Source of the DNA: Candidatus Hydrogenedentota bacterium
Lineage (GTDB): Bacteria > Hydrogenedentota > Hydrogenedentia > Hydrogenedentales > CAILVY01
Direction of reading: 5' to 3'
Length of the DNA stretch: 64,000 nt
Assembly: GCA_029565395.1 (NCBI GenBank)
Contig: JAKQOG010000048.1
Span: 206-64,205 of the forward strand
Part shown: one piece after another, positions 1 to 64,000 of the stretch
Position numbering within the stretch: the first letter of the stretch is position 1
Layout of the letters: the number at the start of each line of letters is the position of its first letter
Program-made: the position numbers and the translations under genes
The notes under the pieces: generated by a model
What the model was told of the DNA's origin: nothing
Databases searched by the model: none
What the model saw: the letters and a program-made list of their open reading frames with translations, nothing else

Positions 1-26
1 AAGACGGCTTTTGTCCAGGCCCGTAA
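1..26 (+). CDS. 3' end of an upstream giant surface-protein paralog (window-truncated)
   Basis: The frame starting at nt 3 reads DGFCPGP followed by TAA at 24-26. This is the same Cys-Pro-Gly tail that ends the giant ORFs at 3684, 7457, 15382, 23844(-) and 28669(-). Confidence 0.45.
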
Positions 27-103
27 GGGGGCCGCCGCATGTATCGGAAATGCAGGGTGCGCCGCGCGCACCGTTTACGCCAAAATGCGCATAATAAAAA
101 ATA

Positions 104-132
104 TTGACGAATCCTTCTGCGGATCGCATAAT
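104..132 (+). promoter_or_regulatory. sigma70-like promoter upstream of giant ORF 1
   Basis: TTGACG at 104-109, a 17-nt spacer, then CATAAT at 127-132. It lies ~115 nt upstream of the ATG at 247 in an AT-rich stretch. Confidence 0.35.
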
Positions 133-246
133 GGGGCATGTGCAGAACAGGATGGGTATCGATGCAGAGCAAGATATTTTTCCTTTTTTTATGACTAAGC
201 AGACGGGAGACAGAATAGCCAGAGTAACCACACTGGGAGAGGTGTC

Positions 247-3200
247 ATGAGTAAAATAGAGGTTAAGCAGAGGATGACGTGGTGGGTTTTGGGATTGGTA
301 ATGTGTTCCGTTATGGCCTGTGCCGCCAATGGGGAAATGGCGGCCGGCGCTTCGAAAACGCCGGTTGAAAATCCCGCCATTTTGGTATATGTGGGCCTAT
401 GCACCGGCGGGCAGGACTATGCCAACGAAGCCCTTGCCAACCTTGGCTATGCCAATGTCACCACGGTCACCACTTTGGCTGATTTTCAAACACAGTTGGC
501 CTTCTCGTGGAATCTGATTATTTATGACGGATACTACTCCTTTCTGAATACCACCATCCTCGATATGCTCAAAACAAAGTATGATTCAGGCGGCCGCATC
601 ATTTTTTCCGATGCGAATGTTCTTGCGCTGAAGGCGCATTCGTTGTTTTCCGCCGCCGGTGTCTCCATTATCAACGAATTCACCGTTCCGGAACCCCTTT
701 ACCCCTGGCAAAACGATCCCCTGTTCATTACCCCCAACGAAGTGCCGCCCATCACGGTCCTGAGCGATTTGTGCAACCGTGACGGCGTGCATCTGGAACC
801 TGTTGCCGGGCTGTCTACCGCACACGCTGGCGCCACCGAAACGGCCGAAACCAACAAGGCCCTGTTAACCGTGGATGCGAAACGCCATTTTATCTTTAAT
901 GGATTCGCTCCACAAACCGTCACGGGCGATCAGGATAGCGACAGCAAGCCTGACATGGTTGAATTATATGAAAATGAAATTCATCACTTGCTTGCGGGCG
1001 GCAACGGCGCGCTGGTCTTTTTTTCAACGTGTAACGGCGGCTTGGACTACTTTTCGGATGCATTGGATATGGCTGGCTTGAGCAACCGCACCGTTGTGTA
1101 TAATCAAGATGATTTTCTTGATCAATTGAATACGGGCAACTGGCGGTTGGTGATTGTGGATGCCTACGACATGAGCATAGACTCCACAGCGCTGGATGCA
1201 TTGGTCCGTCATTACAATAGCGGCGGGAAGACAATCCTGTATACGTGGAATCTGTTGAGTCTTGCTGCACATCCCTTCTTTACTCTCGCCGGCGCCAATC
1301 CCCTGTCCAACTATTCCACCCCGCAACCCATCTATGACTGGGATGTCTCGAATCTTTTCAAACAGCCGTGGACCATTCCTGATCTCACTGCGCTGAGCGA
1401 CCTGTGCCCTATCGATGGCCAGTATCTTCAAGCTACCACGGGCATTGCGCTCGCCGGCAACACCCCAACGTATGACGCCACTAAAGCCACCATTGTCATG
1501 GATGCCCACCGCCGGATATTGCTGAACGGATTCGCTCCCCAGAATGTTACCAGTAACCTTACGGGGTACAACGACATGACGGCCCTGTATGAAAACGAGA
1601 TCAACCTGTTGCTCTGGGGTGGACGCGGCACCCTGGTGTATATCGAGGCATGCGGGGGAAGCCCGGACTATATCTCCCCCGCCCTGGCCAATCTTGGTAT
1701 TACGGACGTTACTAGAGCCTCCGATGCGCTTGATTTCACCCTCCAACTTGCATCGGGCACCTGGGATACGGTCATTTATGAGGCCTACCGCATCGACACC
1801 ACCACGGAAACTCTGGACGCATTGCTGAACTTTTTTGATAAGAACCAGGGAAGTCTCGTCATCTCTCTATTTGACCTGAAAGCATTTGCCAGTCATCCTC
1901 TCTTTTCGGACCGTGCCGGGATCACCGTGGGTAGCGAGTACGGCGATCCACAGCCCATCTATGCCTGGAATCAATCCATCCTGTTTCAGGCGCCCAATGA
2001 GGTCCCTACTCTCAGCGCTTTCTCGAACCCCTGCGCGACGGACGGACAATTTATGGAAGTGACCACCGCCACCGCCCATGCGGGTTATACGGCAGATCCT
2101 TCAGCGAACAACACCGCCATTGCCGTTAACCAGAGCAAGCGGCTGATCGTCAATGGATTTATCCCAGGAATTGTGACAGGAGACGCCGATGGGGACTTAA
2201 AAGACGACATGGTTGAGCTCTACGAAAATGAAATTCTCTATAGCCGGGCAGGAACCAAGGTGGGGACCCTAGTGCTTTTCAACGATTGTTTTTTCGGACA
2301 AAATTATGTGGAACCGGCAGCCGCTAATCTTGGGTTGTCGAGAACGATCATAAGCAACGAAACATGGTTTCGAACCTATCTTGCCGCAGGGGATTGGGGT
2401 ACGGTCATTTATGATTCCTACAGCGCTTTCTTTCCGAATGGCCTTGAACAGGATCTGACGGCATATTACGATCAGGGTGGACGCATCATCCTGTCCGCGT
2501 GGGACCTTACCTCTTATGGAGGATACCCCATTTTGGACCGAGCAGGCATTTCGGTGGGATCCCAGTATAACACCCCTGAGCCTATCTATGCCTGGGACGT
2601 ATCGCCATTTTTCGATACCCCCAACCTAATCCCTAATCTGACCATTTTCAGTGATTTATGCGATGTTGACGGCCAGTATCTGCAACCCGGTACGGCATCC
2701 GCGGTCGCCGGCTTCACCGCTTCCCCTCAGGCAGACACCGCCGCCATTACCATGGACGCCCAATCCCGTTTTATCGTGAACGGTTTCATGCCCCAGAATG
2801 TTACCGGCGATGAAGACGGCGATACCAAGCTGGATATGGTTGAACTGTATGAAAATGAACTTAATGCCGTGCAGATGGCAACAGCAGAACGTTCCTGCCC
2901 CGCGGAATCCTTCTTCTCGCAAATACCGTATGCTCCCCCTGAAGCAATGGGTGCATGGTTTAGCGATGTGGATCTCCCCTATACGGTGTATGAAAACTTT
3001 AATGGCCTTACGGATCCCATCGGACAGATCGTGTGGTGGGGGCTCAATTGTTATTGTGACGCCATACCCGCGACGGACACCTTTTCTGTTGGATTTTACG
3101 AGGACAATGCGGGACTGCCCGGGAACCTGATTTACGAAGAAACCGTGACCCCCATACGGGAAAAGGTTGATGTGATGTATTATGTCTGGTGGCTATATCA

Positions 3201-3684
3201 ATATACCGTCACTTTAGCGGCGCCCCAATCAATCGACTCCGGCTGGCTCAAGATACGCGTTATAAATAGCAGCAAGTGCACGTGGGGATGGATGAGCAGC
3301 GGCCAGGGCGATCATTTCGCCTACCAGGAGGGTAGCGGACCCTTGAATAATCTGGATTTCGGCGTCTGTTTCATTGGCGCCAGTGCAAGCGGTATCCACA
3401 GCGCCGACACCAACAGCGATTATATCATCGGCCTCTCGGAACTTCTCCGCGTTATCCAGTTTTTCAACTCCAATGGATTCCATTGCCAGGCTGGCACCGA
3501 AGACGGTTTCGCGCCGGGTCCCGGCGATACAAGCTGTGCTCCCTATGACAGCGACTATAACCCAACCGATTGGCAGATAAGCCTTTCGGAATTGCTCCGG
3601 GTGATCCAGTTCTTCAATTCCGGCGGATATCATTACTGCCCCGGCGATGGTACGGAAGACGGGTATTGCCCCGGTCAAGGCTGA
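247..3684 (+). CDS. Giant secreted repeat protein 1 (1145 aa): signal peptide, 4 tandem ~210-aa repeats, one WWG/FYEDNAG-type domain, C-terminal dockerin/EF-hand-like Cys module
   Basis: RBS GGGAGAGG lies before the ATG. The N-terminus MSKIEVKQRMTWWVLGLVMCSVMACAANG is signal-like. Four repeats start near aa 54, 264, 470 and 684 (GGxDY...ALANLGY...DMVELYENE). The last ~90 aa are DTNSDYIIGLSELLRVIQFFNS...GTEDGYCPGQG. Confidence 0.85.
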   Translation: MSKIEVKQRMTWWVLGLVMCSVMACAANGEMAAGASKTPVENPAILVYVGLCTGGQDYANEALANLGYANVTTVTTLADFQTQLAFSWNLIIYDGYYSFLNTTILDMLKTKYDSGGRIIFSDANVLALKAHSLFSAAGVSIINEFTVPEPLYPWQNDPLFITPNEVPPITVLSDLCNRDGVHLEPVAGLSTAHAGATETAETNKALLTVDAKRHFIFNGFAPQTVTGDQDSDSKPDMVELYENEIHHLLAGGNGALVFFSTCNGGLDYFSDALDMAGLSNRTVVYNQDDFLDQLNTGNWRLVIVDAYDMSIDSTALDALVRHYNSGGKTILYTWNLLSLAAHPFFTLAGANPLSNYSTPQPIYDWDVSNLFKQPWTIPDLTALSDLCPIDGQYLQATTGIALAGNTPTYDATKATIVMDAHRRILLNGFAPQNVTSNLTGYNDMTALYENEINLLLWGGRGTLVYIEACGGSPDYISPALANLGITDVTRASDALDFTLQLASGTWDTVIYEAYRIDTTTETLDALLNFFDKNQGSLVISLFDLKAFASHPLFSDRAGITVGSEYGDPQPIYAWNQSILFQAPNEVPTLSAFSNPCATDGQFMEVTTATAHAGYTADPSANNTAIAVNQSKRLIVNGFIPGIVTGDADGDLKDDMVELYENEILYSRAGTKVGTLVLFNDCFFGQNYVEPAAANLGLSRTIISNETWFRTYLAAGDWGTVIYDSYSAFFPNGLEQDLTAYYDQGGRIILSAWDLTSYGGYPILDRAGISVGSQYNTPEPIYAWDVSPFFDTPNLIPNLTIFSDLCDVDGQYLQPGTASAVAGFTASPQADTAAITMDAQSRFIVNGFMPQNVTGDEDGDTKLDMVELYENELNAVQMATAERSCPAESFFSQIPYAPPEAMGAWFSDVDLPYTVYENFNGLTDPIGQIVWWGLNCYCDAIPATDTFSVGFYEDNAGLPGNLIYEETVTPIREKVDVMYYVWWLYQYTVTLAAPQSIDSGWLKIRVINSSKCTWGWMSSGQGDHFAYQEGSGPLNNLDFGVCFIGASASGIHSADTNSDYIIGLSELLRVIQFFNSNGFHCQAGTEDGFAPGPGDTSCAPYDSDYNPTDWQISLSELLRVIQFFNSGGYHYCPGDGTEDGYCPGQG

Positions 3685-3710
3685 TCGCAAAAGAAACAGT
3701 ATACACCCGC

Positions 3711-3745
3711 GCGCGGCTAGCAAAAGAGGCTTGCCGCGCTTTTTC
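3711..3745 (+). terminator. Rho-independent terminator after giant ORF 1
   Basis: Stem GCGCGGC (3711-3717), loop, stem GCCGCGC (3733-3739), then TTTTT. Confidence 0.55.
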
Positions 3746-3791
3746 TATGATTGCTTCTGTGTTTCTTTTATTATTGCTCTTTATTTTTGCT

Positions 3792-3819
3792 TTGCTTGTA
3801 TACATGCATAGTGTATACT
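3792..3819 (+). promoter_or_regulatory. Candidate sigma70 promoter for giant ORF 2, overlapped by a GTATAC-ATGCAT-GTATAC palindromic array
   Basis: TTGCTT at 3792-3797, a 16-nt spacer, TATACT at 3814-3819. The spacer and -10 contain GTATAC ATGCAT AGT GTATAC (3798-3818). Confidence 0.3.
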
Positions 3820-3881
3820 TATGATTAAGTATAGGTGTGAAAAGAAACGTAGAGGGAACCCAACCTGAAGGAGGGAGCATC

Positions 3882-6800
3882 ATGCTGTATATAAGACGCA
3901 CGGGACATTTTCCACATCAATCAACGTTAATCGCACGGGTTCTGTTAGGAATAGCTCTTATTCCCATTCTAGGCGGTCAAGCACCCGCACAAATCAACGC
4001 TCTTGCGCTTAAAGATGATGCGCGAACAAAAGTTACCCTGTGCACGGTAACGATCAATTTCGATGATGTATCTGCGCCCACGTTATTCATGAATGCAACG
4101 CATCTTACGGACGCATACAGTCAAATGTATGGAGTAACGTTTTATGGCCCAGACGGGGATAACGGCGGCGCCATTTTAGATAGCAGCACTTGGGCGTCGG
4201 TCACAGGCGAAAGCACCCCGAATTTTCTAGCCTTTGACACCCTGGGAGATCTTTCGGATGGCGGTGTAGCCATAGGGCCAGAAACGATTGAATTCCGAAG
4301 TCCCGTGGATGGTGTCAGCGTAAATGTGGCTACGGGGACGGGAGGCCATGCCACCCTCGAAGCCCGTGACCCGTATGGAACGGTTCTGGACAGTCAAACC
4401 GTATCATTGGGTTTCGCGATGCAAACGGTCACGATTATGTCGCCAGGAATTAAGTCATTAGTAGCGTCCTTTGACGACTCGACATTTCTAATGGATGATC
4501 TGTGCATTTACGGCGATCCTAACGGTGAGTCCTGTGCTGATGATTCGTTCTTTAGTCAAAAACCTATGAGTCCGTGGGAATCATGGAATGGATTTCCAAG
4601 CAATGTTGGGGGGAATAGTCTCTTGTATGAGAATTTCTCCGGATTGACCGAACCAATACAACGTATTCGTTGGTGGGGATTTGGAGTTGCCCCCGGCTTT
4701 TTCAACTGCACGCCCACGGGGAGTTCGTTTGAAATTGGGTTGTATTATGATGACGGGGGCGCGCCCGGAGCTCAATGTTACTCAGAGACCGTGACGGCGG
4801 CAATGTACGAGACGGGCCGGATATTTGCAGGAGTAGATAACTTTACGGAATACAGGTTCGAGGCAGACCTTGCAAATCCGTCCTACTTTTCCAATGGCTG
4901 GATTATGATTAAAGGCCTGGGAGATTTCTCCACATGCGGTTTTTATTGGCTGTTATCGCCAGAGGGCGATAACGTTTCCTCGCTGTCCACGGATGAAGGG
5001 GCCACCTTTAGCCCACAGACGATGAATTTCTCTATTTGCCTGAGCCCCGGCCCTGGCTACCGGCAGGAATGTGGAACGGGTTCTGCCTTTTCACAACGGC
5101 CCTTTGTTCCAAATTCTGTTTCTGAGTTTGGAAATTATTTCTTCAGCAGCGAAGCGCTGGGCTACACTGCCTATGAGAATTTTTCAGGGCTTAGCTGGCC
5201 TGCCAAGCACATTACCTGGTGGGGCATTGACTACTCCACTTCCTATAGTCCTTGTTCACGCACGATGGGTGATTTTACCATTTCCGTATACAACGACAAT
5301 GCCGGCGCTCCGGGTTCACTGGCGCTTGAGGAAACACTCACGCCTGTCCGCATGGATACAGGCAGGCAATGGTTCGACGGGACAAATTATTATCCTGAAT
5401 ACCGCTATGAAGCTGAATTGACCGGGCAGATTGACCTGGCGGATGGGTGGATTTCGATTTTTGGCAGCAATGAAGATGGGACATGCGGTTTTGCCTGGGC
5501 TGTCTCGCCGGTGGGGGACGATCTGATTTACCAAGCAATGAATGGTGAAACTCCCGCCAGTAAGCCAGGTTTTGACTTGAGCATTTGCCTGGACACCTAT
5601 ACGGGACCGCCACAGTATTGCATGGATGGTTCGCAGTTTAATCAAAAGCCCTATGGTCCTCTGGACCCTGGAGTCAACGCATGGTATAGCGGAGACGAGA
5701 CCGGATATATTGTGTATGACAATTTTTCCTCGCACTGGCCAATAAATTCCCTTCAATGGTGGGGAGCGGCCAGCGGACCGGCTTGCACCTCGTTTCAAAT
5801 TACATTTTATGAGGATAATGCCGGGCAACCAGGGATTGTGACATATCAGGAGAATGTGGTGGCGACACAAGAGCCAACGACTCGTTTATTTTTTGGAGGG
5901 CCTGAGTACAGGTTCTTCGCCACGCTTAGTTCTTCGGTAGCATTGGCCAGCGGCTGGATCTCCATCGCGGGGATAAACGGAGCCGGGTGTGGCTTTGGAT
6001 GGATTTGCTCTCCGAATGGGGATGACATTTCATTTAGTCAAACCCCGCCTGGCAGCGGTCCCTTCGTTAACCTCAACGTGGATCTGGCGTTGTGTCTGGG
6101 CGCGGATACGGGACCTGCGGAAACGTGCTCACCGTATGCACTGTTCGGCCAGCCGAGCATGGACCCCACTGCCTTGGGAGTGAACGCTCTCTTCAGCGAC
6201 GAAATATTGACCTATGCCGCCTATGAGAATTTTTCGGGAATCACGGATTCGATTACCGATGTCCGCTGGTGGGGCGTTCATTTCAATTACGCACCTTGTA
6301 CGCGCGTGACAGATACGTACCAAATAACATTTTATGAGGATAATGCAGGGCAACCGGGCGCTGTAGTGGAACAGGCGGTGATTACGCCGGACCGGACATT
6401 GACAGGCCGGATATTCTATTTTTCGGCGGACTATCCGGAATATTTGTGCCATGTGCGGCTAAGTACACCGGTGTCCCTTGCCACGGGCTGGATCTCCATT
6501 GTGGGCGTAGGGGATGCATCGTGTGGATTTGCATGGATGTGTTCAAGCGTGGGCGATTCTTTCTGCCTTCAATACCCCATCGCCGGCGGATCCCCCTTGA
6601 CTGGATACAGTGATCTCAGTCTATGTCTAAGCCATGAAGAAGAATTGTGCCAAGTCGTCCTCGATGGATCACAAGAAGCGCCACCCATTGGCAGCGCTGC
6701 CACTGGTATGGCAACATTTGCACACGTTGGCCCAGATGCAGTGCAGTTGACAGTAGTCCATGATGTGGCAGATCCTACCGCTGCACATATACACAGTGGC

Positions 6801-7457
6801 GTGCCTGGAGTAAATGGTCCGGCCGTCTTTGATCTGGGAATGCCAACCAGCCCCATAGAAGTGACGATGACATTGGCGGAATACACCTTGTTCTCTACTG
6901 ATCATTATGTAAATGTTCATAGTCTCATGTATCCGGCCGGAGAAATCCGAGGCGATATTCTCTGTCTTCCGGCCGAAGGCGAAGGCGCGGAGGAAGGTGA
7001 AGGTGCAGTGGAAGGCGAAGGCGCGGAGGAAGGCGAAGGCGCGGAGGAAGGTGAAGGTGCAGTGGAAGGCGAGGGTGCAGTGGAAGGCGAGGGTGCAGTG
7101 GAAGGCGAAGGCGCGGAGGAAGGCGAAGGCGCGGAGGAAGGCGAAGGTGCAGTGGAAGGCGAAGATGGATTCCTGACGGCGGATCAGGATCAAGACAATG
7201 CGATCAGCCTTTCCGAACTGCTCCGCGTTATCCAGTTTTTCAACTCCAATGGATTCCATTGCCAGGCCGGCACCGAAGATGGCTATGCCCCCGGTCCTGG
7301 CGATACGAGCTGTGCGCCCTACGACAGCGACTATAACCCAATCGATTGGCAGATAAGCCTTTCGGAATTGCTCCGGGTGATCCAGTTCTTCAATTCCGGC
7401 GGATACCACTACTGTCCCGGCGATGGCACGGAAGACGGGTATTGCCCCGGCCTATAA
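3882..7457 (+). CDS. Giant secreted repeat protein 2 (~1191 aa): signal peptide, 4 tandem ~170-aa WWG/FYEDNAG repeats, CHRD domain, EG-repeat linker, C-terminal dockerin/EF-hand-like Cys module
   Basis: The start is moved to the ATG at 3882, which has a strong GGAGGGAG RBS; the ORF track starts at 3837. The N-terminus MLYIRRTGHFPHQSTLIARVLLGIALIPILGG is signal-like. A CHRD-like segment reads LDGSQEAPPIGSAATGMATF...AAHIHSGVPGVNGPAVFDL...VNVHSLMYPAGEIRGDI. The C-terminus closely matches that of ORF 1 and ends ...GTEDGYCPGL. Confidence 0.85.
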   Translation: MLYIRRTGHFPHQSTLIARVLLGIALIPILGGQAPAQINALALKDDARTKVTLCTVTINFDDVSAPTLFMNATHLTDAYSQMYGVTFYGPDGDNGGAILDSSTWASVTGESTPNFLAFDTLGDLSDGGVAIGPETIEFRSPVDGVSVNVATGTGGHATLEARDPYGTVLDSQTVSLGFAMQTVTIMSPGIKSLVASFDDSTFLMDDLCIYGDPNGESCADDSFFSQKPMSPWESWNGFPSNVGGNSLLYENFSGLTEPIQRIRWWGFGVAPGFFNCTPTGSSFEIGLYYDDGGAPGAQCYSETVTAAMYETGRIFAGVDNFTEYRFEADLANPSYFSNGWIMIKGLGDFSTCGFYWLLSPEGDNVSSLSTDEGATFSPQTMNFSICLSPGPGYRQECGTGSAFSQRPFVPNSVSEFGNYFFSSEALGYTAYENFSGLSWPAKHITWWGIDYSTSYSPCSRTMGDFTISVYNDNAGAPGSLALEETLTPVRMDTGRQWFDGTNYYPEYRYEAELTGQIDLADGWISIFGSNEDGTCGFAWAVSPVGDDLIYQAMNGETPASKPGFDLSICLDTYTGPPQYCMDGSQFNQKPYGPLDPGVNAWYSGDETGYIVYDNFSSHWPINSLQWWGAASGPACTSFQITFYEDNAGQPGIVTYQENVVATQEPTTRLFFGGPEYRFFATLSSSVALASGWISIAGINGAGCGFGWICSPNGDDISFSQTPPGSGPFVNLNVDLALCLGADTGPAETCSPYALFGQPSMDPTALGVNALFSDEILTYAAYENFSGITDSITDVRWWGVHFNYAPCTRVTDTYQITFYEDNAGQPGAVVEQAVITPDRTLTGRIFYFSADYPEYLCHVRLSTPVSLATGWISIVGVGDASCGFAWMCSSVGDSFCLQYPIAGGSPLTGYSDLSLCLSHEEELCQVVLDGSQEAPPIGSAATGMATFAHVGPDAVQLTVVHDVADPTAAHIHSGVPGVNGPAVFDLGMPTSPIEVTMTLAEYTLFSTDHYVNVHSLMYPAGEIRGDILCLPAEGEGAEEGEGAVEGEGAEEGEGAEEGEGAVEGEGAVEGEGAVEGEGAEEGEGAEEGEGAVEGEDGFLTADQDQDNAISLSELLRVIQFFNSNGFHCQAGTEDGYAPGPGDTSCAPYDSDYNPIDWQISLSELLRVIQFFNSGGYHYCPGDGTEDGYCPGL
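6975..7165 (+). repeat. Perfect tandem 18/36-bp DNA repeats encoding an (EGEGA[EV])n acidic linker inside giant ORF 2
   Basis: Units gaaggcgaaggcgcggag and gaaggtgaaggtgcagtg are repeated about 10 times. They translate to EGEGAEEGEGAVEGEGA... Confidence 0.9.
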
Positions 7458-7625
7458 TCAGCTAAAAACTATATTAGCCGGACAGGCTGAAAGACTGAGC
7501 CCTGCTTTGGCCGGGGTTCGGGTCTTAGCCATTGCCTCCACGCCATGGGGAACCCCTTTTTCGGGGGATTTGGCGTGTATAAGGTTGTTTCATCCGGTTG
7601 GGGCATGGGCAATGCAAAATTATTG

Positions 7626-7654
7626 TTGACATTCCATAGAAGTATCGTTAGAAT
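7626..7654 (+). promoter_or_regulatory. Near-consensus sigma70 promoter for giant ORF 3
   Basis: TTGACA at 7626-7631, a 17-nt spacer, TAGAAT at 7649-7654. It sits ~70 nt upstream of the ATG at 7724. Confidence 0.5.
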
Positions 7655-7723
7655 ATGTAAATAGGATAAGGCGGGTGCTGGTCTGTCGGGGGGAAATTAC
7701 GCGATGATGAGGAGTACTGGGCC

Positions 7724-10700
7724 ATGCGCAAGCAGCTCTGTATCGCGGCGATTATCGGAGGGTGGATTGTTTTTTTCGTATATAACCCCAATGCATCCGC
7801 GGGGTCCAATCCGCCTGTGTATGTAAGCCATAACAACGCCTCCGGCAATGAAGATGGTGCAAGTTGGGCCACAGCGTTCACCACGATCCAGCCGGCGTTG
7901 GATAATGCCGCAGCGGCAGGCGGCGGCGAGGTATGGGTGGCCAAGGGAAGCTATGGTGAAATCCGGGACAATACCGGCGCGCTGGGTTCGCTGGTTCTGT
8001 GGAGTGATGTGGGTGTGTTTGGCGGATTCGATGGGACGGAAGCAACTATTGAAGAACGCGATCCGAATACCAACCTCACCATCATTGATGGTTCCGCATC
8101 GCGCTTGGAAGGCCAGGAACTGGCCCCGGCCTATCATGTAGTCCGCGGGGAATACCTGAGCGATGTTGTGTTGGATGGTTTCATTATTGGGGGTGGAATG
8201 AATCCCTATCAGACGGTTGCCGATCCCGGTGGCGGGGGAATCTATCTATCAGGGGCGGATGCGACTGTGGTGCTAGAGCATTTGACGCTGAATTTTAACA
8301 GCGCTAATTTAGGTGGAGCCATTTATTTGAACAATGCTTCTCCAATAATACGCAATTGCAGGATTGTGGGGAATGGCGCGTTTGATGGGGGTGGATTGTA
8401 TCTGGTTAATTCTTCGCCCCGTATAGAAAATGTACTGGCCATGAATAATCTGGCCCCGCCGCTGTTTGATAATTCAGGACTTGGTGGAGATGTATATGCT
8501 GATGCTGAATCGTCGCCCCTTATGGTAAATGTGACCCTGGCAGGATCTATAGCGAAGGAAGGTGCGATCTATAGCGCAATGCGGGACAATACCGGGCCAG
8601 TTCTGGTGAATGCGGCGATAAGTTACACCAGTGATATGGAACATGATGTTATTCATGAGGATGTGGCGGGCGATATCCAGGCTACCTATACCCTCGCCCA
8701 GAAGCAGTTGCCGGGAGAGGGGAACCAATCCGGACGCGAGTTGTTCCGAATAAGCGATTATTCCGTTTTTACGGACGATCCGGTCTACGACACAGCCACC
8801 GGCCATACTACTTTTTTTGATCGATCCAAACATTTCGCGCCGAATTCTTTGGTGGGTACGCTGTTGCGGGTGGATACGTATGGAATTCCTTGGTATTACG
8901 TCTACACCTTTGTCATTTTGGAAAACACGGAAACAAGCATCACCGTGTTTAGGGATACGGATATGGCCATCACGGCGGGGACGCATTACGCCCTGCTCGA
9001 TGGCAGCATGGAGAAGATTTCGCCCACGGTGGACACGGGCGCGTCCAACGGAACTCCTTCACACGATTATCTCGGTCAAGCGCGGGGGTATGATGGCGAC
9101 GGTTTGGGGCATGTTACCGGGGATGGGTCGGACTATGACTTGGGCTTCTTAGAATACACCGGACAGGTGTGGGGCGTGGCGCCAATTGCGGATCAAAAAC
9201 TCGAAACGGCCGTGTTGCACGTGTTGCCCAGCGTGGAACCGCCCATTCATACCGATGAGTTTCTGACAGTGACGGAATTAGACGCTTCCTCCCAAAACAT
9301 CACCAATATTTGGGGAATCGAGTACGGCGTAAATCTGGAAACATTGAATCTTAGCAATAATGCCATTTCGCGGCTGGGTGCACTTGCGGGAGCGCACAAA
9401 TTACATTGGCTCGATTTGCACCATAATCAAATCACGGAAATTAGTGCGCTGCTAGCGAACACCGGACTGGGTGGCGATGATTTCCTCGACCTGCGTGGCA
9501 ATCCGCTAACGGAAGAGACTGTGTGCGCGGATCTTCCTGTGCTCCAGGCACGGTTTAACGATCCGCGTAATCTCCTCTATGACCAGTGGTGTGGGCCACA
9601 GGCGCGGCTGACTATGACGGTAATAGGTATTGGCACGGTTAGCCCGGAACCTGGCATTACGGTATATCATCCCGCCGAATATGCACACCTCTCCGCCACT
9701 CCGATTGCGGGAAGTGGATATGCCTTTGATCACTGGGAAGGCAGTGTTTCCTCGGACAGCCCGGCGGTTGATCTGATTATGTATTCGGATAAGAATATTG
9801 CGGCGGTGTTTGTAAATCAAGGCGTGGAAACGCATACCCTCACCCTGCTAAAAGTGGGAGACGGCCAGGGTGATCTATCGCCGGGCGAAGGCGTATTCAC
9901 TTATGTCGAAGGACACTCCGTGGATATTAATGCCGTACCTGTTTCCGGCGATGTCTTTGGCGGATGGAGCGGCGATTTTGTCAGCATGAACACCAGCGGA
10001 ACGATCGTAATGGATGCCGACAAGGTAATCACCGCAACGTTTTTGCACACCTATGTAACACTCGATATAGCGATCACGGGCAATGGCTCCACCAATCCCG
10101 CCCCCGGCACGTATTATTATGCGCCTGGCGCTCAAGCCACGCTTGAGGCCTTGGTTACCGACCCAGTGTGGCATTTTGATCATTGGGAAGGCGGCGTGGA
10201 CACCCCCACAAACCTGCACACCACGATCACCCTCACCCAATCGGCCTCTATAACGGCCGTGTTTGTTCAGTATGAACGCGTGCTGGAAATCCGCGCTTAC
10301 GGTAATGGAACCACTATCCCCGCGCCCGGCCTGCATGGATATAATCCCGGGGATGCCGTGCAAATCCAAGCCATTCCTGGCGGAGGCGCTGCTTTCTCCG
10401 GATGGATGGGGGATCTGCAAGGTCAGGAGACTCCCGCCTCTGTTACCATGGAGGCAGACCGGTTAGTACTCGCCTTCTTTACTAATACCGACACCTCGTC
10501 TTTGTTCCATTCTGTTGATACTAATCATGACTGGCATATTTCCTACTCAGAAATGTCCAGGATTTTCCAGTTCTTCAATATGGGAGGAGATTACCATTGT
10601 GAAGCCGGTACTGAAGATGGATATTTTCCCGGTATTGGCAGCCATGATTGTGCCCCGCACGATGCCGATTATGATCCTCAAGACTGGCGTATTTCCTTGT

Positions 10701-13700
10701 CGGAACTGCTGCGGATGCTGCAATTCTTTTATGCCCCCGACAGCGCTTACCATGTGAATACCAATTCCCCCGACGGTTTTGCGTCTGGACCTCCGGCAAC
10801 CCCAAAAGTCAGCAGAGAAATCTTGTCTCCTGCATGCCAGCCCGGACAAACCGTAGATGTTCGTGTAACCCTCGATTGGTCAGAACGGCCCGTTCCTCCT
10901 GTATCCGCTATCGAAATACACGAAGTTATCCCTGATGGATACACATTTGTTCAAATACTCAATGCTCCTTCCGGGTACTTTATACAAGCACCGGCGATGG
11001 GCAGTTCCGGGGCCATCACGATCAACTGGTATTCCGCGGCGGCACCTGAGGCGCCAAACCTTCCTGTAAATCTTGATTACCGGCTGCAAGCGCCGCCGGA
11101 TCAGATTGGTATCGTGCATCTGCATGGCAGCAGTACATTTGCGATCGATGATTTCAATGTAACCTCGCAGGACACGGACTCTTTTACGAGTGCCTTGCAC
11201 GTGGATCAGCGGAATACCTCCGGAGTGGAAAACGGACTATGCTGGGAAACGGCATTCACCACGATTCAGCCTGCCATTGATCGGGCAACAAATTTCGGCG
11301 GCGGAGATATATGGGTGGCCAAGGGGACGTATAGTGAAGTCCGCGGCAATACAGCCTCTCTTGGTTCGCTAGTGCTTCTGAGCGGGGTAAACCTCTACGG
11401 TGGTTTCTCTGGCGTGGAAACCAGGTTGGACGAACGGGATAGCGAGAAAAATCTTACGATAATAGACGGACACGCCTCCAGGCTCTCCGGGTCAACTGCA
11501 TACCCCGCCTATCACGGGGTGTTTGGGGAAAACCTGACCAACGCGACATTGGACGGATTTGTGATCGCTGGAGGAACAGGGGGTGATTCAGGAACAAATA
11601 CCTATGGCGGGGGCATTTATCTGGCCGCGTCAGATAGTACGGTCTTGTTGAATTATCTAACCATTTGCAATAACATCGCGCCTTATGGCGGGGGCATATG
11701 CGTGGATGGCGTGTCTCCCCGTATTCAAAATTGCCGGATTATCAATAATACGGGTAGCTCTTCTGGCGGGGGAATATTCATTAAAACGGGTGAACCCACC
11801 TTCGAGAATCTCTTGCTGCTCAATAACAGAGGCGGTAATGCCGGGGCGGTAGATATTTACGCCAACGATTTCCCAACCTTTCACAATGTCACCATCGCCG
11901 ACAACTGGTCCTCCGTTGCTACCGTGTACGATTCGGGAGGAAGCACAGGACGTCCATCACTGGTGAATGCCGTGTGGGATCTAAACCACAATTCATCTGC
12001 TTCCAGCAATGTTGACGTAAATGGAAGTGTCGGCGTGCAGTATTCTCTGGCTCCGCGTGTCATCAGCGGTGATGAGAACCTTACCGGGCATGCCCTGTTT
12101 CGCGTGTTGAGTCATTCCGTCTTTACAGCCACTCCATCGTTTGATACAGAGACATACCGCACTACATTCTTCGACGACACCCAATCATTCATTCCCGGCG
12201 CGTTGGCAGGGGGTATTGTCCAAACATACGACAGAAAGACTACCGAGCATGGCAATTACTTCGTCATCTTGGACAACACGGAAACCGCCTTCTCCGTATT
12301 TGGAGATCAAACAGGATACGGATGGACTGGCGATTGGTATTGTTTCCTTGATGGGAGCATGGAGAAGAACTCTCCCGCAGTTGATACCGGAAGTTCTTGG
12401 GTGGGCATGCCCGCAACAGATTACCTCGGCCAGCCGCGCGGATATGACGGCGATGGGCTGGGCTGGGTTGACTTTGGGCTTCGAGACTTTGACATGGGCT
12501 TTCTGGAATACACCGGCCAGCCTTGGGGCGAGGCCTTCTTCCCGGATCAGCAATTGACTTCGGCCGTTTTCAACGCATTGCCGGGCGTTGAGCACACGGA
12601 TGAGTTGCTGGCCCTGACAACACTGAATGCACCTTCCCAAGGTATTGCCGATTTGTCAGGCATCGAACATTGCATGAATCTTCAAACTCTGGATCTCAGC
12701 AACAATCCCATCAGCGACATAGAAATGCTGTCCGCGCTGACCTCCATCGCGTATCTGGATCTTCATGACAACCGGGTCACAACAATAGACGCCCTGCTTG
12801 CCAATACGGGCATCGGCGGCGATGACGTGGTGGACCTTCGCGGCAATCCTTTAACGCAGGATGCGGTCTGCAACGGCATTCCAGCCCTTCAGGCGCGTTT
12901 CAATAACCCGGACAACGTACTCTACGATCAATGGTGCGGACCGCAGGCGCGGCTTACCCTCCAGATCGTCGGTGTAGGTTCGGTAACCCCGAATGCGGGA
13001 ACCACCGTGTACCATCCTGGGGATCATGTGCGTGTGTATGCCGAGCCCATTGATGGCAGCGGATATGCATTTAAGGAATGGAGAGGGAGCTTTTTTACCA
13101 GCAATCATGTTCTCGACTTTGCGATAACCTCGGACATAACCCTCACCGCCTATTTTGTGAATTCCGGGTATCAATTTCACATCCTCCATATAGAGCGCGC
13201 AGGAAACGGCGAAGGGACCATTCTGCCAGGCGAGGGTTCTTTCACGTATATCGCCGGCCGCAACGCCCCCATCAGCGCCACCCCTCAAAATGGCAGCGGC
13301 TTTGGCGGGTGGACTGGCGATCTGAACAGCTTGCGTTTAAACGAGAATGTGGCTATGAACGCCGACAAGGCAATTACCGCAACGTTCATGCAAGGAGGCA
13401 TACCGCTCACGCTAAGTGTCTCCGGACGCGGCGAGATTAATCTCCCCACGGGAACGTTCTATTACGCCCCAGGCATTACTATTCCGCTTGTTGCGCATGA
13501 AACAGATACGCTCTGGTACTTTGATCGTTGGGAAGGCGCCATAAATTCTCCCGATCAGCAAATTGAATTCGTGCTGACGGAACCTGCCGCCATAACCGCT
13601 GTTTTCCGGCTCTATGAGCGCAGGCTTCGAATTCTGGCCTATGGCCGCCATGGAACAACGGATCCCTTGCCTGGTTTGCATGGGTACCATCAAGATGAAC

Positions 13701-15382
13701 AGGCTCAGATTTATGCATACCCAGAGTATTTTTTTTCCGGGTGGATGGGGGATCGCCATGGACGCGATAATCCTCTCTACATGGCCATGGATATAGACCA
13801 TCTGGTGATCGCATCCTTCGCCCGTACGAATGGTTTGTATCATTCAGCGGATGTGAACCATGACTGGTACATTGATTTAGAAGAACTTATGCGCGTGATT
13901 CAGTTGTTTAATTCCGGCGGGTATCATTGCCAGGAAGGGACCGAAGACGGATATGCTCCGGGTCCAGGGGACGTGGGTTGCGGGCCACACGACGCTGATG
14001 AGAATTGGGACGGGATAATAGGGCTGTCTGAAATGTTGAGAGTGGTTCAGTTTTATAATTCCGAGGGTTATCATATCGCGTTCGGCACCGAAGACGGTTT
14101 TGCCCCCGCCTTTTTGGGCGATGCCGGTCTGCTTGTCATCAGACGCGAAGCCGATCCACCGGTCTATGTTCCCGGACAGGGGGTAGATATCCACCTGTCG
14201 ATCAGTCCAGCCAATGGGCGCATCTATGACATGTTTGCGATTCAAATCAGGGAAGATCTTCCTCTGGGATGGAGTTATGTCGAATCCTCGTCCACGCCGG
14301 AAGGATTTTTCAGCACTATGCTGGCGCCAGGCGCCACGGGAAGCATTGATTTTGGCTGGTATTCAATCGATAATGCCACAATGCCTGACTTGCCGGTTGA
14401 ACTCACCTACCGGTTGCAGGTTCCCATGGATCAGACCGGCAGGATGACTATTTCAGGTTCCTGTATATCGGTATTCGATAACGACCATGTGTATACCTTG
14501 GGCATAGACCCAATCTATTTGGACCCGGCTGCCGAAGGAGAAGGCACTATCGAAGGAGAAGGGGTTATCGAGGGCATGCCCTTTGAAGGTTCCCCGGAAG
14601 AAGGGGAAGGTCTGATTGAAGGCGAAGGCGTTGCCGAAGGTGAAGGCGAAGGCGGCGCTGAAGGTGAAGGGGAGGAAGGCGAAGATGTCGTCGAAGGCGA
14701 AGGCTCTATCGAGGGCGAAGGCGAATTGCCGGTTTCCGTGCATAGCGCCGACAGCAATGGCGATGGCATGATCAGTCTGAGCGAATTTCTACGGGTACTG
14801 CAGTTCTATAATTCCGGCGGATATCGTTGTCAGCCGGGCACCGAGGATGGCTACGCGTCGCACCTAGGCGATACATCCTGTGTGCCTCACAGTTCCGATT
14901 ACCACCCGCAGGATTGGCAGATTGATCTGTCCGAACTGCTCCGGATGGTGCAGCTCTATAACGCCGGCGCTTATCATGCCTGCACAGATTCCGAAGACGG
15001 ATTCTGTCCGGGACCTGTAGAAACCGAAGGCGCCTGCGAAGGCTCGATCGAAGGTTCCACTGCTGAAGGCGAAGAAGGCGAGGGTGAATTTGCCGCCCAG
15101 ACGGCCGATCAGGATGGCGATGGCGTAATCAGCCTCTCCGAAGTGCTGCGGATGATCCAGTTTTTCAATGCTGGCGGGTTCCATTGTGAATCGGGTACTG
15201 AAGACGGATATGCCGCGGGGCCGGGGGATACTGATTGCGCATTGCATACCAGCGACTACCACCCGCAAGACTGGCGCATCAGCCTTTCCGAACTCCTCCG
15301 TACGTTCCAGTTTTACAATGCCGGTTGGTATCGCTATTGCCCCGGCGAGGGCACTGAAGACGGCTATTGTCCGGGAATATAG
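7724..15382 (+). CDS. Giant secreted protein 3 (2552 aa): a ~1150-aa super-unit duplicated in tandem (parallel beta-helix, LRR, 4 InlB-B-like repeats, dockerin-like module, Ig-like domain), then EG linker and two more dockerin-like modules
   Basis: RBS GAGGAG. The signal peptide is MRKQLCIAAIIGGWIVFFVYNPNASA. Beta-helix heads GASWATAFTTIQPALDNAAAAGGGEVWVAKGSY (aa ~45) and GLCWETAFTTIQPAIDRATNFGGGDIWVAKGTY (aa ~1170) mark the two units. LRR motifs read LETLNLSNNAISRLG..LHWLDLHHNQITEI. The InlB-B-like repeats have the form PGxTVYHPGxxVxLxAxPxxGxxFxxWxG. Dockerin-like modules lie near aa 930, 2040, 2340 and at the C-terminus, which ends GTEDGYCPGI. Confidence 0.85.
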   Translation: MRKQLCIAAIIGGWIVFFVYNPNASAGSNPPVYVSHNNASGNEDGASWATAFTTIQPALDNAAAAGGGEVWVAKGSYGEIRDNTGALGSLVLWSDVGVFGGFDGTEATIEERDPNTNLTIIDGSASRLEGQELAPAYHVVRGEYLSDVVLDGFIIGGGMNPYQTVADPGGGGIYLSGADATVVLEHLTLNFNSANLGGAIYLNNASPIIRNCRIVGNGAFDGGGLYLVNSSPRIENVLAMNNLAPPLFDNSGLGGDVYADAESSPLMVNVTLAGSIAKEGAIYSAMRDNTGPVLVNAAISYTSDMEHDVIHEDVAGDIQATYTLAQKQLPGEGNQSGRELFRISDYSVFTDDPVYDTATGHTTFFDRSKHFAPNSLVGTLLRVDTYGIPWYYVYTFVILENTETSITVFRDTDMAITAGTHYALLDGSMEKISPTVDTGASNGTPSHDYLGQARGYDGDGLGHVTGDGSDYDLGFLEYTGQVWGVAPIADQKLETAVLHVLPSVEPPIHTDEFLTVTELDASSQNITNIWGIEYGVNLETLNLSNNAISRLGALAGAHKLHWLDLHHNQITEISALLANTGLGGDDFLDLRGNPLTEETVCADLPVLQARFNDPRNLLYDQWCGPQARLTMTVIGIGTVSPEPGITVYHPAEYAHLSATPIAGSGYAFDHWEGSVSSDSPAVDLIMYSDKNIAAVFVNQGVETHTLTLLKVGDGQGDLSPGEGVFTYVEGHSVDINAVPVSGDVFGGWSGDFVSMNTSGTIVMDADKVITATFLHTYVTLDIAITGNGSTNPAPGTYYYAPGAQATLEALVTDPVWHFDHWEGGVDTPTNLHTTITLTQSASITAVFVQYERVLEIRAYGNGTTIPAPGLHGYNPGDAVQIQAIPGGGAAFSGWMGDLQGQETPASVTMEADRLVLAFFTNTDTSSLFHSVDTNHDWHISYSEMSRIFQFFNMGGDYHCEAGTEDGYFPGIGSHDCAPHDADYDPQDWRISLSELLRMLQFFYAPDSAYHVNTNSPDGFASGPPATPKVSREILSPACQPGQTVDVRVTLDWSERPVPPVSAIEIHEVIPDGYTFVQILNAPSGYFIQAPAMGSSGAITINWYSAAAPEAPNLPVNLDYRLQAPPDQIGIVHLHGSSTFAIDDFNVTSQDTDSFTSALHVDQRNTSGVENGLCWETAFTTIQPAIDRATNFGGGDIWVAKGTYSEVRGNTASLGSLVLLSGVNLYGGFSGVETRLDERDSEKNLTIIDGHASRLSGSTAYPAYHGVFGENLTNATLDGFVIAGGTGGDSGTNTYGGGIYLAASDSTVLLNYLTICNNIAPYGGGICVDGVSPRIQNCRIINNTGSSSGGGIFIKTGEPTFENLLLLNNRGGNAGAVDIYANDFPTFHNVTIADNWSSVATVYDSGGSTGRPSLVNAVWDLNHNSSASSNVDVNGSVGVQYSLAPRVISGDENLTGHALFRVLSHSVFTATPSFDTETYRTTFFDDTQSFIPGALAGGIVQTYDRKTTEHGNYFVILDNTETAFSVFGDQTGYGWTGDWYCFLDGSMEKNSPAVDTGSSWVGMPATDYLGQPRGYDGDGLGWVDFGLRDFDMGFLEYTGQPWGEAFFPDQQLTSAVFNALPGVEHTDELLALTTLNAPSQGIADLSGIEHCMNLQTLDLSNNPISDIEMLSALTSIAYLDLHDNRVTTIDALLANTGIGGDDVVDLRGNPLTQDAVCNGIPALQARFNNPDNVLYDQWCGPQARLTLQIVGVGSVTPNAGTTVYHPGDHVRVYAEPIDGSGYAFKEWRGSFFTSNHVLDFAITSDITLTAYFVNSGYQFHILHIERAGNGEGTILPGEGSFTYIAGRNAPISATPQNGSGFGGWTGDLNSLRLNENVAMNADKAITATFMQGGIPLTLSVSGRGEINLPTGTFYYAPGITIPLVAHETDTLWYFDRWEGAINSPDQQIEFVLTEPAAITAVFRLYERRLRILAYGRHGTTDPLPGLHGYHQDEQAQIYAYPEYFFSGWMGDRHGRDNPLYMAMDIDHLVIASFARTNGLYHSADVNHDWYIDLEELMRVIQLFNSGGYHCQEGTEDGYAPGPGDVGCGPHDADENWDGIIGLSEMLRVVQFYNSEGYHIAFGTEDGFAPAFLGDAGLLVIRREADPPVYVPGQGVDIHLSISPANGRIYDMFAIQIREDLPLGWSYVESSSTPEGFFSTMLAPGATGSIDFGWYSIDNATMPDLPVELTYRLQVPMDQTGRMTISGSCISVFDNDHVYTLGIDPIYLDPAAEGEGTIEGEGVIEGMPFEGSPEEGEGLIEGEGVAEGEGEGGAEGEGEEGEDVVEGEGSIEGEGELPVSVHSADSNGDGMISLSEFLRVLQFYNSGGYRCQPGTEDGYASHLGDTSCVPHSSDYHPQDWQIDLSELLRMVQLYNAGAYHACTDSEDGFCPGPVETEGACEGSIEGSTAEGEEGEGEFAAQTADQDGDGVISLSEVLRMIQFFNAGGFHCESGTEDGYAAGPGDTDCALHTSDYHPQDWRISLSELLRTFQFYNAGWYRYCPGEGTEDGYCPGI

Positions 15383-15408
15383 ACAGGTGTTTTTCGTTTC
15401 TTTGGTTG

Positions 15409-15427
15409 GCGCAGATTGATTCTGCGC
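15409..15427. terminator. REP-like hairpin copy 1 (GCGCAGA-N5-TCTGCGC), likely terminator of ORF 3
   Basis: The stem arms gcgcaga and tctgcgc are separated by the loop ttgat, immediately 3' of the stop at 15382. Confidence 0.45.
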
Positions 15428-15455
15428 TTCATAGAGTTCGATATTCAGTTTTTAT

Positions 15456-15474
15456 GCGCAGAATGAATCTGCGC
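15456..15474. terminator. REP-like hairpin copy 2, likely terminator of the convergent oxidoreductase gene
   Basis: The stem arms gcgcaga and tctgcgc are separated by the loop atgaa. On the minus strand it is followed by an A/T-rich run, 25 nt past the minus-strand stop at 15499. Confidence 0.45.
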
Positions 15475-15498
15475 CAACTTGTGCTGCGCGCGTGGGTC

Positions 15499-16875
15499 TT
15501 ACAATGTCCAACCTTCCCGATAGGGCGGATTCAATAATTGATTGGCCTCTTCGTCGTTGGTGAAGCGCAGGGCTGCGCCGTCCCAATCGAGTTTGCGGTC
15601 TTTTAGGCGCATCGCGAGCACGCCCAGCAGCACCATGGTCGTGAGTGCGCCGCCATACTCAAAATTTGAGCTTGCGGGATTCCCATCCTTGCACGCGCGA
15701 ATCCAATCCTGCTCATGCGCGCCCTGACAATCCTTCACGCGGGGGATGGTCTTCGGCGGCTGTTTATAGTCCCGCATCAATTCTCTTGGCAGCAATTTAA
15801 GACCGCCCGCGCCATGCGAACCGTGCAAAATCGTCCCTTTCTCACCCACCAGCAGCGCACCGTTGCTGTCAAAACGCTGATTTGGCGCGAAATCCCTTGG
15901 AATCGGCGGCAGGAGCCGTCCGTCATACCATGTCAACGCCACTGGCGGCATTTTCCCCCGTGCGGGGAACTGATACCGGATGATTGCCGCGCGCGGATAT
16001 GTTTCCTCGCTCACTTCTTTTTCCCAATGCGTGGTGGTGGCCTCCACGCTCACGGGGTGGCCGAGTTTAAGGCCCCAAAACGCCGGGTCCAGAATATGGC
16101 ATCCCATGTCGCCCAATGGACCCGTGCCAAAATCCCACCACCCGCGCCATGTTAGTGGACAATAAATCGGATGATATGGGCGGTACTTCGCAGGTCCCAG
16201 CCACAAGTCCCAATCCAGTGTATCCGGCACCGGCGGCGTTTCCGCCGGACGCTTCATCACGGGAAAGGTTGACCATGGATCGCCGCCCACCGGACGGTCG
16301 CTCCAGGCATGCACCTCGCGGATGGGTCCCACCGCGCCATCTTCAATCCATTCATACAAGCGGCGGATACTGTCCGATGAATGCCCCTGGTTGCCCATTT
16401 GTGTCTGTACCTTGCATTCCTGCGCTGTTTTCATGAGGGTCTGCACTTCATACACGCTGTGCGCCAATGGTTTCTGGCAATACACATGCTTCCCCAGCCG
16501 CATGGCCGCCATTGCCGCCGCTGCATGCGTATGATCCGGCGTGGCCACGATGACCGCGTCGATATTCTTCGCTTCCGCCTCCAGCATCTTTCGGAAATCG
16601 CGATGCCGCCGCGCATTTGGATATGCCTTATACGTATCCCCGGCCCGCGCGTCATCCACATCGCACAACGCCACGATATTCTCCGTGCTGCATGCGTCAA
16701 TATTCGCGCGGCCCATTCCGCCAACGCCTATTGCCCCAATATTCAATTTCTCATTTGGGGACCGCTTCCCCGGAACCACCTGAGCGGTGTTGGGGCGCGT
16801 CGCGCACCCCGCCATAATTGCCGTGGCCGTCGCCGATGCCAAAAATGCCCGCCGGGAAAGTTCGCTCTTGTTCAT
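15499..16875 (-). CDS. Gfo/Idh/MocA-family NAD(P)-dependent oxidoreductase with TAT signal (possible lipoprotein)
   Basis: The start is moved to the ATG at 16875, which has an AAAGGAGAA RBS; the ORF track starts at 16995. The N-terminus MNKSELSRRAFLASATATAIMAGC has a twin-arginine motif and a lipobox-like AGC. GAIGVGGMGR...ALCDVD is the Rossmann motif of this family. Confidence 0.8.
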   Translation of the reverse strand: MNKSELSRRAFLASATATAIMAGCATRPNTAQVVPGKRSPNEKLNIGAIGVGGMGRANIDACSTENIVALCDVDDARAGDTYKAYPNARRHRDFRKMLEAEAKNIDAVIVATPDHTHAAAAMAAMRLGKHVYCQKPLAHSVYEVQTLMKTAQECKVQTQMGNQGHSSDSIRRLYEWIEDGAVGPIREVHAWSDRPVGGDPWSTFPVMKRPAETPPVPDTLDWDLWLGPAKYRPYHPIYCPLTWRGWWDFGTGPLGDMGCHILDPAFWGLKLGHPVSVEATTTHWEKEVSEETYPRAAIIRYQFPARGKMPPVALTWYDGRLLPPIPRDFAPNQRFDSNGALLVGEKGTILHGSHGAGGLKLLPRELMRDYKQPPKTIPRVKDCQGAHEQDWIRACKDGNPASSNFEYGGALTTMVLLGVLAMRLKDRKLDWDGAALRFTNDEEANQLLNPPYREGWTL

Positions 16876-17132
16876 GCACGGTTCTCCTTTGGTCAACCCA
16901 TAATAATAGCTTCTAGTATACTTAAAGTCCGGGCGCGCATGCAGCGGTTGTATCCCCAACCTTTTGGAGAGGCTCCTTGCCCAATTTGGGAACATGCCCC
17001 AGGATTTTTGTATCCGCGCACCCGGCTCATGATATACTTCGCTGTTTTACCGGGCATAATTAGAATAAATGAAACGGCGTACAGTTTCCTTGGGTCTAGT
17101 ACCTGATTGGGCTATTATCAAGGTGTTCATTT

Positions 17133-18545
17133 GTGGCTAAGGTACACTGCGGCATAGATTTCGGGACTTCCAACTCCAGTGTGGCGGTCGCCGACAGCCA
17201 TGGGGTTCGTGTACTGGAACTTGATCCTTTGAACGACGCCCCAGCCTCTTTGCCCTCGCTCCTGTATATTACCAGCGATGGGGAGCCGATTGTGGGCCGT
17301 GCCGCTGCGGCAGCTTTTATCGAACGGAATGTCGACCGGGAAGTACTCCTGCGCCAAGTGGATCTCGGGATTGCCATCGAAGGTTACGTAGGGTCGGAAC
17401 CGGATAAAAGCGAAACCTACCGCCCTGGCGTTATCGATCCTAATCTCCGGGAAGCGGTCCGCGCCCGCGCCGTGATTGAGGTGAACTCCCCGGGCCGTCT
17501 CTTTCAATCCTTGAAAACCCTCCTCCGCCATATTGCCTTCAAAGGAACGGAAGTCTTTGGCACCACCTATCAAATTGAGGAGCTCGTCGCCATTCTCCTG
17601 CGCCGTCTGAAAGCCGCCGCCGACGAGGCCGCAGGCGAATCCGTTGAACGTGTGGTGCTGGGGCGGCCGGTACAATTTTCGGAGCGCGCCGATGAAAATG
17701 AAATTGCCGAACGGCGTCTCTACACCGCCGCCCAACTTGCCGGATTCAAGGATATAGTCTTTTTTTATGAACCCGTCGGCGCGTGCGTGGAATACGCCAT
17801 GGCCACTGACCGGCCCCAGCGGCTCATGGTTGTGGATATCGGCGGCGGCACCTGTGATGTGTGCATTATGGAATTTGGCTCCGCGCATAATGTGGCGGAA
17901 CGCCTGGCCGAAAGCCGCATCCTGAGCGTAGCGGGCATCCCCGTTGCCGGCGATGCTATCGACCGGGAGATTATCCGCGACAAATTATTCCCTATTTTTG
18001 GAAGCCGTGCACGCTACGGCCCCTCCCAATTGCCCATGCCGCAGTATCTTTATAACAACATTCTCGACTGGCAAAACCTGTACAAACTGAACAACGAGGA
18101 AACCATCAACTGGCTCTTGGCCGCCGAAGCCTCCTGCAATTATCCCGAAGGACTGCGCGCGCTCCGGCTCCTCATTCAACGGAACTACGGCTATCCCGTG
18201 GCCCGCGAGGTTGAAGCCGCCAAAAAGCGCCTCTCTTCCTTGCTCGAAACAGACATCGATCTCCAAATGGATGCCTTGCACATTCAGGAACGGCTCGAAC
18301 GAACCGAATTTGCACACATTATTGAGCATACCCTCGAAAAAATGCTCCATAGTATCGAAGCGGCGGAACGGCTTGCGGATGTTACCCCGCAGAACATCGA
18401 TTTTGTGTTGACTACCGGCGGGACCAGCCTTATTCCCGCCATCCGCGCCATGCTCGAGGAACGCTTTGGACCCGGCCGAATCAAACAACGCGATACCTTC
18501 ACGAGCGTCGCCACCGGCTTGGCGATTGTCGCACAATTCTCGTAA
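17133..18545 (+). CDS. Hsp70-family (actin-like ATPase) protein, YegD/HscC-like
   Basis: GTG start with an AAGGTG RBS. The N-terminus GIDFGTSNSSVAV is the Hsp70 phosphate-1 motif. VVDIGGGTCDV is phosphate-2, and there is a later TGGTS motif. Confidence 0.7.
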   Translation: MAKVHCGIDFGTSNSSVAVADSHGVRVLELDPLNDAPASLPSLLYITSDGEPIVGRAAAAAFIERNVDREVLLRQVDLGIAIEGYVGSEPDKSETYRPGVIDPNLREAVRARAVIEVNSPGRLFQSLKTLLRHIAFKGTEVFGTTYQIEELVAILLRRLKAAADEAAGESVERVVLGRPVQFSERADENEIAERRLYTAAQLAGFKDIVFFYEPVGACVEYAMATDRPQRLMVVDIGGGTCDVCIMEFGSAHNVAERLAESRILSVAGIPVAGDAIDREIIRDKLFPIFGSRARYGPSQLPMPQYLYNNILDWQNLYKLNNEETINWLLAAEASCNYPEGLRALRLLIQRNYGYPVAREVEAAKKRLSSLLETDIDLQMDALHIQERLERTEFAHIIEHTLEKMLHSIEAAERLADVTPQNIDFVLTTGGTSLIPAIRAMLEERFGPGRIKQRDTFTSVATGLAIVAQFS

Positions 18546-18588
18546 TGAAGCGCTTTCGTGCTACTCTGGTTGAAAAGACAACGTTGCC

Positions 18589-18981
18589 ATGGCATACCGG
18601 ATTCTCGACATAGCCTTCTTCCTCTTTCACTCCGCCTTCATCCTGTTTGTACTGACAGGTTGGATCTGGAAACGAACGCAGATACTCCATCTTGCCGCCT
18701 GCCTGCTCACCGCCTTGTCTTGGTTTGGACTTGGATTCTGGTATGGTTTCGGCTATTGCCCCTGCACCGACTGGCATTGGAAAGTCCGTGAACACCTCGG
18801 CTATACGGACATGCCGCAATCCTACATAAAATTCTTGATTGACGCGCCAACCGGCCTCGCTACCCCGGCCGCCTGGGTGGACGGAATAACCGTCGTACTC
18901 TTTTTTCTTGCCACCCTCCTTTCCCTGTGGGTGAACTTCCGCCACATGCGTCTATTTCGGAAAAAGCTTGACAGTAATTAG
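18589..18981 (+). CDS. Small integral membrane protein, possibly DUF2784 family
   Basis: There are four hydrophobic segments. The CPCTDWHWKVREHLGY motif resembles the CPLT..E..LR signature I recall for DUF2784. Assignment is by memory only. Confidence 0.4.
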   Translation: MAYRILDIAFFLFHSAFILFVLTGWIWKRTQILHLAACLLTALSWFGLGFWYGFGYCPCTDWHWKVREHLGYTDMPQSYIKFLIDAPTGLATPAAWVDGITVVLFFLATLLSLWVNFRHMRLFRKKLDSN

Positions 18982-19068
18982 AGTACACATTTATAGTTAT
19001 GACGCCGGAAGTTGCGGCCTGTGGGATAGTACAACCAGCATGATGTGCAGTGCAGAAGGGGATAATGC

Positions 19069-20508
19069 ATGCCGATGCAGGAAGGCGATGCCGCCAAGAC
19101 AGAAGGGAATGCTGCCGCACCAGAACTGAAACCGTTTCAGTTTCTGGTAAGCGATGACCGCATGACCTTGTTTATTGATGGGGAGGTTTCCGCGGAAACG
19201 CTGGACCGGCTTATCTCGGATGTATGCACGGAACTTGTTAAAATAGGCATTGGCGGCGGCGGCGCCCTTTCTGAAGCCGCGCGCCGGTTGCGGGAGGCCG
19301 TTCCCTTGGGTCCAGTGCTTTCCCATTATACCTTGCTTGAAGGAAGACGCCCGATTCCCCCCAAGGAAGCCGAAATTGTCTGGTCCGATGAATATTTCAA
19401 AACAGGATTCGTAGTTGATCCGGTCACGGGCGCCGTGGATTACCGGAAACGCGCGGGGCGGCAATCCGTGGCCGAAGGCGAACATCTTGCTACAATGATT
19501 CCCGCTCAACCGGGGGAGGACGGCTGCGATGTATACGGAAAAACCGTTCCCGCGCTCAAACCCAGACAATTCCGTGTCCGGGCCGGGGCCAATGTCCGGT
19601 TTGATGAAGAGGAAGGCAAATACTATGCCACCAGAGACGGCCGTATCCGGTATGTGGGCAATGTGCTCTCCGTGGACGATGTCTATACCATCACCGGCAG
19701 CGTCGATCTGAAAACCGGCAATATAAAACATCCCGGTGCACTGGTGATCTCGAAAAATATCGAGCCGGAATTCACTGTCGAGGCCTTGGGCGATATCGAA
19801 GTTAATGGTTATGTGCAAAACGCGGCCGTCACCACCAAAGGCAGCCTGATTGTGCATGGCGGCATTACCGGCGGTCCGAAAAGCCGGATCAAAGTGGATG
19901 GGAACATCCAGGCGAAATTCCTCCAGAGCGTGGAAATAGAGGCCGGGGGGGATGTTATCGTGGAGCACGAAATTGATCAATGCGTGATTAAATCCCGGGG
20001 AGCCGTAAAAGTCCCGCATGGCCGGATTGTCGGCGGTGTTATCATTGCTCTCGGCGGTGTTGAAATCGGCCAGGTTGGCAGCGAGGCCTATATCCGCACC
20101 GAGATTACCGCCGGAGAAGACTATTCGCTGAAGGCCATAGTGAGCGTCAAGGAAAGCGAATTGGAATCTCAGCGGAAGAGCCTTGCCAAAATCGCGGAAC
20201 GGCTCGCCCCGTTAAAGGAGCGAAGCAAATCCTTGCCCCCCAAACTTCGTGAAATGGCCACGATTCTGCTCAATGAGGCCACGAAAGTGAATGATTCCAT
20301 CCGGCAAATTGACGAGGAACTGGAGAGAGTACGTGAAGATTCCCGCTCCCGCATGCTTAAGGAAATCGTGATCCACAAGGAAATCTTCCCCGACGCGCTG
20401 TTCACCCTCCCCCCGCTCAACATGCCCATCAAGACCAGAGTCACGGGGCCCATTAAAATCGTAATCCGTGAAGGCGACATTGTCATGATCGCCAGCCATG
20501 CAAAATAA
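19069..20508 (+). CDS. FapA/DUF342-family protein (beta-solenoid, flagellar-assembly-protein-A-like)
   Basis: It has the typical ~480-aa length. A repetitive beta-helix core reads ...VNGYVQNAAVTTKGSLIVHGGITGG..IKVDGNIQAKFLQSVEIEAGGDVIV...GGVIIALGGVEIG. The C-terminus is a charged coiled coil. Confidence 0.55.
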   Translation: MPMQEGDAAKTEGNAAAPELKPFQFLVSDDRMTLFIDGEVSAETLDRLISDVCTELVKIGIGGGGALSEAARRLREAVPLGPVLSHYTLLEGRRPIPPKEAEIVWSDEYFKTGFVVDPVTGAVDYRKRAGRQSVAEGEHLATMIPAQPGEDGCDVYGKTVPALKPRQFRVRAGANVRFDEEEGKYYATRDGRIRYVGNVLSVDDVYTITGSVDLKTGNIKHPGALVISKNIEPEFTVEALGDIEVNGYVQNAAVTTKGSLIVHGGITGGPKSRIKVDGNIQAKFLQSVEIEAGGDVIVEHEIDQCVIKSRGAVKVPHGRIVGGVIIALGGVEIGQVGSEAYIRTEITAGEDYSLKAIVSVKESELESQRKSLAKIAERLAPLKERSKSLPPKLREMATILLNEATKVNDSIRQIDEELERVREDSRSRMLKEIVIHKEIFPDALFTLPPLNMPIKTRVTGPIKIVIREGDIVMIASHAK

Positions 20509-20639
20509 TCAGCACGGCTATTTTTAGTGTATCCTGCCAGAGCCCTCCATGACTGTCTGGGGTTGTCCTTATTCTTGCGCCTGTCCCAGGGCGGGTATTA
20601 TTATTCTCAAGGAATTCCAACAACGATGCGAGGCGCACA

Positions 20640-22178
20640 ATGAAACTCCGCAGAAAAAAACCGGCTCCACATGTAACCCTGATCCAATCCACGGCGCTTG
20701 TGCTTTTGCGCGTCGCCATTGGCTGGCACTTCCTGTACGAAGGCATTTCCAAACTCCTTACGCCAGGTTGGTCCGCCGAAGGCTATCTCCGCGGCTCCCG
20801 CTGGATATTCGCCGAGACCTTCACCAAAATGGCGTCGGATCCCACCCAGCTCTTTGTCGTCAATCAACTCAATAAATGGGGCCTCATGCTGATCGGACTG
20901 TGTCTCGTGCTGGGCCTTTTCTCCCGTCTTGTCAGTTTGCTTGGCGCGGTGCTTGTGTTGTTTTATTACGCCGCGTATCCCCCCTTGTTTCTTGGTGACT
21001 TCGGAACGGTGCGCGAGGGAAGTTATCTCATCGTGGACAAGAACCTTGTCGAGATCCTTGCCCTATGCGTGCTGATGCTCTTCCCCACGGGCCGGTATGC
21101 CGGATTGGACAGCTTCCTCGCCCGCAGAAAAAAGACAGCGGCAGTAGTTCCGGTAATATCGGGCCCGGCAGGCATGGCGCCCATGAGTCCGCCGCCGCCC
21201 GCGCCGGATCGGCGTGCATTTGTTCAAGGCATCGCCACGTTGCCATTCATGGTGGCCTTCGGCGCGGCCTTGGTCCGCAAGCGCTCTTTAATCAGCCATG
21301 AAGAAAAGGATCTTGTGGACGCGGTGAGCAGCGCCACGATAAAAACATTCAACTTTGCATCGCTTAAGGATCTGAAGGGCGAGATTCCCAAGGCGGCTAT
21401 CGGCTCCAAGCAGTTCAGCCGCGTGATTCTCGGAGGCAACCTGATAGGCGGCTGGGCCCATGCCCGTGATCTGATCTATGTGTCCAAGCTGGTCAAGGCC
21501 TATCACCATCGCGACAAGATTTTTGAAACCTTTATGCTTGCGGAGCAGTGCGGCATCAACGCTATTTTGACCAATCCCATCCTGTGCGGAACCATTAACG
21601 AATACTGGCGGCAAGGACTGGGCAAAATTCAATTTATCTCCGATTGTGGCGGCGAGGATTTGCTCGAGCGCGTCACACAGTCCATCGACAAAGGCGCGGC
21701 CGCCTGCTATGTACAGGGCGCTACCGCGGACCGGCTCGCCGCGGAGGGCAAGTTCGATCTCATTGCGCAGGCCCTCGACCGTATCCGCGCGAATGGGTTG
21801 CCCGCGGGCATTGGCGGCCATGATGTCATCACCGTCCGCGCCTGTGCGGATAAAGGGCTGAAGCCCGATTTCTGGATGAAAACAGTGCACCCGAAAACGT
21901 ATTGGTCCGCGCGGCATCCCGAAGAAAACGACAATGTCTTTTGCAAGGAACCGGAGGAGACCATCGCCTTCATGAAGGACCGGCAGGAACCCTGGATCGC
22001 TTTCAAGATCCTGGCGGCGGGCGCCATCGACCCGAAAGAGGGATTCCGCTACGCCTTCGAGAATGGCGCGGACTTTATCTGTGTCGGTATGTACGACTTT
22101 CAAATGGTCGAGAATGCCAACCTTGCATTGGAATTGCTCAACGGCAACCTTACGCGGCCGCGCCGCTGGAGCGCGTAA
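20640..22178 (+). CDS. DoxX-family membrane domain fused to an uncharacterized ~300-aa C-terminal domain
   Basis: The N-terminus LLRVAIGWHFLYEGISKL plus 3-4 TM segments looks DoxX-like. A Pro-rich linker and a further TM follow. I could not assign the C-terminal domain. Confidence 0.55.
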   Translation: MKLRRKKPAPHVTLIQSTALVLLRVAIGWHFLYEGISKLLTPGWSAEGYLRGSRWIFAETFTKMASDPTQLFVVNQLNKWGLMLIGLCLVLGLFSRLVSLLGAVLVLFYYAAYPPLFLGDFGTVREGSYLIVDKNLVEILALCVLMLFPTGRYAGLDSFLARRKKTAAVVPVISGPAGMAPMSPPPPAPDRRAFVQGIATLPFMVAFGAALVRKRSLISHEEKDLVDAVSSATIKTFNFASLKDLKGEIPKAAIGSKQFSRVILGGNLIGGWAHARDLIYVSKLVKAYHHRDKIFETFMLAEQCGINAILTNPILCGTINEYWRQGLGKIQFISDCGGEDLLERVTQSIDKGAAACYVQGATADRLAAEGKFDLIAQALDRIRANGLPAGIGGHDVITVRACADKGLKPDFWMKTVHPKTYWSARHPEENDNVFCKEPEETIAFMKDRQEPWIAFKILAAGAIDPKEGFRYAFENGADFICVGMYDFQMVENANLALELLNGNLTRPRRWSA

Positions 22179-22256
22179 TCTTCGGAAGTTGAAAGGACAT
22201 CGTAGCTACTTCCGGTAGGACGATGTATCCAGATCATGGCCTTGTGTTTCGGGATC

Positions 22257-22300
22257 CGGGGTCCGGGATCCGGGGTCCGGACCCCGGATCCCGGACCCCG
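22257..22300. terminator. Perfect 44-nt GC-rich palindrome, a bidirectional terminator between convergent genes
   Basis: ccgggg tccgggatccggggtccgg | accccggatcccggaccccgg forms a 22-bp perfect stem centred at 22278/22279. It is built from two copies of cgggatccggggtc and their reverse complement. It sits between the stop at 22178 (+) and the stop at 22303 (-). Confidence 0.6.
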
Positions 22301-22302
22301 TT

Positions 22303-23694
22303 CTAATCTTCCGGCCTTTCATGTCCCGGCGACATCTTCACCAAGCGCGGGAAAAACCGGGCGAGTTTTTCCACCAGGTCCTCTTGGCTGCGCATGACGT
22401 CGTCGATGTCTTTATAGACCATCGGGACTTCGTCGAGTCCTGCTTCCATTAGGGTGACACCGCGGTCTTTCAGTATTTTCGCGGCCTCTTTCCAGGAGAA
22501 TGTTTTTTTTGCTTGTGTGCGGCTCATTACGCGGCCCGCGCCGTGCGAGGCGGAATTCAAGGATTCCGGATTGCCTTTGCCGCGCACGACGTATGCAGGG
22601 GTGGCCATCGAACCGGGGATGATGCCCAGCATTCCTTTCCCGGCGGGGGTTGCACCCTTGCGATGCACGATCACCGTTTCGCCGTCGTGCATTTCCTTCC
22701 ATGCAAAATTGTGGTGGTTCTCGATATCGAGCAGCACGCGCACGCCCAAGTGCTGGGCGATGTGCCGGTGGATGCAGGCATGATTCGCCGCGGCATATTC
22801 ACCCATGAGTTGCATCGCCGCCCAATATTCCTGACCTTCATGCCGGTCCATGTCCAACCACGCAAGATGATGGAGTTCGCGCGGCAATTCCGGATGCTGC
22901 CGCTGCGCGGTTTTGCTGTAATGTTCGCAGACCAGCGCGCCCGTGCCCCGGCTGCCGCTGTGCGTGAGCAGGGCAAGATACGCGCCTGGCGCCAAGCCAA
23001 GATCCTGGGAGAAGATCTCCAGCGTGCCGAATTCCACAAAATGGTTGCCGCTGCCGCTTGTACCAAGCTGCGACCACGCCTTGTCCTTGTGTTCGCGTGT
23101 TACGGGCGACACGGCCCAATCGCGATCCATCACGGGATGTGAGCGGCGGTTTTGGAAACACGATCCCACGCCGAAGCGCGTTTCCTTATCTATCGCGGTT
23201 TTGAGCAGGTCCTCGTGTTTGTCCAGCGTGTTCACCGGCAGATCCAACACGGACATTTTCATCCGGCAGGCAATGTCCACGCCCACGGCGAAAGGGATCA
23301 CCGCATTGCGCGTGGCCAGCACCCCTCCGATGGGCAGGCCATAACCCACATGCGCGTCGGGCATGAGCGCGCCTTTCATTGAAATCGGCAGCGAACACGC
23401 ATTCTCCATCTGCTGGATCGATTTCGGATCCAAATCGCGGCCCCACTGACGGTATGGCGCGAGATGTGAAGGATGCAGCGCGCCCGCCGCGGGATGCGGT
23501 CCTGCCAGCGATACCGCCAACTCGCCAAATGTGGCGTCCATCGTGTGCGCCCCCGGATTGCGCAACAGAATCCGCAGATGCTTCCGGATGTGCTTTGCAT
23601 GCAGGCCCGATTGCGCCGCGCGCTGAATGGTCCGCCGCGCCACCTCCATCGCGTGCGCCGGCACGCCCATTTGTGTCAATTCTTTATCCTTCAT
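22303..23694 (-). CDS. rtcB: RNA-splicing ligase RtcB
   Basis: Motifs seen are SGSRGTG, NHAGAGR-like SASHGAGRVMSR, HNFAW and MPDAHVGYG, all characteristic of RtcB metal-binding and GMP-His sites. Length is 463 aa. Confidence 0.8.
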   Translation of the reverse strand: MKDKELTQMGVPAHAMEVARRTIQRAAQSGLHAKHIRKHLRILLRNPGAHTMDATFGELAVSLAGPHPAAGALHPSHLAPYRQWGRDLDPKSIQQMENACSLPISMKGALMPDAHVGYGLPIGGVLATRNAVIPFAVGVDIACRMKMSVLDLPVNTLDKHEDLLKTAIDKETRFGVGSCFQNRRSHPVMDRDWAVSPVTREHKDKAWSQLGTSGSGNHFVEFGTLEIFSQDLGLAPGAYLALLTHSGSRGTGALVCEHYSKTAQRQHPELPRELHHLAWLDMDRHEGQEYWAAMQLMGEYAAANHACIHRHIAQHLGVRVLLDIENHHNFAWKEMHDGETVIVHRKGATPAGKGMLGIIPGSMATPAYVVRGKGNPESLNSASHGAGRVMSRTQAKKTFSWKEAAKILKDRGVTLMEAGLDEVPMVYKDIDDVMRSQEDLVEKLARFFPRLVKMSPGHERPED

Positions 23695-23843
23695 TTTTCA
23701 CCATTTTCTGAGTTCGGGCCCTATAGTTCCGGACGGCCTTCTTTCTATCATGAACACCACAAACGGCACAATCTACTTCCGGGTGGGAGATTTTTTGCGG
23801 AAGTGCAATCTGTTTAGGTTCAGAGGTTTGTTTTTGGGGACAA

Positions 23844-26800
23844 TCAAAGCCCCGGGCAGAATCCGTCTTCGGTGCCTTCGCCGGGGCAGTAGTGATACCC
23901 GCCGGAATTGAAGAACTGGATCACGCGCAGCAATTCGGACAAGCTGATGTGCCAGTCTTGGGCATTGTAATCGCTATCATATGGCGCACAACTTGTATCG
24001 CCCGGACCGGGCGCGTAGCCGTCTTCCGTGCCCGCTTCACAATGGAATCCGTCTGAATTGAAGAATTGGATTACACGGAGCAGTTCCGAAAGGTTGATAA
24101 AACCATCCTGGTCTTGATCGGGCGTCAGATATCCGTCTTCGCCTTCTCCTTCCTCGCCACCTTCTTCTCCCCCTTCGCCTTCAGCAATACCCTCTTCTCC
24201 TCCTTCACCCTCTGGGGCGCCTTCGCCTTCTTCCACGCCTTCGGCCTGACCCTCCTCCGGCGAACCTTCGGAGGGCACGCCTTCAGTTTCTCCTTCTTCC
24301 ACGGCCCCTTCTCCTTCCTCTCCGCCTGGAACAGGGTATGGCGCACTGAAGACGGATGTGTTGCCGTCACTGGCCGTAGCCGTGGCGGTGATGTTCATTC
24401 CGGCATAGGGTGTTATGTCCACATCTAAATGGAAATTTCCGGAGCCATCCGACGAAGCCGCGCCGAGAAAAATGCGGCCTTCATCCTCATCATCCGCGAA
24501 TGCTTCAATCGTGGCCAATGCAATGCTTGTGCCGTCGATGGAACCCAATGCAGTAATGACCGGGGCCGGAACATTGTTATTGGCGCCTGGGAGCAATTCT
24601 ATGCCCAAGCCGCCATTTGAATAGATGGAGTTGCCCGAAATACGAACATACAAAACAGTTTCCTCGAGATACACGCCTGCGGCATAATTAAAAGCAATCG
24701 TATTGCCTTCTCCGGGGGTGGTTCCACCGATTGTATTGTCCTCGGCATGCCAACCCGCTTGCACACCCCAACTCTGCGGATTCCCGGAGGGCGCGCCGGT
24801 TCCCAGGGCATTCGGTCCAATCCAATTGCCCTGTACCTTATTCCCTGTTACATTCGCTCCCATTAGCCGGACACCACAACTCCCGTTGCCGGAGATTAGG
24901 TTCCGCCACCAGGAAAGTCCGCCGCCGATGAGATTGTTGGTGGCTTCTTCAACAATCGACACTCCTGCAAGCTCGTTGGCGATCGCCATCATGCCACTGG
25001 CATCCGTGCCGATATAATTGCCTTGCACGGCGCAATCATGCCCATCCACTCCGGAGATCCGAATGCCGTAAAAGCACCCGGAGATAATATTGCGGTAGCC
25101 TATGTTTTCCCCGCCGATCTGGGTTTGCGGCGCCATTACGTCAATCCCCGTGGCATACTGCACGGCCAAGGCGGACGCTCCATCTTTGTCCAAGCCAATA
25201 TAATTCCCGTAAATCATGTTGCCCATGCCGGCGGCGCCATCGATCAGAATTTCACCTCCGCCGGCATTGCCTGCAATGATATTGCCGCTTGTCTCCGATT
25301 CCCCGCCGATCACGTTACCCGGAGAACCATTAATCCAGACGCCATAATACCCATTGCCCATCGCCGCCATGCCCGTGGCGTCCACCCCAATGTAGTTTCC
25401 TAAAATTTCCGTGGCGGTGGCGGAGGAACCAACATGGACCCCCGCTGAGCTGTTGCCGGAAATAATATTGCCACTGAGTCCGTCTCCCCCGCCGATGATA
25501 GTGCCTGAACCATCGGCCACATATATGCCCACGGCGTTTGGCATGCTGGAGGTTCCATCGGTGCCGAGCGTGCATTCCGCGACCGTGTTATTGTTGCCGC
25601 TGATGTTCACACCCGCATAGGGGAAATTCACAATCCCAAGGCCACGCACTTCATTTCCGTCCGAGAGCAGCACAAGACCGTTGTCCGAACCGGAGAGGCC
25701 CGACCCATCTAGAACTATTTGGCCGGCCCCATTAATAACCGTAGGGGCTGAGCTGTCATTCAGCGCCGGGAGCGCCGAACTGAGCGTTATCGTGACGGTT
25801 TTCGACAGATCGAAGACGATTGTGTTTTCGCCGGTCATGGCATTAGCCTGCTCTATGGCCGCTCGAAGCGTATGCGGGCCGCTGTCGCCGGAGTCCGTCA
25901 CGGTGATTGTGGCATCAAAAAAGATGGCCGCGGGCGCGCTGAAGGCGGACGTGCAACCGGTGGTGGTGTCCGTGGCCAGGGCGGTGACATTCAGTCCGTT
26001 ATAGGGCAATAAATCCACATCCACATGAAAATCGCCGGTGTCTTCGGCTATGGCCGTCCCGATAAACAAGCGCCCTTCGTCTGCTTCATCAACGAAGACA
26101 TCCACCAGCGCATAGGGGGGCGCGGTTCCATCCACCGAACCGAGCGTGGTGATAACCGGCGCGGCGATATCGCCGTTGGTTCCGGGATCAAGCACAATGC
26201 CCTCTTCCGTATTGTCATGTATGGAATTGCGGAGAATGCTGATCCCGGTGCTTCCATCGCGAACCCATACGCCTTTGCTTCCATTGAACGCAATGATGTT
26301 GGCGGCGCCGTCTTCCGCGCCGCCGATAACATTCTGACTTGCGTGGTCGGTCAAATACACGCCTATGGAACCATTGGGCAACGGATTACTTCCCGAAACA
26401 TCGCACCCGATTTTGTTCCCCTTTACCACATTGTTGGCCGTATCCGTGGTGAAGATGATAATTCCAAAATTACTGTTGCCGGAAATCAGATTTCCCGCAC
26501 CTGCGGCAGTGCCGCCAATCATGCACATTTGGGCGCCTGATTCCACCGCCACCCCTGACCGGTTTGGAACCGATAGCATGCCGCTGATGTCCGTGCCGAT
26601 ATAATTCCCTTGAAGGAAATTGCTGGAGGAAACAAGATCAATGCCTTCTTCCGAATTGCCTGATATCAGATTCCCATGCCCCGCCACCCCGTCGCCAATG
26701 TGATTGCCGCTGGACCCTGAGTCCACCACGATCCCGTTTTGCCCGTTGGCTAGCGAGGCTGTCCCTTCCCGGTTTGTGCCGATGCGGTTTCCGAAAACGC

Positions 26801-28493
26801 TGTTACCGCTGCTGTTGCGGATTAAGATGCCTTCCACGGCATTCCCCGAAATCAGGTTGCCCTCCGTCTCGAACGCCCCTCCAAGGGTATTGCTGCCGGA
26901 TTCTTCCACCATAATTCCATGGCTCGAATTCAAAATCGCGGAGACTCCCGTCATATCCGTCCCGATGGAATTCCCCTGAATCACCGCGCTCATGTCTCCC
27001 CCCGCTCCATACAGATAAATACCTTGATTGGTATTTCCTGAAATAAGATTCCCGTCGTTTTCTCCCGTGCCGCCGATGATAGAGGCTTGCGCATTGTCAA
27101 GGTAAATACCGGCTCCGCCGTTTGGAATAGCAGTGGTCCCGTCAGGATTGGTTCCGATGAGACACCCCCGCACAGTATTGCCCGTCGAGGCGATGTTCTC
27201 TATCCAAACGCCGTTGCCCGTGTTGCCGGAGATGATGTTGCGCAACACTGTCCCATCCACCGCCACCTCCAGAACATTGTTGGAGCCGTTATCGATGTGC
27301 ATGCCTGCGCCGCCATTGGGCACATCCGTGGTTCCATCGGCACTGAGACCGATAATGTTGTTGGTGAAAGTATTCGTCTGAGCGCCCCCGTTGATCAGCA
27401 CGCCGTCTTCAGCATTGCCGGAGATAACGTTGCCTTCCACGCTGGCGCCGCTTGACCCGCTCAGCACCAGGCCGCTCATCGCATTTTCCAGGTCGCCCGT
27501 GGCGTCGGCGCAGTTCCCGATGAGATTGCCGGAAATGGCGGCCCCATCGATGCCACCGAGGATAATCCCATGGCCGAGGTTGCCCACAATAATGTTGTCA
27601 CTGATGGAACAAGATCCTTCTTCTACCGAAACTCCATGGCTGCCATTGCCAAGCGGGCTGCTGCCATTCGCGGTTAATCCAATGTAATTGTTCTGAATGG
27701 TTATATTGGTGCTGGCGGCGCCGGATACGCTTATCCCTTCCATTGTATTGCCGGAAATCACGTTCCCCGCCGCGCTGCTGGTTCCGCCTATCCGGACACT
27801 GGGCGCGTCCGCCAGTTGAACACCTGGGCCACCGTTCGGAACTGCGCTCCCTCCTGTAGCGGTGGCGCCGATATAATTACCGTAGATATTGATGGCGCCC
27901 GTACTGGAGGTGACGTATACCCCAGCGTTCGTATTGCCGCTTATGATATTCCGCTCACTTGAAGTACTCCCCCCTAACGTGGCCCGCCCGCCCGTGATGG
28001 AAACACCCCAGCCATTGGCTATCACAAAACGGCCATCATAGCCGATCAGGCAACCGGTCACCACGTTGTATGATCCGCCGATCACAATACCCGACTTCTG
28101 GAATCCGCCGATAATAAGCCCGTTAATAACATTCGTATTGGAACTTAGGATCAAGCCATGACTGTTGCCGGCGGAGGCGCCATTCAAGGTAATTATCCCT
28201 CCTCCATTTATCGTGGTCCCGCCCGAGGAGTCGTCCAACGCCGGAAGTTCGGAAGTGAGATTGATAATGCGATCTCCCTCTGGAAGATTAAACACGATGG
28301 TATCCGCGCCTGCAAGCAAATTGGCAGATCCAATGCATTTGCGCAGGGTTGGGTTGATAACCCCGTCTCCGGAGTCGGTCACGGTAAATGTGGCCGCCTG
28401 CGCCCAACTCCCCACAAACAACAACAGCATTACACCCGCAACAAATTGTTTTCCCCATCCAAGCCCTTTTCGCCCATTAGCCGCTTTGTTCAT
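23844..28493 (-). CDS. Giant secreted protein 4 (~1549 aa): two tandem NosD-like parallel beta-helix (PbH1) arrays, EG linker, C-terminal dockerin/EF-hand-like Cys module
   Basis: The start is moved to the ATG at 28493 (MNKAANGRKGLGWGKQFVAGVMLLLFVGSWAQAA signal peptide, AAAGGA RBS); the ORF track starts at 28622. There are dozens of GxxISGNTxxGI/V repeats. Each half ends with the related segments DGTAPPYALVDVFVDEADEGRLFIG and DGTSIALATIEAFADDEDEGRIFLG. The C-terminus ends GTEDGFCPGL. Confidence 0.85.
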   Translation of the reverse strand: MNKAANGRKGLGWGKQFVAGVMLLLFVGSWAQAATFTVTDSGDGVINPTLRKCIGSANLLAGADTIVFNLPEGDRIINLTSELPALDDSSGGTTINGGGIITLNGASAGNSHGLILSSNTNVINGLIIGGFQKSGIVIGGSYNVVTGCLIGYDGRFVIANGWGVSITGGRATLGGSTSSERNIISGNTNAGVYVTSSTGAINIYGNYIGATATGGSAVPNGGPGVQLADAPSVRIGGTSSAAGNVISGNTMEGISVSGAASTNITIQNNYIGLTANGSSPLGNGSHGVSVEEGSCSISDNIIVGNLGHGIILGGIDGAAISGNLIGNCADATGDLENAMSGLVLSGSSGASVEGNVISGNAEDGVLINGGAQTNTFTNNIIGLSADGTTDVPNGGAGMHIDNGSNNVLEVAVDGTVLRNIISGNTGNGVWIENIASTGNTVRGCLIGTNPDGTTAIPNGGAGIYLDNAQASIIGGTGENDGNLISGNTNQGIYLYGAGGDMSAVIQGNSIGTDMTGVSAILNSSHGIMVEESGSNTLGGAFETEGNLISGNAVEGILIRNSSGNSVFGNRIGTNREGTASLANGQNGIVVDSGSSGNHIGDGVAGHGNLISGNSEEGIDLVSSSNFLQGNYIGTDISGMLSVPNRSGVAVESGAQMCMIGGTAAGAGNLISGNSNFGIIIFTTDTANNVVKGNKIGCDVSGSNPLPNGSIGVYLTDHASQNVIGGAEDGAANIIAFNGSKGVWVRDGSTGISILRNSIHDNTEEGIVLDPGTNGDIAAPVITTLGSVDGTAPPYALVDVFVDEADEGRLFIGTAIAEDTGDFHVDVDLLPYNGLNVTALATDTTTGCTSAFSAPAAIFFDATITVTDSGDSGPHTLRAAIEQANAMTGENTIVFDLSKTVTITLSSALPALNDSSAPTVINGAGQIVLDGSGLSGSDNGLVLLSDGNEVRGLGIVNFPYAGVNISGNNNTVAECTLGTDGTSSMPNAVGIYVADGSGTIIGGGDGLSGNIISGNSSAGVHVGSSATATEILGNYIGVDATGMAAMGNGYYGVWINGSPGNVIGGESETSGNIIAGNAGGGEILIDGAAGMGNMIYGNYIGLDKDGASALAVQYATGIDVMAPQTQIGGENIGYRNIISGCFYGIRISGVDGHDCAVQGNYIGTDASGMMAIANELAGVSIVEEATNNLIGGGLSWWRNLISGNGSCGVRLMGANVTGNKVQGNWIGPNALGTGAPSGNPQSWGVQAGWHAEDNTIGGTTPGEGNTIAFNYAAGVYLEETVLYVRISGNSIYSNGGLGIELLPGANNNVPAPVITALGSIDGTSIALATIEAFADDEDEGRIFLGAASSDGSGNFHLDVDITPYAGMNITATATASDGNTSVFSAPYPVPGGEEGEGAVEEGETEGVPSEGSPEEGQAEGVEEGEGAPEGEGGEEGIAEGEGGEEGGEEGEGEDGYLTPDQDQDGFINLSELLRVIQFFNSDGFHCEAGTEDGYAPGPGDTSCAPYDSDYNAQDWHISLSELLRVIQFFNSGGYHYCPGEGTEDGFCPGL

Positions 28494-28668
28494 GAAATTG
28501 ATCCTTTCGTTCCCACGCATTAACCCTTGGGATACTCCTCTGCGATGTGATTTTTCTTCCCTGCCCGCCAGATAAACCGCCCTTCCGGCGGACAGGCAGT
28601 TATTGAACTCATAATACTCCATCTTTTCCCCAAAGCGAAATATTTTCTTGCGGCAGAAGAGAGTGTTT

Positions 28669-31341
28669 TTAGGAGCCCGGACAGAACTCGTCTTCCGTTC
28701 CTTCTCCTGGACAATAATGATACCCGCCGGAATTGAAGAACTGGATTACGCGCAGCAATTCGGACAAGCTGATGTGCCAGTCTTGAGCATTGTAATCGCT
28801 ATCATATGGCGCACAACTGGTATCGCCCGGACCGGGGGCATACCCGTCTTCCGTGCCCGCTTCACAATGGAATCCGTCTGAATTGAAGAATTGGATTACA
28901 CGGAGCAGTTCAGAAAGACTGATAAGGCCGTCGCCGTTGGAATCCGCGGAGTGAATGCCACCGTAGACTTCGCCTTCGCTTCCGCCTTCGGCGGAACCTT
29001 CCTCCGGTGAACCTTCGGAGGTCATGCCTTCGGGCATGCCTTCAACCTGACCTTCGGTTTCTCCTTCCACCACCACCCCTTCACCTTCCTCCAGCGATCC
29101 CTCCGAAAGCATGCCTTCGGACTCGCCTTCCACCACACCTTCTTCACCACCCTCACCTTCCTCTTGGCCTTCACTTCCGCCTTCGGCGGAGCCTTCGATC
29201 TGACCTTCAGCTTCTCCCTCTTCTGTGCCTTCTTCAACCCCTTCGCCCTCAAGCTGCCCCTCAATTGCACCCTCTAAAGCTCCTTCGGCAAAACCTTCAC
29301 CTTCAGGTTGCCCTTCGACAACTCCCTCGCCATCAGGCGCTCCCTCTATGATTCCCTCAGGTTGCCCTTCCACTATGCCTTCTATATCACCCTCAAGAAG
29401 ACCTTCTTCGCCTTCCTGACTCATAACAGGCGCCATGCAAAGGCTCATGTCGAAATCAGGAATCTCCTTGTGCCCTCCGTTGACCGGCATATACATGGTT
29501 CCATCGCCAATGGGAGAACCAATCCAATGGAATCGGCAGGAAACATCGATAACACCGAATATTGAAATCCATCCCTCTGTTATAGACAACGGCGGCTCAA
29601 GGACGGCTTCATACCGTATCACGGGAAAGCTGGAAAAAAACTGGCCTGTTTCCATGCGCATCGGCTCTATCTGATAGGCCTGCAGGATCTCTCCGGGCGC
29701 ACCGCTGTCATTTTCATAAAAATCGATGCGGAACGTGTCAGGATCCCGGTCACAAGGCACCGCTTGCATTAGAAATTCATCATACTGAGTGTTAATGCCC
29801 CACCACCGGATTCTTCCAATGGGCGCTGTTAAGCCGGAAAAGGACTCATGGGGCCGATGATAATCATCCCCATTACTCGGAATTTCAAATGCAAAGCGGG
29901 GACTGGCCGGAGGCTGGGAAAAAACAGCGTCGTCTGAGCATTCGTGGTTGTCATTCGGGGCAATCGTCAGAACGGCCTCCCGAGTAGCAAGCGTAGTGCA
30001 GGCATTGGATACGGTGCAGCGGTAGCGGCCTGCGTCGCTTGGGAACACTTGTGCGAGGGAGAGCGCCGGGCTTGTTTCCGCGGATAGAATGGAAAATCCC
30101 ATCCCTCGATCCACTTCCCATAGGTACTGTGCAGGGATATCAGGATCGAGGGCAACGTCAAACTCGACCAGGTCGCCGATAACGGCCTCTTTATCCGCGG
30201 GTTCTGACGCTAGCGTGAAAGGATAGGCGACAGACAGGGTCACAGGACCGGAAAATGTGGTGAAACAACCATTGCCCGCGTAGGTTCGGATCTGGAGCCC
30301 GTCGTGTGTCTCCGGCTGCACGTTCGTGAACGTATAGGTGCGGTTATCCCCGCTATCAATAGTATCCCAAAGTTCGGTAACGGGGTTATAGACTTGCCAA
30401 AAGACCGCTCCGTTCGTCACGTCATATTCGACTGTAAAGGTGACATCTTCTCCGGCGCATGTACTTTCATCGATTAAGGGGATAATCACCTGCGGCGCCA
30501 CCTGAACACCAAAAAAGACTATATCGCTGGTATCGCTCCCGTATGCATTGTGTACAATCGCCCGGTAGTAACCGGAATCGCTTGCCTTGACTGGATCCAA
30601 CACCAGCGGCGTTCCGGACTGACCCGTCACATCATGCCAGCTTGTGGGATCGCCCGGATCTTCAGAATGCTCCCAATACACCGATAAGGGCGCCGCACCC
30701 GCAATGCCCAACGGTACTTCCAGCCGCGCGCCATCGCACACATCCACCACCGTTATTTCAGGTTGCACCGTGATATGCGGGGCGCCAATCGTCTGCGGAT
30801 CGGGCTGCAATGGGGTATAGCCGGTATCATCGGCTACATTATAGGACAGCACGGTGGTTTCATGCCTGATGGTGCAGTTGAAATAATCGAAAGCCAACTG
30901 GTCGGAAACGGACGGATCGATGACATCCCACCGGAACGTGGCAAGGTGATAGTTGCCAGCGGGAAACGTGTGGTATGCCCCCCCCTGATGGAGAATCAAC
31001 ATGGCGGTGTCATTTCCGCCTAAATCCAACTGCACCAGATCATTATAATTTCCAAAGCCGCTTATCGCATAGTAGGCATCCATGGCCTCAAGATAGTGAT
31101 ACGGCGCTGGATTTAGCGCAGTTTCATCCGCCTGCACGGTAATGACACTGGTTCCCACACTCCACCCTGACGCACTGACTCTCGCCCAAAGCTCCGCACG
31201 GTACACACCCTCCTCCATCCAGACATTCCGGAGGGAGAAGGTGACCCGGCTTTCCGCGCCGGCAGGAAGGACGGGTAGAAGACTTAACAAAAAAATGATG
31301 CAAATGATACAGAAATAGTGTTTGCACTGTTTCGCAACCAT
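28669..31341 (-). CDS. Giant secreted protein 5 (~890 aa): Ig-like domains, one WWG/FYENDSG-type domain, long EG-rich linker, C-terminal dockerin/EF-hand-like Cys module
   Basis: The start is chosen at the ATG at 31341, which has a GGAGGG RBS 7 nt upstream; the alternative ATG at 31356 has no RBS. The signal peptide is MVAKQCKHYFCIICIIFLLSLLPVLPAGA. The C-terminal ~90 aa are nearly identical to ORF 4 and end GTEDEFCPGS. Confidence 0.85.
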   Translation of the reverse strand: MVAKQCKHYFCIICIIFLLSLLPVLPAGAESRVTFSLRNVWMEEGVYRAELWARVSASGWSVGTSVITVQADETALNPAPYHYLEAMDAYYAISGFGNYNDLVQLDLGGNDTAMLILHQGGAYHTFPAGNYHLATFRWDVIDPSVSDQLAFDYFNCTIRHETTVLSYNVADDTGYTPLQPDPQTIGAPHITVQPEITVVDVCDGARLEVPLGIAGAAPLSVYWEHSEDPGDPTSWHDVTGQSGTPLVLDPVKASDSGYYRAIVHNAYGSDTSDIVFFGVQVAPQVIIPLIDESTCAGEDVTFTVEYDVTNGAVFWQVYNPVTELWDTIDSGDNRTYTFTNVQPETHDGLQIRTYAGNGCFTTFSGPVTLSVAYPFTLASEPADKEAVIGDLVEFDVALDPDIPAQYLWEVDRGMGFSILSAETSPALSLAQVFPSDAGRYRCTVSNACTTLATREAVLTIAPNDNHECSDDAVFSQPPASPRFAFEIPSNGDDYHRPHESFSGLTAPIGRIRWWGINTQYDEFLMQAVPCDRDPDTFRIDFYENDSGAPGEILQAYQIEPMRMETGQFFSSFPVIRYEAVLEPPLSITEGWISIFGVIDVSCRFHWIGSPIGDGTMYMPVNGGHKEIPDFDMSLCMAPVMSQEGEEGLLEGDIEGIVEGQPEGIIEGAPDGEGVVEGQPEGEGFAEGALEGAIEGQLEGEGVEEGTEEGEAEGQIEGSAEGGSEGQEEGEGGEEGVVEGESEGMLSEGSLEEGEGVVVEGETEGQVEGMPEGMTSEGSPEEGSAEGGSEGEVYGGIHSADSNGDGLISLSELLRVIQFFNSDGFHCEAGTEDGYAPGPGDTSCAPYDSDYNAQDWHISLSELLRVIQFFNSGGYHYCPGEGTEDEFCPGS

Positions 31342-31482
31342 GACCAAACCCTCCATGAGTACCTGTAAATGATATTACTGCGAATTTATATTGAAATCAA
31401 GGGCTTTTTCAGAGAGAAATTGAATGTGCCCTGTGTAGTGGAGTAGTTTGGATGCCTTGACAACAATAGAAGGAGCGGAGCC

Positions 31483-33984
31483 ATGAGAATGCGATGGATC
31501 ATAGCGGGCATGATGGTCTTAGGGAGCCTTACGGCGATGGCAGGGGTAGATGTGGCAAAGATGCAGGATTGGACGATTGTCTGTGCGCCTGATGCTTCGC
31601 CCAGTGAAAAATACGCAGCGGAAGAATTTCAGAAGTTGTTCAAGGAGGCATCGGGATTTGAATTGCCCATCAAGGATAGCGCGCCAGGCAGATGGCACAA
31701 TATATTCATTGGGCCGGGCGCGGTAGCGAAAGCAGGCCGTTTGGCCTTTGATATTGCGGCTATGGGTGAAGAGGGCTTGCGGATACGGATCGGAAATTAT
31801 AATGTTGCTATTGCGGGTGGACTTCCCCGAGGAACACTCTATGGCGTCTATGAGTTCTTTGATCGTTGCCTCGGCGTGCGCTTTCTCACGGCGGACCACA
31901 CGTATTTCCCTGAAAAGACCAAACTCGCCGCGTTGAAAAAAGAGGACTATTCCTACATCCCCACCTTTTCTTTCCGGTGGCCGTATTATTGGGAAAACAG
32001 CAATAATCCTGGATTCGCCGCCAAACTTCATGTAAATACGGTATCGGATGACGAAAAACTCGGCGGGAAAACCCATCAAAACCTCATCAATCATTCCTTG
32101 TATCAATGGGTTAATCCTAGCTTGTATGGCCAGTCGCATCCAGAGTATTTTGCGCTGGTGGATGGAAAGCGAAAGCTTGAGGTGGGCGGCGGCGGCCCCG
32201 AACCGTGTGTGACGAATCCGGAGGTGATCGAGATCGTCGCGGACGGCGTGAATAAGGTTCTGGACGCCAACCCGAAACTGCAAAACATCAGTGTGAGCCA
32301 AAATGACAACGATGTATATTGCCGCTGCCCGAAATGCGAGGAAATCACTCAGCGTGAAGGCACGCCCATGGGCCCCCACCTCGCCATGGTGAATGCCGTG
32401 GCCGAGCGGGTGGAGAAAAAACATCCGAACGTCAAAATCGGCACGCTCGCGTATTGGTATACCCGCAAGCCGCCGAAAACCATCGCCCCGCGCGCAAATA
32501 TGCAAATTCAACTTTGCAGCATCGAATGCTGCACCTTCCATGCCCTCGATGATCCTGCCTGCCCTCTCAACCAGAAATTCTGCTCGGATCTCCAAGGCTG
32601 GAAAGCCATGTGCAAGGACATCTGGATCTGGAATTACAATACGAATTTCAGTTGTTACGATTTACCGTTCCCGAATCTCCGCAGCATCGGAGCAAACGTG
32701 CGGTTTTTCCTGAATAACAACGTTAAAGGCGTGTTCATGCAGGCTAACGGCAATGGCAGCAGCGGCGAAATGTCCGAATTGCGCAATTATGTAATCGCCC
32801 GCTGCCTGTGGCATCCCGGCCAGGAGAGCTGGCCGCTGGTGGAGGAATTTTGCCGCCTCCACTACGCGGAATCGGCCCAGCCCATCCTCGATTACCTCAC
32901 CATGCTCCATGACAACACTGCCGGAAAAGGAAAACATCCCAATTGCTTCCCCAACGCCGATGCCATCGGTTTAGACCCGGATATCGCGCGAAAGGCCTTT
33001 GACTACTTTGAACAGGCCCATGCGCTTGCAAAGAGCGATGCGGTGCGGGCGCGCGTGGAGAAGGCCTCGGTCTGCGCTTACAAGGCGATGATCGTGGCGG
33101 GCGGCGGGCAATGGGCCTATGAAAACGGCGAATGCCGCCGCACCTGGAACGAACCCCGCTTCAATCAACTGGTGGATCGCTACATCGCGCTCTGCCAGCA
33201 ATACAACGTGAGCATGGAGAATGAAGGGCGGCCGATGGCGGATTACATCGCACAGTTGAAACGGCAAAATGCCTTGAAGGCTCTGCGGATCGAAAATGAC
33301 ATATGGCGTTTGACCGTGCTGCCGGAGGAAAACGGGAAACTGGTCGAAATGCTCCACAAACCCACCAATCGCAACCTGCTCAAAGCCATGACCCATAACG
33401 ACATTCTGAGAGGCACGATCGAAGACATCGGATTGAAAGGGTACGATCAAACCAAGCCTCTGGCTTTTGCCGCAGAAGTAAAAGGAACTTCCATCCAATT
33501 GACGAAGAAATTAGAAGACGGAAGCACGCTGGAGCATACCATTGCACTCAAGGCCAGCCGTCCGGATGTGGTCTTTTGCGAATCTGTCTTAACCCATCAG
33601 GGCAAAGAGCCCAAAGCCTATCAACTCAAGGCGCACCCGGAATTTGATCCTCTCTCCAAATCGGACAATTGCGACGTGGTCAGCGCGTACATCAAGGATG
33701 CCGCCTGGACCAAAATTAACCGTGAATGGAAAATGGAAACGGGACCGGACGTTGAAATTCTGAACAAGGCCAAGGGCGGGGCGTTCGCCTTTTTCAGTCA
33801 TGAGGCAAACTTCGGCGTGCAAGTCTCTTATGATCCCAAACAATACGAACGCCCCTACCTCTGGTGGCATCCCCCATTTTCCCAGATTAACCTGGAATTA
33901 TTCTCTCAGGAAAAAACGTTGAAGCCCGGCCAATCCTTGCACTTCGCCTATCAATTCTCCTATCTGGCGGAACCGCCGAAATAG
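31483..33984 (+). CDS. DUF4838-domain protein (secreted)
   Basis: The signal peptide is MRMRWIIAGMMVLGSLTAMAG. The N-terminal segment IVCAPDASPSEKYAAEEFQKLFKEASGFELPI is typical of DUF4838 proteins. The RBS is GGAG. Confidence 0.55.
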   Translation: MRMRWIIAGMMVLGSLTAMAGVDVAKMQDWTIVCAPDASPSEKYAAEEFQKLFKEASGFELPIKDSAPGRWHNIFIGPGAVAKAGRLAFDIAAMGEEGLRIRIGNYNVAIAGGLPRGTLYGVYEFFDRCLGVRFLTADHTYFPEKTKLAALKKEDYSYIPTFSFRWPYYWENSNNPGFAAKLHVNTVSDDEKLGGKTHQNLINHSLYQWVNPSLYGQSHPEYFALVDGKRKLEVGGGGPEPCVTNPEVIEIVADGVNKVLDANPKLQNISVSQNDNDVYCRCPKCEEITQREGTPMGPHLAMVNAVAERVEKKHPNVKIGTLAYWYTRKPPKTIAPRANMQIQLCSIECCTFHALDDPACPLNQKFCSDLQGWKAMCKDIWIWNYNTNFSCYDLPFPNLRSIGANVRFFLNNNVKGVFMQANGNGSSGEMSELRNYVIARCLWHPGQESWPLVEEFCRLHYAESAQPILDYLTMLHDNTAGKGKHPNCFPNADAIGLDPDIARKAFDYFEQAHALAKSDAVRARVEKASVCAYKAMIVAGGGQWAYENGECRRTWNEPRFNQLVDRYIALCQQYNVSMENEGRPMADYIAQLKRQNALKALRIENDIWRLTVLPEENGKLVEMLHKPTNRNLLKAMTHNDILRGTIEDIGLKGYDQTKPLAFAAEVKGTSIQLTKKLEDGSTLEHTIALKASRPDVVFCESVLTHQGKEPKAYQLKAHPEFDPLSKSDNCDVVSAYIKDAAWTKINREWKMETGPDVEILNKAKGGAFAFFSHEANFGVQVSYDPKQYERPYLWWHPPFSQINLELFSQEKTLKPGQSLHFAYQFSYLAEPPK

Positions 33985-33988
33985 TCGG

Positions 33989-35320
33989 TCAGGACACTTC
34001 GTCTGAAATGGCGTAGAGCTTTGCCCGGTGCATTTTGATATGAAGCAGACATGGCGCTGAACCCGCCGCCTGGAAAAATTCCGGTGGCAATGGAGCACGT
34101 TCTGAATTGACGCCCTCCAACCGGCAAGGTGATGCGCCGGGTATGGGTGCATTTTCGGCATTGCGCAGTTCCACTTCGAGCCAGCCCGCTTGTGCGTCCA
34201 CATTCAACGATATAGGCTTGGGTGGTGGCGCGAAGGGCTGGGTGGTAAATTCGCCTTCTTCCGACGCCACTACCGCCGTCAATCCTTCCCGGCGATACGA
34301 GACAAGGTACATTCCGGCGTCTTTGCCCGCCACGAAACACCATTTGCCCGCGTGCATGAAAGGATCGGCATACGTCCAGAAGCCGAGATCCACAGGGCGA
34401 AAAGGCCGCTCCCAGTGCCGCGCATCCCGGCTCACTACCAGTTCCGTCTTGAGCAGGCCGCTGTGCTGATTGGGGCGGTTGGGGTCGCCATAGTATTTCA
34501 TGATCAATCCCGCGTAGCCGTATCCATATGCAAACACCTTCATTAAATAGAACTCTGTTTCCGGCGCATCCTCCGCATCTGGGCGCAACAACGCTGCTTG
34601 GGGAGACCATTGGATAGCGTCCGTCGACTTCCGCAAGGTGATTACCCGGCGCTTCTTGTCCAGATTATCCGCATAGGGTTTCTCCGGCCAGTCCTCCAGT
34701 GCCGTCTGATACACGAAGTATTCCCCGTCTTTTTTAATGAGCGTAAAGGCGTCATTATGCTCCGTAAATACTGTGCCGCGCGGGTCTTTTTCCCAATGCA
34801 CACCGTCCGGTGATTTCGCCAGCATGGCGCCCGCCTCGCCTTTTTCCGGCTGATCCCAATACAGCATCCGGTATTCCCCGCCCTCGCGTACCAATTGAAA
34901 AACATTAAAGCCGCCCCACGTGGGCGGATACGGCGACCGCCGCATCACCACATTGTTCGGCCCTTTCCAGGCAGGCTCCTCTGGAAACAGGGGGGGCAGG
35001 CTCCAACCTTTCCCCTCCAATTCCCCCAGACAGAGGGTCCGCTGATCGCTATACTCCGCCTCGCCTTTATCTACACGCTGATACCATACACGAATCTTCT
35101 CTCCCTCGGGGAAGGCCGCCACTGGATATGGCCATAGTTTCGGGCGGCTGGAATCCGGGGTGATAAGCACGGACATCGATTCTGGTACTTGCGCTTCGAT
35201 AGTCACCCCCCCCGTTTCCCGAAGGTCCCCTGGACCCAGAAACAACATGGGAAGCGCGCCAGAAGAAAGCGCCAACATAGCGAATGGAACCAGCGGTATC
35301 ATGCCCGGATTTCCTTTCAT
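33989..35320 (-). CDS. Secreted hypothetical protein, possibly a beta-propeller glycoside-hydrolase-like fold
   Basis: There is a signal peptide. The sequence is Trp/Asp-rich with no recognisable catalytic motif. It ends 4 nt from the convergent upstream gene. Confidence 0.5.
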   Translation of the reverse strand: MKGNPGMIPLVPFAMLALSSGALPMLFLGPGDLRETGGVTIEAQVPESMSVLITPDSSRPKLWPYPVAAFPEGEKIRVWYQRVDKGEAEYSDQRTLCLGELEGKGWSLPPLFPEEPAWKGPNNVVMRRSPYPPTWGGFNVFQLVREGGEYRMLYWDQPEKGEAGAMLAKSPDGVHWEKDPRGTVFTEHNDAFTLIKKDGEYFVYQTALEDWPEKPYADNLDKKRRVITLRKSTDAIQWSPQAALLRPDAEDAPETEFYLMKVFAYGYGYAGLIMKYYGDPNRPNQHSGLLKTELVVSRDARHWERPFRPVDLGFWTYADPFMHAGKWCFVAGKDAGMYLVSYRREGLTAVVASEEGEFTTQPFAPPPKPISLNVDAQAGWLEVELRNAENAPIPGASPCRLEGVNSERAPLPPEFFQAAGSAPCLLHIKMHRAKLYAISDEVS

Positions 35321-35473
35321 TTAATAGTGAACCATAGCCTATCGTGGACTCCTTGAGAAGTGCGAAAAGAAGAACCGCTGCCGCCGTGGTTGACATGGCG
35401 CTTCCAGAAACTTACAATATGCACAGGTTGCGGTCCAGGTGCGCCGGTGTGGGCGCAGGGAGAAGATGGATCA

Positions 35474-35929
35474 ATGAAAGCACAGCTTGTGGAACTGGTC
35501 GGCGTGATTTTGCGCCGAATCGAGGAACAGCCCGGCATTCCGCCTTCGGAGAGCCGGATGCGTTCCTGGCTGGTCCGGCAAGGCTATAATAAACGCGATA
35601 TCGACGCCGCCATCAAAATGGTGTGGGAGCGTATCATTAGCGCCAGCCCTGTGACCCGGCGTATCCCGGGGGCCGTCCGGCAGTTGTCAAATTACGAGGC
35701 CCAAAAGCTTTCCCGGGAAGCCCGGGAGGCCTTGGCCCGCTTGGACTTATACGAACTGATGGACCCCATGGAACGGGAAATGCTCCTGGATCGTTTGGGG
35801 CAATTTGAAGGAGAGGTCGGCATGGAAGACCTCGATTACCTCCTCTCGTGGATTCTGTGTTCCACGAGGGATGTCGAGTCACAGCAGACAATTTTTAACG
35901 TATTTGAAGGTAGCCGGACCCTGCATTAG
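35474..35929 (+). CDS. smg: Smg (DUF494) family protein
   Basis: The start is moved to the ATG at 35474; the ORF track starts at 35360. It encodes 151 aa, MKAQLVELVGVILRRIEE...SWLVRQGYNKRDIDAAIKMVWERI. It lies immediately upstream of topA, as in the enterobacterial dprA-smg-topA arrangement. Confidence 0.5.
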   Translation: MKAQLVELVGVILRRIEEQPGIPPSESRMRSWLVRQGYNKRDIDAAIKMVWERIISASPVTRRIPGAVRQLSNYEAQKLSREAREALARLDLYELMDPMEREMLLDRLGQFEGEVGMEDLDYLLSWILCSTRDVESQQTIFNVFEGSRTLH

Positions 35930-35954
35930 GCAGGGTTCTATACGACGGTAACTT

Positions 35955-35978
35955 CGCCCATTCCCACTAGGATGGGCG
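35955..35978 (+). promoter_or_regulatory. Hairpin between smg and topA (attenuator or terminator candidate)
   Basis: Arms cgcccat and atgggcg flank a 10-nt loop, followed by ttattcg. Confidence 0.25.
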
Positions 35979-36006
35979 TTATTCGCGTATAGGGGAGAAC
36001 ATAAAT

Positions 36007-38430
36007 ATGGCACGATATCTTGTTGTTGTGGAGTCACCCGCAAAGGCGCGCACCATTAACAAGTTCCTCGGAACGCAGTATTCGGTGAAGGCCAGCAACG
36101 GCCACGTCCGCGATTTGCCTGAAAATGAAATGGGCGTCGATATCGAGCATGACTTCGCGCCGAAATACGTCTCCATTCCAAAGGCCGCCAAGGCCATCCA
36201 GGGGCTCCGCGAGGCCGCGAAAAAGGCCGAACATATCCTTATCGCCTCCGACCCCGACCGCGAAGGCGAAGCCATCGGATGGCATGTCGCCGCATTGCTT
36301 GAAAAAGAAAAGAAACCCATCGAACGCATCGTGTTCAACGCGATCACCCGCCGAAGTGTATTGGAGGCCGCAAAGCACCCCCGCCCCATCGATGAAAGCC
36401 TCGTCAACGCACAACAGGCCCGCCGCATCCTCGACCGTCTTGTCGGCTACAAGCTCAGCCCCCTTCTCCAATGGAGTATCCGGAAAGGCCTGAGTGCCGG
36501 GCGTGTGCAGTCTATCGCCGTCCGCATGGTTTGCGACCGCGAAAACGAAATCCGCGCCTTTAACGCCGAAGAATACTGGACCATCGACGCTACCCTGAAA
36601 ACCCCTCGCGCGGAAATCTTCGTCGCCCGTCTCAACGCTATCCAGGGGGAAAAAGCCCTGGTCCCCAATCAAGAAACCGCCGAGCGCATCCTCCGCGACC
36701 TTGACGGCGCCGAATACCAGGTTGCTTCCGTGGACAGCAAGGAAGTGCGCCGCCGGCCGTATCCCCCCTTCATCACAAGTTCCTTACAGCAGGAAGCCTC
36801 GAGGAAACTCCGTTTCAATCCCCGAAACACCATGCGAATCGCCCAGCAACTCTACGAAGGCATTGAATTGGGCAGCGAAGGCCGCATAGGTGTCATTACC
36901 TACATGCGCACCGACTCCACGCGCATCGAACCGGAAGCCCTCGACGATGTCCGCGCCTACATCAGCCAAACCTTTGAACCGGCCATGCTCCCCGAACAGC
37001 CCAACTTCTACAAGGGCAAAAAAGGCGCCCAGGACGCCCATGAGGCCATCCGCCCCACAGCCGCCTCGCGCACCCCCGAAAGCATTCGCCAATACCTCAC
37101 TGAGGAACAATTCAAACTGTATCTTCTTATATGGCAACGGTTTGTGGCATGCCAGATGACTCCCGCCGTTCTCGACCAGACCACGGTGGATGTCACGGCC
37201 AAGGTCTATACCTTCCGCGCTACCGGCTCCGTCATGAAATTCCCCGGATTCACCAAACTCTATGAAGAAACCACCGAAGAACCCGATACTAATGGGAATG
37301 GCAACGTTGACATAGACCGCAGCGAACAGAACCGCCTCCCTGAAATCAATCAGGGCGAATTCCTTGTAGCCGAAGGCCTCCAACCGGACCAGCATTTCAC
37401 CAAGCCTCCCGCGCGGTACACCGAAGCCAGCCTGATCCGCGCTCTGGAAGAAAACGGCATCGGACGGCCCAGCACGTACGCCCCCACCGTCAATACCGTC
37501 CTTGACCGCGGCTATGTTGAACGCGAAAAAGGCCGCCTTAAACCTACTGAACTCGGCGAAGACGTCAATAAGATCCTCATGGAACACTTCCCCGATATTA
37601 TGGATTACCAGTTCACCGCACGCCTTGAGGAAGACCTCGACCTTGTCGAAGAAGGCCAGCGCGAATGGCATCACCTTCTGCAAGACTTCTACTCCGCCTT
37701 TGAGAAAGACCTAACCGCTGCTCAACACAAAATGGCCATGGGCTCCATGGAAGGGGACAATAAATGCCCCAAATGCGGAAAACCCATGGAAGTCCGCGAA
37801 GGCCGGTTTGGCGTTTTCATCGCCTGCCAGGATTATCCCAAGTGCAAAGGCACCAAAAAGGTCACCCGAACGTCCGCCGTGCAGGAAACCGATGAAACGT
37901 GCAGCGAATGCGGCGCGCCCATGGTAATCCGCCAGGGGCGCTTCGGAAAATTCATGTCCTGCTCGACCTATCCCAAGTGCAAAAACACCTTCAGCATCGA
38001 TAAAGACGGCAACAAAGTCATCCGTCCTCCTAAAGAACCGCCCAAGAAAACCGATCAGAAATGCCCCGAATGCGGCGCGTTTCTACTCATCCGTAAAAGC
38101 CGCCGCGGCGACGAATTCTACGGATGCGAAAAATATCCCAAGTGCCGGTTCACCAAACCCATGGAACTTGGCCTGAACTGCCTCAGACCCGGCTGCGGCG
38201 GGACCCTCGTCAGCAAAATTGGACGTGGCCGCCGCTTCATTGGTTGCGACAAACACCCCGAATGTCACTTCGCCGTGTTCGGCCAACTCGATAAGGCCAC
38301 GCCGTGTCCGAAATGTGGCAATTCCTGGACGTACACCACCAAATCCAAAACAAAACCCCATACGAGGCATTGCCCCGTACCCGGCTGCGGCTTCGAGGAA
38401 CTCATTCCCGAGGAAAAACCCGCCGAATAA
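36007..38430 (+). CDS. topA: DNA topoisomerase I with four C-terminal C4 zinc-ribbon domains
   Basis: The TOPRIM N-terminus is MARYLVVVESPAKARTINKFLG. The active-site region reads ...GVITYMRTDSTRI. There are four CPKCG/CSECG/CPECG...C-x-x-C zinc ribbons. The RBS is GGGGAG. Confidence 0.9.
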   Translation: MARYLVVVESPAKARTINKFLGTQYSVKASNGHVRDLPENEMGVDIEHDFAPKYVSIPKAAKAIQGLREAAKKAEHILIASDPDREGEAIGWHVAALLEKEKKPIERIVFNAITRRSVLEAAKHPRPIDESLVNAQQARRILDRLVGYKLSPLLQWSIRKGLSAGRVQSIAVRMVCDRENEIRAFNAEEYWTIDATLKTPRAEIFVARLNAIQGEKALVPNQETAERILRDLDGAEYQVASVDSKEVRRRPYPPFITSSLQQEASRKLRFNPRNTMRIAQQLYEGIELGSEGRIGVITYMRTDSTRIEPEALDDVRAYISQTFEPAMLPEQPNFYKGKKGAQDAHEAIRPTAASRTPESIRQYLTEEQFKLYLLIWQRFVACQMTPAVLDQTTVDVTAKVYTFRATGSVMKFPGFTKLYEETTEEPDTNGNGNVDIDRSEQNRLPEINQGEFLVAEGLQPDQHFTKPPARYTEASLIRALEENGIGRPSTYAPTVNTVLDRGYVEREKGRLKPTELGEDVNKILMEHFPDIMDYQFTARLEEDLDLVEEGQREWHHLLQDFYSAFEKDLTAAQHKMAMGSMEGDNKCPKCGKPMEVREGRFGVFIACQDYPKCKGTKKVTRTSAVQETDETCSECGAPMVIRQGRFGKFMSCSTYPKCKNTFSIDKDGNKVIRPPKEPPKKTDQKCPECGAFLLIRKSRRGDEFYGCEKYPKCRFTKPMELGLNCLRPGCGGTLVSKIGRGRRFIGCDKHPECHFAVFGQLDKATPCPKCGNSWTYTTKSKTKPHTRHCPVPGCGFEELIPEEKPAE

Positions 38431-38448
38431 TCAACCTGAACTCCTGTG

Positions 38449-38469
38449 GGCGCAGATTCGTTCTGCGCC
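38449..38469 (+). terminator. REP-like hairpin copy 3 (GGCGCAGA-N5-TCTGCGCC), terminator of topA
   Basis: ggcgcaga ttcgt tctgcgcc is followed by tttgtt, 19 nt after the topA stop. Confidence 0.5.
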
Positions 38470-38614
38470 TTTGTTCCCCGCATGTTCTGCCCTGTCTTCA
38501 GTATTCGGTATAGGGTACAGGGTTCAGGACATGGGTTTCGTATTTTGCATTTGGCACCAAACCCCGGATATCGGCTCCTATCCTTGAACCTCTGGCACCT
38601 CGCGCGTATAGTAA

Positions 38615-38821
38615 ATGCACTGTTTGGAGAATAAGAATACCGTGATTGAGAAAGTAGTGAGAAAAGGCAATTTGCGGGACTGGGATGAGGTTGCCCGGAA
38701 TCTTGAATACTGGCTGTCGCGCCGCCCCTTGGAACGTGTTGAGGCGGTCGAAATACTGCGGAGACAACGGGATGGAAGTGCAGCCCGACTTCAGAGAATT
38801 ACTCGCATTGTTCAACGCTAA
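38615..38821 (+). CDS. Small hypothetical ORF (68 aa) overlapping the start of the NTase-fold gene
   Basis: It overlaps the next gene by ~50 nt in another frame and has no recognisable family. It may be spurious, or the partner of a TA-like pair. Confidence 0.2.
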   Translation: MHCLENKNTVIEKVVRKGNLRDWDEVARNLEYWLSRRPLERVEAVEILRRQRDGSAARLQRITRIVQR

Positions 38822-39221
38822 TAATGTGGCCTGCCTCGTTGTCGGGGCGCACGCATTGGCATATCATGGCGTCCCGCGCTATACGGGCGACTTGGATATT
38901 CTGGTCCAACCTAATCCTGAAAATGCAATACGTATCGTGCGTGCACTAGGCCAGTTTGGCTTTGGTTCACTAGGATTAACTCAAGAGGATTTTGCCGAAC
39001 CTGACAAGGTTGTCCAGTTGGGGTGTGCGCCTGTACGAATCGACATCCTCACCTCACTCACCGGCGTAACGTGGGAGGAATGCATGGCCGGCTGTTGTGC
39101 AGATAACTACGGTGAGGTGCCGGTTAATTATCTCGGCAAACGGGAATTGATTCTGAACAAGCGCGCCCTTGGCCGCGCAAAGGATTTAGCCGACATTGAA
39201 GCGCTCGAAGGTATAGTGTGA
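38772..39221 (+). CDS. Minimal nucleotidyltransferase-fold protein (HGxPRxTxDLD family)
   Basis: The start is moved to the ATG at 38772; the ORF track starts at 38685. MEVQPDFRELLALFNANNVACLVVGAHALAYHGVPRYTGDLDILV carries the hG...R..GD.D pol-beta-type NTase signature. Confidence 0.5.
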   Translation: MEVQPDFRELLALFNANNVACLVVGAHALAYHGVPRYTGDLDILVQPNPENAIRIVRALGQFGFGSLGLTQEDFAEPDKVVQLGCAPVRIDILTSLTGVTWEECMAGCCADNYGEVPVNYLGKRELILNKRALGRAKDLADIEALEGIV

Positions 39222-39290
39222 TCCTGGCAATTAAATATCTGTCTTCGCCATACACCGACTTCAAAATCCTTCGCCCCTTTCCTTGTTCCC

Positions 39291-40268
39291 TTAAGATATC
39301 GTGTATGTAAATGTCCCCTCCCGCACCGTCTTGTTCACGTTTCCCTTCGCCTCAAGATGCCGCAAATGCGCGCCTGCTTCCCCCACGGCGAACCATTTTT
39401 GCATCATCGGGAAGTGGTCCCAGGAGGGGGCGGCGAAATCCCATGTCATGCGTGTTGCGGTTTCGTATGCCGTACGGGCTCCTTCCTGTAGAATTTTCAC
39501 TACTTCGTCCTCACGCTCCTGATGATGATCCTTCAGTTCCCGGATGCGTCCTTGGAAATCGGTGAAGGTGCGGCGGTGTCCGGGGAGAACCAGGGCGACG
39601 TCCAGGCCATATACCTTGTCCAAGCTGGCCAAATATGTTCCCAGCGTATCCGTATCATCGGCCGTCGTGGAGATGTTCGGCGTGATATCCCCCAGCACAT
39701 GATCCCCCGATATAAGTATCCGGTGATTCGTTTCATATAGACACAAGTGACCGGGACTGTGCCCTGGCGTGTGTACGCACCTGAATTGGTAGTCGCCCGC
39801 ATTAAGAACATCGCCATCCCTCAGGATGGTGAATTCCGGGTATTTCGGGGGACTGTTCCGGATGCCGGGGTGTTGTTTCATGGCGTCCGTCAGCCCTTCT
39901 TCCGGGAATCCGCAGGCACGCCCGAATTTGATCAAGCGGGCGAGAAAGGTTTCGACATTGAATGTGTGCACCCATTGTGCCTCCGGCGCATTAAAATACA
40001 CGCGGGAACCTTCCGAGGCCAGCGCCGTCACCAGGCCCAGGTGATCCGCGTGAAAATGCGTAATGAAGAAATCCGTTCGCGCCCGATCGATATCCAGTTC
40101 CTTAAACCCCGCCTCCAGCGCATTCTGGCACGCCGGCTGATTCATCCCCGTATCCACCACCAGCGTGCGCTCTCCCGACCGCACGACGTACGCGTTAATA
40201 TTCCGCAGCGGATTCCGTGGCAGTGGAACCTCAATCCGGAACACGTTCGGAAGCACCGTCTCGATCAT
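39291..40268 (-). CDS. MBL-fold metallo-hydrolase
   Basis: It carries the metal-binding motif HFHADH, plus VVDTGM and later GH motifs. The start is probably MIETVLPNVFRIEVPLP at 40268; the alternative ATG is at 40322. Confidence 0.7.
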   Translation of the reverse strand: MIETVLPNVFRIEVPLPRNPLRNINAYVVRSGERTLVVDTGMNQPACQNALEAGFKELDIDRARTDFFITHFHADHLGLVTALASEGSRVYFNAPEAQWVHTFNVETFLARLIKFGRACGFPEEGLTDAMKQHPGIRNSPPKYPEFTILRDGDVLNAGDYQFRCVHTPGHSPGHLCLYETNHRILISGDHVLGDITPNISTTADDTDTLGTYLASLDKVYGLDVALVLPGHRRTFTDFQGRIRELKDHHQEREDEVVKILQEGARTAYETATRMTWDFAAPSWDHFPMMQKWFAVGEAGAHLRHLEAKGNVNKTVREGTFTYTIS

Positions 40269-40588
40269 AATGCCGAAAATCCTTTCGTCGGAAACGTTAG
40301 AAAAATAGTAACACTCTGTCAAACAGTTTTTGGGGTGAAACTATACCGAATCCGTGCAGATCGGTGTAATTTCATCTTTACCATCAACTTGGGGATGACT
40401 CAAAAAGTTATCCCGGCACTTACTGACAGACGGAATACAAGGTAATAATAGCATGTCACGTTCGCGTCACCATCATTTCCGCGAAAGGGGCTTTCTAAAA
40501 ATAGAATGATGTCCTTCTTTCGGCCCTTTGGGACTACTTTGGCGAAGATATCCACGGCCCAGGGCATCGCTACGCTTGCCCTGGGCCG

Positions 40589-40771
40589 ATGACCGCTCCG
40601 AAAAGACTATCGCGAACGAACTTCGCAAAAAACGCCGCTCCGGACGATTTTGATCTCATCATCGCCGCTACTGCCCTGGTAATGGGCTACCGCCTTGTCA
40701 CCAACAACGAACGCCATTTCACCTCTATCCCCGGTCTCGAAATCGAAAACTGGACCCGAATGCCCCACTGA
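40589..40771 (+). pseudogene. Remnant of a PIN-domain (VapC-like) toxin gene, C-terminal third only
   Basis: DFDLIIAATALVMGYRLVTNNERHFTSIPGLEIENW matches the C-terminal conserved block of VapC. An in-frame stop lies 87 nt upstream and there is no N-terminal PIN half in any frame. Confidence 0.5.
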
Positions 40772-40878
40772 CCCCATTAATTGGATTAATTGGAATTCAG
40801 TTGCAAAGCACCCCAATTCTTGTATAGGCTGTTACTGTACTGGAGGATGGATAGTCCATCATCTAAGGGAGAGCAAAC

Positions 40879-41064
40879 ATGCCTAAGAAAAAAGCCATAT
40901 ACAGTAACACCCAGTCTATCCGTCAACTGGGCGAGGCCTTTGCTGGCATGGCAAACGGCAAAGTCTCCATCCCGCAACGGGATTGCCCCGATGTTCCCAA
41001 ATTCATTCAGCAACTGCAGTCCGCACAAGCGGCTACACGCAAACATACTATAAAGTTTGGCTGA
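40879..41064 (+). CDS. Small hypothetical protein (61 aa), first gene of a two-gene low-GC cassette
   Basis: It has a strong AAGGGAGAG RBS and ends 21 nt before the next ATG. No family is recognised. Confidence 0.35.
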   Translation: MPKKKAIYSNTQSIRQLGEAFAGMANGKVSIPQRDCPDVPKFIQQLQSAQAATRKHTIKFG

Positions 41065-41085
41065 TATGGATAAAGGGGATGAGGT

Positions 41086-42627
41086 ATGTGCTTAGGGCGT
41101 TTGGGACAATCTATTGACATCAATCTTGTTGACATTCGTCAACCTTTCTCGAATTTCCTTTTTGTGGATACGCTCCTGCCCAATGGGGATTACGGGGCCG
41201 TCCGCCGCCTGTTTTCTTTGGCTCGGAGGGGCGATGGAAAAACTCTGATACTCGAAGATATTGAGGCAGTTGGCGCGGTGGCTGATGAGATCGTTGAACT
41301 CTCCACCCTGTTTCCCGGATATCACTGTGATGGGGTGAAGCGGCTTACATTTTGGAAACAATCCTGTACTTCCACACAGGGTATTGAGCATCTTTCGGAT
41401 GAAGATCTTTTGGGCTATGCCATTATCAAACAAGATGTAGTTTCTGACAGACCGCCAGTATGGCATATTTTCGAGTCTGTATTTAGAAAATATCCACACG
41501 AACATAATTGTGTTCCAGGCGAAGCGCCATTCATGGTGCGCAGCGGAAACCGGATTTTCACTGTTAATGGTGTTATGTATTGTCAGCAGAACGGACTGAA
41601 CAAGGCATGTGCCCAAGTTGCCCTCCGAAGCTTGCTCAGCCGCATTCTATTAAATGAAGACCTCCCTTATAGCATAATGAATCAAATCGCGGGGGAAAAT
41701 AATCCTGGATTCAATCCGGCTGAAGGTCTTGATACGAATCAAATTCGTTGCATCCTCGATCACTATAAAATCCTGTATGATGATTTTGACTATATGGCGG
41801 ATAATACAGCGGCTATCCCGTATTCCCGGATCCTGTATGCCGGAATAGAGAATAGCTTGGGCGGTTTGTTGGGGTTTGAACTTTCCGGCGCTGGAGCGCA
41901 TGGAGAAAAACACATCATTCCCTTTTATGGACACACATTCAATCAAGATACATGGGTGCCACGGGCAGGTCTGGCTTACTTCCATGTTGGTGAAAACACG
42001 CGATACATCTCCAGCGAAGAATGGTTGAGCAGCTTCATCGGCCACGACGATAATTTCGGTAGTAACTACTGCGTGCCGCGAAAATTTCTCGAATACGGCC
42101 AAGTGAAATACGTTGTGGCGTTGCGTCCGCCCAATACGGAATATGGCGCGATAGAAGCGGAAGCAATTGCAGTCGATTGTCTTTATTCCACAATCCACTT
42201 CTTGCGCCCTCATGACAACTACTGGATAAGACGTCTCATTCACCACATCGGGGAGCAGGATGTGGTCCTGCGCACCTTGTGCCTGAATCGGAACCAATAT
42301 GTCGGACACCTTCGGGAATGCAGGGATTGGACAAGCAATTCGGAAGCAGAGGCAATTTTGGATCGCTTCGTTAAAGTATTGCCGGAACATCTATGGATGG
42401 TGGAGATTTCCATTCCCGAACTATTCTCTGCCAACTATCGAAAACTTGGCGAACTCGTTCTCGATGCGCGCGTGTCTCTGGTTCCTTATCCGCCGGATGA
42501 GCCCCTATGGGTGATTGCCCGCTTCCCAGGAACGTATCTGATAAATCAATCCCCAACAACCTCATCCACATCTTTCTTGATACTGCCAAGTGCCTTGGAA
42601 AGCCATACTCCCCTCTATCGCGGTTAA
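41086..42627 (+). CDS. Hypothetical 513-aa protein in low-GC islet; possible papain-like (C39-like) cysteine peptidase fold
   Basis: The RBS is GGGGATGAGG. GC is roughly 48 % against ~60 % for the neighbours. CQQNGLNKACAQVALRSLL resembles the Q-x(6-8)-C-[GA]-x-A-x-[LV] catalytic-Cys context. A candidate His segment is HIIPFYGH. Confidence 0.5.
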   Translation: MCLGRLGQSIDINLVDIRQPFSNFLFVDTLLPNGDYGAVRRLFSLARRGDGKTLILEDIEAVGAVADEIVELSTLFPGYHCDGVKRLTFWKQSCTSTQGIEHLSDEDLLGYAIIKQDVVSDRPPVWHIFESVFRKYPHEHNCVPGEAPFMVRSGNRIFTVNGVMYCQQNGLNKACAQVALRSLLSRILLNEDLPYSIMNQIAGENNPGFNPAEGLDTNQIRCILDHYKILYDDFDYMADNTAAIPYSRILYAGIENSLGGLLGFELSGAGAHGEKHIIPFYGHTFNQDTWVPRAGLAYFHVGENTRYISSEEWLSSFIGHDDNFGSNYCVPRKFLEYGQVKYVVALRPPNTEYGAIEAEAIAVDCLYSTIHFLRPHDNYWIRRLIHHIGEQDVVLRTLCLNRNQYVGHLRECRDWTSNSEAEAILDRFVKVLPEHLWMVEISIPELFSANYRKLGELVLDARVSLVPYPPDEPLWVIARFPGTYLINQSPTTSSTSFLILPSALESHTPLYRG

Positions 42628-43018
42628 TAATAAAAATTTGATCTCTGAACATACTCACATGATTACAATATACGCCCTAAACTACCTATACACCTTCACA
42701 GCCTAAGTCATCTCCGCATCCTTCAACTTTCAGCCACTATGAATTGCATCTATTCCTGCTGAAAATAACGAATGAAGTTTCACCACTCTCTTACTTCTAG
42801 TAATAATACTATTCCAAATCCACAAAAAAACAAAAGAATTTGCCACAGGATGATTGGCAAATTAATTTTAATGAAAAGACGATCACAGCAGACATATTCT
42901 CAAACCGTCTTTTTGTGTGCTATCCTCATTACATTCTTTTCTAGCGGCTTCGCCACGTTGTAATCTTTGTGGTTGATGCGGTTAAATGTCATCACGTACG
43001 ACATAGGAACTTTGCAGC

Positions 43019-46000
43019 ATGAATCGCTATTCAATTCTTTACATATTCTCTGTGGTATTTTTCTTCCTCAATAACCTTCCCACTCTCCACGCCGATGACT
43101 TTCTTGGTATTCCGCTCAAGCCTGATCCGCCGTTTGCGATGGATGGCGCGCTCGGTGAATGGACCTCGGTGCCGAATGCGTATGTAATGGAGAAAAAAGA
43201 ACATGCCGTGTGGGGCGCGGCGCAATGGACGGGTCCCGCCGATTTCAGCGGCTGGGTAAAACTGGCTTGGCGCAATGACAGCCTGTTTATCGCCGCGCAG
43301 GTCACGGATGATCAATTCCATCAAACGCAGGCGGGCAGTGGAATCTGGAAAGGCGACCATATAGAGATCTATGTGGATACCCAGCCGGACACCGCAAAGG
43401 TTCACGCACCTTTTGGCGATGAGACATTTCAAATTGCGCTGAGTCCGGGCAATTTCCAGCACACCGGCGATCCTCTTGTGGATCGCCTTCCCGAAGCGTT
43501 TTGTTTTCATCCCCATCAGAAAGCAATACCGGAAGCCATTGTGGCCTCCACGCGAACGGAACAGGGCTGGACCCTTGAAGCGGCCATCCCCTGGAGCGCT
43601 TTGGGTATCTCCGCGCCCACTTCCGGCATGGCCCTGAATTTCGAGGCGGCGCTATCGGACACCGATTCGAATGAAGCACAACAGGAAACCTTGCTGGCCT
43701 CTTCCACCGCACGATGGGAACATGTCCGCTCCCGCTTACGCCGTGCCGTGCTCGCGGGCAGCGATGGCGTCCCGCACGAAGCCGCGCCCGCCGCAGTCAT
43801 TTTCAAAGAAGCGCGCATCGAACCGGGCAAAAAACAAGCCTTTGAGTTTGATGCGCCGCCTGTTCCGGAAGGCAAAGACGCAATTTTGTCGTTCAAAGCC
43901 CGTCTGGACTATAAAACAGTCGCGGGGAATTGTCCCACCATGGTGCTCACGCTCAATGGCAAGCCGGTAACCGGCGCGAATTTCGTTAATCGCCCTGTCA
44001 AGGCCAAATCCGGCGGCGGTCAAATGTTCACCCTCGGCGGCGGCGAAACCATCACGGTATTTTACGCGCCCGATTTCGACAGCGCGGACCTCGACTCGCA
44101 CTACGGCCTCAGGGACGGCACCCGTGCCTGTTATTTTGATCTTCGTATTTCTGATCAACTCCAATCCGGCAAGAATACGCTCGAAATCGCCCACATCACC
44201 ACCTCTATTCAGAATCCGCTGATTATCGAGAACGCCACGCTCCAGTTCCGCACCCCCGCGCCGCCTCCCAAGCCCAAAGCCGGTCCTCCTACGGGTCCCC
44301 TCCCCTTTTACGAACCACACCCCGCAGCTACGGATTTTTCCGTCAAAGAATTGCCCAATGTGCAACTCGAACTGACTATTGATGGCGAAACTTTTCTGAT
44401 TGAGAGTCAATTCTCCTCGCCGATGCCGGAATGGGTCCACGGTTCCTGCACGTATTTCACACATGCCCGCCGCATCGAATCCACCCCGGAACTCGTCATC
44501 GTCCGCGATGAATTTGAAAACCTGGGCAATGAAACTCTCGGCATCATGCAGCGCCACCAAATCAATTTGAAGGACCGCATCAAAAAACTCTGGCTCTCCG
44601 GTCTGGAACAAGGCGGAACCACCGCCGCCATGAATCAGCCCGCCAATCCCACCACCTATGCCGCCACTGATGCGCACGGCATCGGCCTGATGCCCCTCAG
44701 CGACGCCTTTCGCCTCCATGCCACCAACTATGCGCAAAACGGAACCATTGGCCTCGCCGATAACCTCCTCGTACTCCCCCCGAAAGTTAAATACACTGCG
44801 GAATGGATCATCATCCCCACGCGCCAGCCCGATTACTACGCCTTCATTAATCCCGCGCGCCGCCTACTCGGTGCCAACTTCCTCATCGACGGCGCATTCG
44901 CATTCTTCCGTGCCGGCCCCCTCACCGACAAATGGTCCGATCAGCAAGTTACGGATTTTCTGCGATTCAAGGATGCGCGCTACGTATGCAGCTCCATTGA
45001 CTATCCCCTATACCACGGCTGGTATCCCCACGGCACCGCCTTCCAGCGCATTACCTACGATAATTACATCGGCTCCTTCGCGCGCTGGCGGAAACTCGTT
45101 CCGGAAATCAAGTGCCTCCTGTACTTCCATTGCTTCATCGACGTAACGGAAGACGGTCCCTCCGTTTTCGCCGATGCGCGCACGCTCCAGCCCGATGGCA
45201 ACCAGGCCACTTACGGCGAAGCCCATGACCGGCTGTACTTCCCCACCGATAAAAATTCCTACGGCGCGGCAGTCGTGAAAAATGTGGACAACATCCTCGA
45301 TGTCATCGGCGCCGATGGCGTCTACTGGGACGAACACGAATACAGCCGCGTCAGCTATCAGTGCGGCGAACCCTGGGATGGATGCACCGGCGAAATCGAT
45401 CCGAAAACCATGCGGGTATCGGGCTTGAAATCGTCCATCACGCTGCTGAGCGAATCGTGGCGGTTGGCGCTGGCCAAACGCATTCTCGCGCGCGGGCCCC
45501 TCATTGGAAACGGCCCGCCCTTCACACGCGCTATGGCCGCGCTGAAATTTCCGTGCTTCGTCGAAACCGGCAGTATCACCCACTGCACCCAAGCCCATTT
45601 GCACTCCCCCATTGCGCTCGGCGACCACCTTACCGAGCGAAGCGAACGCGACGCTTACAACGTCATGCTCGGCGCACTCGACTACGGCTGTGTCTACCAT
45701 TGGTACAATGATCTCACCGTCATCCCCACGCATCCGCAATTCACGCACTATATGTATCCCATCACACCGCTCGAACTCCACGAGGGATACATCCTCGGAA
45801 AAGAGCGCATCCTCACGCGAACGAGCGGCTGCTTCGGCTGGGGCGACGCCTCCGAACACGAAGTCCACGTCTTCGACGACACCGGAACCGAAGTTCAACA
45901 CTTCACTGCGCCCTTCCTTCACGAAGACGGAAAGACCTACACCGAACTCCGGCTCCCCGAAGACTACGCCGCCGCCATCCTCCGCAGATTGGTCCAGAAC

Positions 46001-46078
46001 CACCACGCATGCACAATAGACCCGATCCACCACGAAAAAATAGTATCGTCGATCAAGAAACACGGGGTAGAATCTTGA
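43019..46078 (+). CDS. Large secreted protein with N-terminal CBM9-like carbohydrate-binding domain
   Basis: The signal peptide is MNRYSILYIFSVVFFFLNNLPTLHA. AMDGALGEWTSVPNAY...WTGPADFSGWVKLAWRNDSLFIAAQVTDDQ matches the CBM9/DOMON-like signature. The remaining ~800 aa are unassigned. Confidence 0.65.
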   Translation: MNRYSILYIFSVVFFFLNNLPTLHADDFLGIPLKPDPPFAMDGALGEWTSVPNAYVMEKKEHAVWGAAQWTGPADFSGWVKLAWRNDSLFIAAQVTDDQFHQTQAGSGIWKGDHIEIYVDTQPDTAKVHAPFGDETFQIALSPGNFQHTGDPLVDRLPEAFCFHPHQKAIPEAIVASTRTEQGWTLEAAIPWSALGISAPTSGMALNFEAALSDTDSNEAQQETLLASSTARWEHVRSRLRRAVLAGSDGVPHEAAPAAVIFKEARIEPGKKQAFEFDAPPVPEGKDAILSFKARLDYKTVAGNCPTMVLTLNGKPVTGANFVNRPVKAKSGGGQMFTLGGGETITVFYAPDFDSADLDSHYGLRDGTRACYFDLRISDQLQSGKNTLEIAHITTSIQNPLIIENATLQFRTPAPPPKPKAGPPTGPLPFYEPHPAATDFSVKELPNVQLELTIDGETFLIESQFSSPMPEWVHGSCTYFTHARRIESTPELVIVRDEFENLGNETLGIMQRHQINLKDRIKKLWLSGLEQGGTTAAMNQPANPTTYAATDAHGIGLMPLSDAFRLHATNYAQNGTIGLADNLLVLPPKVKYTAEWIIIPTRQPDYYAFINPARRLLGANFLIDGAFAFFRAGPLTDKWSDQQVTDFLRFKDARYVCSSIDYPLYHGWYPHGTAFQRITYDNYIGSFARWRKLVPEIKCLLYFHCFIDVTEDGPSVFADARTLQPDGNQATYGEAHDRLYFPTDKNSYGAAVVKNVDNILDVIGADGVYWDEHEYSRVSYQCGEPWDGCTGEIDPKTMRVSGLKSSITLLSESWRLALAKRILARGPLIGNGPPFTRAMAALKFPCFVETGSITHCTQAHLHSPIALGDHLTERSERDAYNVMLGALDYGCVYHWYNDLTVIPTHPQFTHYMYPITPLELHEGYILGKERILTRTSGCFGWGDASEHEVHVFDDTGTEVQHFTAPFLHEDGKTYTELRLPEDYAAAILRRLVQNHHACTIDPIHHEKIVSSIKKHGVES

Positions 46079-46158
46079 ATTCATCCGGTCCGGGAAGCAA
46101 GTTCCTGAACAATTGCCCGGCCCGGTTTTTACAAATATCTTATCAGGGAGACAGGAAA

Positions 46159-46521
46159 ATGTTTGAGCATTATCGGGAACCATTATTATCGATGGAAGCC
46201 TTCGTGGCGCGGCTTGCCCTGCACGGATTAATTTTCGTGGGAATGGTAGTGGGCGCCTTGGGCATTGGCCTGCTTGGCTATCATGGCCTGGAGGGCCTTT
46301 CCTGGGTGGACGCGCTGGTAAACGCCTCCATGTTACTGGGAGGCATGGGGCCTGTGAATGAGTTGCACACCGCCGCCGGAAAAGTGTTTGCATCGGGATA
46401 CGCCCTGTTTTCCGGGCTGTTTTTCGTGGTTGCGATGGGGGTGCTCCTCGCCCCTATGGCGCACCGGCTGTTGCATCGCTTCCACCTGCAACACGATTCA
46501 GAGGACGCGGACCAACCATAA
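46159..46521 (+). CDS. Small membrane protein (120 aa), hypothetical
   Basis: It has an AGGAAA RBS and 3-4 hydrophobic helices. The start is moved from the track's 46009 to the ATG at 46159. Confidence 0.45.
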   Translation: MFEHYREPLLSMEAFVARLALHGLIFVGMVVGALGIGLLGYHGLEGLSWVDALVNASMLLGGMGPVNELHTAAGKVFASGYALFSGLFFVVAMGVLLAPMAHRLLHRFHLQHDSEDADQP

Positions 46522-46553
46522 TTTGATACAATCCCCTCAGGGCTGAACAAGAT

Positions 46554-47555
46554 ATGTGGTTGACAACCTATTCACAACGGATGCAATGCGCGATGGCATG
46601 TTCCCTGGCATGTCACCTGCTGTTGTTTCTGGCGCCGTGGAGCGCCGCCCGGAGCGGCATTCATATCGGTCCGATGCCGCGCCCACCGGCAGTGGTGCTG
46701 AATTTTAAACATCCCGAACCCGCTCCGGCGCCCGTCCGGCAATTGGTGGATGTACATACACCGGCCAATGCCCCGGTGGCGCAAAATGATTTGATTGCGG
46801 TGGAAAATTCCAACGCCACCGATATTGCATTGCGCGATGGAACAAAGCCCGGCCCTCACTTGGATCAAATTGCCGGCCATGATTCACTGACACCCCCCGC
46901 GCCGGTGAAACCAGTGGAAGAAACCGTGGCGCCTCCGCCGCCCATGCCGGAAATTCCCTCTCCAACCGCGGCAACACCTCCGCCAGAATCCTCCCCTCCC
47001 CTCCTTGAGCAATCCGCCGCGCACGAACCTAAACCCAGGGAGAAAAAGGAAATTTTCCAGGTGGCGAAAGCGTATGTACCGCCGCCGTTTCAACAGACAC
47101 CGGAATCTCCGCCAGAAACCATGGAAATGCCTGTACCAAAACCTGAAGCTGCCCCCGCGCCGCCCGAGATCCCTGAAAACGTACAAAGCGTTTCCCGCGG
47201 CCGGCTCTATGACAAAGTAAACACGATAGGATTTCCGGGTTTCGAAGCCTCAAAAGACCAGGTGGCCCCCTATCTGCACGAAGTGCGGCGGCGCGTGGAA
47301 AAACGGTGGAACGCGGCCCTGCTGACCCGCTATTCAGGGGTTAGTCCCACGGAGGTGGTTATTGATTGCGCCATAGCATCCGATGGCAGGCTGGCACGCG
47401 TGGAAATCGTGGGCGAGCCGGAAGATCGGGTGTATGCCGCGTTGTGCAAGGAAGCCGTGGAGAAGGCCGGGCCCTTCAAGCCATTTCCATTTAAGGTGCC
47501 GGATATGTATCGTAACAAGAACCTGGAAATCCGCTGGACCTTCAGTTTTCTATAA
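46554..47555 (+). CDS. TonB-family energy transducer (N-terminal anchor, Pro-rich spacer, TonB C-terminal domain)
   Basis: A long PxP/PPPP spacer is followed by the C-terminal ...YLHEVRRRVEKRWN...VVIDCAIASDGRLARVEIVGEPEDRVYAALCKEAVEKAGPFKPFP. Confidence 0.6.
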   Translation: MWLTTYSQRMQCAMACSLACHLLLFLAPWSAARSGIHIGPMPRPPAVVLNFKHPEPAPAPVRQLVDVHTPANAPVAQNDLIAVENSNATDIALRDGTKPGPHLDQIAGHDSLTPPAPVKPVEETVAPPPPMPEIPSPTAATPPPESSPPLLEQSAAHEPKPREKKEIFQVAKAYVPPPFQQTPESPPETMEMPVPKPEAAPAPPEIPENVQSVSRGRLYDKVNTIGFPGFEASKDQVAPYLHEVRRRVEKRWNAALLTRYSGVSPTEVVIDCAIASDGRLARVEIVGEPEDRVYAALCKEAVEKAGPFKPFPFKVPDMYRNKNLEIRWTFSFL

Positions 47556-47564
47556 GGAGTAGCA

Positions 47565-48188
47565 ATGTTTCATACGTTCGCCATGTTGAAACAAGGGGGC
47601 TGGACCATGGCGCCGCTGGGGATGTGTTCCCTGCTGGCGCTCGCCATCATTCTGGAACGGCTTCTTGCCTTGCGCCGCCGCGCCGTGATCGATCCAAAAA
47701 TCATGAGTGCCGTCGAGCACTGTGCAGGCGAGTCTTCCGCCACAACGCTCTTAAGCGCCTGTCAGCGCGCACAAGGGGCGTTCGCGGAAGTGATTGCCGA
47801 AGTATTGCGCTCCCGCCAACTCGATTACGAACATTGGGTGGAGAATATGCGCGCCGCCGGGCGGGTCCAAATGGGCAAACTCGAGCGCGGCCTCACCACG
47901 CTCGAAATCATCGGCGGGATCAGCCCCCTCCTGGGGTTGCTGGGTACGGTGCTGGGCATGGTGGACATGTTCAACGCGGTCTCCATTGCAGGGTTGGGGA
48001 ATCCCCAGGTTCTCTCCGATGGAATTGCCAAGGCGCTGATCACGACAGTGTGCGGATTGGTGATTGCCATTCCCGCCGTAGCCTTCCACGGCATATTCAC
48101 CCGCCGGGTCGAAGAACTCGCCACGGAGATCCAGGATCAGGCCATGAACCTCATCTTGCGCCTCCGTGCGGAACGCGATTCTGAATAA
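47565..48188 (+). CDS. exbB: MotA/TolQ/ExbB proton-channel family protein
   Basis: The RBS is AAGGAG. LEIIGGISPLLGLLGTVLGMVDMF...GIAKALITTVCGLVIAIPA matches the ExbB/TolQ TM2-TM3 signature. Confidence 0.75.
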   Translation: MFHTFAMLKQGGWTMAPLGMCSLLALAIILERLLALRRRAVIDPKIMSAVEHCAGESSATTLLSACQRAQGAFAEVIAEVLRSRQLDYEHWVENMRAAGRVQMGKLERGLTTLEIIGGISPLLGLLGTVLGMVDMFNAVSIAGLGNPQVLSDGIAKALITTVCGLVIAIPAVAFHGIFTRRVEELATEIQDQAMNLILRLRAERDSE

Positions 48189-48514
48189 GCTTTTACTGGC
48201 TCGGACCATAAAAATAAACACGTATATTCCAATACTTTTTTGCGGGAAGGCAAAAGATGACACCAGGGCATCAAGATAAGGCGGTGGTTTGTTCTATACA
48301 AGGAATGAATGATAAACTGGACGGAATATGAAACGGCGCCATGCCGGGTCAAGTCTAAGAATGGCGAGGTATGTAACGGTATTTCGCGCGGGATGTACTA
48401 CAACGAGAGGCCTGGTGACTTTTGAGTGTCTTGGAAAGTGCGTTAACACATTTAAGGGCAATGGCTTACATGAAATTTTCTCTGCGGAAGGTGTACAGAT
48501 CTCAACGGAATTAA

Positions 48515-51500
48515 ATGAATAATACTGCCACTCAAAAAAAATATCGTGTTGCGGTCCGCCGTCCGGTGGCCGTAACCATGTTTTTTATAACGTTGATCGT
48601 TTTCGGCTGGAAATCCTACCAGCAGTTGCCGGTCAACCTGATGCCGAACATCTCCTACCCCACCTTGACGGTTCGCACAGAGTATGAAGGGGCGGCTCCT
48701 GAAGACGTCGAAAAACTGGTAACGCGCCCCCTGGAAGAGGCCTTGAGCATTGTGGGGGGATTAGTGGAGATCAGCAGCGTTTCCACACCGAGCATATCGG
48801 AAATCTCGCTCGAATTTACCTGGGGAACCGATATGAATTTGGCCTTGCAGGAAGTCCGGGATCGCCTGGACTTGTTTGACCCCCCGAAAGAAGTGACGGA
48901 AAAGCCGATTATCCTTCGATACGACCCCTCGCTGGATCCGGTAATGCGCATTGCCATTACGGGGTCAAATTTTGATGATGTGGCGGATCCTGTCAAGCGC
49001 ACGGAATTGGAAACCAAAGAACTTACCGCCATCCGCGAAGCGGCCGAACGGCATGTAAAGGGAGACCTGGAAGCGCAAAGCGGCATTGCCCAAGTATTGG
49101 TTAAAGGCGGCCGGCAACAGGAAATCCAGGTGAGCGTGGATGCGGAACGCCTCAAGGATATCGGCATTTCGCTGAATGACGTGGCGAACGGGCTGGCCCA
49201 GCAAAATATCAATCTTTCCGGCGGCCGTTTGCGCGAGGGCAAGACTGAATACCTGGTCCGGACGCTGAATGAATATCGTGATCCTGCTGAAATTGCGAAT
49301 ACCATAGTCACTTCCGCCAAGGGGCAGAAAGTAATGTTGTCGGATGTGGCTGAAGTCAAGGTAGGAGAAAAGCAGCGGGAAACCATCGTACACATCAATG
49401 GCAAGGAAGCGGTGGCGCTGGACATATTCAAGGAAGGCGACGCCAACACGGTGGTGGTGTGCAATAAGCTCATGGATGTGTTCGGCTTTCCCCGGGAAAA
49501 AACCCTTGGCGAAAAATTCTCCGATTTATTTGCGGAGGCTCAAACCACACGCGTGGGACATGACGCCGTGGTGCAGGGCGGGTCTCTTGATCAGCTTGTT
49601 AAAATGGTCCTTTCCCGCCTGCCCAAAAACGCGGAATTTTCATTGATCAGCGACCAGTCGCGGTTTATCAAGGGCGCCATCAAGGAAGCCCAAAGCGCGG
49701 CGATATTGGGCGGCGTTCTGGCGCTTCTGGTGATCTTCCTGTTTCTGCATAAAATTAACACCACCATTATCATCGGATTGGCCATTCCCATTTCACTGAT
49801 CGCCACGTTCTGTCCCATGTACATGTGGGGTATAACCCTGAATGTAATGTCATTGGGCGGGCTGGCGCTGGCCGTCGGCCATCTGGTGGATGACTCCATC
49901 ATTGTATTGGAGAGCATTTACCGATGCACGGAAGAAGGCGATACGGGACTCGACGCCATTGAACGTGGGGTGAAAGAGATCTTATCGGCGGATGTTTCCA
50001 CCACCATCACCAACATCGTGGTATTCCTTCCGATAGCCTTTGTGCAAGGGGTGGCCGGGCAAATCTTCGGTAATTTCGCTTTTACCATGACCTTCTCGCT
50101 GATAGCCTCTCTGGTGACAGCGCTCTACTTGGATCCCATGCTGGCTTCCCTGGGCCGTTTCAAGGCAATGGGGAATCTGGATCGTATCTGGTTCATACGG
50201 GCCTATCAGACGGCGTTGGACGAGGGAGCGGGCGGGCGGTTGTCCGCCATGGCCAAGATGATTCCCATCAGCCTGCGTTTTGTGGGAATAGGAATCAAGG
50301 ACTCCGCACAGCAGGCCTTTGGGCCTTCAGTGAACTCCCTTCGAGAACTGGGACAAGGGGTAAGCCTGCGCCGCCTGTGCGTGGGTGTATTGGCGCTGTG
50401 CGCCATTCCCTTCGTGGCTGTGCTCTTTGTCTTGCAACTGCTCATCACCCTGCTTTCCACGCTTTTCCTGATGGCGCTTTTTATTATCGCCATCACGATG
50501 CTGGGAACGTTTTTACTTTCAGGCGGCGTTCTTAAGGTGGTGCTCTGGGCGCCGCTGTCCATCTTCAACATTGTGTTCGCGAGCGTTAAATACGCCTATT
50601 CGAAACTGTTGCGCGTGGCCCTCCAGTTTGGGCCGGTAGTACTGTTGGTTATGGCCGGTTTGGCGGGACATTCCTGGTACCTGACAAACTATCTGGGCCG
50701 CGAACTGATTCCACCGCTGAAACAGGGAGAATTCAGCATCCGCATGCAGGCGCCGCCGGGCACACGGCTGGAGGAAACGGAGAAGCTGGCGGACAAGATA
50801 GAAGAAGTGTTGCTAAATAACCCGAAAGTGGCTTCCGTGGGGGTGGAAATTGGCATAGAGAAGAGCAGCACGAAGGTGGAACGGGGCGAGAACATCGCCC
50901 AATTCAATATATTGCTTCGGGATCCGGAAGAAAATGCACAACATCAGGACGATATTGTTGCTGAGTTGCGGACACAGATCATGACGGTCTCTTCGGAACA
51001 AATCACGTTTGTTTTCCCCACGCTATTTAGTTTTAAGACGGCCGTTGAACTGGAAATCCGGGGCGATGATCTGGAAGAACTCAAGCGGGTGGGCGCGCGC
51101 GCCCTGGAAGCGGTGCGCGACATCCCCGGCTTGAAGGATGCAGAACTCAGCGTAAAACGGGGGTATCCAGAAGTAATCATCGAACTGGATCGCGACCTTC
51201 TGGCCTCAAAGAATCTTTCACCGATTCAGGTGGCGCAAAAACTGCGCACGGAAATTCAGGGAGACGTAGCCACGCGGTTCAGCCAGGGCGGCGAGCGTAT
51301 CGACATCCGTGTCCGTTCTGATCAGACGCGATTACAGACTATCCAGGATCTGCGTTCTCTGTCGATCGTGGATGGCAATCCGCCCATACCGCTATCTTCC
51401 GTGGCCAACATCAGCATTCAAGACGGTCCGAGTGAAATCCGGCGCATAGACCAGCGCCAGGTTGTGCTGATTCAGGGCAACGTGGAAGGGTTCGACTTGG

Positions 51501-52099
51501 GCAGCGTTTCGCGGGAAATCGAAAAGCGGATGCAGCACGTGGAAAAACCCGACGATTTCAGCTTTGTGCTGGGCGGCCAAAACCGTGAACTTCAAACGTC
51601 ATACGGCAGTCTGATGTTTGCGTTGATGCTGTCGATTTTCCTGGTGTATGTGGTGATGGCGTGCCAGTTTGAATCCTTGATACAACCGGCGCTGATCATG
51701 TTTACCATTCCCCTTGGCTTTATTGGTGTTATTGACGCGCTTTATCTATTAGATATGCCGCTGAGCATCGCGGTCTTCATGGGCGGCATCCTGCTCGTGG
51801 GAATTGTGGTGAATAACAGCATGCTGCTGGTGGATTATGCCAACCAGCTCCGTAAGCGCGGGCGTACCCGCCGCGAAGCCATTTATGAGTCGGGATTGGT
51901 CCGGTTTCGCCCGGTGTTAATGACCGCCATCACCACGATTATCGGCGCGGTGCCCATGGCGCTGAGCGGCGGGGATGGCTCCGAATTGCGCAAGCCGTTG
52001 GCGGTTACCGTGATTGCCGGGCTTACAGTGGCCACGATGTTAACCCTCGTGATTATCCCCGTGGTATATGACCTATTCGGTGGACGGGACAAACGGTGA
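48515..52099 (+). CDS. RND efflux transporter permease (1194 aa, with an extra ~150-aa insert)
   Basis: The AcrB-like N-terminus is VRRPVAVTMFFITLIVFG, and there are 12 TM helices in two halves. It overlaps the next RND gene by GTGA. The insert spans roughly aa 560-720. Confidence 0.8.
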   Translation: MNNTATQKKYRVAVRRPVAVTMFFITLIVFGWKSYQQLPVNLMPNISYPTLTVRTEYEGAAPEDVEKLVTRPLEEALSIVGGLVEISSVSTPSISEISLEFTWGTDMNLALQEVRDRLDLFDPPKEVTEKPIILRYDPSLDPVMRIAITGSNFDDVADPVKRTELETKELTAIREAAERHVKGDLEAQSGIAQVLVKGGRQQEIQVSVDAERLKDIGISLNDVANGLAQQNINLSGGRLREGKTEYLVRTLNEYRDPAEIANTIVTSAKGQKVMLSDVAEVKVGEKQRETIVHINGKEAVALDIFKEGDANTVVVCNKLMDVFGFPREKTLGEKFSDLFAEAQTTRVGHDAVVQGGSLDQLVKMVLSRLPKNAEFSLISDQSRFIKGAIKEAQSAAILGGVLALLVIFLFLHKINTTIIIGLAIPISLIATFCPMYMWGITLNVMSLGGLALAVGHLVDDSIIVLESIYRCTEEGDTGLDAIERGVKEILSADVSTTITNIVVFLPIAFVQGVAGQIFGNFAFTMTFSLIASLVTALYLDPMLASLGRFKAMGNLDRIWFIRAYQTALDEGAGGRLSAMAKMIPISLRFVGIGIKDSAQQAFGPSVNSLRELGQGVSLRRLCVGVLALCAIPFVAVLFVLQLLITLLSTLFLMALFIIAITMLGTFLLSGGVLKVVLWAPLSIFNIVFASVKYAYSKLLRVALQFGPVVLLVMAGLAGHSWYLTNYLGRELIPPLKQGEFSIRMQAPPGTRLEETEKLADKIEEVLLNNPKVASVGVEIGIEKSSTKVERGENIAQFNILLRDPEENAQHQDDIVAELRTQIMTVSSEQITFVFPTLFSFKTAVELEIRGDDLEELKRVGARALEAVRDIPGLKDAELSVKRGYPEVIIELDRDLLASKNLSPIQVAQKLRTEIQGDVATRFSQGGERIDIRVRSDQTRLQTIQDLRSLSIVDGNPPIPLSSVANISIQDGPSEIRRIDQRQVVLIQGNVEGFDLGSVSREIEKRMQHVEKPDDFSFVLGGQNRELQTSYGSLMFALMLSIFLVYVVMACQFESLIQPALIMFTIPLGFIGVIDALYLLDMPLSIAVFMGGILLVGIVVNNSMLLVDYANQLRKRGRTRREAIYESGLVRFRPVLMTAITTIIGAVPMALSGGDGSELRKPLAVTVIAGLTVATMLTLVIIPVVYDLFGGRDKR

Positions 52100-55000
52100 A
52101 ATTCTCATTGCCATCGTTTTCGCTGAGGCACCCCGTCACGGTGCTGATGGTGTTGGTGTCCATCGTCGGGGTGGGGCTTATTGCGTGTTTCCGGATGCCG
52201 GTGAAATTTCTTCCTGAAATGGATTTTCCATTTATCCGGTGCTTTATCCCCTATCCGGGGGCCACGCCTGAACAGGTGGAAAATGAAGTCGCCATCCCCG
52301 CCGAGGGAGAGTTCAGAACGATACCGGGAGTCCGCCGAATCAACACCATCTCCAACAGCGACGGATGCAGCGTTAATCTCCGTTTTGAAGACAGTGTCAA
52401 TATGTCCACCGCATCCGCGGAAGTTCGCGACCGGATGGAGCGCCTCAAACTGAGACTCCCCAAGGAAGTGGACAAACTGTTTCTTGCCCGGCACAGCATC
52501 AACTCGTTGCCCATCATGGCCGTAGGGCTTTTCCGCGGGGGCGACGAGGCGGAATTTATCCACTTGGTGCGGACGGTAGTGGAACCGCGATTAAAACGCC
52601 TGGATGGCGTGGCGGAAGTAAGGGTATTCGCCAGCCGGCCAGAACCCGAAGTGTTGATTGAATTTGATCAAAACCTGCTGCGCACGCACAACATCGCCCT
52701 ATATCAGGTTATCACCTCCCTGCAGACCGCCAATCTGAATTTGGCCGTCGGAGACCTCTCTGAAGGTGAAACCAAGTATTTCGTCCGGGTGGCGGGAGAA
52801 ATGAAGCGTCCGGAAGACCTTGCCAACATCATTGTTTCCCCCGCGGGCCTGCGCCTGAAAGACATCGCGAAAGTAGGTTTCCGTACCCGGGAAATGGAAG
52901 GCCATTATGACATAGACAGCAAAGGCGGCGGGTTCGTGCTGATCATGAAAGAGTCTGAGGCGAACACGGTGCAAACCTGCCATGGGGTGCGTGACGAACT
53001 GGAAAACATCAAGAAGGAATCCGTGTTCGCCGGAACCGAGAGTCTCGTATTCTTTGATCAGGCGGACTTGATTGAATACGCGTTGAACGGGCTGAAAGAA
53101 GCGGGTTTGGGCGGCGCCTTTATGGCGATTATCGTGTTGTATGCATTTCTGTTGCGGCTGCGTCCAACCTTGGTGGTGACCTTGGCGATTCCCACTTCGC
53201 TCATCTCGTCGGTGGCGTTCATGTTTTTTGCGGGCATGACGCTCAATGTAATTACGATGGTTTCTCTGATCGTGGCGGTGGGCATGCTGGTGGACGATGC
53301 CATTGTGGTGATCGAAAATATTTACCGCCACCACCAGAACGGCGAAGACCTGGTGGTGAGTTCGGAAAAGGGCGCGTCGGAAGTGGTGATTGCGGTAACC
53401 GCTTCCACACTCACCATCATGGTGGTGTTCATTCCCGTGCTTTATATGCAGAGCGGGGAAATGGCGGTGCACATGAAACAATTCGCGGTGCCCATGTGCG
53501 CGGCGCTTTTCGCCAGTCTTTTCGTGGCGTTCACGCTTATCCCACTGGCCACAAGCCGCATGAAGGACACCTCGCTGCTCGATGTGTTGCGCCGGTGGCG
53601 GCAGCGAAATAAGTCTGCGGAACGCCAGGGATGGTTCGCGCGTGCGTTTAACGTGCATCCCTTCACGTGGGTGATCCGGGCATATGCCATAAGCCTGGAT
53701 TGGGCGCTGAAACGGCGGACGCTGGTCGTTATGGGGCTCATTTTGTTATTGGTTGGCACGGTGGCGCTGCCCTACCAGAAAGTAGGAATGCAAAGCATGC
53801 CCACGCTTGATATGCGCCAGATCGACATCGACGTGGAACTCGAGCAAAACTTTGACTTGGCCATGACTACGAACACGTTTGACATGTTGAAAAAAACGGT
53901 CGACGAATTGCGGGATCAATTGGGCATTAAGAATGTGTTCACCCACTACTCCACCAGTATGGGCACAATCACTATCTATCTGAAAAAAGATGAAGATTAC
54001 CCAGCCGGGGAATTCCCTCCCTACAAGACCAAAGAGGCATTGGCTTTTTTGCAAGAACGCATCCCAAAACGGATGCCCGGCCGCCAGATAAAAATCTCGA
54101 TGCCGGAAACCGGCCGGGAAGAAGGACAGAAAGCCAGCATGGTCTCCGTGCGGCTCCGAGGCGATGACTCGCGGATGCTGGAGAATCTGGCAAATAGTTT
54201 TTCAAAGGTAATGGCGGGTGTGCCCAATATCAGCGATGTAAAAGTGAACCGCGACCAGTTGAAGCAGGAAGTCCAACTGGCGATTGACACACCCCTTGCG
54301 AGTAATGCCGGAATCAGCCCCATGATTGTGGCGCGCACAGTGGATGTGGCGTTGCGCGGCAACCGCATGCCCCCCTTGAAACAGCGGGGCCGTGAGTTTC
54401 CGGTATGGGCGCAGTTTCAAGAAGAAGATCGTAAAAGCCGGTCGAATCTAGACAATGTATCGGTGTTTAGCGGTCTGGGGGGATTGGTGCCCCTGAATCA
54501 ATTGGTGACCTATGACAAGGCCTTCAGCCCTACCTCCATCGAACGTGTTGATGGACGGAACGTCATCACGGTCTCAGGGCGCGTTTCCACAAACATATTA
54601 TCCATAGTGTTGAAAGACCTGGAGGGCGTGGTCAACTCCTTCGAGTTGCCCACGGGGTACACCATCGATCTGGGCTATGAATTCGACGAACTGCGGCACA
54701 ATATGGCAAACTTTTTCGCCACGCTCATGTTCGCGGTCGTCCTGGTGTACATTGTAATGGCGGCGCTGTTTGAAAGCCTGGTGCTGCCGCTTTCAATCCT
54801 GGTTTCCATACCCTTGGCCTTTGTTGGGGTGTATTGGGGGATGTTTTTCATGCGAACGCCCTTGGATACCATTGGCCTTATCGGATGCATCCTGATGGTG
54901 GGAGTGGTGGTGCGCAATGGAATTGTAATCGTGGATCACATCAATTTTCTCCGGCTGGAAGGCATGCCGCGCCATGACGCGGTGGTTCAAGCTGGCCATG

Positions 55001-55299
55001 ACCGCTTCCGGCCGGTGGTGATGACGGCGCTTACCACCATCCTGGGCGTAGTTCCGCTTGCATTCGAAGCCAGGGCCGGCAGCACGGTGTCATTCGTGAG
55101 CTTAGGCCGTTCGTTCATCAGCGGCTTGACCACAGGCACTATTTTAACCCTGGCGATTGTTCCGCTTTTTTATACACTCATTGAAGACATGAAGGATTAT
55201 TTCTTTACCGCTCTAATCCGTTTTCTGCAAATAATCCGGAGCGGAAAGCAGTCCGCCGATACCTCTCCCACCGAAATCTCTCCCGCCGAAACCCCGTAA
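52096..55299 (+). CDS. RND efflux transporter permease, second tandem copy (1067 aa)
   Basis: A GTG start overlaps the upstream stop. It has RND TM motifs including AVGMLVDDAIVVIENI, and it is a paralog of the upstream gene. Confidence 0.8.
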   Translation: MKFSLPSFSLRHPVTVLMVLVSIVGVGLIACFRMPVKFLPEMDFPFIRCFIPYPGATPEQVENEVAIPAEGEFRTIPGVRRINTISNSDGCSVNLRFEDSVNMSTASAEVRDRMERLKLRLPKEVDKLFLARHSINSLPIMAVGLFRGGDEAEFIHLVRTVVEPRLKRLDGVAEVRVFASRPEPEVLIEFDQNLLRTHNIALYQVITSLQTANLNLAVGDLSEGETKYFVRVAGEMKRPEDLANIIVSPAGLRLKDIAKVGFRTREMEGHYDIDSKGGGFVLIMKESEANTVQTCHGVRDELENIKKESVFAGTESLVFFDQADLIEYALNGLKEAGLGGAFMAIIVLYAFLLRLRPTLVVTLAIPTSLISSVAFMFFAGMTLNVITMVSLIVAVGMLVDDAIVVIENIYRHHQNGEDLVVSSEKGASEVVIAVTASTLTIMVVFIPVLYMQSGEMAVHMKQFAVPMCAALFASLFVAFTLIPLATSRMKDTSLLDVLRRWRQRNKSAERQGWFARAFNVHPFTWVIRAYAISLDWALKRRTLVVMGLILLLVGTVALPYQKVGMQSMPTLDMRQIDIDVELEQNFDLAMTTNTFDMLKKTVDELRDQLGIKNVFTHYSTSMGTITIYLKKDEDYPAGEFPPYKTKEALAFLQERIPKRMPGRQIKISMPETGREEGQKASMVSVRLRGDDSRMLENLANSFSKVMAGVPNISDVKVNRDQLKQEVQLAIDTPLASNAGISPMIVARTVDVALRGNRMPPLKQRGREFPVWAQFQEEDRKSRSNLDNVSVFSGLGGLVPLNQLVTYDKAFSPTSIERVDGRNVITVSGRVSTNILSIVLKDLEGVVNSFELPTGYTIDLGYEFDELRHNMANFFATLMFAVVLVYIVMAALFESLVLPLSILVSIPLAFVGVYWGMFFMRTPLDTIGLIGCILMVGVVVRNGIVIVDHINFLRLEGMPRHDAVVQAGHDRFRPVVMTALTTILGVVPLAFEARAGSTVSFVSLGRSFISGLTTGTILTLAIVPLFYTLIEDMKDYFFTALIRFLQIIRSGKQSADTSPTEISPAETP

Positions 55300-55359
55300 A
55301 AAAGAAATTGCCCCGTTATCCTGTGGAGAACGAGGCAATAATGGATTTGATTCTTTAGG

Positions 55360-56520
55360 TTAGCAGAGTTCGAAGACGCCTGCGGCGCCCATGCCGGTGC
55401 CGATGCACATGGTTTCGAGGCCATATTTCACGCCACGGCGGCGCATCTCGTGGATCAACGTGGCGGCGAGCTTGGTGCCGGTGCATCCGAGCGGGTGGCC
55501 CAGCGCAATGGCGCCGCCATTCACATTGACGATACCGAGGTCGAGATTATAGTGCTTGACAACGTAGAGCGTCTGCGAAGCAAAGGCTTCGTTGCACTCG
55601 ACCAAGCCGATATCCTTGATGGTGATGCCCGCCTGCTTAAGGGCGTCATCAATCGCGGGGATTTGGGCCGGGCCGAGGTACTTGGGAGAACCCGCGCCTA
55701 CAGCATAACCGCGCAACTTGGCCATGGGCTTCAGGTTGAACTCTTTCAGGACATCCGGGCCGCAGATCACACTGGCCGCCGCGCCGCAACTGGTCTGGCT
55801 GGAGTTGCCCGCGGTGGCAACGCCAAGATCCGGCCTGGCCGCAAACGCCGGTTTCAGTTTGGCAAGCCCTTCCAGGGTCGTTTCCGCACGTGGACCCTCG
55901 TCCGTATCGAAGATATACATGCCCTTGGGGCCTTTTACTTCGAGCGGCACGATTTCTTCCTTAAACTTGCCTTCCTTAATCGCGGCGACGGCGCGCATGT
56001 TGCTCTGATAACCCAATTGATCGCATTCGGCGCGGGTGATGCTGAAGTCCTTGGCCACGTTATCGGCGCATTGGCCCATACTCGTGTAGGCTTCAGGATT
56101 GTTTTTCACCAGCCAGGGATTGGGCAACAGCTTGTTGCCGCCCATGGGGATCAGGCTCATGGACTCGATCCCGCCGGCCACCGCGCAATTCAGCATACCG
56201 GTTTCTATCTTGGCGCCGATGATCGCCATGGATTCCAGACCCGAAGAGCAGAACCGGTTGACGGTCACGCCGCTCACCGTATCCGGCAGACCCGCCGCCA
56301 GCGCCACAATGCGCCCGACGTTCATGCCCGATTCCGCTTCGGGAAATGCGCAACCCAGCAATACATCCTGGATGCGTTCGGGCGGAAGGCCGGAACGTTT
56401 CACGGCTTCTTTCACCACCACGGCGCCCATGTAGTCCGGGCGCGCATGGGCAATGAGGCTGCCCGCGCGCGACTTGCCAACCGCGGTCCGCACCGCTGAC
56501 ACTACATAAACCTTATCCAT
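55360..56520 (-). CDS. fadA: Acetyl-CoA C-acyltransferase (thiolase)
   Basis: MDKVYVVSAVRTAVGK, the active-site NRFCSSGLE (Cys), NVNGGAIALGHPLG and CIGTGMGAA are all seen. Confidence 0.85.
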   Translation of the reverse strand: MDKVYVVSAVRTAVGKSRAGSLIAHARPDYMGAVVVKEAVKRSGLPPERIQDVLLGCAFPEAESGMNVGRIVALAAGLPDTVSGVTVNRFCSSGLESMAIIGAKIETGMLNCAVAGGIESMSLIPMGGNKLLPNPWLVKNNPEAYTSMGQCADNVAKDFSITRAECDQLGYQSNMRAVAAIKEGKFKEEIVPLEVKGPKGMYIFDTDEGPRAETTLEGLAKLKPAFAARPDLGVATAGNSSQTSCGAAASVICGPDVLKEFNLKPMAKLRGYAVGAGSPKYLGPAQIPAIDDALKQAGITIKDIGLVECNEAFASQTLYVVKHYNLDLGIVNVNGGAIALGHPLGCTGTKLAATLIHEMRRRGVKYGLETMCIGTGMGAAGVFELC

Positions 56521-56541
56521 AGGTCTTTTCTCCTTACCTGC

Positions 56542-58944
56542 TTAGTTCCGCAGTGGTTTGCCGCTGGCCAGCATGTGCTGCATGCGCGCCTGGGTCTTTT
56601 CCATGCCACACAGACTGCAGAATGCTTCGCGTTCCAGATCCAGGATATCCTGTTCCGTGACCGGCATCCCTTGGATCCGGTCGCCGCCCGCGAGCACATG
56701 CGCGATCTTGCCCGAAATGATCATATCGTGTTCGGAAGCCCAACCGGCCTGGTTCATGCCCCAGACGCCCGCGTTGAAGGCCGCTTCGATGCTCTCGCCG
56801 AGCGCCCAGAGGCGCGGCGGACGCGGCGCGCGGTAGCCCATTTGGAGCATGCCGAGCACCACGTTCTTCGCGCGGCCCAATTGCAGTTCGAAGTTCGGCT
56901 CGATGATGTCGGTGGGCCGCAGGTAGCCGAGTTCGATGAACTCGCCGGCACTCGTGCCCACTTTCGCGGTGGCAATCGCTTCAAATGCACGGCGCACATA
57001 CTGGAATGCGTCCGCGGATACATTCGCGGGAATATATTCCAGCGCGCGGACCAGCATTTCCTTGGTGCCGCCGCCAGCCGGGAGCAACCCCACGCCCACT
57101 TCTACCAACCCTGCATAGGTTTCACCGGAGATAACGCATTTGTCGGTGTGCATGCAGATTTCCACGCCACCGCCGAAGGTATAGTGATGGGGCGCCGCCA
57201 CGATCGGCTTGCTGCAATATTTCATGCGCGCGCCGGTGTCTTGGAGGGCTTTCACCACCGCTTCAACGTTCGCCCAGTTCTCCTGCATGATCTCACCCAG
57301 CAGCATGAACAAATTGGCGCCCGCGCAGAAATGCGGCCCCTGGTTGCCGATGACCATTCCGTCGTATTTCCCTTCGTCCAGGAGGTCCACGCCTTTGTTC
57401 AGCATCAGGATCATATCACCGTCAATCGCGTTCATTTTGCAGTGGAATTCCACGTTGATGACGCCATCGCCGATGTCAATAATGCTGGCACTGTCATTCG
57501 ATGCAAGAACCTTGCTCTTGTCCAGGTTCTTAATGGATGCCAGCTTGACTTCTTTGGGATTTTTCTTGACCGGCTTGTAGGACTTGGACGCCAGATCGAA
57601 GAACATTTCCACGCCCTTCTCCAGCTTGTAGAAGGACTTGGCGCCCGCTTTGCGCATCGCTTCCACGAGCGGTGGCATCTTAATGCCGGCGGCTTCCATC
57701 TTCGCCGCGAAGTCTTCGAAGCCCAGCATGTCCCAGGTGTCGAAAATGCCGGTTTCCCATGCAAAGCCCCAGCGCACCGCGTTGTCAATGTTCACGATGT
57801 CGTCGGAGATTTCGGGGATGCGGTTGGCGGCATAGACGCACAGGTTCGCGAAGAACTTGAAGAGGAACTTGGAACCTTTGTCCTCGCTGAAAAGCATGAT
57901 CTTGAACTTTTCCGTGAGGTCTTCCACGCTCCGCACCGCGCCCGTGCAGTCAAATTTCGCCTTCACCGGGGGACGGTATTCGACGGTGGCCGGATCAATC
58001 GCGTAAATGATGGCCTTGCCTTTTTCGTCCTTCTCGGCGGTTTTCTTGTAGAAGCCAGAGCCTGATTTGTTGCCCCAGTACTTCTTCTCGACCATCGCAT
58101 CGTACCAGTCGGGGCCTTTCATAATGTCGTGCCACTCGTCGTCCGGGCAGCCGTTGTAGACATTCAGCGCCACCTTCTGGAAGGTGTCGAGGCCCACCAG
58201 GTCGCACGTGCGGAAGGTCGCGGAGCTGGCATGCCCGATGGCCGGGCCTGTCAACGCGTCCACTTCTTCCGGCGTCAACCCTTCCTTCGTCATTTCATGC
58301 ATCAAATACTGCATGGCGAAGGTGATGATGCGGTTTGCGCAGAAGTTGGGCGTGTCCTTGGCATACACGATGCCTTTCCCCAGCACATTTTCCCCAAACC
58401 ACGCCATGGTTTCGATGACCTCCGGCAGGGTGTCCGGACCGGGGATCAGCTCCAACAGTTTTAAATACCGCGGCGGATTGAAGAAGTGCGTGCCCATGAA
58501 ATGCTCGCTCATTTCCTTGGGCATAAAGGCCGCCATATCCTTCATCCGTATACCGCTGGTGTTCGAGGTGACGATCGAGCCCGGCTTCCGGTGCTGCGCC
58601 ACTTTCTCGAATACCGTTTTCTTGACATCCAGGCGTTCCATGACCACTTCAATGATCAGATCGCAATCGGCGATCTTATCCATGTTGTCGTCAAAGTTGC
58701 CCGTGTCAATCATCTCCACGCCGCTCTTCACAAAAAGCGGCGCCGGTTTAGCCTTGAGCAGGGCAGCCTTGTTGCCCTCCACCAGACTATTCCGCTTCTT
58801 CTTGTTCTTCTTGTCCTCCTCGGACAGGTTCGGTGTCACGATGTCCAGCATTACGCTGGGAATCCCGCAATTCGCCATGTGTGCGGCGATCGCGGCGCCC
58901 ATCACGCCCGAACCCAACACTGCGACACGCTTAATTTCCTTCAT
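56542..58944 (-). CDS. fadN: Bifunctional 3-hydroxyacyl-CoA dehydrogenase / enoyl-CoA hydratase, FadN-type domain order
   Basis: The N-terminal NAD Rossmann is VAVLGSGVMGAAIAAH. A C-terminal crotonase fold follows (NQGPHFCAGANL). The protein is 800 aa and sits directly upstream of the thiolase on the same strand. Confidence 0.8.
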   Translation of the reverse strand: MKEIKRVAVLGSGVMGAAIAAHMANCGIPSVMLDIVTPNLSEEDKKNKKKRNSLVEGNKAALLKAKPAPLFVKSGVEMIDTGNFDDNMDKIADCDLIIEVVMERLDVKKTVFEKVAQHRKPGSIVTSNTSGIRMKDMAAFMPKEMSEHFMGTHFFNPPRYLKLLELIPGPDTLPEVIETMAWFGENVLGKGIVYAKDTPNFCANRIITFAMQYLMHEMTKEGLTPEEVDALTGPAIGHASSATFRTCDLVGLDTFQKVALNVYNGCPDDEWHDIMKGPDWYDAMVEKKYWGNKSGSGFYKKTAEKDEKGKAIIYAIDPATVEYRPPVKAKFDCTGAVRSVEDLTEKFKIMLFSEDKGSKFLFKFFANLCVYAANRIPEISDDIVNIDNAVRWGFAWETGIFDTWDMLGFEDFAAKMEAAGIKMPPLVEAMRKAGAKSFYKLEKGVEMFFDLASKSYKPVKKNPKEVKLASIKNLDKSKVLASNDSASIIDIGDGVINVEFHCKMNAIDGDMILMLNKGVDLLDEGKYDGMVIGNQGPHFCAGANLFMLLGEIMQENWANVEAVVKALQDTGARMKYCSKPIVAAPHHYTFGGGVEICMHTDKCVISGETYAGLVEVGVGLLPAGGGTKEMLVRALEYIPANVSADAFQYVRRAFEAIATAKVGTSAGEFIELGYLRPTDIIEPNFELQLGRAKNVVLGMLQMGYRAPRPPRLWALGESIEAAFNAGVWGMNQAGWASEHDMIISGKIAHVLAGGDRIQGMPVTEQDILDLEREAFCSLCGMEKTQARMQHMLASGKPLRN

Positions 58945-59296
58945 TGGTCAGCCTTTCCCTACGTGTTTCGCAATCCGGGTTAATAAAAAACCTACCTAAC
59001 GTTCGTTAAAGAAACGTCTCCCTATAGTACACAAGAATCCGCCCCGCGTCAAGTCTTTCCGCCGGGAAAATTATCCCCAGTAAAATGGGGGTGGAAATGG
59101 GGAAAGGGGCGGGAGAGGGATTTTGCGGGTTCTGGAGGATAGTAAAGGTGTAAACGCTTCAAAAACGCTTTATTTTCTAAGACTTGGCGGACAAGCATGG
59201 TGGAAAGACCTTGATAAGTGGCATTTATGAACATGATTCGATACACTATGGCCTCATTTTGTTAAAAGAATCAAATACCCGGCATACACGCATGGT

Positions 59297-62056
59297 GTGG
59301 TAAAGAAAGCAGCTATGAAAACTTCATTAAGTCAGAGGGGGACGGTGTGTATCCGGTGGCGTCTGGACTGGCTCATATTGTTCCTGTTGCTGGCTGTCAG
59401 CATTGTCATCGTTTATCATTATTACTTATTGCCGCCTTATTTCCCCAAGAATTTTGGCGCCGTGGATGTGTACACGCTTTTTGGCCCTTTTGCTTATCTT
59501 TTGGATACGGCGTTACATGAGGGGCATTTCCCATTATGGAATCCATTGTCGTATTGCGGGCAACCATTCGCGGCGAATCCCCAGACCTCGTTGTTTTATC
59601 CTCCCCAATTGCTCCGGTCTGTTCTCACCCTGGAGCCCACTCCGTGGGCCACTGCCATTAGCTTGCAGATTTTGGTGGGCTTCCACATCCTTTTGGCGGG
59701 CATGGCCACCATCGCCTTCGCGCGGAGCTATGGATTAAGCCGTTCTGCGTCGTTCACGGCCGCCGTAGTCTATGTTTTCGGCCCTCATTCCATGTTGCGG
59801 GTAATGGAGCACTGGACCCTTTTCGCAATTACCGCCTGGCTGCCGCTGGTACTTCTTTTAGCGCGGCGCGCGATGGAGGCGGATCAAGGCCGTGACCGGG
59901 TGAGATATATGCTTTTAGGCGCGCTGGCGTTCTCCATGTGCATTCTTGCCGGATTTCCCCAGGTAACCTATTATTCAGCACTGGCCTTAGGCTTGTTTTG
60001 CGGACTGCACGTATTGGCCCATGTGGAATGGAAAGTGCGCGGACGCTTCCGCCGTCTGTTCAGGCGTTCCTTTTCCACGCTGATCATTCTAGGGGTTCTT
60101 GTGTTTGTTTCAAGCCTGATAGCCGCCGCATTTCTTCTGCCGGCCGCGGAATTCGCGGGCTTAAGCTCACGAATCAGCGGCAGCGGGCTTCGTGTCGGTT
60201 CGCCGCCCCAGGATTTGAACCCAGTTCACCTGCTGCAAAACCTGGCGATATTCACAGGCGCGAAAGACAATTGCCAGGGGTGGCGCGCAGCGGGTATTGC
60301 ATCGTTATTGCTGGGCATGGCTGCGTTTGGCCATCGCCGCCGCCGCGATGTATTTGTGTTTTGCGCTTTCTGTATCATCATGAATGACCTGGTTATTGGT
60401 CCGCCAATGCCTTTTGGCCGCCTGCTGGCCATGGTGGACGTATTCAATTTCGGTTCCCCATGGCGGTCAAACATTGCTGCCAGCCTTCCCTTTTCCCTAT
60501 TGGTTGGATTTGGGTTGGATGCCGCTACGGAACGGATAAAAACCATATCAGGCACGGCATTACGCACGTTTTTGTATTTATTGATTGGCGCATTGGCCCT
60601 GAAGGCCGTTATGGATTGGCGAACCGATCATCCTTTCTTACAGACTTCCCTGGCGGTTGTTATCCTTCCGGCCATTACGTTGGGAATCCTGCTGCTCGCC
60701 ACACCGTTAAACCGGCCGGCATTTCTCCGGCCGGTAATTGCCCTGCTTGTATTCGCAGAAATCGCCGCCTGGGCGTATTATTATGTGCCCGTCTACATCA
60801 ACCAGCGTATGCCGCGAAGCACGATTGCAGGGACGGGTGAACTGCCTGTTTTTTGGAAGGATAACATTCGGGGCACCGTGCCGCGGGCAAACACCAACTG
60901 CTGGACTTTGTCCCCGGCGATTAACGGGTATGATGCGGTGTATATCCATGATGTGCGGCAAGCGCTTTGCACGCCGGGCCGGGAAAGGAATTACTACCGG
61001 GTGCTGCATACCTGGGAAGTTCAAGTGGACAACCAGCGCGGCAATTTGTTCCTGAAACGCGCCTTCTGGCTGGCGCGTGATTTCGTGCGCGGACCCTTAC
61101 CGCCCAAACACGCCTTATTCCCCAGCAGCACTACCGTATATTTGCCTGACCCGCCGCCGGAGCTTCCCATACCGGAAGTGCCCCGGGCTAAAGTGCCTGC
61201 CAGGGCTGTTTCCGAGGATGTCGAACGTGTTCTGGTGGCGGAAGAAGCGCAACTCAAACAAAAGCCCGCCACCCAAAAAACAAAGAGAAAAGAGAGTCTT
61301 GCATTGCCAACCATAAACGTTGGCAATATACACAGTGCACTCGAGCTAACGTATACCACAACCAGTCAGGTTGATTTGAATATCCAGTGTTATGAGCCTT
61401 CCACCAAACGACGGGAAGACGGATTCAGGAACCGCCTTAAACCCACCCGCGGCCAGGAAGCCAAGGTGCAGATTGCCCTGCCCGACTTCATGGATCTTCA
61501 AGCCACCTTGCAGTGGGAAGCGCCGCCGAACACATTGCAGCTCATACGGGCAGAACTGTTGAAAGACCGGGCGGATGAAAACAATTTGATTCACATTATC
61601 AGCCGTTCATTTGACGAAGTTGAACTGTTGATCGACAAGCTGCCCGCCCCCCGTATTCTTACCTTTTTAGATTCCCATTATCCGGGGTGGAAGGCGTATG
61701 CAGACGGTCAGCCTGCCCCTATTTTTAAAGCCAACGATGCTTTTAAAGCCATCGCATTGCCTGCCGGCGCTCACCACGTGATCTTTCGTTTCGAGCCTGT
61801 GCGGGTATATGCCGGTCTTGGCATTTCACTCATTTCAACCGGCGTTGTACTGATAGCCCTCCTCTTTCTGCGGCAAAAACCGCAGAACGACATTTCCACA
61901 TCTGAAGAGCCTCCGTTGCCTATATTTTCCGACAACAGCAGGGGCGGGGAACATAACATCGAACCCGCTGAAGAACCTTTTCCTCCGGTTATTTCCCCTG
62001 ACGAGATTTTTCCAAACAGCCAAGAGACGGATGGCCAAGATTCATTGAACCGGTAA
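59297..62056 (+). CDS. Large polytopic membrane protein, YfhO-like
   Basis: The N-terminal half has ~12 TM segments. WNPLSYCGQPFAANPQTSLFYP resembles the YfhO family block. The C-terminal ~350 aa are extracytoplasmic. Confidence 0.5.
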   Translation: MVKKAAMKTSLSQRGTVCIRWRLDWLILFLLLAVSIVIVYHYYLLPPYFPKNFGAVDVYTLFGPFAYLLDTALHEGHFPLWNPLSYCGQPFAANPQTSLFYPPQLLRSVLTLEPTPWATAISLQILVGFHILLAGMATIAFARSYGLSRSASFTAAVVYVFGPHSMLRVMEHWTLFAITAWLPLVLLLARRAMEADQGRDRVRYMLLGALAFSMCILAGFPQVTYYSALALGLFCGLHVLAHVEWKVRGRFRRLFRRSFSTLIILGVLVFVSSLIAAAFLLPAAEFAGLSSRISGSGLRVGSPPQDLNPVHLLQNLAIFTGAKDNCQGWRAAGIASLLLGMAAFGHRRRRDVFVFCAFCIIMNDLVIGPPMPFGRLLAMVDVFNFGSPWRSNIAASLPFSLLVGFGLDAATERIKTISGTALRTFLYLLIGALALKAVMDWRTDHPFLQTSLAVVILPAITLGILLLATPLNRPAFLRPVIALLVFAEIAAWAYYYVPVYINQRMPRSTIAGTGELPVFWKDNIRGTVPRANTNCWTLSPAINGYDAVYIHDVRQALCTPGRERNYYRVLHTWEVQVDNQRGNLFLKRAFWLARDFVRGPLPPKHALFPSSTTVYLPDPPPELPIPEVPRAKVPARAVSEDVERVLVAEEAQLKQKPATQKTKRKESLALPTINVGNIHSALELTYTTTSQVDLNIQCYEPSTKRREDGFRNRLKPTRGQEAKVQIALPDFMDLQATLQWEAPPNTLQLIRAELLKDRADENNLIHIISRSFDEVELLIDKLPAPRILTFLDSHYPGWKAYADGQPAPIFKANDAFKAIALPAGAHHVIFRFEPVRVYAGLGISLISTGVVLIALLFLRQKPQNDISTSEEPPLPIFSDNSRGGEHNIEPAEEPFPPVISPDEIFPNSQETDGQDSLNR

Positions 62057-62193
62057 CAGGCTATCAGTCGTCCATGCCTCGGTAAAAAGAGAGAAATGGC
62101 CTCCTGAAAAAATCCGTTGAGGCTGGATAGATGATCCCGAATTGCATCATACTTCCTACTGTCAATATAGTGGTTGTGGAAAGCGAGGATATC

Positions 62194-63633
62194 ATGGATC
62201 GTAGAACATTCCTAGTCATGAGTTCAGGCGTGGTGGTGGGATTAAATATGCCCTGGGCACGCCGTGCGGCGGCGCAACCGGATGTAATTGAGCCGTTCAA
62301 GATCAGTCTGGCGGAATGGTCGCTGAACCGCGCCCTGGCGGCGAAAAAATTAACCCACATGGACTTTCCGAAAACGGCCAAATGCGACTATGAAATCGAT
62401 TGCATTGAACTTGTGGATCAGTTTTTTGCCACGAAATCGAAGGACATGAACTACCTGAAAGCATTCAAGCAGCGTGCGGACGATGAAGGGGTGCGCATCG
62501 GCCTGATCATGCTGGACACCAATGGCCCCCTGGGCTCTCCGGACAAGGCGCGGCGGGACAAGGCCGTGGATCAGACGTTTCCCTGGATTGACGCCGCGAG
62601 ATTTTTTGGCGCCCGGACGATCCGTGTCAACGCGCGTGGTTCTGACGATCCCAATGTGTTGCGTTCAGGCATTGTAGAAAGTTGCGCACGGCTTGCGGAG
62701 TACGCCTCGGCCCTTGGCATCAACATCACCATCGAAAATCATGGCGGGCCATCATCCGACCCGCAGTGGCTGGCCGGCGTAATGAAGGAGGTAGGCAAGG
62801 CCAACTTCGGCACGCTGCCGGATTTCGGGAACTTCCCGGCGGATACGAATCGCTACGATGCCGTGGAGGCCCTATTGCCGTACGCAAAAGCGGTGAGCGC
62901 CAAAGCCACCCAGTTCTCGGCGGACGGCCAAATCACCGACACGGACTTCCGGCGGATGCTGCGGATTGTCCGCGATGGCGGCTACACCGGCTATGTGGGG
63001 GTGGAATCCGCACCGCCCTCGGCAGACGAGGAACCCGCTGCGATTCGCATAACACGCGACATCCTCAAGAGAATTCGCGAGGAACAACAGCGGTGCGTCC
63101 CCATTTTTAACGGGAAAAGCCTGGAGGGGTGGTCTTTGGTGGAAGGCGGCGAATGGACCGTGGAAGATGGCGCGCTAGTGGGCCGAAATGGCAAGAATTG
63201 GTCCACCGATCCGGAGAAAACCGGTTCCTGGCTCCGTACCAATCAGGAATACGGCGATTTTCGCCTTGAACTCCAGTACAGCATCAACGAAGGCGGCAAC
63301 AGCGGGGTGTTTTTCCGCTCCGCGCTAGAGAAAAATCCCGCTTTTACCGGATATGAAATGCAAATCGTCGACGCCTTTGGCCAACCGCCGAACAAGCAGA
63401 GCGCCACGGCCATTTATGACGTTGTTGCCCCCATGAAAAACCTGGTGCGTCCGGCGGGACAATGGAACACGGTCACTATTATTGCTAAAGGCCCGAAAAT
63501 TGCCTTTGAAATGAACGGAGAGAACGTGTTGGAAGCAGAACTGGATCGGTCGTTGCGTGGATACATTGGTTTGCAAAATCACGATGCGCATGCCGTGGCA
63601 AAATTCCGCAATATCCGAATCGAGGCGCTGTAA
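62194..63633 (+). CDS. TAT-exported fusion: sugar-phosphate isomerase/epimerase (xylose-isomerase-like TIM barrel) + DUF1080 (3-keto-disaccharide-hydrolase-like) domain
   Basis: The start is moved to the ATG at 62194 (GAGGAT RBS); the ORF track starts at 62131. MDRRTFLVMSSGVVVGLNMPWARRAAAQ is a TAT signal. The C-terminus reads FNGKSLEGWS...FRLELQYSINEGGNSGVFFRS...GYIGLQNHDAHAVAKFRNIRI. Confidence 0.7.
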   Translation: MDRRTFLVMSSGVVVGLNMPWARRAAAQPDVIEPFKISLAEWSLNRALAAKKLTHMDFPKTAKCDYEIDCIELVDQFFATKSKDMNYLKAFKQRADDEGVRIGLIMLDTNGPLGSPDKARRDKAVDQTFPWIDAARFFGARTIRVNARGSDDPNVLRSGIVESCARLAEYASALGINITIENHGGPSSDPQWLAGVMKEVGKANFGTLPDFGNFPADTNRYDAVEALLPYAKAVSAKATQFSADGQITDTDFRRMLRIVRDGGYTGYVGVESAPPSADEEPAAIRITRDILKRIREEQQRCVPIFNGKSLEGWSLVEGGEWTVEDGALVGRNGKNWSTDPEKTGSWLRTNQEYGDFRLELQYSINEGGNSGVFFRSALEKNPAFTGYEMQIVDAFGQPPNKQSATAIYDVVAPMKNLVRPAGQWNTVTIIAKGPKIAFEMNGENVLEAELDRSLRGYIGLQNHDAHAVAKFRNIRIEAL

Positions 63634-64000
63634 TTGTTGCGTTTGCCCAAACGAAACGACATCACGCCCGCAGACCCGCGGGAAGAACCCACGCGCTATT
63701 ACTATTGGCCGATGGTGGGATGGTTCTACCGGAAACGGCTGCGGATGGTGGTGGAGGCGCTGGGGAATAGGCGGTATGCCAGACTGCTCGAAGTAGCCTA
63801 TGGCAGCGGTATTTTTCTTCCCACCTTACATGGCCTGTGCGATGAATTGCACGGGCTTGACCTTCTGGATCGTCAGGAGGTGGTGCAGGAAACCCTGCGC
63901 AAGGCGGGCGTCTCCGCACACTTGCAGGTTGGCGACGCGTTGGCCATGCCCTATCCCAACGAACACTTCGACGCTGTTGTGAATGTGAGCATGCTGGAGC
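63634..64000 (+). CDS. Class I SAM-dependent methyltransferase (partial, runs off window end)
   Basis: The frame opens right after the upstream TAA, giving a probable TTG start. LEVAYGSGIFLPTL is motif I, and VGDALAMPYPNEHFDAVV is the post-I/II region of Methyltransf_11-type enzymes. Confidence 0.45.
   Translation, partial: MLRLPKRNDITPADPREEPTRYYYWPMVGWFYRKRLRMVVEALGNRRYARLLEVAYGSGIFLPTLHGLCDELHGLDLLDRQEVVQETLRKAGVSAHLQVGDALAMPYPNEHFDAVVNVSMLE

Follow-up and report, generated by a model that had tools for sequence, protein, structure and literature searches.

Five genes whose products end in the same module of about 93 amino acids were found in the window, the 64-kb stretch of DNA from a Candidatus Hydrogenedentes MAG that was analysed as a whole. 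The module-bearing proteins are designated A to E, and the coordinates of all features are collected in Table 1. The original prediction had described a single locus of six giant paralogs, counting the end of an upstream gene. The five open reading frames are intact, and at 895–2552 aa their products are large rather than giant. They are arranged in two clusters, the upstream gene end with A, B and C, and D with E, with five unrelated housekeeping genes between them at 15.5–23.7 kb. Only seven residues of the upstream gene are visible; they are consistent with a module match, but are no proof of one.

Table 1. Module genes, modules and associated features of the window.
Feature	Position	Strand	Description or basis
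Upstream gene, 3' end (DGFCPGP*)	3..26	+	Translation; 7 residues; GFCPGP is among the commonest tails of the family
Sigma-70-like consensus match TTGACG-17-CATAAT upstream of A	104..132	+	10/12; consensus match only
Gene A, 1145 aa	247..3684	+	Signal-peptide-like N-terminus, repeats, WWG domain, module, no EG linker
Module of A	3391..3681	+	Sequence
Gene B	3882..7457	+	Signal peptide, four WWG domains, CHRD, EG linker, module
EG-rich linker of B	6975..7164	+	18-nt × 10.6 tandem repeat
Module of B	7170..7454	+	Sequence used for the AlphaFold2 model
Exact TTGACA-17-TAGAAT upstream of C	7626..7654	+	11/12; consensus match only
Gene C, 2552 aa	7724..15382	+	Duplicated unit of ~1100 aa, then EG linkers and two further modules
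Module C1, internal	10505..10789	+	Without the terminal Cys pair
Domain X, ~140 aa, directly after C1	10781..11209	+	Recurs beside modules in other proteins
Module C2, internal	13838..14113	+	Sequence
Domain X, second copy, directly after C2	14111..14539	+	Sequence
Module C3	14738..15013	+	Sequence
Module C4, terminal	15095..15379	+	Sequence
Gene D	23844..28493	-	Signal peptide, two parallel beta-helix arrays, EG linker, module
Module of D	23847..24131	-	Sequence
Gene E	28669..31341	-	Signal peptide, Ig-like domains, WWG domain, EG-rich linker, module
Module of E	28672..28956	-	Sequence

The passengers of the module had been described as unrelated. The repeats, CHRD, LRR/InlB B, Beta_helix/NosD and Ig-like domains were found as described, but one domain, named WWG here, is common to A, B and E and gave a sub-threshold match to DUF7901. 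Protein A contains four repeats of ~207 aa (42% identity, nt ~382–2865) followed by the WWG domain (nt ~2890–3372), and its passenger had no match in Pfam or NCBIfam. In B the WWG domains (nt ~4521–6632) precede the CHRD domain (nt ~6651–6959, 61 bits), and the longest reading frame begins at a GTG at position 3837. Each of the two units of C, which are 46.5% identical, comprises a beta-helix-like region, LRR, InlB B-repeats, a module (aa ~928–1022 and 2039–2130) and a beta-rich domain, X. The protein is identical to NCBI HPO16463.1, annotated as 'leucine-rich repeat domain-containing protein'. Protein D matched Beta_helix with 97 bits and NosD with 91 bits, and its longest reading frame extends to 28622. 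In E the WWG domain lies at nt ~29434–29946, the EG-rich linker is about 150 aa long and the longest reading frame extends to 31356.

All five N-termini read as signal peptides, with basic residues, a hydrophobic stretch and an Ala-X-Ala-like site, as had been predicted. The EG-rich spacers, said to be general, are present in B, C, D and E and missing from A. Strong promoters were not recovered as a common trait; consensus matches lie upstream of A and C only, and their total number is not above the expectation from shuffled sequence.

The sharing of the C-terminal module was borne out by pairwise BLASTP, in which the modules of the five proteins were 67–88% identical with E values of 1e-39 to 1e-51, and chance similarity was thereby dismissed. 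The end of E (GTEDEFCPGS) deviates slightly from the predicted motif GTEDG[YF]CPG. All five proteins end in the module, but C carries four copies, two of them internal. The module is thus not purely C-terminal, which makes a sorting signal unlikely.

The module consists of two repeats of ~46 residues. Each is composed of an EF-hand-type loop, an exiting helix (SELLRxIQF[FY]N) and a short hairpin (TEDG[YF]xPG), which a conserved Cys pair closes. Loop 1 has the canonical pattern D-x-[DN]-x-[DN]-x-x-[IV]-x-x-x-E; loop 2, D-Y-N-P-x-D-W-x-I-x-x-x-E, is one residue longer. Among 428 unique module sequences the acidic loop residues were conserved in 86–100%, the Glu at position 12 in 94% and 99%, and the R, Q and N of both helices in 94–99%. 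The values for the individual positions of loop 1 were D 89%, [ND] 83%, [DN] 87%, I/V 92% and E 94%, and those for the four Cys 97, 98, 84 and 84%. An AlphaFold2 model of the B module (pLDDT 95.4, pTM 0.84) showed two loop-helix-hairpin repeats, with helices at residues 15–25 and 65–76 and none at residues 1–14 and 43–64. Dockerins were the best fold matches of this model. Judged from the conserved residues, the loops would bind Ca2+ and the Cys pairs would form disulfides.

Neither Pfam nor NCBIfam contains a model specific to the module, and a sequence search of the PDB returned chance matches only (E ≥ 0.3). The threshold of the type I dockerin family PF00404 (22.9 bits) was not reached; A, B, D and E gave no match and the C-terminal 526 aa of C scored 17.3 bits. 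Among the homologs, a precomputed PF00404 match was found in one only (P0041). With the EF-hand models PF00036 and PF13499 a single module scored 16–19 bits against cut-offs of 25–26, and only protein C passed, by the summed scores of its four modules. Loop 1 agrees with the canonical 12-residue EF-hand loop D-x-[DN]-x-[DN]-G-x-[IV]-x-x-x-E. Loop 2 deviates from it by a Trp in place of the Gly and by its extra residue. The entering helix of a helix-loop-helix is absent before both loops of the model, an arrangement reminiscent of the 'F-hand' of dockerins. An hhalign comparison with the canonical dockerins of the same lineage aligned 23 columns, loop 1 and the start of the helix (probability 74%, E 2.8e-5), and left the whole domain unaligned. 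In the literature on dockerins, cohesins, surface proteins and secretion of Hydrogenedentota we found no description of the module. The 'dockerin-type giant proteins' described in a preprint on Omnitrophota (10.1101/2023.11.21.568195) are different proteins. The claim of an undescribed system thus stands as far as a model of its own and the literature are concerned, but the module is a variant of the known dockerin/EF-hand kind and not a domain without relatives.

The module has several points in common with type I dockerins. Both are small domains made of two Ca-loop-plus-helix segments in tandem, related by internal two-fold symmetry, located mostly at the extreme C-terminus after a low-complexity linker and sometimes internally, N-terminally or in double copy, and joined to many different cargo proteins per genome. 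The lineage also has true cohesins, some of them fused to the module. The module differs from type I dockerins in the length of its repeat (~46 against ~22 residues) and in the spacing of its loop-helix units (~50 against ~33 residues), with one hairpin added per unit. Further differences are the Cys staple of this TEDG[YF]xPG hairpin, the Glu at loop position 12 as in EF-hands where type I dockerins have Asp, and the 13-residue loop 2 with its invariant Trp. A beta-rich domain of ~130–140 aa often adjoins the module, which resembles the X-module-dockerin dyad of type II dockerins, but in protein C this domain comes after the module and not before it. The EF-hand loops, the dockerin fold matches and the low-complexity linkers before diverse cargo together support the shared end as a discrete, conserved and folded domain of docking type.

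The module is not a feature of this locus, as had been supposed, but a genome-wide and phylum-wide tag. HMMER searches of public data gave 3,061 clusters at 50% identity, of which 1,495 were found at E ≤ 1e-30. More than 513 copies were confirmed in GTDB species genomes, and one related MAG contains at least 43 module ORFs over 29 loci; the window is an unusually dense cluster of module genes. Identical protein sequences were found again in independent NCBI, JGI and ENA assemblies. The orthologs of B in two further loci (L001 and L003) are intact, with 67–68% amino acid identity and a dN/dS of ~0.08, which speaks for a real gene.

In 97 of 112 representative proteins (~87%) the module occupies the last residues, with the stop codon 1–4 residues past CPG. 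It was found at the N-terminus in 8/112, only internally in 8/112, and in two or more copies in 16/112. Two proteins (P0121 and P0122) consist of a signal peptide and two modules with no other content. These N-terminal, internal, tandem and module-only cases argue for a binding domain rather than a cleaved sorting signal. Terminal copies usually retain the second Cys pair, which is missing from many non-terminal ones. In 56 of 89 module proteins E and G make up more than half of the 50 residues upstream of the module.

When 58 members were surveyed with Pfam, the domains found were InlB B-repeat, Beta_helix, Ig-like, LRR, CHRD, PKD, cadherin and FG-GAP, besides a small number of peptidases and FGE-sulfatase. 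Of the 66 families, 25 were listed, and none of these was a glycoside hydrolase. The cargo is mostly adhesin-like, in contrast to the carbohydrate-active enzymes that are the main cargo of cellulosomal dockerins.

A search for cohesin-like or other partners had been suggested. With phmmer and hmmsearch no cohesin was detected in any ORF of the window and of 77 module-rich loci (~1 Mb), but cohesin gene clusters were found in relatives. At least nine distinct cohesin loci (GC 37–66%) have one cohesin fused to the module (for example P0149 and P0161). These loci hold proteins composed of cohesin and module, of cohesin, linker and TM segment, and of cohesin and TM segment, and small proteins of a signal peptide and Dockerin_1. 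A Hydrogenedentes MAG has one such cluster with three cohesin ORFs; the contig stops within the EG linker that follows the third cohesin, and a module is therefore not visible. The identity of the cluster proteins as cohesins is firm. They scored 38–47 bits with Pfam (cut-off 24.1), and a cohesin model matched solved cohesins in Foldseek with an E value of 1e-13 and TM scores of 0.81–0.86. Their C-terminal tails had no NCBIfam match. In one cluster cohesin the module occupies the place of the C-terminal membrane anchor of its paralogs. The AlphaFold2 monomer of P0149 (pTM 0.60, linker pLDDT below 50) contained no confident docking of the module on its own cohesin and is uninformative in this respect.

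Cohesin and dockerin modules are reportedly common outside cellulolytic bacteria. The clusters resemble such non-cellulosomal systems, for instance the Archaeoglobus fulgidus cohesin (PDB 2xdh, among the top Foldseek matches), as they occur in an organism with no trace of a cellulosome and their cohesin proteins are small, with one cohesin each. They differ in having a second, divergent dockerin-like family, in dozens of copies per genome, beside canonical dockerins in the same clusters.

On balance we favour, with some reserve, the explanation that the shared end is a Ca-binding domain of dockerin/EF-hand type with two repeats, specific to the lineage, which serves as a general attachment handle and docks extracytoplasmic proteins onto a common receptor. 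The module proteins would leave the cytoplasm by the Sec route, directed by N-terminal signal peptides. Once outside, the module would form two disulfides, take up Ca2+ and dock non-covalently to the receptor, and the acidic (EG)n linker would space the cargo from the anchor point. The cargo carried in this way would be beta-helices, LRR, Ig, InlB B-repeats, CHRD, cadherin, PKD, some peptidases and FGE-sulfatase-like enzymes. By this scheme Hydrogenedentota would use the module as the general attachment handle of their extracytoplasmic proteome, dozens of times in each genome. We infer surface display of these proteins. Against the scheme stand the sub-threshold Dockerin_1 and EF-hand scores of a single module and the search of the window and the module-rich loci, which detected no cohesin. 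A further point against it is an outer membrane that the proteins would have to cross: the organism is probably diderm, since genes for an RND pump, TonB and ExbB are present in the window and AcrAB-TolC has been reported for the phylum (PMC10866078).

The most concrete candidate for the receptor is the conserved cohesin gene cluster of the relatives. That the module does bind a cohesin is possible but doubtful, and the canonical dockerins of the clusters may be the true cohesin ligands. A shade more doubtful is the complete arrangement that could be drawn from these elements, a phylum-wide, non-cellulolytic surface assembly. Here the disulfide-stapled EF-hand-type dockerin variant would bind the membrane-anchored cohesins of the conserved cluster, the cohesin-module protein would extend the scaffold as an adaptor, and at least 40 large adhesins and enzymes would be displayed per cell. 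The dockerin look, the dozens of tagged adhesin-like proteins per genome and the repeated cohesin fusion nevertheless point to a docking system that is so far undescribed.

The module could also act without a protein partner, by binding a polymer of the envelope or matrix (LPS, capsule, EPS or S-layer glycan) or by bridging to other modules via Ca2+, and so tether the cargo to the surface or to a biofilm matrix. This would suit the 3,061 module clusters set against the 34 or more cohesin clusters, and the lack of a nearby cohesin for most module genes. Acidic linkers and Ca loops exist, the bivalent module-only proteins could cross-link, and members of the phylum have been proposed to live in biofilms (PMC10866078). 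We regard it as rather unlikely, as the module is matched best in fold by dockerins, which bind proteins, both helices bear conserved polar residues like dockerin binding faces, and the cohesin fusion conserved within cohesin/dockerin clusters suggests a protein-protein network. The cohesin count, moreover, is a lower bound set by the word index of that search.

A C-terminal sorting or secretion domain, recognised by a machinery of the lineage that takes the protein through the outer membrane and afterwards removes the module or attaches it covalently, as with the CTD of T9SS, is improbable. The module shares with T9SS CTD, PEP-CTERM, LPXTG and MYXO-CTERM its place as a conserved C-terminal element on many unrelated secreted proteins of one lineage. 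Its prevailing terminal position and the second Cys pair of terminal copies agree with such a role, and the N-terminal Sec signals imply a second step across the outer membrane. The module is, however, modelled as helical with Ca loops and not as a beta-sandwich, has neither a TM helix nor a basic tail, and is not confined to the C-terminus, as the N-terminal, internal and tandem copies and the proteins of two modules alone demonstrate. The sorting-domain models of Pfam and NCBIfam did not match the module proteins of the window, and no secretion genes adjoin the module genes there. Substrates of RTX/type I secretion were considered as well and rejected; the five proteins begin with signal-peptide-like sequences and lack the GGxGxD nonapeptide repeats of such substrates. 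That the shared end is an artefact of low complexity, chimeric assembly or pseudogene debris, as partial genes at contig ends might suggest, is already effectively refuted and hardly conceivable given five long intact ORFs, recovery in independent assemblies, a well-predicted fold (pLDDT 95), a dN/dS of ~0.08 among the B orthologs and invariant residues kept across thousands of diverged copies.

Predicted metabolism is nearly all that is known of the Hydrogenedentota, a widespread phylum without cultured members. The module marks a large share of their extracytoplasmic proteome, which is now listed as 'hypothetical protein' at NCBI, and with a family model the probable surface and adhesion proteins of these organisms could be annotated straight away. 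With a cohesin as its partner, the system would be a large cohesin-dockerin network for adhesins instead of polysaccharide breakdown, with a structurally distinct dockerin that may be useful as an orthogonal pair in protein-assembly engineering.

Domain X also adjoins the module in other proteins (L083, L077, P0146, P0207 and P0256) and occurs in membrane-anchored proteins without the module. With no Pfam match and an hhalign probability of 0.1% against the cohesins, it was rejected on sequence as a hidden cohesin.

Many database matches to the module were partial genes at contig ends, and the poor assembly of these genomes results from the module repeat, many copies of which lie there. Exchange between paralogs had been raised as a possibility. 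Adjoining genes do hold the most alike modules, with 86% nucleotide identity for A and B and 87% for D and E, the latter near-identical along ~180 nt, a pattern that would fit local duplication or gene conversion.

The proteins encoded by the five large intact genes of the window (A to E) share a module of ~93 residues that consists of two repeats of ~46 residues, for which consensus and conservation were computed over 428 unique copies. Repeat 1 has the consensus H-[ST]-A-D-x-[ND]-x-[DN]-x-x-[IV]-S-L-S-E-L-L-R-V-I-Q-F-[FY]-N-S-G-G-[YF]-H-C-x-x-G-T-E-D-G-[YF]-A-P-G-x-G-D-x-x-C. Repeat 2 differs from it in the loop (D-Y-N-P-Q-D-W-x-I-x-L-S-E) and ends in C-P-x(1-3)-T-E-D-G-[FY]-C-P-G. Loop 1 is a canonical EF-hand loop of 12 residues with Glu at position 12, and loop 2 has one residue more and an almost invariant Trp. 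Conservation of the four Cys is 97, 98, 84 and 84%, which implies two disulfides and a module that would be located outside the cytoplasm.

The AlphaFold2 model of the gene B module, built from a 43-sequence alignment, was very confident (pLDDT 95.4, pTM 0.84) and consisted of a loop-helix-hairpin unit occurring twice, with no entering helix at either loop. Foldseek searches with this model were consistent with a resemblance to dockerins, but at E-values of 0.4-6 and target-normalised TM-scores of 0.46-0.57 they fell short of the usual significance levels. The original prediction had proposed to check whether the module was an already known domain. Against Pfam it reached 16-19 bits for EF-hand and 17 bits for Dockerin_1, both sub-threshold, so that a single module fails the membership test of either family, and neither NCBIfam nor a PDB sequence search gave any match. 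When its profile was compared with that of canonical dockerins from its own lineage, the alignment covered just loop 1 and the beginning of the helix (E 2.8e-5, probability 74%). From the sub-threshold matches and this partial alignment we concluded that the module is a relative or analogue of dockerin at the level of the repeat unit, with a distinct overall architecture. In working mode dockerin is the closest known system, but the repeat unit of the module is twice as long and carries an additional Cys-stapled hairpin. The module is therefore filed outside PF00404, though it is dockerin-like.

ORF listing and translation bore out the five complete large ORFs and the similarly ending 3' stub of a gene upstream of A. 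The N-termini of A to E, inspected by eye, showed a basic stretch, a hydrophobic stretch and a small-residue site, and were read as predicted Sec signal peptides, as originally described. The passenger types were likewise recovered: protein A contains four ~207-aa repeats (42% identity), protein B four WWG domains and one CHRD domain, protein C LRR and InlB B-repeats within a ~1100-aa unit that is duplicated internally (46.5% identity), protein D two parallel beta-helix arrays and protein E Ig-like domains. The repeats of A had no match in Pfam or NCBIfam and are an uncharacterised domain family. The passengers had been called unrelated; their domains are indeed diverse, but the ~170-aa WWG domain is common to A, B and E, mostly directly upstream of linker and module. 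It starts with a Cys and an FSQxP motif and matched DUF7901 only below threshold (14-18 bits; cut-off 24). All five proteins end in the module, as predicted, but two of the four copies in C are internal, and the predicted EG-rich spacer is absent from A. Strong promoters did not hold as a family trait, since a good sigma-70 consensus was found upstream of A and C only and such matches were not enriched in the window. In the databases C is annotated as 'leucine-rich repeat domain-containing protein' (MAG locus tags PLI09_) and was found also on a contig of JGI metagenome 3300010355; HPO16465.1 (PLI09_23715, partial), which is close to A in the same 90%-identity cluster, is annotated 'hypothetical protein'.

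Positions of genes, domains and gene clusters in the window and on related contigs (L numbers: module-rich loci and further contigs; P numbers: database proteins).
Feature	Position	Strand	Remarks
Stub	3-26		reads DGFCPGP-stop, a typical end of the module family
Gene A	247-3684	+	1145 aa, intact
~207-aa repeats of A	382-2865
Gene B	3882-7457	+	intact; longest ORF from GTG 3837
Gene C	7724-15382	+	2552 aa, intact
Gene D	23844-28493	-	intact
Gene E	28669-31341	-	intact
Module of B	7170-7454		modelled with AlphaFold2
Module of D	23847-24131
Module of E	28672-28956
WWG domain, A	2890-3372
WWG domain, B	4521-6632		four copies
WWG domain, E	29434-29946	-
'X' domain	10781-11209, 14111-14539; within the protein of L083 3125-5899
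CGGGATC tandem repeat	22250-22295		7 nt, 6.7 copies
Cohesin/dockerin clusters	L078 1141-6670; L079 1574-6662; L083 5955-10651		Hydrogenedentota-like contigs
Cohesin paralogues of the L078 cluster	L078 1796-2920, 2941-3612, 3622-4275, 5903-6670
Proteins with G-C(-x-C) C-terminal tail	L079 5303-5878; L077 323-aa and 449-aa ORFs; P0304, P0309, P0317
Small canonical-dockerin proteins with ERY[LT] tail	L078 1141-1623, 4272-4799; L079 2671-3156; L083 5955-6473

The stub, A, B and C form one gene cluster and D and E another, with five housekeeping genes between them (GFO/IDH oxidoreductase, Hsp70-like, FapA, DoxX, RtcB). The DoxX-like gene and rtcB are separated by an intergenic region that contains a short tandem repeat. 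The modules of neighbouring genes were most similar at the nucleotide level (86% for A-B and 87% for D-E; 57-78% for the remaining window pairs), which fits local duplication or gene conversion. Between D and E ~180 nt of the module are almost identical and the flanks have diverged, suggesting recent gene conversion between these adjacent genes.

Copies beyond the window, sought as the original prediction had advised, were numerous. When 1.84 billion cluster representatives were scanned unfiltered with HMMER, 3,061 proteins reached E<=1e-3, of which 1,495 had E<=1e-30, and GTDB species genomes contained at least 520 module stretches, at least 513 of them confirmed. Nearly all named homologues belong to Hydrogenedentes/Hydrogenedentota; two carry the label Kiritimatiellae. 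The MAG CAYYRW (binchicken_co20_17) alone has at least 43 module ORFs, from 29 loci kept. This MAG as well as CAYXPO and CAZLII, with dozens of modules, are titled 'uncultured Nitrospirales'; as they contain gene B orthologues with 67-68% amino-acid identity, this label is probably an error, and they resemble Hydrogenedentota. Many matches were partial genes at contig ends, indicating that the repeat breaks assemblies. For gene B no decay to a pseudogene was seen in relatives: its orthologues are intact in two MAGs with a dN/dS of ~0.08, at saturated dS, and are real genes kept by purifying selection. Instead of a locus of six paralogues, the window thus holds a dense cluster within a phylum-wide tagged proteome. 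The proposed docking family stands as a docking-type tag, of which Pfam, NCBIfam and the literature searched yielded no description, but its scale is wider than one locus.

Among 112 representative proteins the module was located at the very end in 97, N-terminally, directly behind the signal peptide, in 8 and solely internally in 8; two or more copies were present in 16. P0121 and P0122 consist of a signal peptide and two modules only. Glu and Gly made up more than 50% of the 50 residues before the module in 56 of 89 proteins from the sampled loci. A census of Pfam domains in 58 members yielded InlB B-repeats (8 members), Beta_helix (7), bacterial surface Ig-like (6), LRR, CHRD and Ig_3 (4 each) and FGE-sulfatase (3), in addition to PKD, cadherin-like, FG-GAP and HYR domains, a few peptidases (M14, M4) and a proprotein-convertase P-domain. 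Judged from these domains, the cargo is mainly adhesin-like and not carbohydrate-active.

A cohesin partner was also sought on the advice of the original prediction, but neither the window nor ~1 Mb of module-rich loci contained a cohesin; cohesin clusters occur in relatives. The profile search retrieved two proteins of ~255 aa, P0149 and P0161, in which a signal peptide is followed by a single Pfam Cohesin domain and, behind a short EG linker, by the module. Their contigs share a conserved gene cluster, and searching the protein database and metagenomes with a cohesin profile brought up further contigs that carry it. The cluster encodes small signal-peptide proteins, one or two in number, with a canonical Dockerin_1 domain (31-36 bits; cut-off 22.9), a cohesin whose long low-complexity linker leads to a C-terminal anchor of TM helix and basic tail, and one or two short cohesins anchored likewise. 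The cohesin identity is solid, given Pfam scores of 38-47 bits (cut-off 24.1) and the match of the P0149 AlphaFold2 model to solved cohesins (Foldseek E 1e-13, TM 0.81-0.86). A module in place of the anchor was found at no fewer than nine distinct loci (L078, L079, L083/L084, L088/L089, L091, L101, L102, L103, L105), and their GC content of 37-66% indicates that the fusion is old and conserved. Relatives P0311 and P0313 have a canonical dockerin at this position. In a Candidatus Hydrogenedentes MAG the third of three cohesin ORFs continues with an EG linker to the contig end, so that no module is visible in this cluster. Membrane anchor, canonical dockerin and module are thus interchangeable at the C-terminus of one cohesin family, as would be expected if the module were an attachment device in a cohesin-dockerin network. 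The canonical dockerins of the cluster are the obvious ligands for its cohesins, and an AlphaFold2 monomer model of the cohesin-module fusion did not place the domains relative to each other with confidence (pTM 0.60).

The module is a conserved calcium-loop domain of two repeats with a confidently predicted fold. It is attached to many diverse signal-peptide proteins, usually at the end behind an acidic linker, and in this lineage it occurs alongside true cohesins and also in fusion with them. We propose that the tagged proteins would be exported by Sec, that outside the cytoplasm the disulfides would form and Ca2+ be bound, and that the module would then dock non-covalently to a shared receptor (a cohesin, or else a component of the envelope or matrix), so displaying the adhesin-like cargo. 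That this receptor is a cohesin we regard as possible but rather doubtful. The RND pump, TonB and ExbB genes in the window, together with AcrAB-TolC reported for the phylum (PMC10866078), suggest a diderm envelope. It is quite possible that the module acts as a tether with no protein partner, by Ca-bridging or polysaccharide binding. A cleaved C-terminal sorting signal is disfavoured despite the mostly terminal position, because the module also occurs N-terminally, internally, in tandem and in module-only proteins, has a fold that does not suit a signal of this kind, and has neither TM helix nor basic tail. An artefact was excluded as the origin of the shared module.

The unnamed 'X' domain (~130-140 aa, beta-rich) directly adjoins many modules; it had no Pfam match and no profile similarity to cohesins. 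Three clustered membrane-anchored L077 proteins (minus strand; 449, 323 and 487 aa) carry it with no module, two of them with an EF-hand pair. The domain may accompany the module structurally, as the X module does in type II dockerins, or may be an alternative receptor. A 924-aa protein adjoining a cohesin cluster (L083 3125-5899) is built of numerous canonical EF-hand pairs (EF-hand_7, 194 bits) with EG linkers between them and ends with an 'X' domain and a module that stops ~10 residues short of the C-terminus, which hints at a broader calcium-dependent surface system.

Cohesin and 'X'-domain proteins share a C-terminal tail of G-C(-x-C), ~15-25 residues, G-D-[LMF], a hydrophobic helix and basic residues, for example GCGCNCSK...KRSLGDLFLAGLSLFIL...GRRNP. 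This tail resembles a C-terminal signal of Cys type, as yet unnamed, for sorting or anchoring; the four tail-bearing cohesin proteins (P0304, P0309, P0317 and the L079 protein) had no match in NCBIfam. A different conserved C-terminal tail, ...ERY[LT]xxLTP[NH]APP..., was observed in the small canonical-dockerin proteins of the cohesin clusters.

Follow-up and report, generated by a model that had tools for sequence, protein, structure and literature searches.

The window analysed here, i.e., the whole stretch of 64,000 nt of DNA, encodes secreted proteins that carry a recurrent Cys-containing domain, and the question raised by this locus is what the domain is and what it does. An initial annotation had described four tandem copies in ORF2, starting near positions 4530, 5073, 5620 and 6127, and single copies in ORF1 (about 2890-3400) and in "ORF 5" (aa ~470-640). 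We recovered all six copies, distributed over three secreted proteins, with copy boundaries measured from Cys to Cys. The ORF2 array lies on the plus strand and consists of R1 (4533..5069; aa 233-411), R2 (5070..5618; aa 412-594), R3 (5619..6125; aa 595-763) and R4 (6126..6647; aa 764-937). R4 runs ~90 nt beyond position 6560, where the array had been thought to end, to about 6647. The single ORF1 copy was located at 2896..3390 on the plus strand (aa 884-1048), and the sixth copy at 29410..29940 on the minus strand (aa 473-649), downstream of Ig-like domains; the former "ORF 5" is the minus-strand ORF 28669-31356. HMM E values were 3.8e-78 (self-inclusive model) and 6.4e-52 (family model) for R1 and 1.3e-72 and 6.4e-48, respectively, for the ORF1 copy; R2, R3 and R4 were also matched by HMM and align with the other copies. 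Moreover, an HMM built from the five ORF1 and ORF2 copies independently recovered the sixth (E 6e-38), and a search of the six-frame translation of the window with the same HMM yielded no further copies beyond the six.

The domain is ~165 to 183 aa long, about 175 aa being typical, and pairwise identity among the window copies is 35 to 40%. Invariant in all six are C1, F7, Q9, P14, S26, F38, W50-W51-G52, Y74, G79, P81-G82, L117, G126-W127, I130, C139, W143, S146, G149-D150, G159 and C173. The initial Cys and the WWG motif are therefore as invariant as had been proposed. Two further motifs that had been given as invariant turned out to vary: FYEDNAGxPG appears as VYNDNAGAPG, LYYDDGGAPG or FYENDSGAPG among the copies, and EYR[FY]EA is exact in only two of six (R1 and R2), reads EYRFFA in R3 and is missing from the other three. 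Similarly, the Cys assigned to a CGF-W motif (C139) is invariant, but the motif itself reads CTWGW in the ORF1 copy and CRFHW in that of ORF 28669-31356. Many of the conserved residues (WWG, F.I.FY, GW.SI and C.F.W) look like core residues, which is a counterpoint to the binding role considered below.

We then considered the cysteines, since a disulfide between the starting Cys and the CGF Cys had been suggested. The copy alignment contains four conserved Cys, at C1, C62, C139 and C173. C173, within LS[LI]CL, is invariant, and C62 occurs in all window copies but one; in the ORF1 copy the second Cys is shifted in position (LNCYCD). Across the family, Cys is conserved at HMM positions 1, 61, 133 and 167 in 86%, 97%, 96% and 100% of domains, respectively. 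Cys is present at both positions 61 and 133 in 208 domains and at neither in 6, with discordance in 3, and three family domains have retained C1 and C167 alone. Optional additional Cys pairs (43-115 and 85-116) also co-occur. These co-loss patterns favor pairing of the first Cys with the fourth and of the second with the third, and two disulfides probably stabilize the domain. Disulfides are thus likely, as suggested, but with four Cys rather than two, C1 probably pairing with the last Cys and the CGF Cys with C62.

All three carriers have signal peptides, as do homologues. The ORF2 protein (3837..7457, plus strand) continues with an unassigned N-terminal domain, the four copies, a CHRD domain (6651..6959, plus strand; aa 939-1041; Pfam PF07452, E 2e-16, 61.3 bits versus a cut-off of 24.1) and an acidic EGEGA-type linker followed by two 'ISLSELLRVIQFFNS' EF-hand/dockerin-like repeats (6972..7454, plus strand), which by their sequence are presumed to be a surface anchor. 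The anchor-repeat motif is present in five ORFs of the window, and its Pfam EF-hand matches are weak. The ORF1 protein (247..3684, plus strand) comprises four ~215-aa unassigned repeats, one copy and a C-terminal anchor pair like that of ORF2, and the third carrier (28669..31356, minus strand) comprises Ig-like domains (Ig_3/I-set in Pfam, upstream of the copy), one copy, a long acidic linker and the anchor pair. Since conserved Cys are lost or gained in pairs and export signals are present, the domain would belong to the disulfide-stabilized extracytoplasmic class. Orthologues of ORF2 with the same four-copy array were found at three loci (L005, L006 and L007), and the array is conserved copy by copy: each ORF2 copy shares 58 to 75% identity with the copy at the same position in L005 and 45 to 58% with that in L007, compared with 34 to 48% between paralogous copies.

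A protein profile search, of the kind proposed in the initial annotation, found thousands of members, so the domain is not rare. Counted as clusters at 50% identity, this exhaustive search returned 2769 protein clusters (E<=1e-3), of which 1361 passed E<=1e-10 and 329 passed the stricter E<=1e-30. A word-indexed homologue search was nearly blind to the family (6 and 5 matches), its true size being visible in the exhaustive search only. Members occur in metagenome-assembled genomes labeled Hydrogenedentota, Zixibacteria, Phycisphaerales, Bacteroidales, Methanobacteriota and Thermoplasmata. The domain is thus not an orphan and belongs to a large family in bacteria and archaea without a direct model in any database. 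Family proteins have one to four copies, and their C-terminal anchors are interchangeable, including a SELLRxIQ type, dockerin, a T9SS tail and PEP/IPTL-CTERM-like tails. The genes around one single-domain homologue, P0003, encode peptidases, HAD, Dus, Rce1-like and T9SS cargo proteins and offered no hint of a function.

In a further step, the fold was predicted using AlphaFold2 models of R2. The first had a pLDDT of 84.7 and the second a confident pLDDT of 91.9 with a pTM of 0.88; the latter has 12 beta strands and lacks helices longer than three residues. The predicted fold is all-beta, a jelly-roll-like sandwich as in many binding modules. Foldseek searches of the PDB with both models gave no match at E<=1e-3 and a best TM of 0.48. 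The weak best matches were all jelly-roll modules of binding or capsid type, namely domains of phage baseplates and tail fibres, CBM6, CBM3, an Eph ligand-binding domain and the MAM-like domain of InhA. Phage jelly rolls (phi812 baseplate protein, 9eui_Q/9euj_G) gave the best PDB values (TM 0.45 to 0.48), and BFVD tail-fibre and collagen-like proteins reached a TM of 0.54, with two matches at E<=1e-3. Such phage domains usually mediate host binding. However, with 9 to 16% identity, an rmsd of 7 to 9 Å and no sequence homology to our domain, this similarity is too weak for a transfer of function. CBM6, CBM3, Eph and MAM modules have in common with the domain a beta sandwich of ~130 to 180 residues that is extracellular, modular and often in tandem, and MAM domains are also about 170 aa long with four conserved Cys. 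Their Foldseek matches (CBM6 1gmm, TM 0.31; CBM3 1nbc, 0.29; EphA4, 0.35; MAM 5l73, 0.17) were all at E>1e-2 with TM values of 0.17 to 0.36 and indicate a resemblance in fold class only. A MAM identity was rejected, given the TM of 0.17 and no Pfam match in the domain region.

Sequence comparisons agreed with the earlier view that no known adhesin or CBM family fits, as nothing reached threshold in Pfam, NCBIfam or PDB profile searches. Pfam and NCBIfam scans of the carriers, single copies, ten family members and two consensus sequences returned DUF7901 and choice_anch_R, both below threshold, and PDB sequence-profile searches with 6- and 38-sequence profiles gave nothing below E 0.07. For CBM, lectin and MAM families, there was no Pfam match, no sequence-profile match and no structural match at E<=1e-3 with TM>=0.5, and none of the known sugar- or metal-binding residues could be placed on the domain. 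A literature search on DUF7901, choice-of-anchor, and Hydrogenedentes plus dockerin returned nothing on this domain. A significant match to a characterized family, which had been named beforehand as the result that would speak against a new module, was not found, because the one related family, DUF7901, has no known function.

Taken together, the domain is all-beta, ~175 residues long and a sister family of DUF7901, and we consider it somewhat probable that it is an autonomous, disulfide-stabilized, surface-displayed binding module. Sec signal peptides would export the carriers, and the C-terminal EF-hand/dockerin-like pair would hold them at the cell surface in this bacterium. One disulfide, between the first and last Cys, may clamp the N and C termini together, the other joining Cys ~62 to the CGF Cys. 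We infer both the display through the C-terminal anchor and the disulfide bonds themselves. The domain could then act as an adhesin- or lectin-like ligand-binding module, a role suggested by its fold class and context, and the four divergent ORF2 copies, each conserved by position, might provide multivalent or multispecific binding.

The main competitor, in our view somewhat unlikely, is a passive stalk or spacer bead that holds the N-terminal domains, CHRD and Ig domains off the cell surface. Ig-like, cadherin-like and Big repeats play such a role in many adhesins, and tandem beta-sandwich arrays of surface proteins are often simple stalks. Fittingly, linkers between tandem copies are very short (gaps of 0 to 10 residues are common), apparent core residues dominate the conservation, and the structural matches, weak even at best (TM 0.48 in the PDB and 0.54 in the viral set), point to no particular ligand and hint at no ligand site. 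However, small homologues of ~250 aa are made up solely of a signal peptide, a single domain and a sorting-like (membrane) tail. These proteins contain nothing else to be spaced, which argues that there the domain is autonomous and not a mere spacer. Moreover, in 58 of 154 family proteins the first copy begins no more than 120 residues from the N terminus, and the ORF2 copies, although only 38 to 42% identical to each other, are conserved by position in orthologues, which is unexpected for interchangeable beads. Conserved polar residues (Q9, S26-D27, D76 and S146..G149-D150) are also located, for the most part, at the ends of predicted strands or outside them.

A bolder form of the binding-module reading would make the domain a new lectin- or CBM-like family across bacteria and archaea, with a fold absent from the PDB, a separate ligand for each of the four ORF2 variants, and Ca-dependent anchoring through the dockerin-like paired SLSELLRVIQFFNS repeats in a cellulosome-like display. 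We regard this combination as unlikely; if true, it would mean a lineage-specific, cellulosome-like surface display apparatus, with many other surface proteins, in an uncultivated phylum.

Self-association, or binding of the cell's own exopolysaccharide, leading to aggregation and floc or biofilm formation as proposed for some PEP-CTERM proteins, appears improbable. The idea draws on the sister family DUF7901, which is found in small PEP-CTERM proteins such as P0158, and on a weak NCBIfam match of P0158 to the flocculation-associated protein PepA. Floc formation in activated-sludge bacteria needs PEP-CTERM proteins (PMC9850573, PMC9012009). However, the PepA match (20.6 bits versus a cut-off of 80) is far under threshold and lies largely in the shared PEP-CTERM tail, none of the window copies matches PepA, and no exosortase or EPS locus was seen beside the carrier genes in the window. 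The PepA lead was thus dropped as too weak.

Another alternative is that the domain is an ordinary, divergent member of DUF7901 or choice-of-anchor R and nothing new. Kinship with DUF7901 (PF25470), itself uncharacterized, is evident from profile comparison: in hhalign against seven true DUF7901 copies, the window copies by themselves reached a probability of 93.9% over 140 columns (E 1.6e-7), and a set of 217 family domains reached 95.4% (E 1.9e-8). Two co-occurring beta-sandwich families, P_proprotein (PF01483) and PPC/GBD_T9SS_assoc (PF23759), served as controls, with alignments assembled from their copies within the same set of proteins; each gave 0.1%, and kinship with them was rejected. 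The PEP-CTERM protein P0158 bridges the two groups, with 31.7 bits to DUF7901 (above the cut-off of 24) and, in a search of 5.8e9 sequences, a family-profile match at E 3.4e-10, and jackhmmer started from a true DUF7901 copy recruits the domain family within four rounds. Both types are extracytoplasmic, carry varied C-terminal anchors and occur within the same proteins. They also share a motif order, namely ADDF/YENF ([YA][ED][ND]F), I..[IV].WWG, F.I.[FI]Y.D..G.PG, Y.Y, hydrophobic-W-[IL]-S-I, aromatic-G-W and DL..[FC]L. The description of the domain as unrecognized thus holds for above-threshold Pfam and NCBIfam matches but not for remote homology.

Membership is another matter. The DUF7901 gathering cut-off of 24 bits was repeatedly approached but missed by ORF2 (18.1 bits for the whole protein, best at aa 803-841 inside R4), the homologue P0008 (20.7 bits) and the family consensus (14 bits), and single window copies reached E 0.032 at best. 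A DUF7901 match at E<=1e-3 was absent from at least 59 of the 63 family proteins scanned, and none of the individually checked proteins had an above-cut-off match covering the domain. In P0079, P0075, P0098 and P0151, DUF7901 and new-type domains stand side by side as separate domains. Where DUF7901 has YWLSI, FGWK...NDDAV and DLAFEL, the window domain has GW[IV]SI, C.F.W..S..GD and DL..CL (DLSLCL), respectively, and the KWSQPP and ADD[FW].C signatures correspond to C-P..S.FSQ.P and YENFSG. The four conserved Cys are absent from DUF7901 copies and from P0158, and the DUF7901 model has 205 positions, compared with about 175 aa. For choice-of-anchor R (NF041539), there is weak local similarity over the WWG...FY.D..G.PG region, and in both cases one domain is combined with differing C-terminal sorting signals. 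However, the family consensus (13.2 bits) and P0158 (18.8 bits) stay below the cut-off of 30 bits, and window proteins gave no match at E<=1, so by the curated test the domain is not a member of NF041539. Ordinary membership in either family is therefore most improbable, and the domain is, as judged from these profiles, a Cys-bearing sister branch and remote homologue of DUF7901. Since DUF7901 has no known function, the homology gives no mechanism.

An enzymatic role, e.g., as a hydrolase on a surface polymer, is hardly credible: a few polar residues are conserved (Q9, S26, D76, S146, D150 and D169), but no catalytic family is matched in Pfam, NCBIfam or the PDB, the fold matches are noncatalytic jelly rolls, and divergent tandem arrays are atypical for catalytic domains.

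This is a domain-discovery result that overturns no concept. It exposes an annotation gap, as secreted or surface proteins amounting to at least ~1400 clusters (50% identity, E<=1e-10) are invisible to Pfam and NCBIfam. Defining the family and uniting it in one clan with DUF7901, probably together with choice-of-anchor R, would allow annotation of a surface module that recurs in Hydrogenedentota, Zixibacteria, Planctomycetota and other uncultivated phyla. Given the confident model and the lack of a good PDB match, one ~175-aa domain with its two putative disulfides, or a natural single-domain protein of ~250 aa, is a practical target for structure and ligand studies. As to the carriers themselves, the true start of ORF2 is likely the ATG 15 codons in, at MLYIRR, and residues 6-895 of ORF 28669-31356 are identical to the database protein P0046.

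The initial annotation had described a repeat in ORF1 (247-3684, plus strand) and ORF2 (3837-7457, plus strand), both large ORFs at the window start, and in a minus-strand 'ORF 5' (28669-31356), and all six copies were seen on translation. Setting copy boundaries from the first Cys of one copy to the first Cys of the next, we placed the four tandem copies of ORF2, R1 to R4, at 4533-5069, 5070-5618, 5619-6125 and 6126-6647 (plus strand), with the array ending near 6647 instead of at 6560 as first described. The single copies lie at 2896-3390 (plus strand) in ORF1 and at 29410-29940 (minus strand, aa 473-649) in ORF 28669-31356. A profile of the five ORF1 and ORF2 copies recovered this sixth copy at E 6e-38 in a six-frame translation of the window, far beyond chance, and matched nothing there beyond the six copies, which show 35-40% pairwise identity. 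Of the features first taken to be invariant, WWG and two Cys (the first one and that of 'C.F.W') proved to be so, whereas FYEDNAGxPG varied among copies and EYR[FY]EA was exact in R1 and R2 only, reading EYRFFA in R3 and being absent from the other three copies.

The domain is real and widespread. A word-indexed protein search returned six small homologues only, and the profile search of proteins that had been proposed, run exhaustively with HMMER against 1.84 billion representatives, yielded 2769 clusters at E<=1e-3, of which 1361 reached E<=1e-10 and 329 reached E<=1e-30. The best 154 proteins carry one copy (91 proteins), two (52), three (6) or four (5), and 58 of them also contain a Cys-rich domain of ~110 aa resembling PPC/GBD_T9SS_assoc (136 copies in total). 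A scan of species-representative genomes, with taxon names taken from MAG labels, found the domain in Candidatus Hydrogenedentes/Hydrogenedentota, Zixibacteria, Phycisphaerales and Bacteroidales, as well as in two archaeal MAGs (Methanobacteriota and Thermoplasmata). The closest ORF2 orthologues come from two MAGs labelled 'uncultured Nitrospirales', a label that is probably wrong. The named relatives of the topoisomerase I gene of the window (36007-38430; 55-77% identity) are nearly all from Hydrogenedentota, with one from an 'FCB group bacterium', which assigns the window to Candidatus Hydrogenedentota. Two public metagenomes contain the same contig as the window.

We then compared the domain with catalogued families. 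Neither ORF1 nor the isolated copies matched Pfam, the window carrier proteins had no match in NCBIfam, and ORF2 reached only a sub-threshold 18.1 bits (cut-off 24) for the uncharacterised Pfam family DUF7901. Scores of the family consensus were 14 bits (DUF7901) and 13.2 bits (choice-of-anchor R, cut-off 30), and at least 59 of the 63 scanned family proteins had no DUF7901 match at E<=1e-3. Strong DUF7901 matches in two family proteins, P0079 and P0151, fall outside the domain, in adjoining regions. However, alignment of the six window copies with seven true DUF7901 copies by hhalign gave 93.9% probability (E 1.6e-7, 140 columns), and a 217-domain family alignment gave 95.4%, compared with 0.1% for two unrelated beta-sandwich families taken from the same proteins. 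Moreover, P0158, a small PEP-CTERM protein, scored 31.7 bits for DUF7901, above the cut-off, and in a search of 5.8 billion sequences it was also hit by the family profile (E 3.4e-10). As judged from these profile comparisons, homology to DUF7901 is real, and the order of motifs is common to both; yet DUF7901 spans 205 positions versus about 175, and signature motifs and Cys pattern differ. We thus filed the domain as an unmodelled, Cys-bearing sister family of DUF7901 rather than as a member. The caution of the initial annotation in assigning no known family was justified, although the domain is not unique and not entirely new to databases. What is new is a Cys-bearing sister of a catalogued domain that lacks an assigned function, not a new principle; it is of use for annotation and as a target of structural and biochemical work. 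A full-text literature search found no paper on DUF7901. True DUF7901 copies adjoin the domain in P0064, P0075, P0079, P0098, P0126 and P0151.

Two conserved Cys had been described, and we found two more, one in 'LS[LI]CL' near the domain end and one near position 62. Across 217 aligned domains, Cys occupied HMM positions 1, 61, 133 and 167 in 86%, 97%, 96% and 100%, respectively, the shortfall at position 1 being mostly due to alignment truncation. Positions 61 and 133 behave as a pair, with both Cys in 208 domains, neither in 6 and discordance in 3; two domains of P0087 and one of P0110 have no Cys other than those at positions 1 and 167. This joint loss, together with the domains keeping 1 and 167 alone, supports putative disulfides 1-167, which would clamp the termini, and 61-133. 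Both Cys first described are invariant across the six window copies, but co-loss does not support the bond first proposed between them, which would join the first Cys to the one in 'CGF'. Two further, optional pairs (43-115; 85-116) are gained and lost jointly.

Modeling of one repeat, as had been suggested, was performed on R2 with AlphaFold2, and pLDDT was 84.7 with 10 sequences and 91.9 (pTM 0.88) with 38 diverse family sequences. The latter model comprises 12 strands and is all beta, a confident prediction of a beta-sandwich fold. Foldseek, also suggested earlier, found nothing in the PDB at E<=1e-3 with either R2 model. The best PDB match was a phage phi812 baseplate protein (TM 0.45-0.48), followed by CBM6, CBM3, a GH87 domain and an InhA2 MAM-like domain, as well as Eph ligand-binding domains, TNF-family proteins and viral capsid jelly rolls. 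In a viral predicted-structure set, two matches reached E<=1e-3 (TM up to 0.54); phage tail-fibre and collagen-like proteins are among the matches with a name, and many have none. Sequence-profile searches of the PDB gave no match to the domain.

The setting of the domain is extracytoplasmic. All three window carriers start with signal-peptide-like sequences, and their C-terminal ends are made up of an acidic linker of the EGEGA type and then two 'ISLSELLRVIQFFNS' repeats, at 6972-7454 (plus) in ORF2, 3440-3681 (plus) in ORF1 and 28672-29100 (minus) in ORF 28669-31356. The full motif reads D..D..ISLSELLRVIQFFNS.G[FY]H.C...TEDG[YF]CPG. Five window ORFs share it, single copies being present in the C-terminal part of ORF3 (7724-15382, plus strand, also a large ORF at the window start) and at the C-terminal end of a beta-helix protein (23844-28622, minus strand). 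It also occurs in 24 of the 154 family representatives and in three related loci of other genomes (L005, L006 and L009). The C-terminal region of ORF3 gave stronger Pfam EF-hand matches than ORF2 and ORF 28669-31356, where they were weak. The motif has the look of a dockerin-like surface anchor used throughout the lineage. In ORF2, the signal peptide and N-terminal domain are followed by the four copies, a chordin-like CHRD domain (6651-6959; Pfam E 2e-16), the linker and the anchor pair. Its beta-rich N-terminal region (4010-4530, aa ~60-232) has no family assignment. The N-terminal three quarters of ORF1 (247-2890, aa ~40-880) consist of four ~215-aa repeats whose recurring motifs include LVY..C.GG.DY, W..VIYD.Y, Y..GG..I.S, P.PIY.W, SD.C..DG and NGF.P..VTGD.D.D...DMVELYENE; they matched neither Pfam nor NCBIfam and add another unassigned repeat domain to this protein.

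Regex classification of the C-terminal ends of the 154 proteins identified SELLRxIQ type in 24, dockerin/EF-hand in 18, a T9SS-like tail in 10 and a PEP-CTERM- or IPTL-CTERM-like tail (hydrophobic plus basic) in 13, the remainder being unclassified or truncated. Such variable C-termini amount to 'choice-of-anchor' behaviour, as is typical for modules displayed at the surface. In small homologues (238-266 aa), a single domain between a signal peptide and a sorting-like tail makes up the whole protein, and therefore the domain works on its own. In the single-domain homologues P0001-P0006, P0061, P0063 and P0119 (loci L001-L004), which come from a Bacteroidota-like context, the tail ([VI]P[LVI][AS][PN]WA, a hydrophobic helix, R[YF]RR) resembles a sorting signal; P0001 had no NCBIfam match.

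We propose that the domain may be a ligand-binding module at the cell surface and that the four divergent ORF2 copies would allow multivalent or multi-specific binding. A matrix-binding or self-association role, as proposed for some PEP-CTERM proteins (PMC9850573, PMC9012009), is a variant that our analysis does not distinguish from ligand binding. A passive spacer is the main rival and is less likely. Against it stand the existence of proteins with a single domain, the frequent N-terminal position (first copy <=120 residues from the start in 58 of the 154 proteins) and the position-by-position conservation of the ORF2 copies. Indeed, the ORF2 orthologues in L005, L006 and L007 retain all four copies, each closest to the copy at the equivalent position, with same-position copies 58-75% and 45-58% identical between orthologues and paralogous copies 34-48%; the array is therefore old, each position having been kept separately. 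An enzymatic role of the domain found no support. Ligand binding at the surface is the reading that we favor.

Genes neighbouring the carriers also encode very large secreted proteins, so that surface-protein genes are clustered here. ORF3 encodes a protein of 2552 aa with LRR, divergent InlB B-repeats and EF-hands, 23844-28622 a NosD/beta-helix protein of 1592 aa, and 31483-33984 a DUF4838/GH20b-like protein.

Follow-up and report, generated by a model that had tools for sequence, protein, structure and literature searches.

The window, a 64,000-nt stretch of a Candidatus Hydrogenedentota contig, contains five large genes (ORF1 to ORF5) that end in related 3' tails, and its left edge cuts a sixth tail-bearing gene, gene0. 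The genes, their tail modules and associated repeats are as follows.

1-26, plus strand: end of tail T0, the last codons and stop of the upstream gene0 (window 1-6166 equals 4202-10367 of L081/L082 at 100% identity)
247-3684, plus strand: ORF1, 1145 aa; signal peptide, four ~210-aa repeats, one weakly DUF7901-like domain, tail
3403-3684, plus strand: tail T1 (module and stop); tract putatively homogenised with T2, 3445-3675
3837-7457, plus strand: ORF2, 1206 aa; signal peptide, four ~170-aa weakly DUF7901-like domains, CHRD domain, (EGEGA[EV])n linker, tail
6975-7164, plus strand: 18-nt tandem repeat, 10.6 copies, encoding the ORF2 Glu/Gly linker
7179-7457, plus strand: tail T2, mosaic (maximum chi-square 25.4, p<0.0005)
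7724-15382, plus strand: ORF3, 2552 aa; internally duplicated giant with choice-of-anchor Q, LRR and InlB B-repeat domains and four modules
10514-10789, plus strand: ORF3 module a, internal; a beta-sandwich domain of ~135 aa follows it
13847-14110, plus strand: ORF3 module b, internal; the beta-sandwich domain follows it in a second copy
14747-15013, plus strand: ORF3 module c, first member of a C-terminal tandem pair
15104-15382, plus strand: ORF3 module d, the C-terminal tail T3d; divergent, 68-73% nucleotide identity to all other tails
23844-28622, minus strand: ORF4, 1592 aa; signal peptide, two right-handed beta-helix regions, Glu/Gly linker, tail
23844-24122, minus strand: tail T4, the interval first flagged; tract putatively homogenised with T5, 23850-24086
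28669-31356, minus strand: ORF5, 895 aa; signal peptide, Ig domains, ~170-aa weakly DUF7901-like domain, long Glu/Gly linker, tail
28669-28947, minus strand: tail T5; tract putatively homogenised with T4, 28675-28911

Gene0 encodes 1244 aa and lies at 493-4227 of L081, with its tail at 3949-4221. Judged by eye, all five ORFs begin with a signal-peptide-like segment, a basic stretch followed by a hydrophobic run. The weakly DUF7901-like domain of ~170 aa is common to ORF1, ORF2, ORF5 and gene0, and the four ~210-aa repeats of ORF1 gave no Pfam match. P0002, a protein tried as the ORF2 orthologue of another genome, was rejected, as it belongs to this same genome, where its gene is another paralogue lying immediately upstream of the window; for the contig encoding P0003, a possible relative of ORF4, no record was found. 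Scanning the window against Rfam gave no RNA family, and promoter and terminator scans around ORF4/ORF5 gave background level only.

The tail is a module of ~91 aa built of two loop-helix-hairpin halves with four conserved cysteines. By tblastn, the 91-codon unit occurs eight times in the window with E values of 1e-29 to 1e-62, far above chance; it is C-terminal in the five window genes, as it is in the two genes immediately upstream, and ORF3 holds three further copies. Each half comprises a predicted Ca2+-binding loop, an amphipathic helix (LSELLRVIQFFN) and a predicted Cys-bridged beta-hairpin (GYHC..GTEDGY.PG..C), with the putative disulfides expected at C28-C45 and C79-C89. The sequence ends ...GTEDGYCPG[x1-3], with no hydrophobic stretch, and is usually preceded by a Glu/Gly-rich linker, which the ORF1 tail lacks. 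Amino-acid identity among all copies is 60-90%; residues D2, E13, R16, Q19, C28, C45, D51, R66 and D86 are invariant, and 70 of 96 copies have all four cysteines. The first loop is of the canonical 12-residue EF-hand kind, D-x-[DN]-x-D-[GN]-x-I-x-x-x-E, and fits a regular expression for the PROSITE-type pattern in 79 of the 96 copies; loop 2 fits the same expression in none of them. The AlphaFold model of the module (pLDDT 93.8) places helices at residues 11-22 and 61-73 and paired strands at 26-28/36-38 and 76-78/88-90. The modelled module contains no entering helix, the model starting at loop 1 and the end of the linker lying outside it. The internal sequence duplication and the model agree on two tandem units of Ca2+ loop plus helix, the 'F-hand' arrangement that defines dockerins, although ~91 aa exceeds the ~70 aa of a dockerin so defined and a beta-hairpin is added to each half.

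The module was compared with described families, dockerins and EF-hands above all. Pfam and NCBIfam scans of the full proteins and of the isolated tails returned no specific family, one tail searched against the PDB sequences gave no match, and Foldseek against solved structures found nothing significant, its top matches being dockerins (E 0.32, TM 0.32-0.50). The family profile aligns with the EF loops of calmodulin (E 1.5e-5), and among 39 family members 31 match EF-hand_6 and 8 match Dockerin_1 (PF00404, E<=1; best 4.4e-6). The window tails do not match Dockerin_1 even at E<=10, and in isolation they score 13-24 bits against the Pfam EF-hand models, below the cut-offs of 25-30; whole ORF3 passes the EF-hand threshold because the scores of its module copies sum. 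On the basis of this homology, loop 1 would be expected to bind Ca2+. Searches of the literature for Hydrogenedentes together with dockerin, cohesin or EF-hand, or for the motif LLRVIQF, found no description of the module.

The family extends well beyond this locus. It comprises ~3,000 clusters at 50% identity (3076 at E<=1e-3), and the genome collection holds at least 501 module copies, with dozens in each Hydrogenedentes genome and a single MAG supplying 29 of the best 80 loci. In related genomes, 88 of 96 copies end no more than 12 codons before the stop, while ~7 of the 96 are N-terminal or internal; those that follow a signal peptide precede the same kind of linker. The 40 residues preceding the module have a median E+G+D content of 62%. 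At one related locus, L072, a single protein joins a Pfam Cohesin domain (PF00963, E 1e-8) and the module. No cohesin was detected in the window, either by Pfam scan of its proteins or by tblastn with the L072 cohesin, which gave chance matches only. A weak stretch in the N-terminus of ORF5 was among these chance matches, and Pfam scans of this N-terminus and of the other unnamed passenger domains gave no match.

At the nucleotide level, the repeats sit where the first-pass annotation had placed them; since ORF4 and ORF5 lie on the minus strand, 23844-24122 and 28669-28947 are indeed their 3' ends. The repeat between T4 and T5 is genuine, and the figure of ~95% over ~230 nt given for it is slightly generous: identity is 91% over 257 nt and 92.4% over 250 nt (19 mismatches), rising to 93.5% for the best 230-nt stretch and to 96.5% for the best 200 nt. 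For T1 and T2 it is 91.9% over 248 nt and 93.0% over the best 230 nt. The 46-mer quoted for ORF1 and ORF2 occurs exactly at 3445 and 7221, but the uninterrupted runs, put at 46 and ~56 nt, measure 47 and 63 nt; the longest run between T4 and T5 is 68 nt. Identical runs of 47-68 nt are unremarkable alone at ~92% identity, and the signal lies in the permutation and breakpoint tests. Between the T1/T2 and T4/T5 pairs, identity is only 75-78%. The statement that the passenger regions are unrelated is correct only for ORF4 against ORF1, ORF2 and ORF5, outside the Glu/Gly linker and tail, while ORF1, ORF2 (in four copies) and ORF5 share the ~170-aa domain at 28-36% identity.

To separate protein-level constraint from exchange of DNA, we compared the tails at synonymous sites. 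Over the core (tail nt 43-273), pS is 0.30 for T1-T2, 0.33 for T4-T5, 0.39 for T0-T2 and 0.41 for T0-T1, whereas every other pair falls at 0.62-0.87, each estimate resting on only ~49 sites; the synonymous divergence of the neighbour pairs thus lies well below that of the other paralogue pairs, as expected if their tails had been exchanged. Among 466 within-genome tail pairs from three related genomes, the minimum pS is 0.46. Maximum-chi-square tests place significant breakpoints (p<0.0005) in T2 (T0 versus T1) and in T4 (T5 versus T2 or Tm1). The end of the T2 linker and the first half of its tail (to ~tail nt 138) resemble T0 and the 3' half resembles T1, which is also the closest relative of T2 over the whole core (nt 43-273). 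The junction and loop 1 of T4 are of the 'DG[FY]LT.DQDQD' type found in T2, T0 and Tm1, and the junction of T5 is of the 'GIHSAD' type found in T1, so that junction type and core give conflicting groupings within 300 nt. Gene0 is likewise discordant, its passenger resembling those of ORF4 and ORF5 and its tail grouping with those of its neighbours ORF1 and ORF2.

Because of the low core pS, the mosaic breakpoints and the conflict between tail and passenger among neighbours, these data indicate old, local gene conversion among T0/T1/T2 and between T4/T5. Of the two processes first proposed, this supports gene conversion, as local conversion or tail exchange between neighbouring genes, and does not support concerted evolution as an ongoing process: the tracts have since diverged to dS ~0.4-0.6, which also makes 'near-identical' too strong a term for the tails; in other genomes, neighbouring tails show no homogenisation and are no more alike than distant ones; and between clusters only the protein is conserved. 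There, amino-acid identity is 82-87%, pN is 0.07-0.11 and pS is 0.71-0.88, and because synonymous sites are saturated, purifying selection on the protein accounts for the similarity between clusters. In two related but distant genomes (L001 and L008), the tails of ORF2 orthologues are unlike those of their upstream neighbours (pS 0.81-0.82), although no ORF1 orthologue is among those neighbours; the ORF2 orthologues of the closest genomes, at 65-66% amino-acid identity and pS 0.68-0.72, are too distant to date or polarise the conversion precisely. If a gene had been born, long ago, with a partial copy of its neighbour's 3' end, the signal would be similar to that of conversion. Across the family, and on evolutionary timescales, passengers have evidently been shuffled onto a common module, as had been suggested; in the region itself, the independent assemblies covering each part show no structural variant.

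Three other accounts of the tail similarity have to be weighed. Extreme protein constraint could by itself make the DNA of the tails alike, with no exchange between genes, and it matches the cross-cluster pattern exactly; it also fits the adjacent tails of related genomes, which are no closer than distant ones. For the neighbour pairs, purifying selection alone is already refuted by the synonymous-site contrast, four of these pairs lying below the minimum of the 466 comparison pairs, and it leaves the significant mosaic breakpoints without explanation; as an account of the whole pattern we consider it unlikely. Alternatively, the genes may be relics of tandem whole-gene duplication whose tails stayed similar while the passengers were replaced or diverged, as their tandem, co-oriented arrangement and the domain shared by ORF1, ORF2, ORF5 and gene0 would allow. 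However, this domain is only 28-43% identical where the tails are 88-95% identical in amino acids, the ORF4 and ORF5 passengers have no detectable similarity, and the passenger kin of gene0 (ORF4 and ORF5) differ from its tail kin (ORF1 and ORF2). The opposed groupings of junction and core inside 300 nt are also difficult to reconcile with whole-gene copying, as are the ORF2 orthologues of two other genomes, which keep the ancestral junction but have no T1-like core states; the duplication account is accordingly improbable. An artefact of assembly, in which ~250-nt repeats were collapsed or chimerically joined in a metagenome-assembled genome, is conceivable insofar as such repeats do break assemblies, leaving many family members 'partial' at contig ends. 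Yet independent assemblies are 100% identical through all tails and junctions (JGI 3300009780 and 3300010355 on the ORF4/ORF5 side; JGI 3300009780, ENA ERZ795059 and NCBI GCA_035393045.1 at the left end), and the identical runs do not exceed 68 nt, so that we give this possibility almost no weight.

A further alternative concerns function rather than ancestry: the module could be a C-terminal secretion or sorting signal, like the T9SS CTD, PEP-CTERM or LPXTG, that is recognised and cleaved or attached by dedicated machinery and is not a binding module. Like such tags, it is one lineage-specific domain carried by unrelated exported proteins, dozens to a genome, and it almost always forms their very C-terminus; ORF3 also matches an NCBIfam 'choice-of-anchor' model, and what defines that class is its alternative C-terminal sorting tags. 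The C-terminal position is not obligatory, however, with ~7% of copies after a signal peptide or internal and with two internal copies and one tandem copy in ORF3. The module also lacks the hydrophobic helix (it has no transmembrane segment) and the basic tail, the NCBIfam sorting-domain models are unmatched, and the modelled helix-hairpin fold would differ from the beta-sandwich of T9SS CTDs. We therefore doubt that the module is a sorting signal.

We propose, as the probable explanation of the whole, a dockerin-like, Ca2+-binding shared tether under purifying selection, with old gene conversion between neighbours. The repeated 3' cassette encodes an autonomous extracytoplasmic module of ~91 residues whose architecture resembles that of a dockerin, a loop-plus-helix 'F-hand' pair in which the first loop is a canonical EF-hand loop. 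In Candidatus Hydrogenedentes, each genome has dozens of Sec-exported proteins that carry the module on a polyanionic Glu/Gly linker, mostly C-terminally and in some cases immediately behind the signal peptide. It would most likely act as a common Ca2+-dependent tether, through which passengers as different as beta-helix, LRR, Ig, CHRD and sulfatase domains may attach to a single partner, either at the cell surface or on a scaffold. The copies are kept at 60-90% amino-acid identity by strong purifying selection while synonymous sites saturate, and the tails of neighbouring tandem genes (gene0/ORF1/ORF2 and ORF5/ORF4) would have been homogenised by non-allelic gene conversion in tracts of ~230-330 nt confined to the conserved module, which later diverged to dS of about 0.4-0.6. 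This proposal builds on the observed anatomy, family size, selection pattern and mosaic, discordant ancestry; the tethering and its partner we infer from features that suggest a terminal tether and not an enzyme, namely the C-terminal position, the signal-peptide-like N-termini, the E+G+D linker, the choice-of-anchor Q match of ORF3 and the Cohesin domain of L072.

Among known systems, dockerins (type I PF00404 and type II X-dockerin, cellulosomal and non-cellulosomal) are the closest, being modules of about 70-90 aa with a duplicated Ca2+-loop-plus-helix that lacks the entering helix, usually C-terminal and borne behind a flexible linker by a wide range of secreted cargo proteins in each genome. 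The module differs from them in the calmodulin-type Glu at position 12 of loop 1, in the extra predicted Cys-bridged beta-hairpin of each half, in a repeat period of ~50 aa versus ~22-35, in linkers that are Glu/Gly-rich rather than Pro/Thr-rich, and in window copies that have no significant fold or Pfam match. Cellulosomes are not known from the host candidate phylum. With calmodulin-like EF-hands (PF00036, PF13405, PF13499), the module shares the 12-residue loop 1, the profile alignment and the EF-hand_6 matches; unlike them, it is extracytoplasmic, carries predicted disulfides and a non-canonical loop 2, and is a terminal tag on giant proteins rather than a sensor. The 'passenger' and 'anchor' of the first-pass annotation, which suggest a type V autotransporter, do not suit a 91-aa helix-hairpin module with two helices, where an autotransporter would end in a beta-barrel translocator of ~250-300 aa, and no autotransporter Pfam domain was matched in the window proteins. 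The conversion itself resembles that among paralogous surface-protein genes, with short tracts in a conserved segment, close neighbours as donors and recipients, mosaic breakpoints and discordance between trees of gene end and gene body, but the events here are old (dS 0.4-0.6) and were not seen in the related genomes. There is no sign of programmed variation with silent cassettes, all copies being complete, expressed-type genes.

The tether reading can be carried further, although we hold this extension only as a tentative possibility. Hydrogenedentota may have a display system of their own, non-cellulosomal and dependent on Ca2+ and disulfides, with the module as its 'dockerin'. Dozens of cargo proteins per cell would then plug, on Glu/Gly stalks, onto a cohesin-like or other beta-sandwich receptor, and local conversion of the tails would preserve the fit of neighbouring cargo to a common receptor. 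Two domains are candidate receptors, the module-fused Cohesin domain of L072 and the unnamed beta-sandwich located after both internal modules of ORF3. Database searches with these two domains gave no matches, and profile comparison between them found no relation.

Hydrogenedentota are an uncultured phylum common in anaerobic digesters, and the module, unnamed in Pfam and NCBIfam and with no solved relative, occurs there on dozens of giant secreted proteins per genome. It belongs to a large family without a name and probably serves as a shared attachment handle, and it could be used in proteome annotation, in the search for a surface receptor and in explaining where MAG assemblies break at such genes. 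The locus also provides a clean, small example in which synonymous sites separate protein-level constraint from DNA exchange, with conversion apparently confined to the sole stretch that selection keeps similar enough to pair. Many family members in the databases are 'partial' proteins at contig ends, where these repeats break the assemblies.

To locate further copies of the tail, the ~91-residue C-terminal module whose DNA is nearly repeated at the 3' ends of ORF4 and ORF5, we searched the window by tblastn with one tail as query. The search gave eight copies, at E 1e-29 to 1e-62. ORF3 holds four, two of which are internal while the other two form a C-terminal tandem pair; the 3' ends of ORF4 and ORF5 have nearly identical 91-residue translations. 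The features concerned are as follows.

Tail-bearing genes and tail ends in the window
1-26: T0 end, the final part of the tail of the upstream gene0, identified from overlapping contigs L081/L082 (1-4227)
247-3684, plus strand: ORF1, ending in a tail module (T1)
3837-7457, plus strand: ORF2, ending in a tail module (T2)
7724-15382, plus strand: ORF3, ending in a tail module
23844-28622, minus strand: ORF4, 1592 aa; its 3' end is the flagged interval 23844-24115 (T4)
28669-31356, minus strand: ORF5, the next minus-strand ORF; its 3' end (T5) is the twin of that of ORF4

T4 and T5 are 91% identical over 257 nt, 92.4% over 250, 93.5% over the best 230 and 96.5% over the best 200; the repeat described in the first-pass annotation is thus real, and its figure of ~95% over ~230 nt overstated. 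T1 and T2 are 92% identical over 248 nt (93.0% over the best 230), and identity across the two pairs is 75-78%. The longest identical runs measure 68 nt in T4/T5, and 63 and 47 nt in T1/T2, where shared runs had been correctly noticed but put at 46 and ~56 nt; the 46-mer quoted for them lies at 3445 and 7221.

An assembly artefact as the source of the repeats is excluded by 100% identical contigs from other assemblies. ORF5 has an exact match in two JGI metagenome assemblies, whose contigs are both 100% identical to the window across T4 and T5, and contigs from ENA, from JGI and from the NCBI MAG GCA_035393045.1, annotated as Candidatus Hydrogenedentes bacterium, match the left end at 100% identity. 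The overlapping upstream contigs carry gene0 (1244 aa: a beta-helix, a shared ~170-aa domain that is weakly DUF7901-like, and the tail) and before it another tail-bearing gene; in three assemblies its tail, Tm1 (P0002), sits at the edge of the contig. The plus-strand cluster therefore comprises a minimum of five tail-bearing genes in tandem. Short-read assemblies of these genomes appear to break at the repeated tails and low-complexity linkers.

Similarity of the tail DNA could reflect selection on the protein or gene conversion. Between the two clusters, Nei-Gojobori counts over 91 codons gave a nonsynonymous difference (pN) of 0.07-0.11 and a saturated synonymous difference (pS) of 0.71-0.88; because pN is low and pS saturated, conservation between clusters is purely at the protein level, and the gene conversion or concerted evolution first proposed fails as a general explanation. 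Between neighbours, however, it stands. Over the core (tail nt 43-273, leaving out the first Ca2+ loop because it is variable), pS is 0.30 for T1-T2, 0.33 for T4-T5, 0.39 for T0-T2 and 0.41 for T0-T1, versus 0.62-0.87 for all remaining pairs among the seven tails, so that the comparison of synonymous divergence bears out the claim for neighbours (0.30-0.41). With a standard error of about 0.07 from ~49 synonymous sites, this gap amounts to several standard errors. Across 466 within-genome pairs from three related genomes, core pS does not drop below 0.46 and its median is 0.74, and nine same-locus tail pairs in those genomes are no closer than unlinked ones (median pS 0.72 vs 0.75).

T2 is moreover a mosaic: from the linker end and loop 1 to about nt 138 it is like T0 (31 of 35 informative sites), and beyond that like T1 (14/17), with a breakpoint at max-chi2 25.4 (permutation p<0.0005). 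T4 has the 'DG[FY]LT.DQDQD' junction type of T2, T0 and Tm1, yet the core of T5, while the 'GIHSAD' junction type is common to T5 and T1. The passenger of gene0 (the protein apart from its tail) is kin to ORF4 (38-41% identity) and ORF5 (43%); discordantly, its tail shares 95% amino-acid identity with that of its neighbour ORF2. In L001 and L008, loci from related genomes, the orthologues of ORF2 retain a linker and junction of the ORF2 type, show E, EA and F at places where T1 and T2 have Q, DG and Y in common, and bear tails unlike those of their own upstream neighbours (pS 0.81-0.82). Taken together, the low neighbour pS, the mosaicism, the passenger discordance and the sister lineages indicate, at the level of sequence comparison, non-allelic gene conversion or an equivalent tail exchange between adjacent genes of the window lineage, later than its split from the L001/L008 lineage. 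Gene conversion among paralogous surface-protein genes is well known. The tracts end at the limit of protein-level conservation and hence of DNA similarity. The exchange events are old (dS about 0.4-0.6) and do not amount to ongoing homogenisation of the tails.

The direct repeats T0-T1-T2-T3 and T5-T4 could mediate deletion of the genes between them, and the mutually inverted clusters could mediate an inversion of 16-25 kb; such events should be rare, given about 92% identity and identical runs no longer than 68 nt. Every available assembly is identical to the window where it overlaps, and no single contig covers both clusters.

The passengers had been called unrelated, which does not hold for ORF1, ORF2 and ORF5. 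A ~170-aa Cys-containing domain is common to ORF1 (aa 882-1042), ORF2 (four copies), ORF5 (aa 473-641) and gene0 (aa 853-1030), with identities of 28-36% among the three window proteins and 28-43% with gene0 included. It carries the motifs YENFSG, WWG, FYED.aG.PG and GWISI, usually lies immediately before linker and tail, and gives a weak, below-threshold Pfam match to DUF7901 (E 0.003 in ORF2; 0.03 in ORF1). The ORF2 linker, (EGEGA[EV])n, is encoded by an 18-nt tandem repeat (6975-7164; 10.6 copies, 87% matches), in which slippage is likely to produce differences in length. The N-terminal 880 aa of ORF1 (window 247-2900) form four ~210-aa repeats with zero Pfam or NCBIfam matches and with homologues at 39-46% identity in L073 and L028. 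ORF3 (2552 aa) is built from two copies of a ~1100-aa unit that arose by internal duplication. Each copy has a choice-of-anchor Q/beta-helix-like region, then LRR and InlB B-repeats, and after these the module with an unnamed beta-sandwich; the tandem module pair ends the protein. Its score against NCBIfam 'choice-of-anchor Q' is 29 bits (cut-off 25), a class defined by NCBI through co-occurrence with alternative terminal anchors. Judged by eye, all five window proteins start with signal-peptide-like segments.

The module itself consists of two half-repeats of the form acidic loop-LSELLRVIQFFNSGGYHC-x-GTEDGY-PG-x-C, with D2, E13, R16, Q19, C28, C45, D51, R66 and D86 invariant in a 39-member alignment. 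A confident AlphaFold model (pLDDT 93.8) places helices at 11-22 and 61-73 and hairpins at 26-28/36-38 and 76-78/88-90. The first loop is of the canonical EF-hand kind: applied as a regex to 96 copies taken from related genomes, the classical pattern fits loop 1 in 79 and loop 2 in none. The family profile aligns with calmodulin Ca2+ loops (E about 1e-5), and Pfam matches among the 39 members are to EF-hand_6 (31/39) and Dockerin_1 (8/39, best 4.4e-6); isolated window tails fall below every Pfam and NCBIfam threshold, and no model specific to the module was found in either. The module probably binds Ca2+.

In dockerins, the 'F-hand' is a duplicated loop and exiting helix without the entering helix, an organisation that the modelled module shares. 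It differs in its Cys hairpins, a Glu at loop position 12 and a longer period. As a formal dockerin it fails Pfam Dockerin_1 membership, and Foldseek against the PDB returned zero significant matches, the top non-significant ones being dockerins (5k39_B, E 0.32; 2vn6_B, TM 0.50 on target). The module would work most like a dockerin, and with its genuine EF-hand-type loop we file it within the EF-hand/dockerin-like class as a variant, not as a dockerin. No description of it was found in the searchable literature, whose coverage is incomplete.

In an exhaustive profile search of sequences clustered at 50% identity, 3076 clusters scored E<=1e-3 and 1486 scored E<=1e-30, the match finishing at the protein's last residues in nearly all. 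A scan of one genome per species gave at least 501 module copies, one MAG supplying 29 of the best 80 loci. Those sources that carry a name belong to Candidatus Hydrogenedentes/Hydrogenedentota, apart from one Kiritimatiellae bin. Several MAGs labelled 'uncultured Nitrospirales' (loci L001-L078; CAYYRW01, CAYXPO01, CAZLII01, CAYMLC01) hold dozens of modules and 65-66% identical ORF2 orthologues; the label is probably wrong, Hydrogenedentota being more likely. The module marks secreted giant proteins of Hydrogenedentota, and this large unnamed family is a more interesting object than the repeat itself.

In 88 of 96 copies from related-genome loci the module ends no more than 12 codons before the stop; its position differs in about seven. 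It works at either end of a protein, because in L048, L057, L049 and L076 it directly follows the signal peptide, with the same Glu/Gly linker next. Beyond the linker, L048 and L057 have an LRR domain and L076 a sulfatase domain, whereas the region in L049 matches nothing in Pfam. The 40 residues upstream of the module are a median 62% Glu+Gly+Asp (96 related copies). Signal-peptide-like segments, acidic linker, placement at either end and the choice-of-anchor Q match favour an autonomous extracytoplasmic module for binding or tethering that is not tied to one position and sits on a flexible acidic stalk. They agree less well with a C-terminal sorting signal that is cleaved off, or with an autotransporter barrel.

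For the partner of such a binding module, a weak lead is the unnamed ~135-aa domain that follows each internal ORF3 module (10790-11203 and 14111-14536; mutual identity 32-35%) and recurs in L070. It has no credible Pfam match, only a below-threshold adenovirus-family one. A two-sequence AlphaFold model of moderate confidence (pLDDT 72) predicts an all-beta sandwich. Foldseek matched it to a CLIPPER adhesin domain (E 1e-4) and to YcnI, and also to many cohesin modules at E 1e-3 to 5e-3 and TM 0.45-0.57; beta-sandwich matches are non-specific. A protein in L072 (4156-8073), from a related genome, combines an internal module, a beta-helix region and a Cohesin domain that passes the Pfam threshold (E 1e-8) in a scaffoldin-like arrangement; profile comparison of this cohesin with the ~135-aa domain found no relation.

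The remainder of the window is ordinary chromosome, including topoisomerase I and RtcB and, by appearance only, RND-type transporter-like membrane proteins and beta-oxidation-like genes; for two ORFs, at 33989-35320 (minus strand, 443 aa) and 41086-42627 (plus strand, 513 aa), Pfam gives no match at E<=1e-4. Many database members of the family are 'partial' proteins at contig edges, and at many loci the match lies within 300 nt of a contig end.
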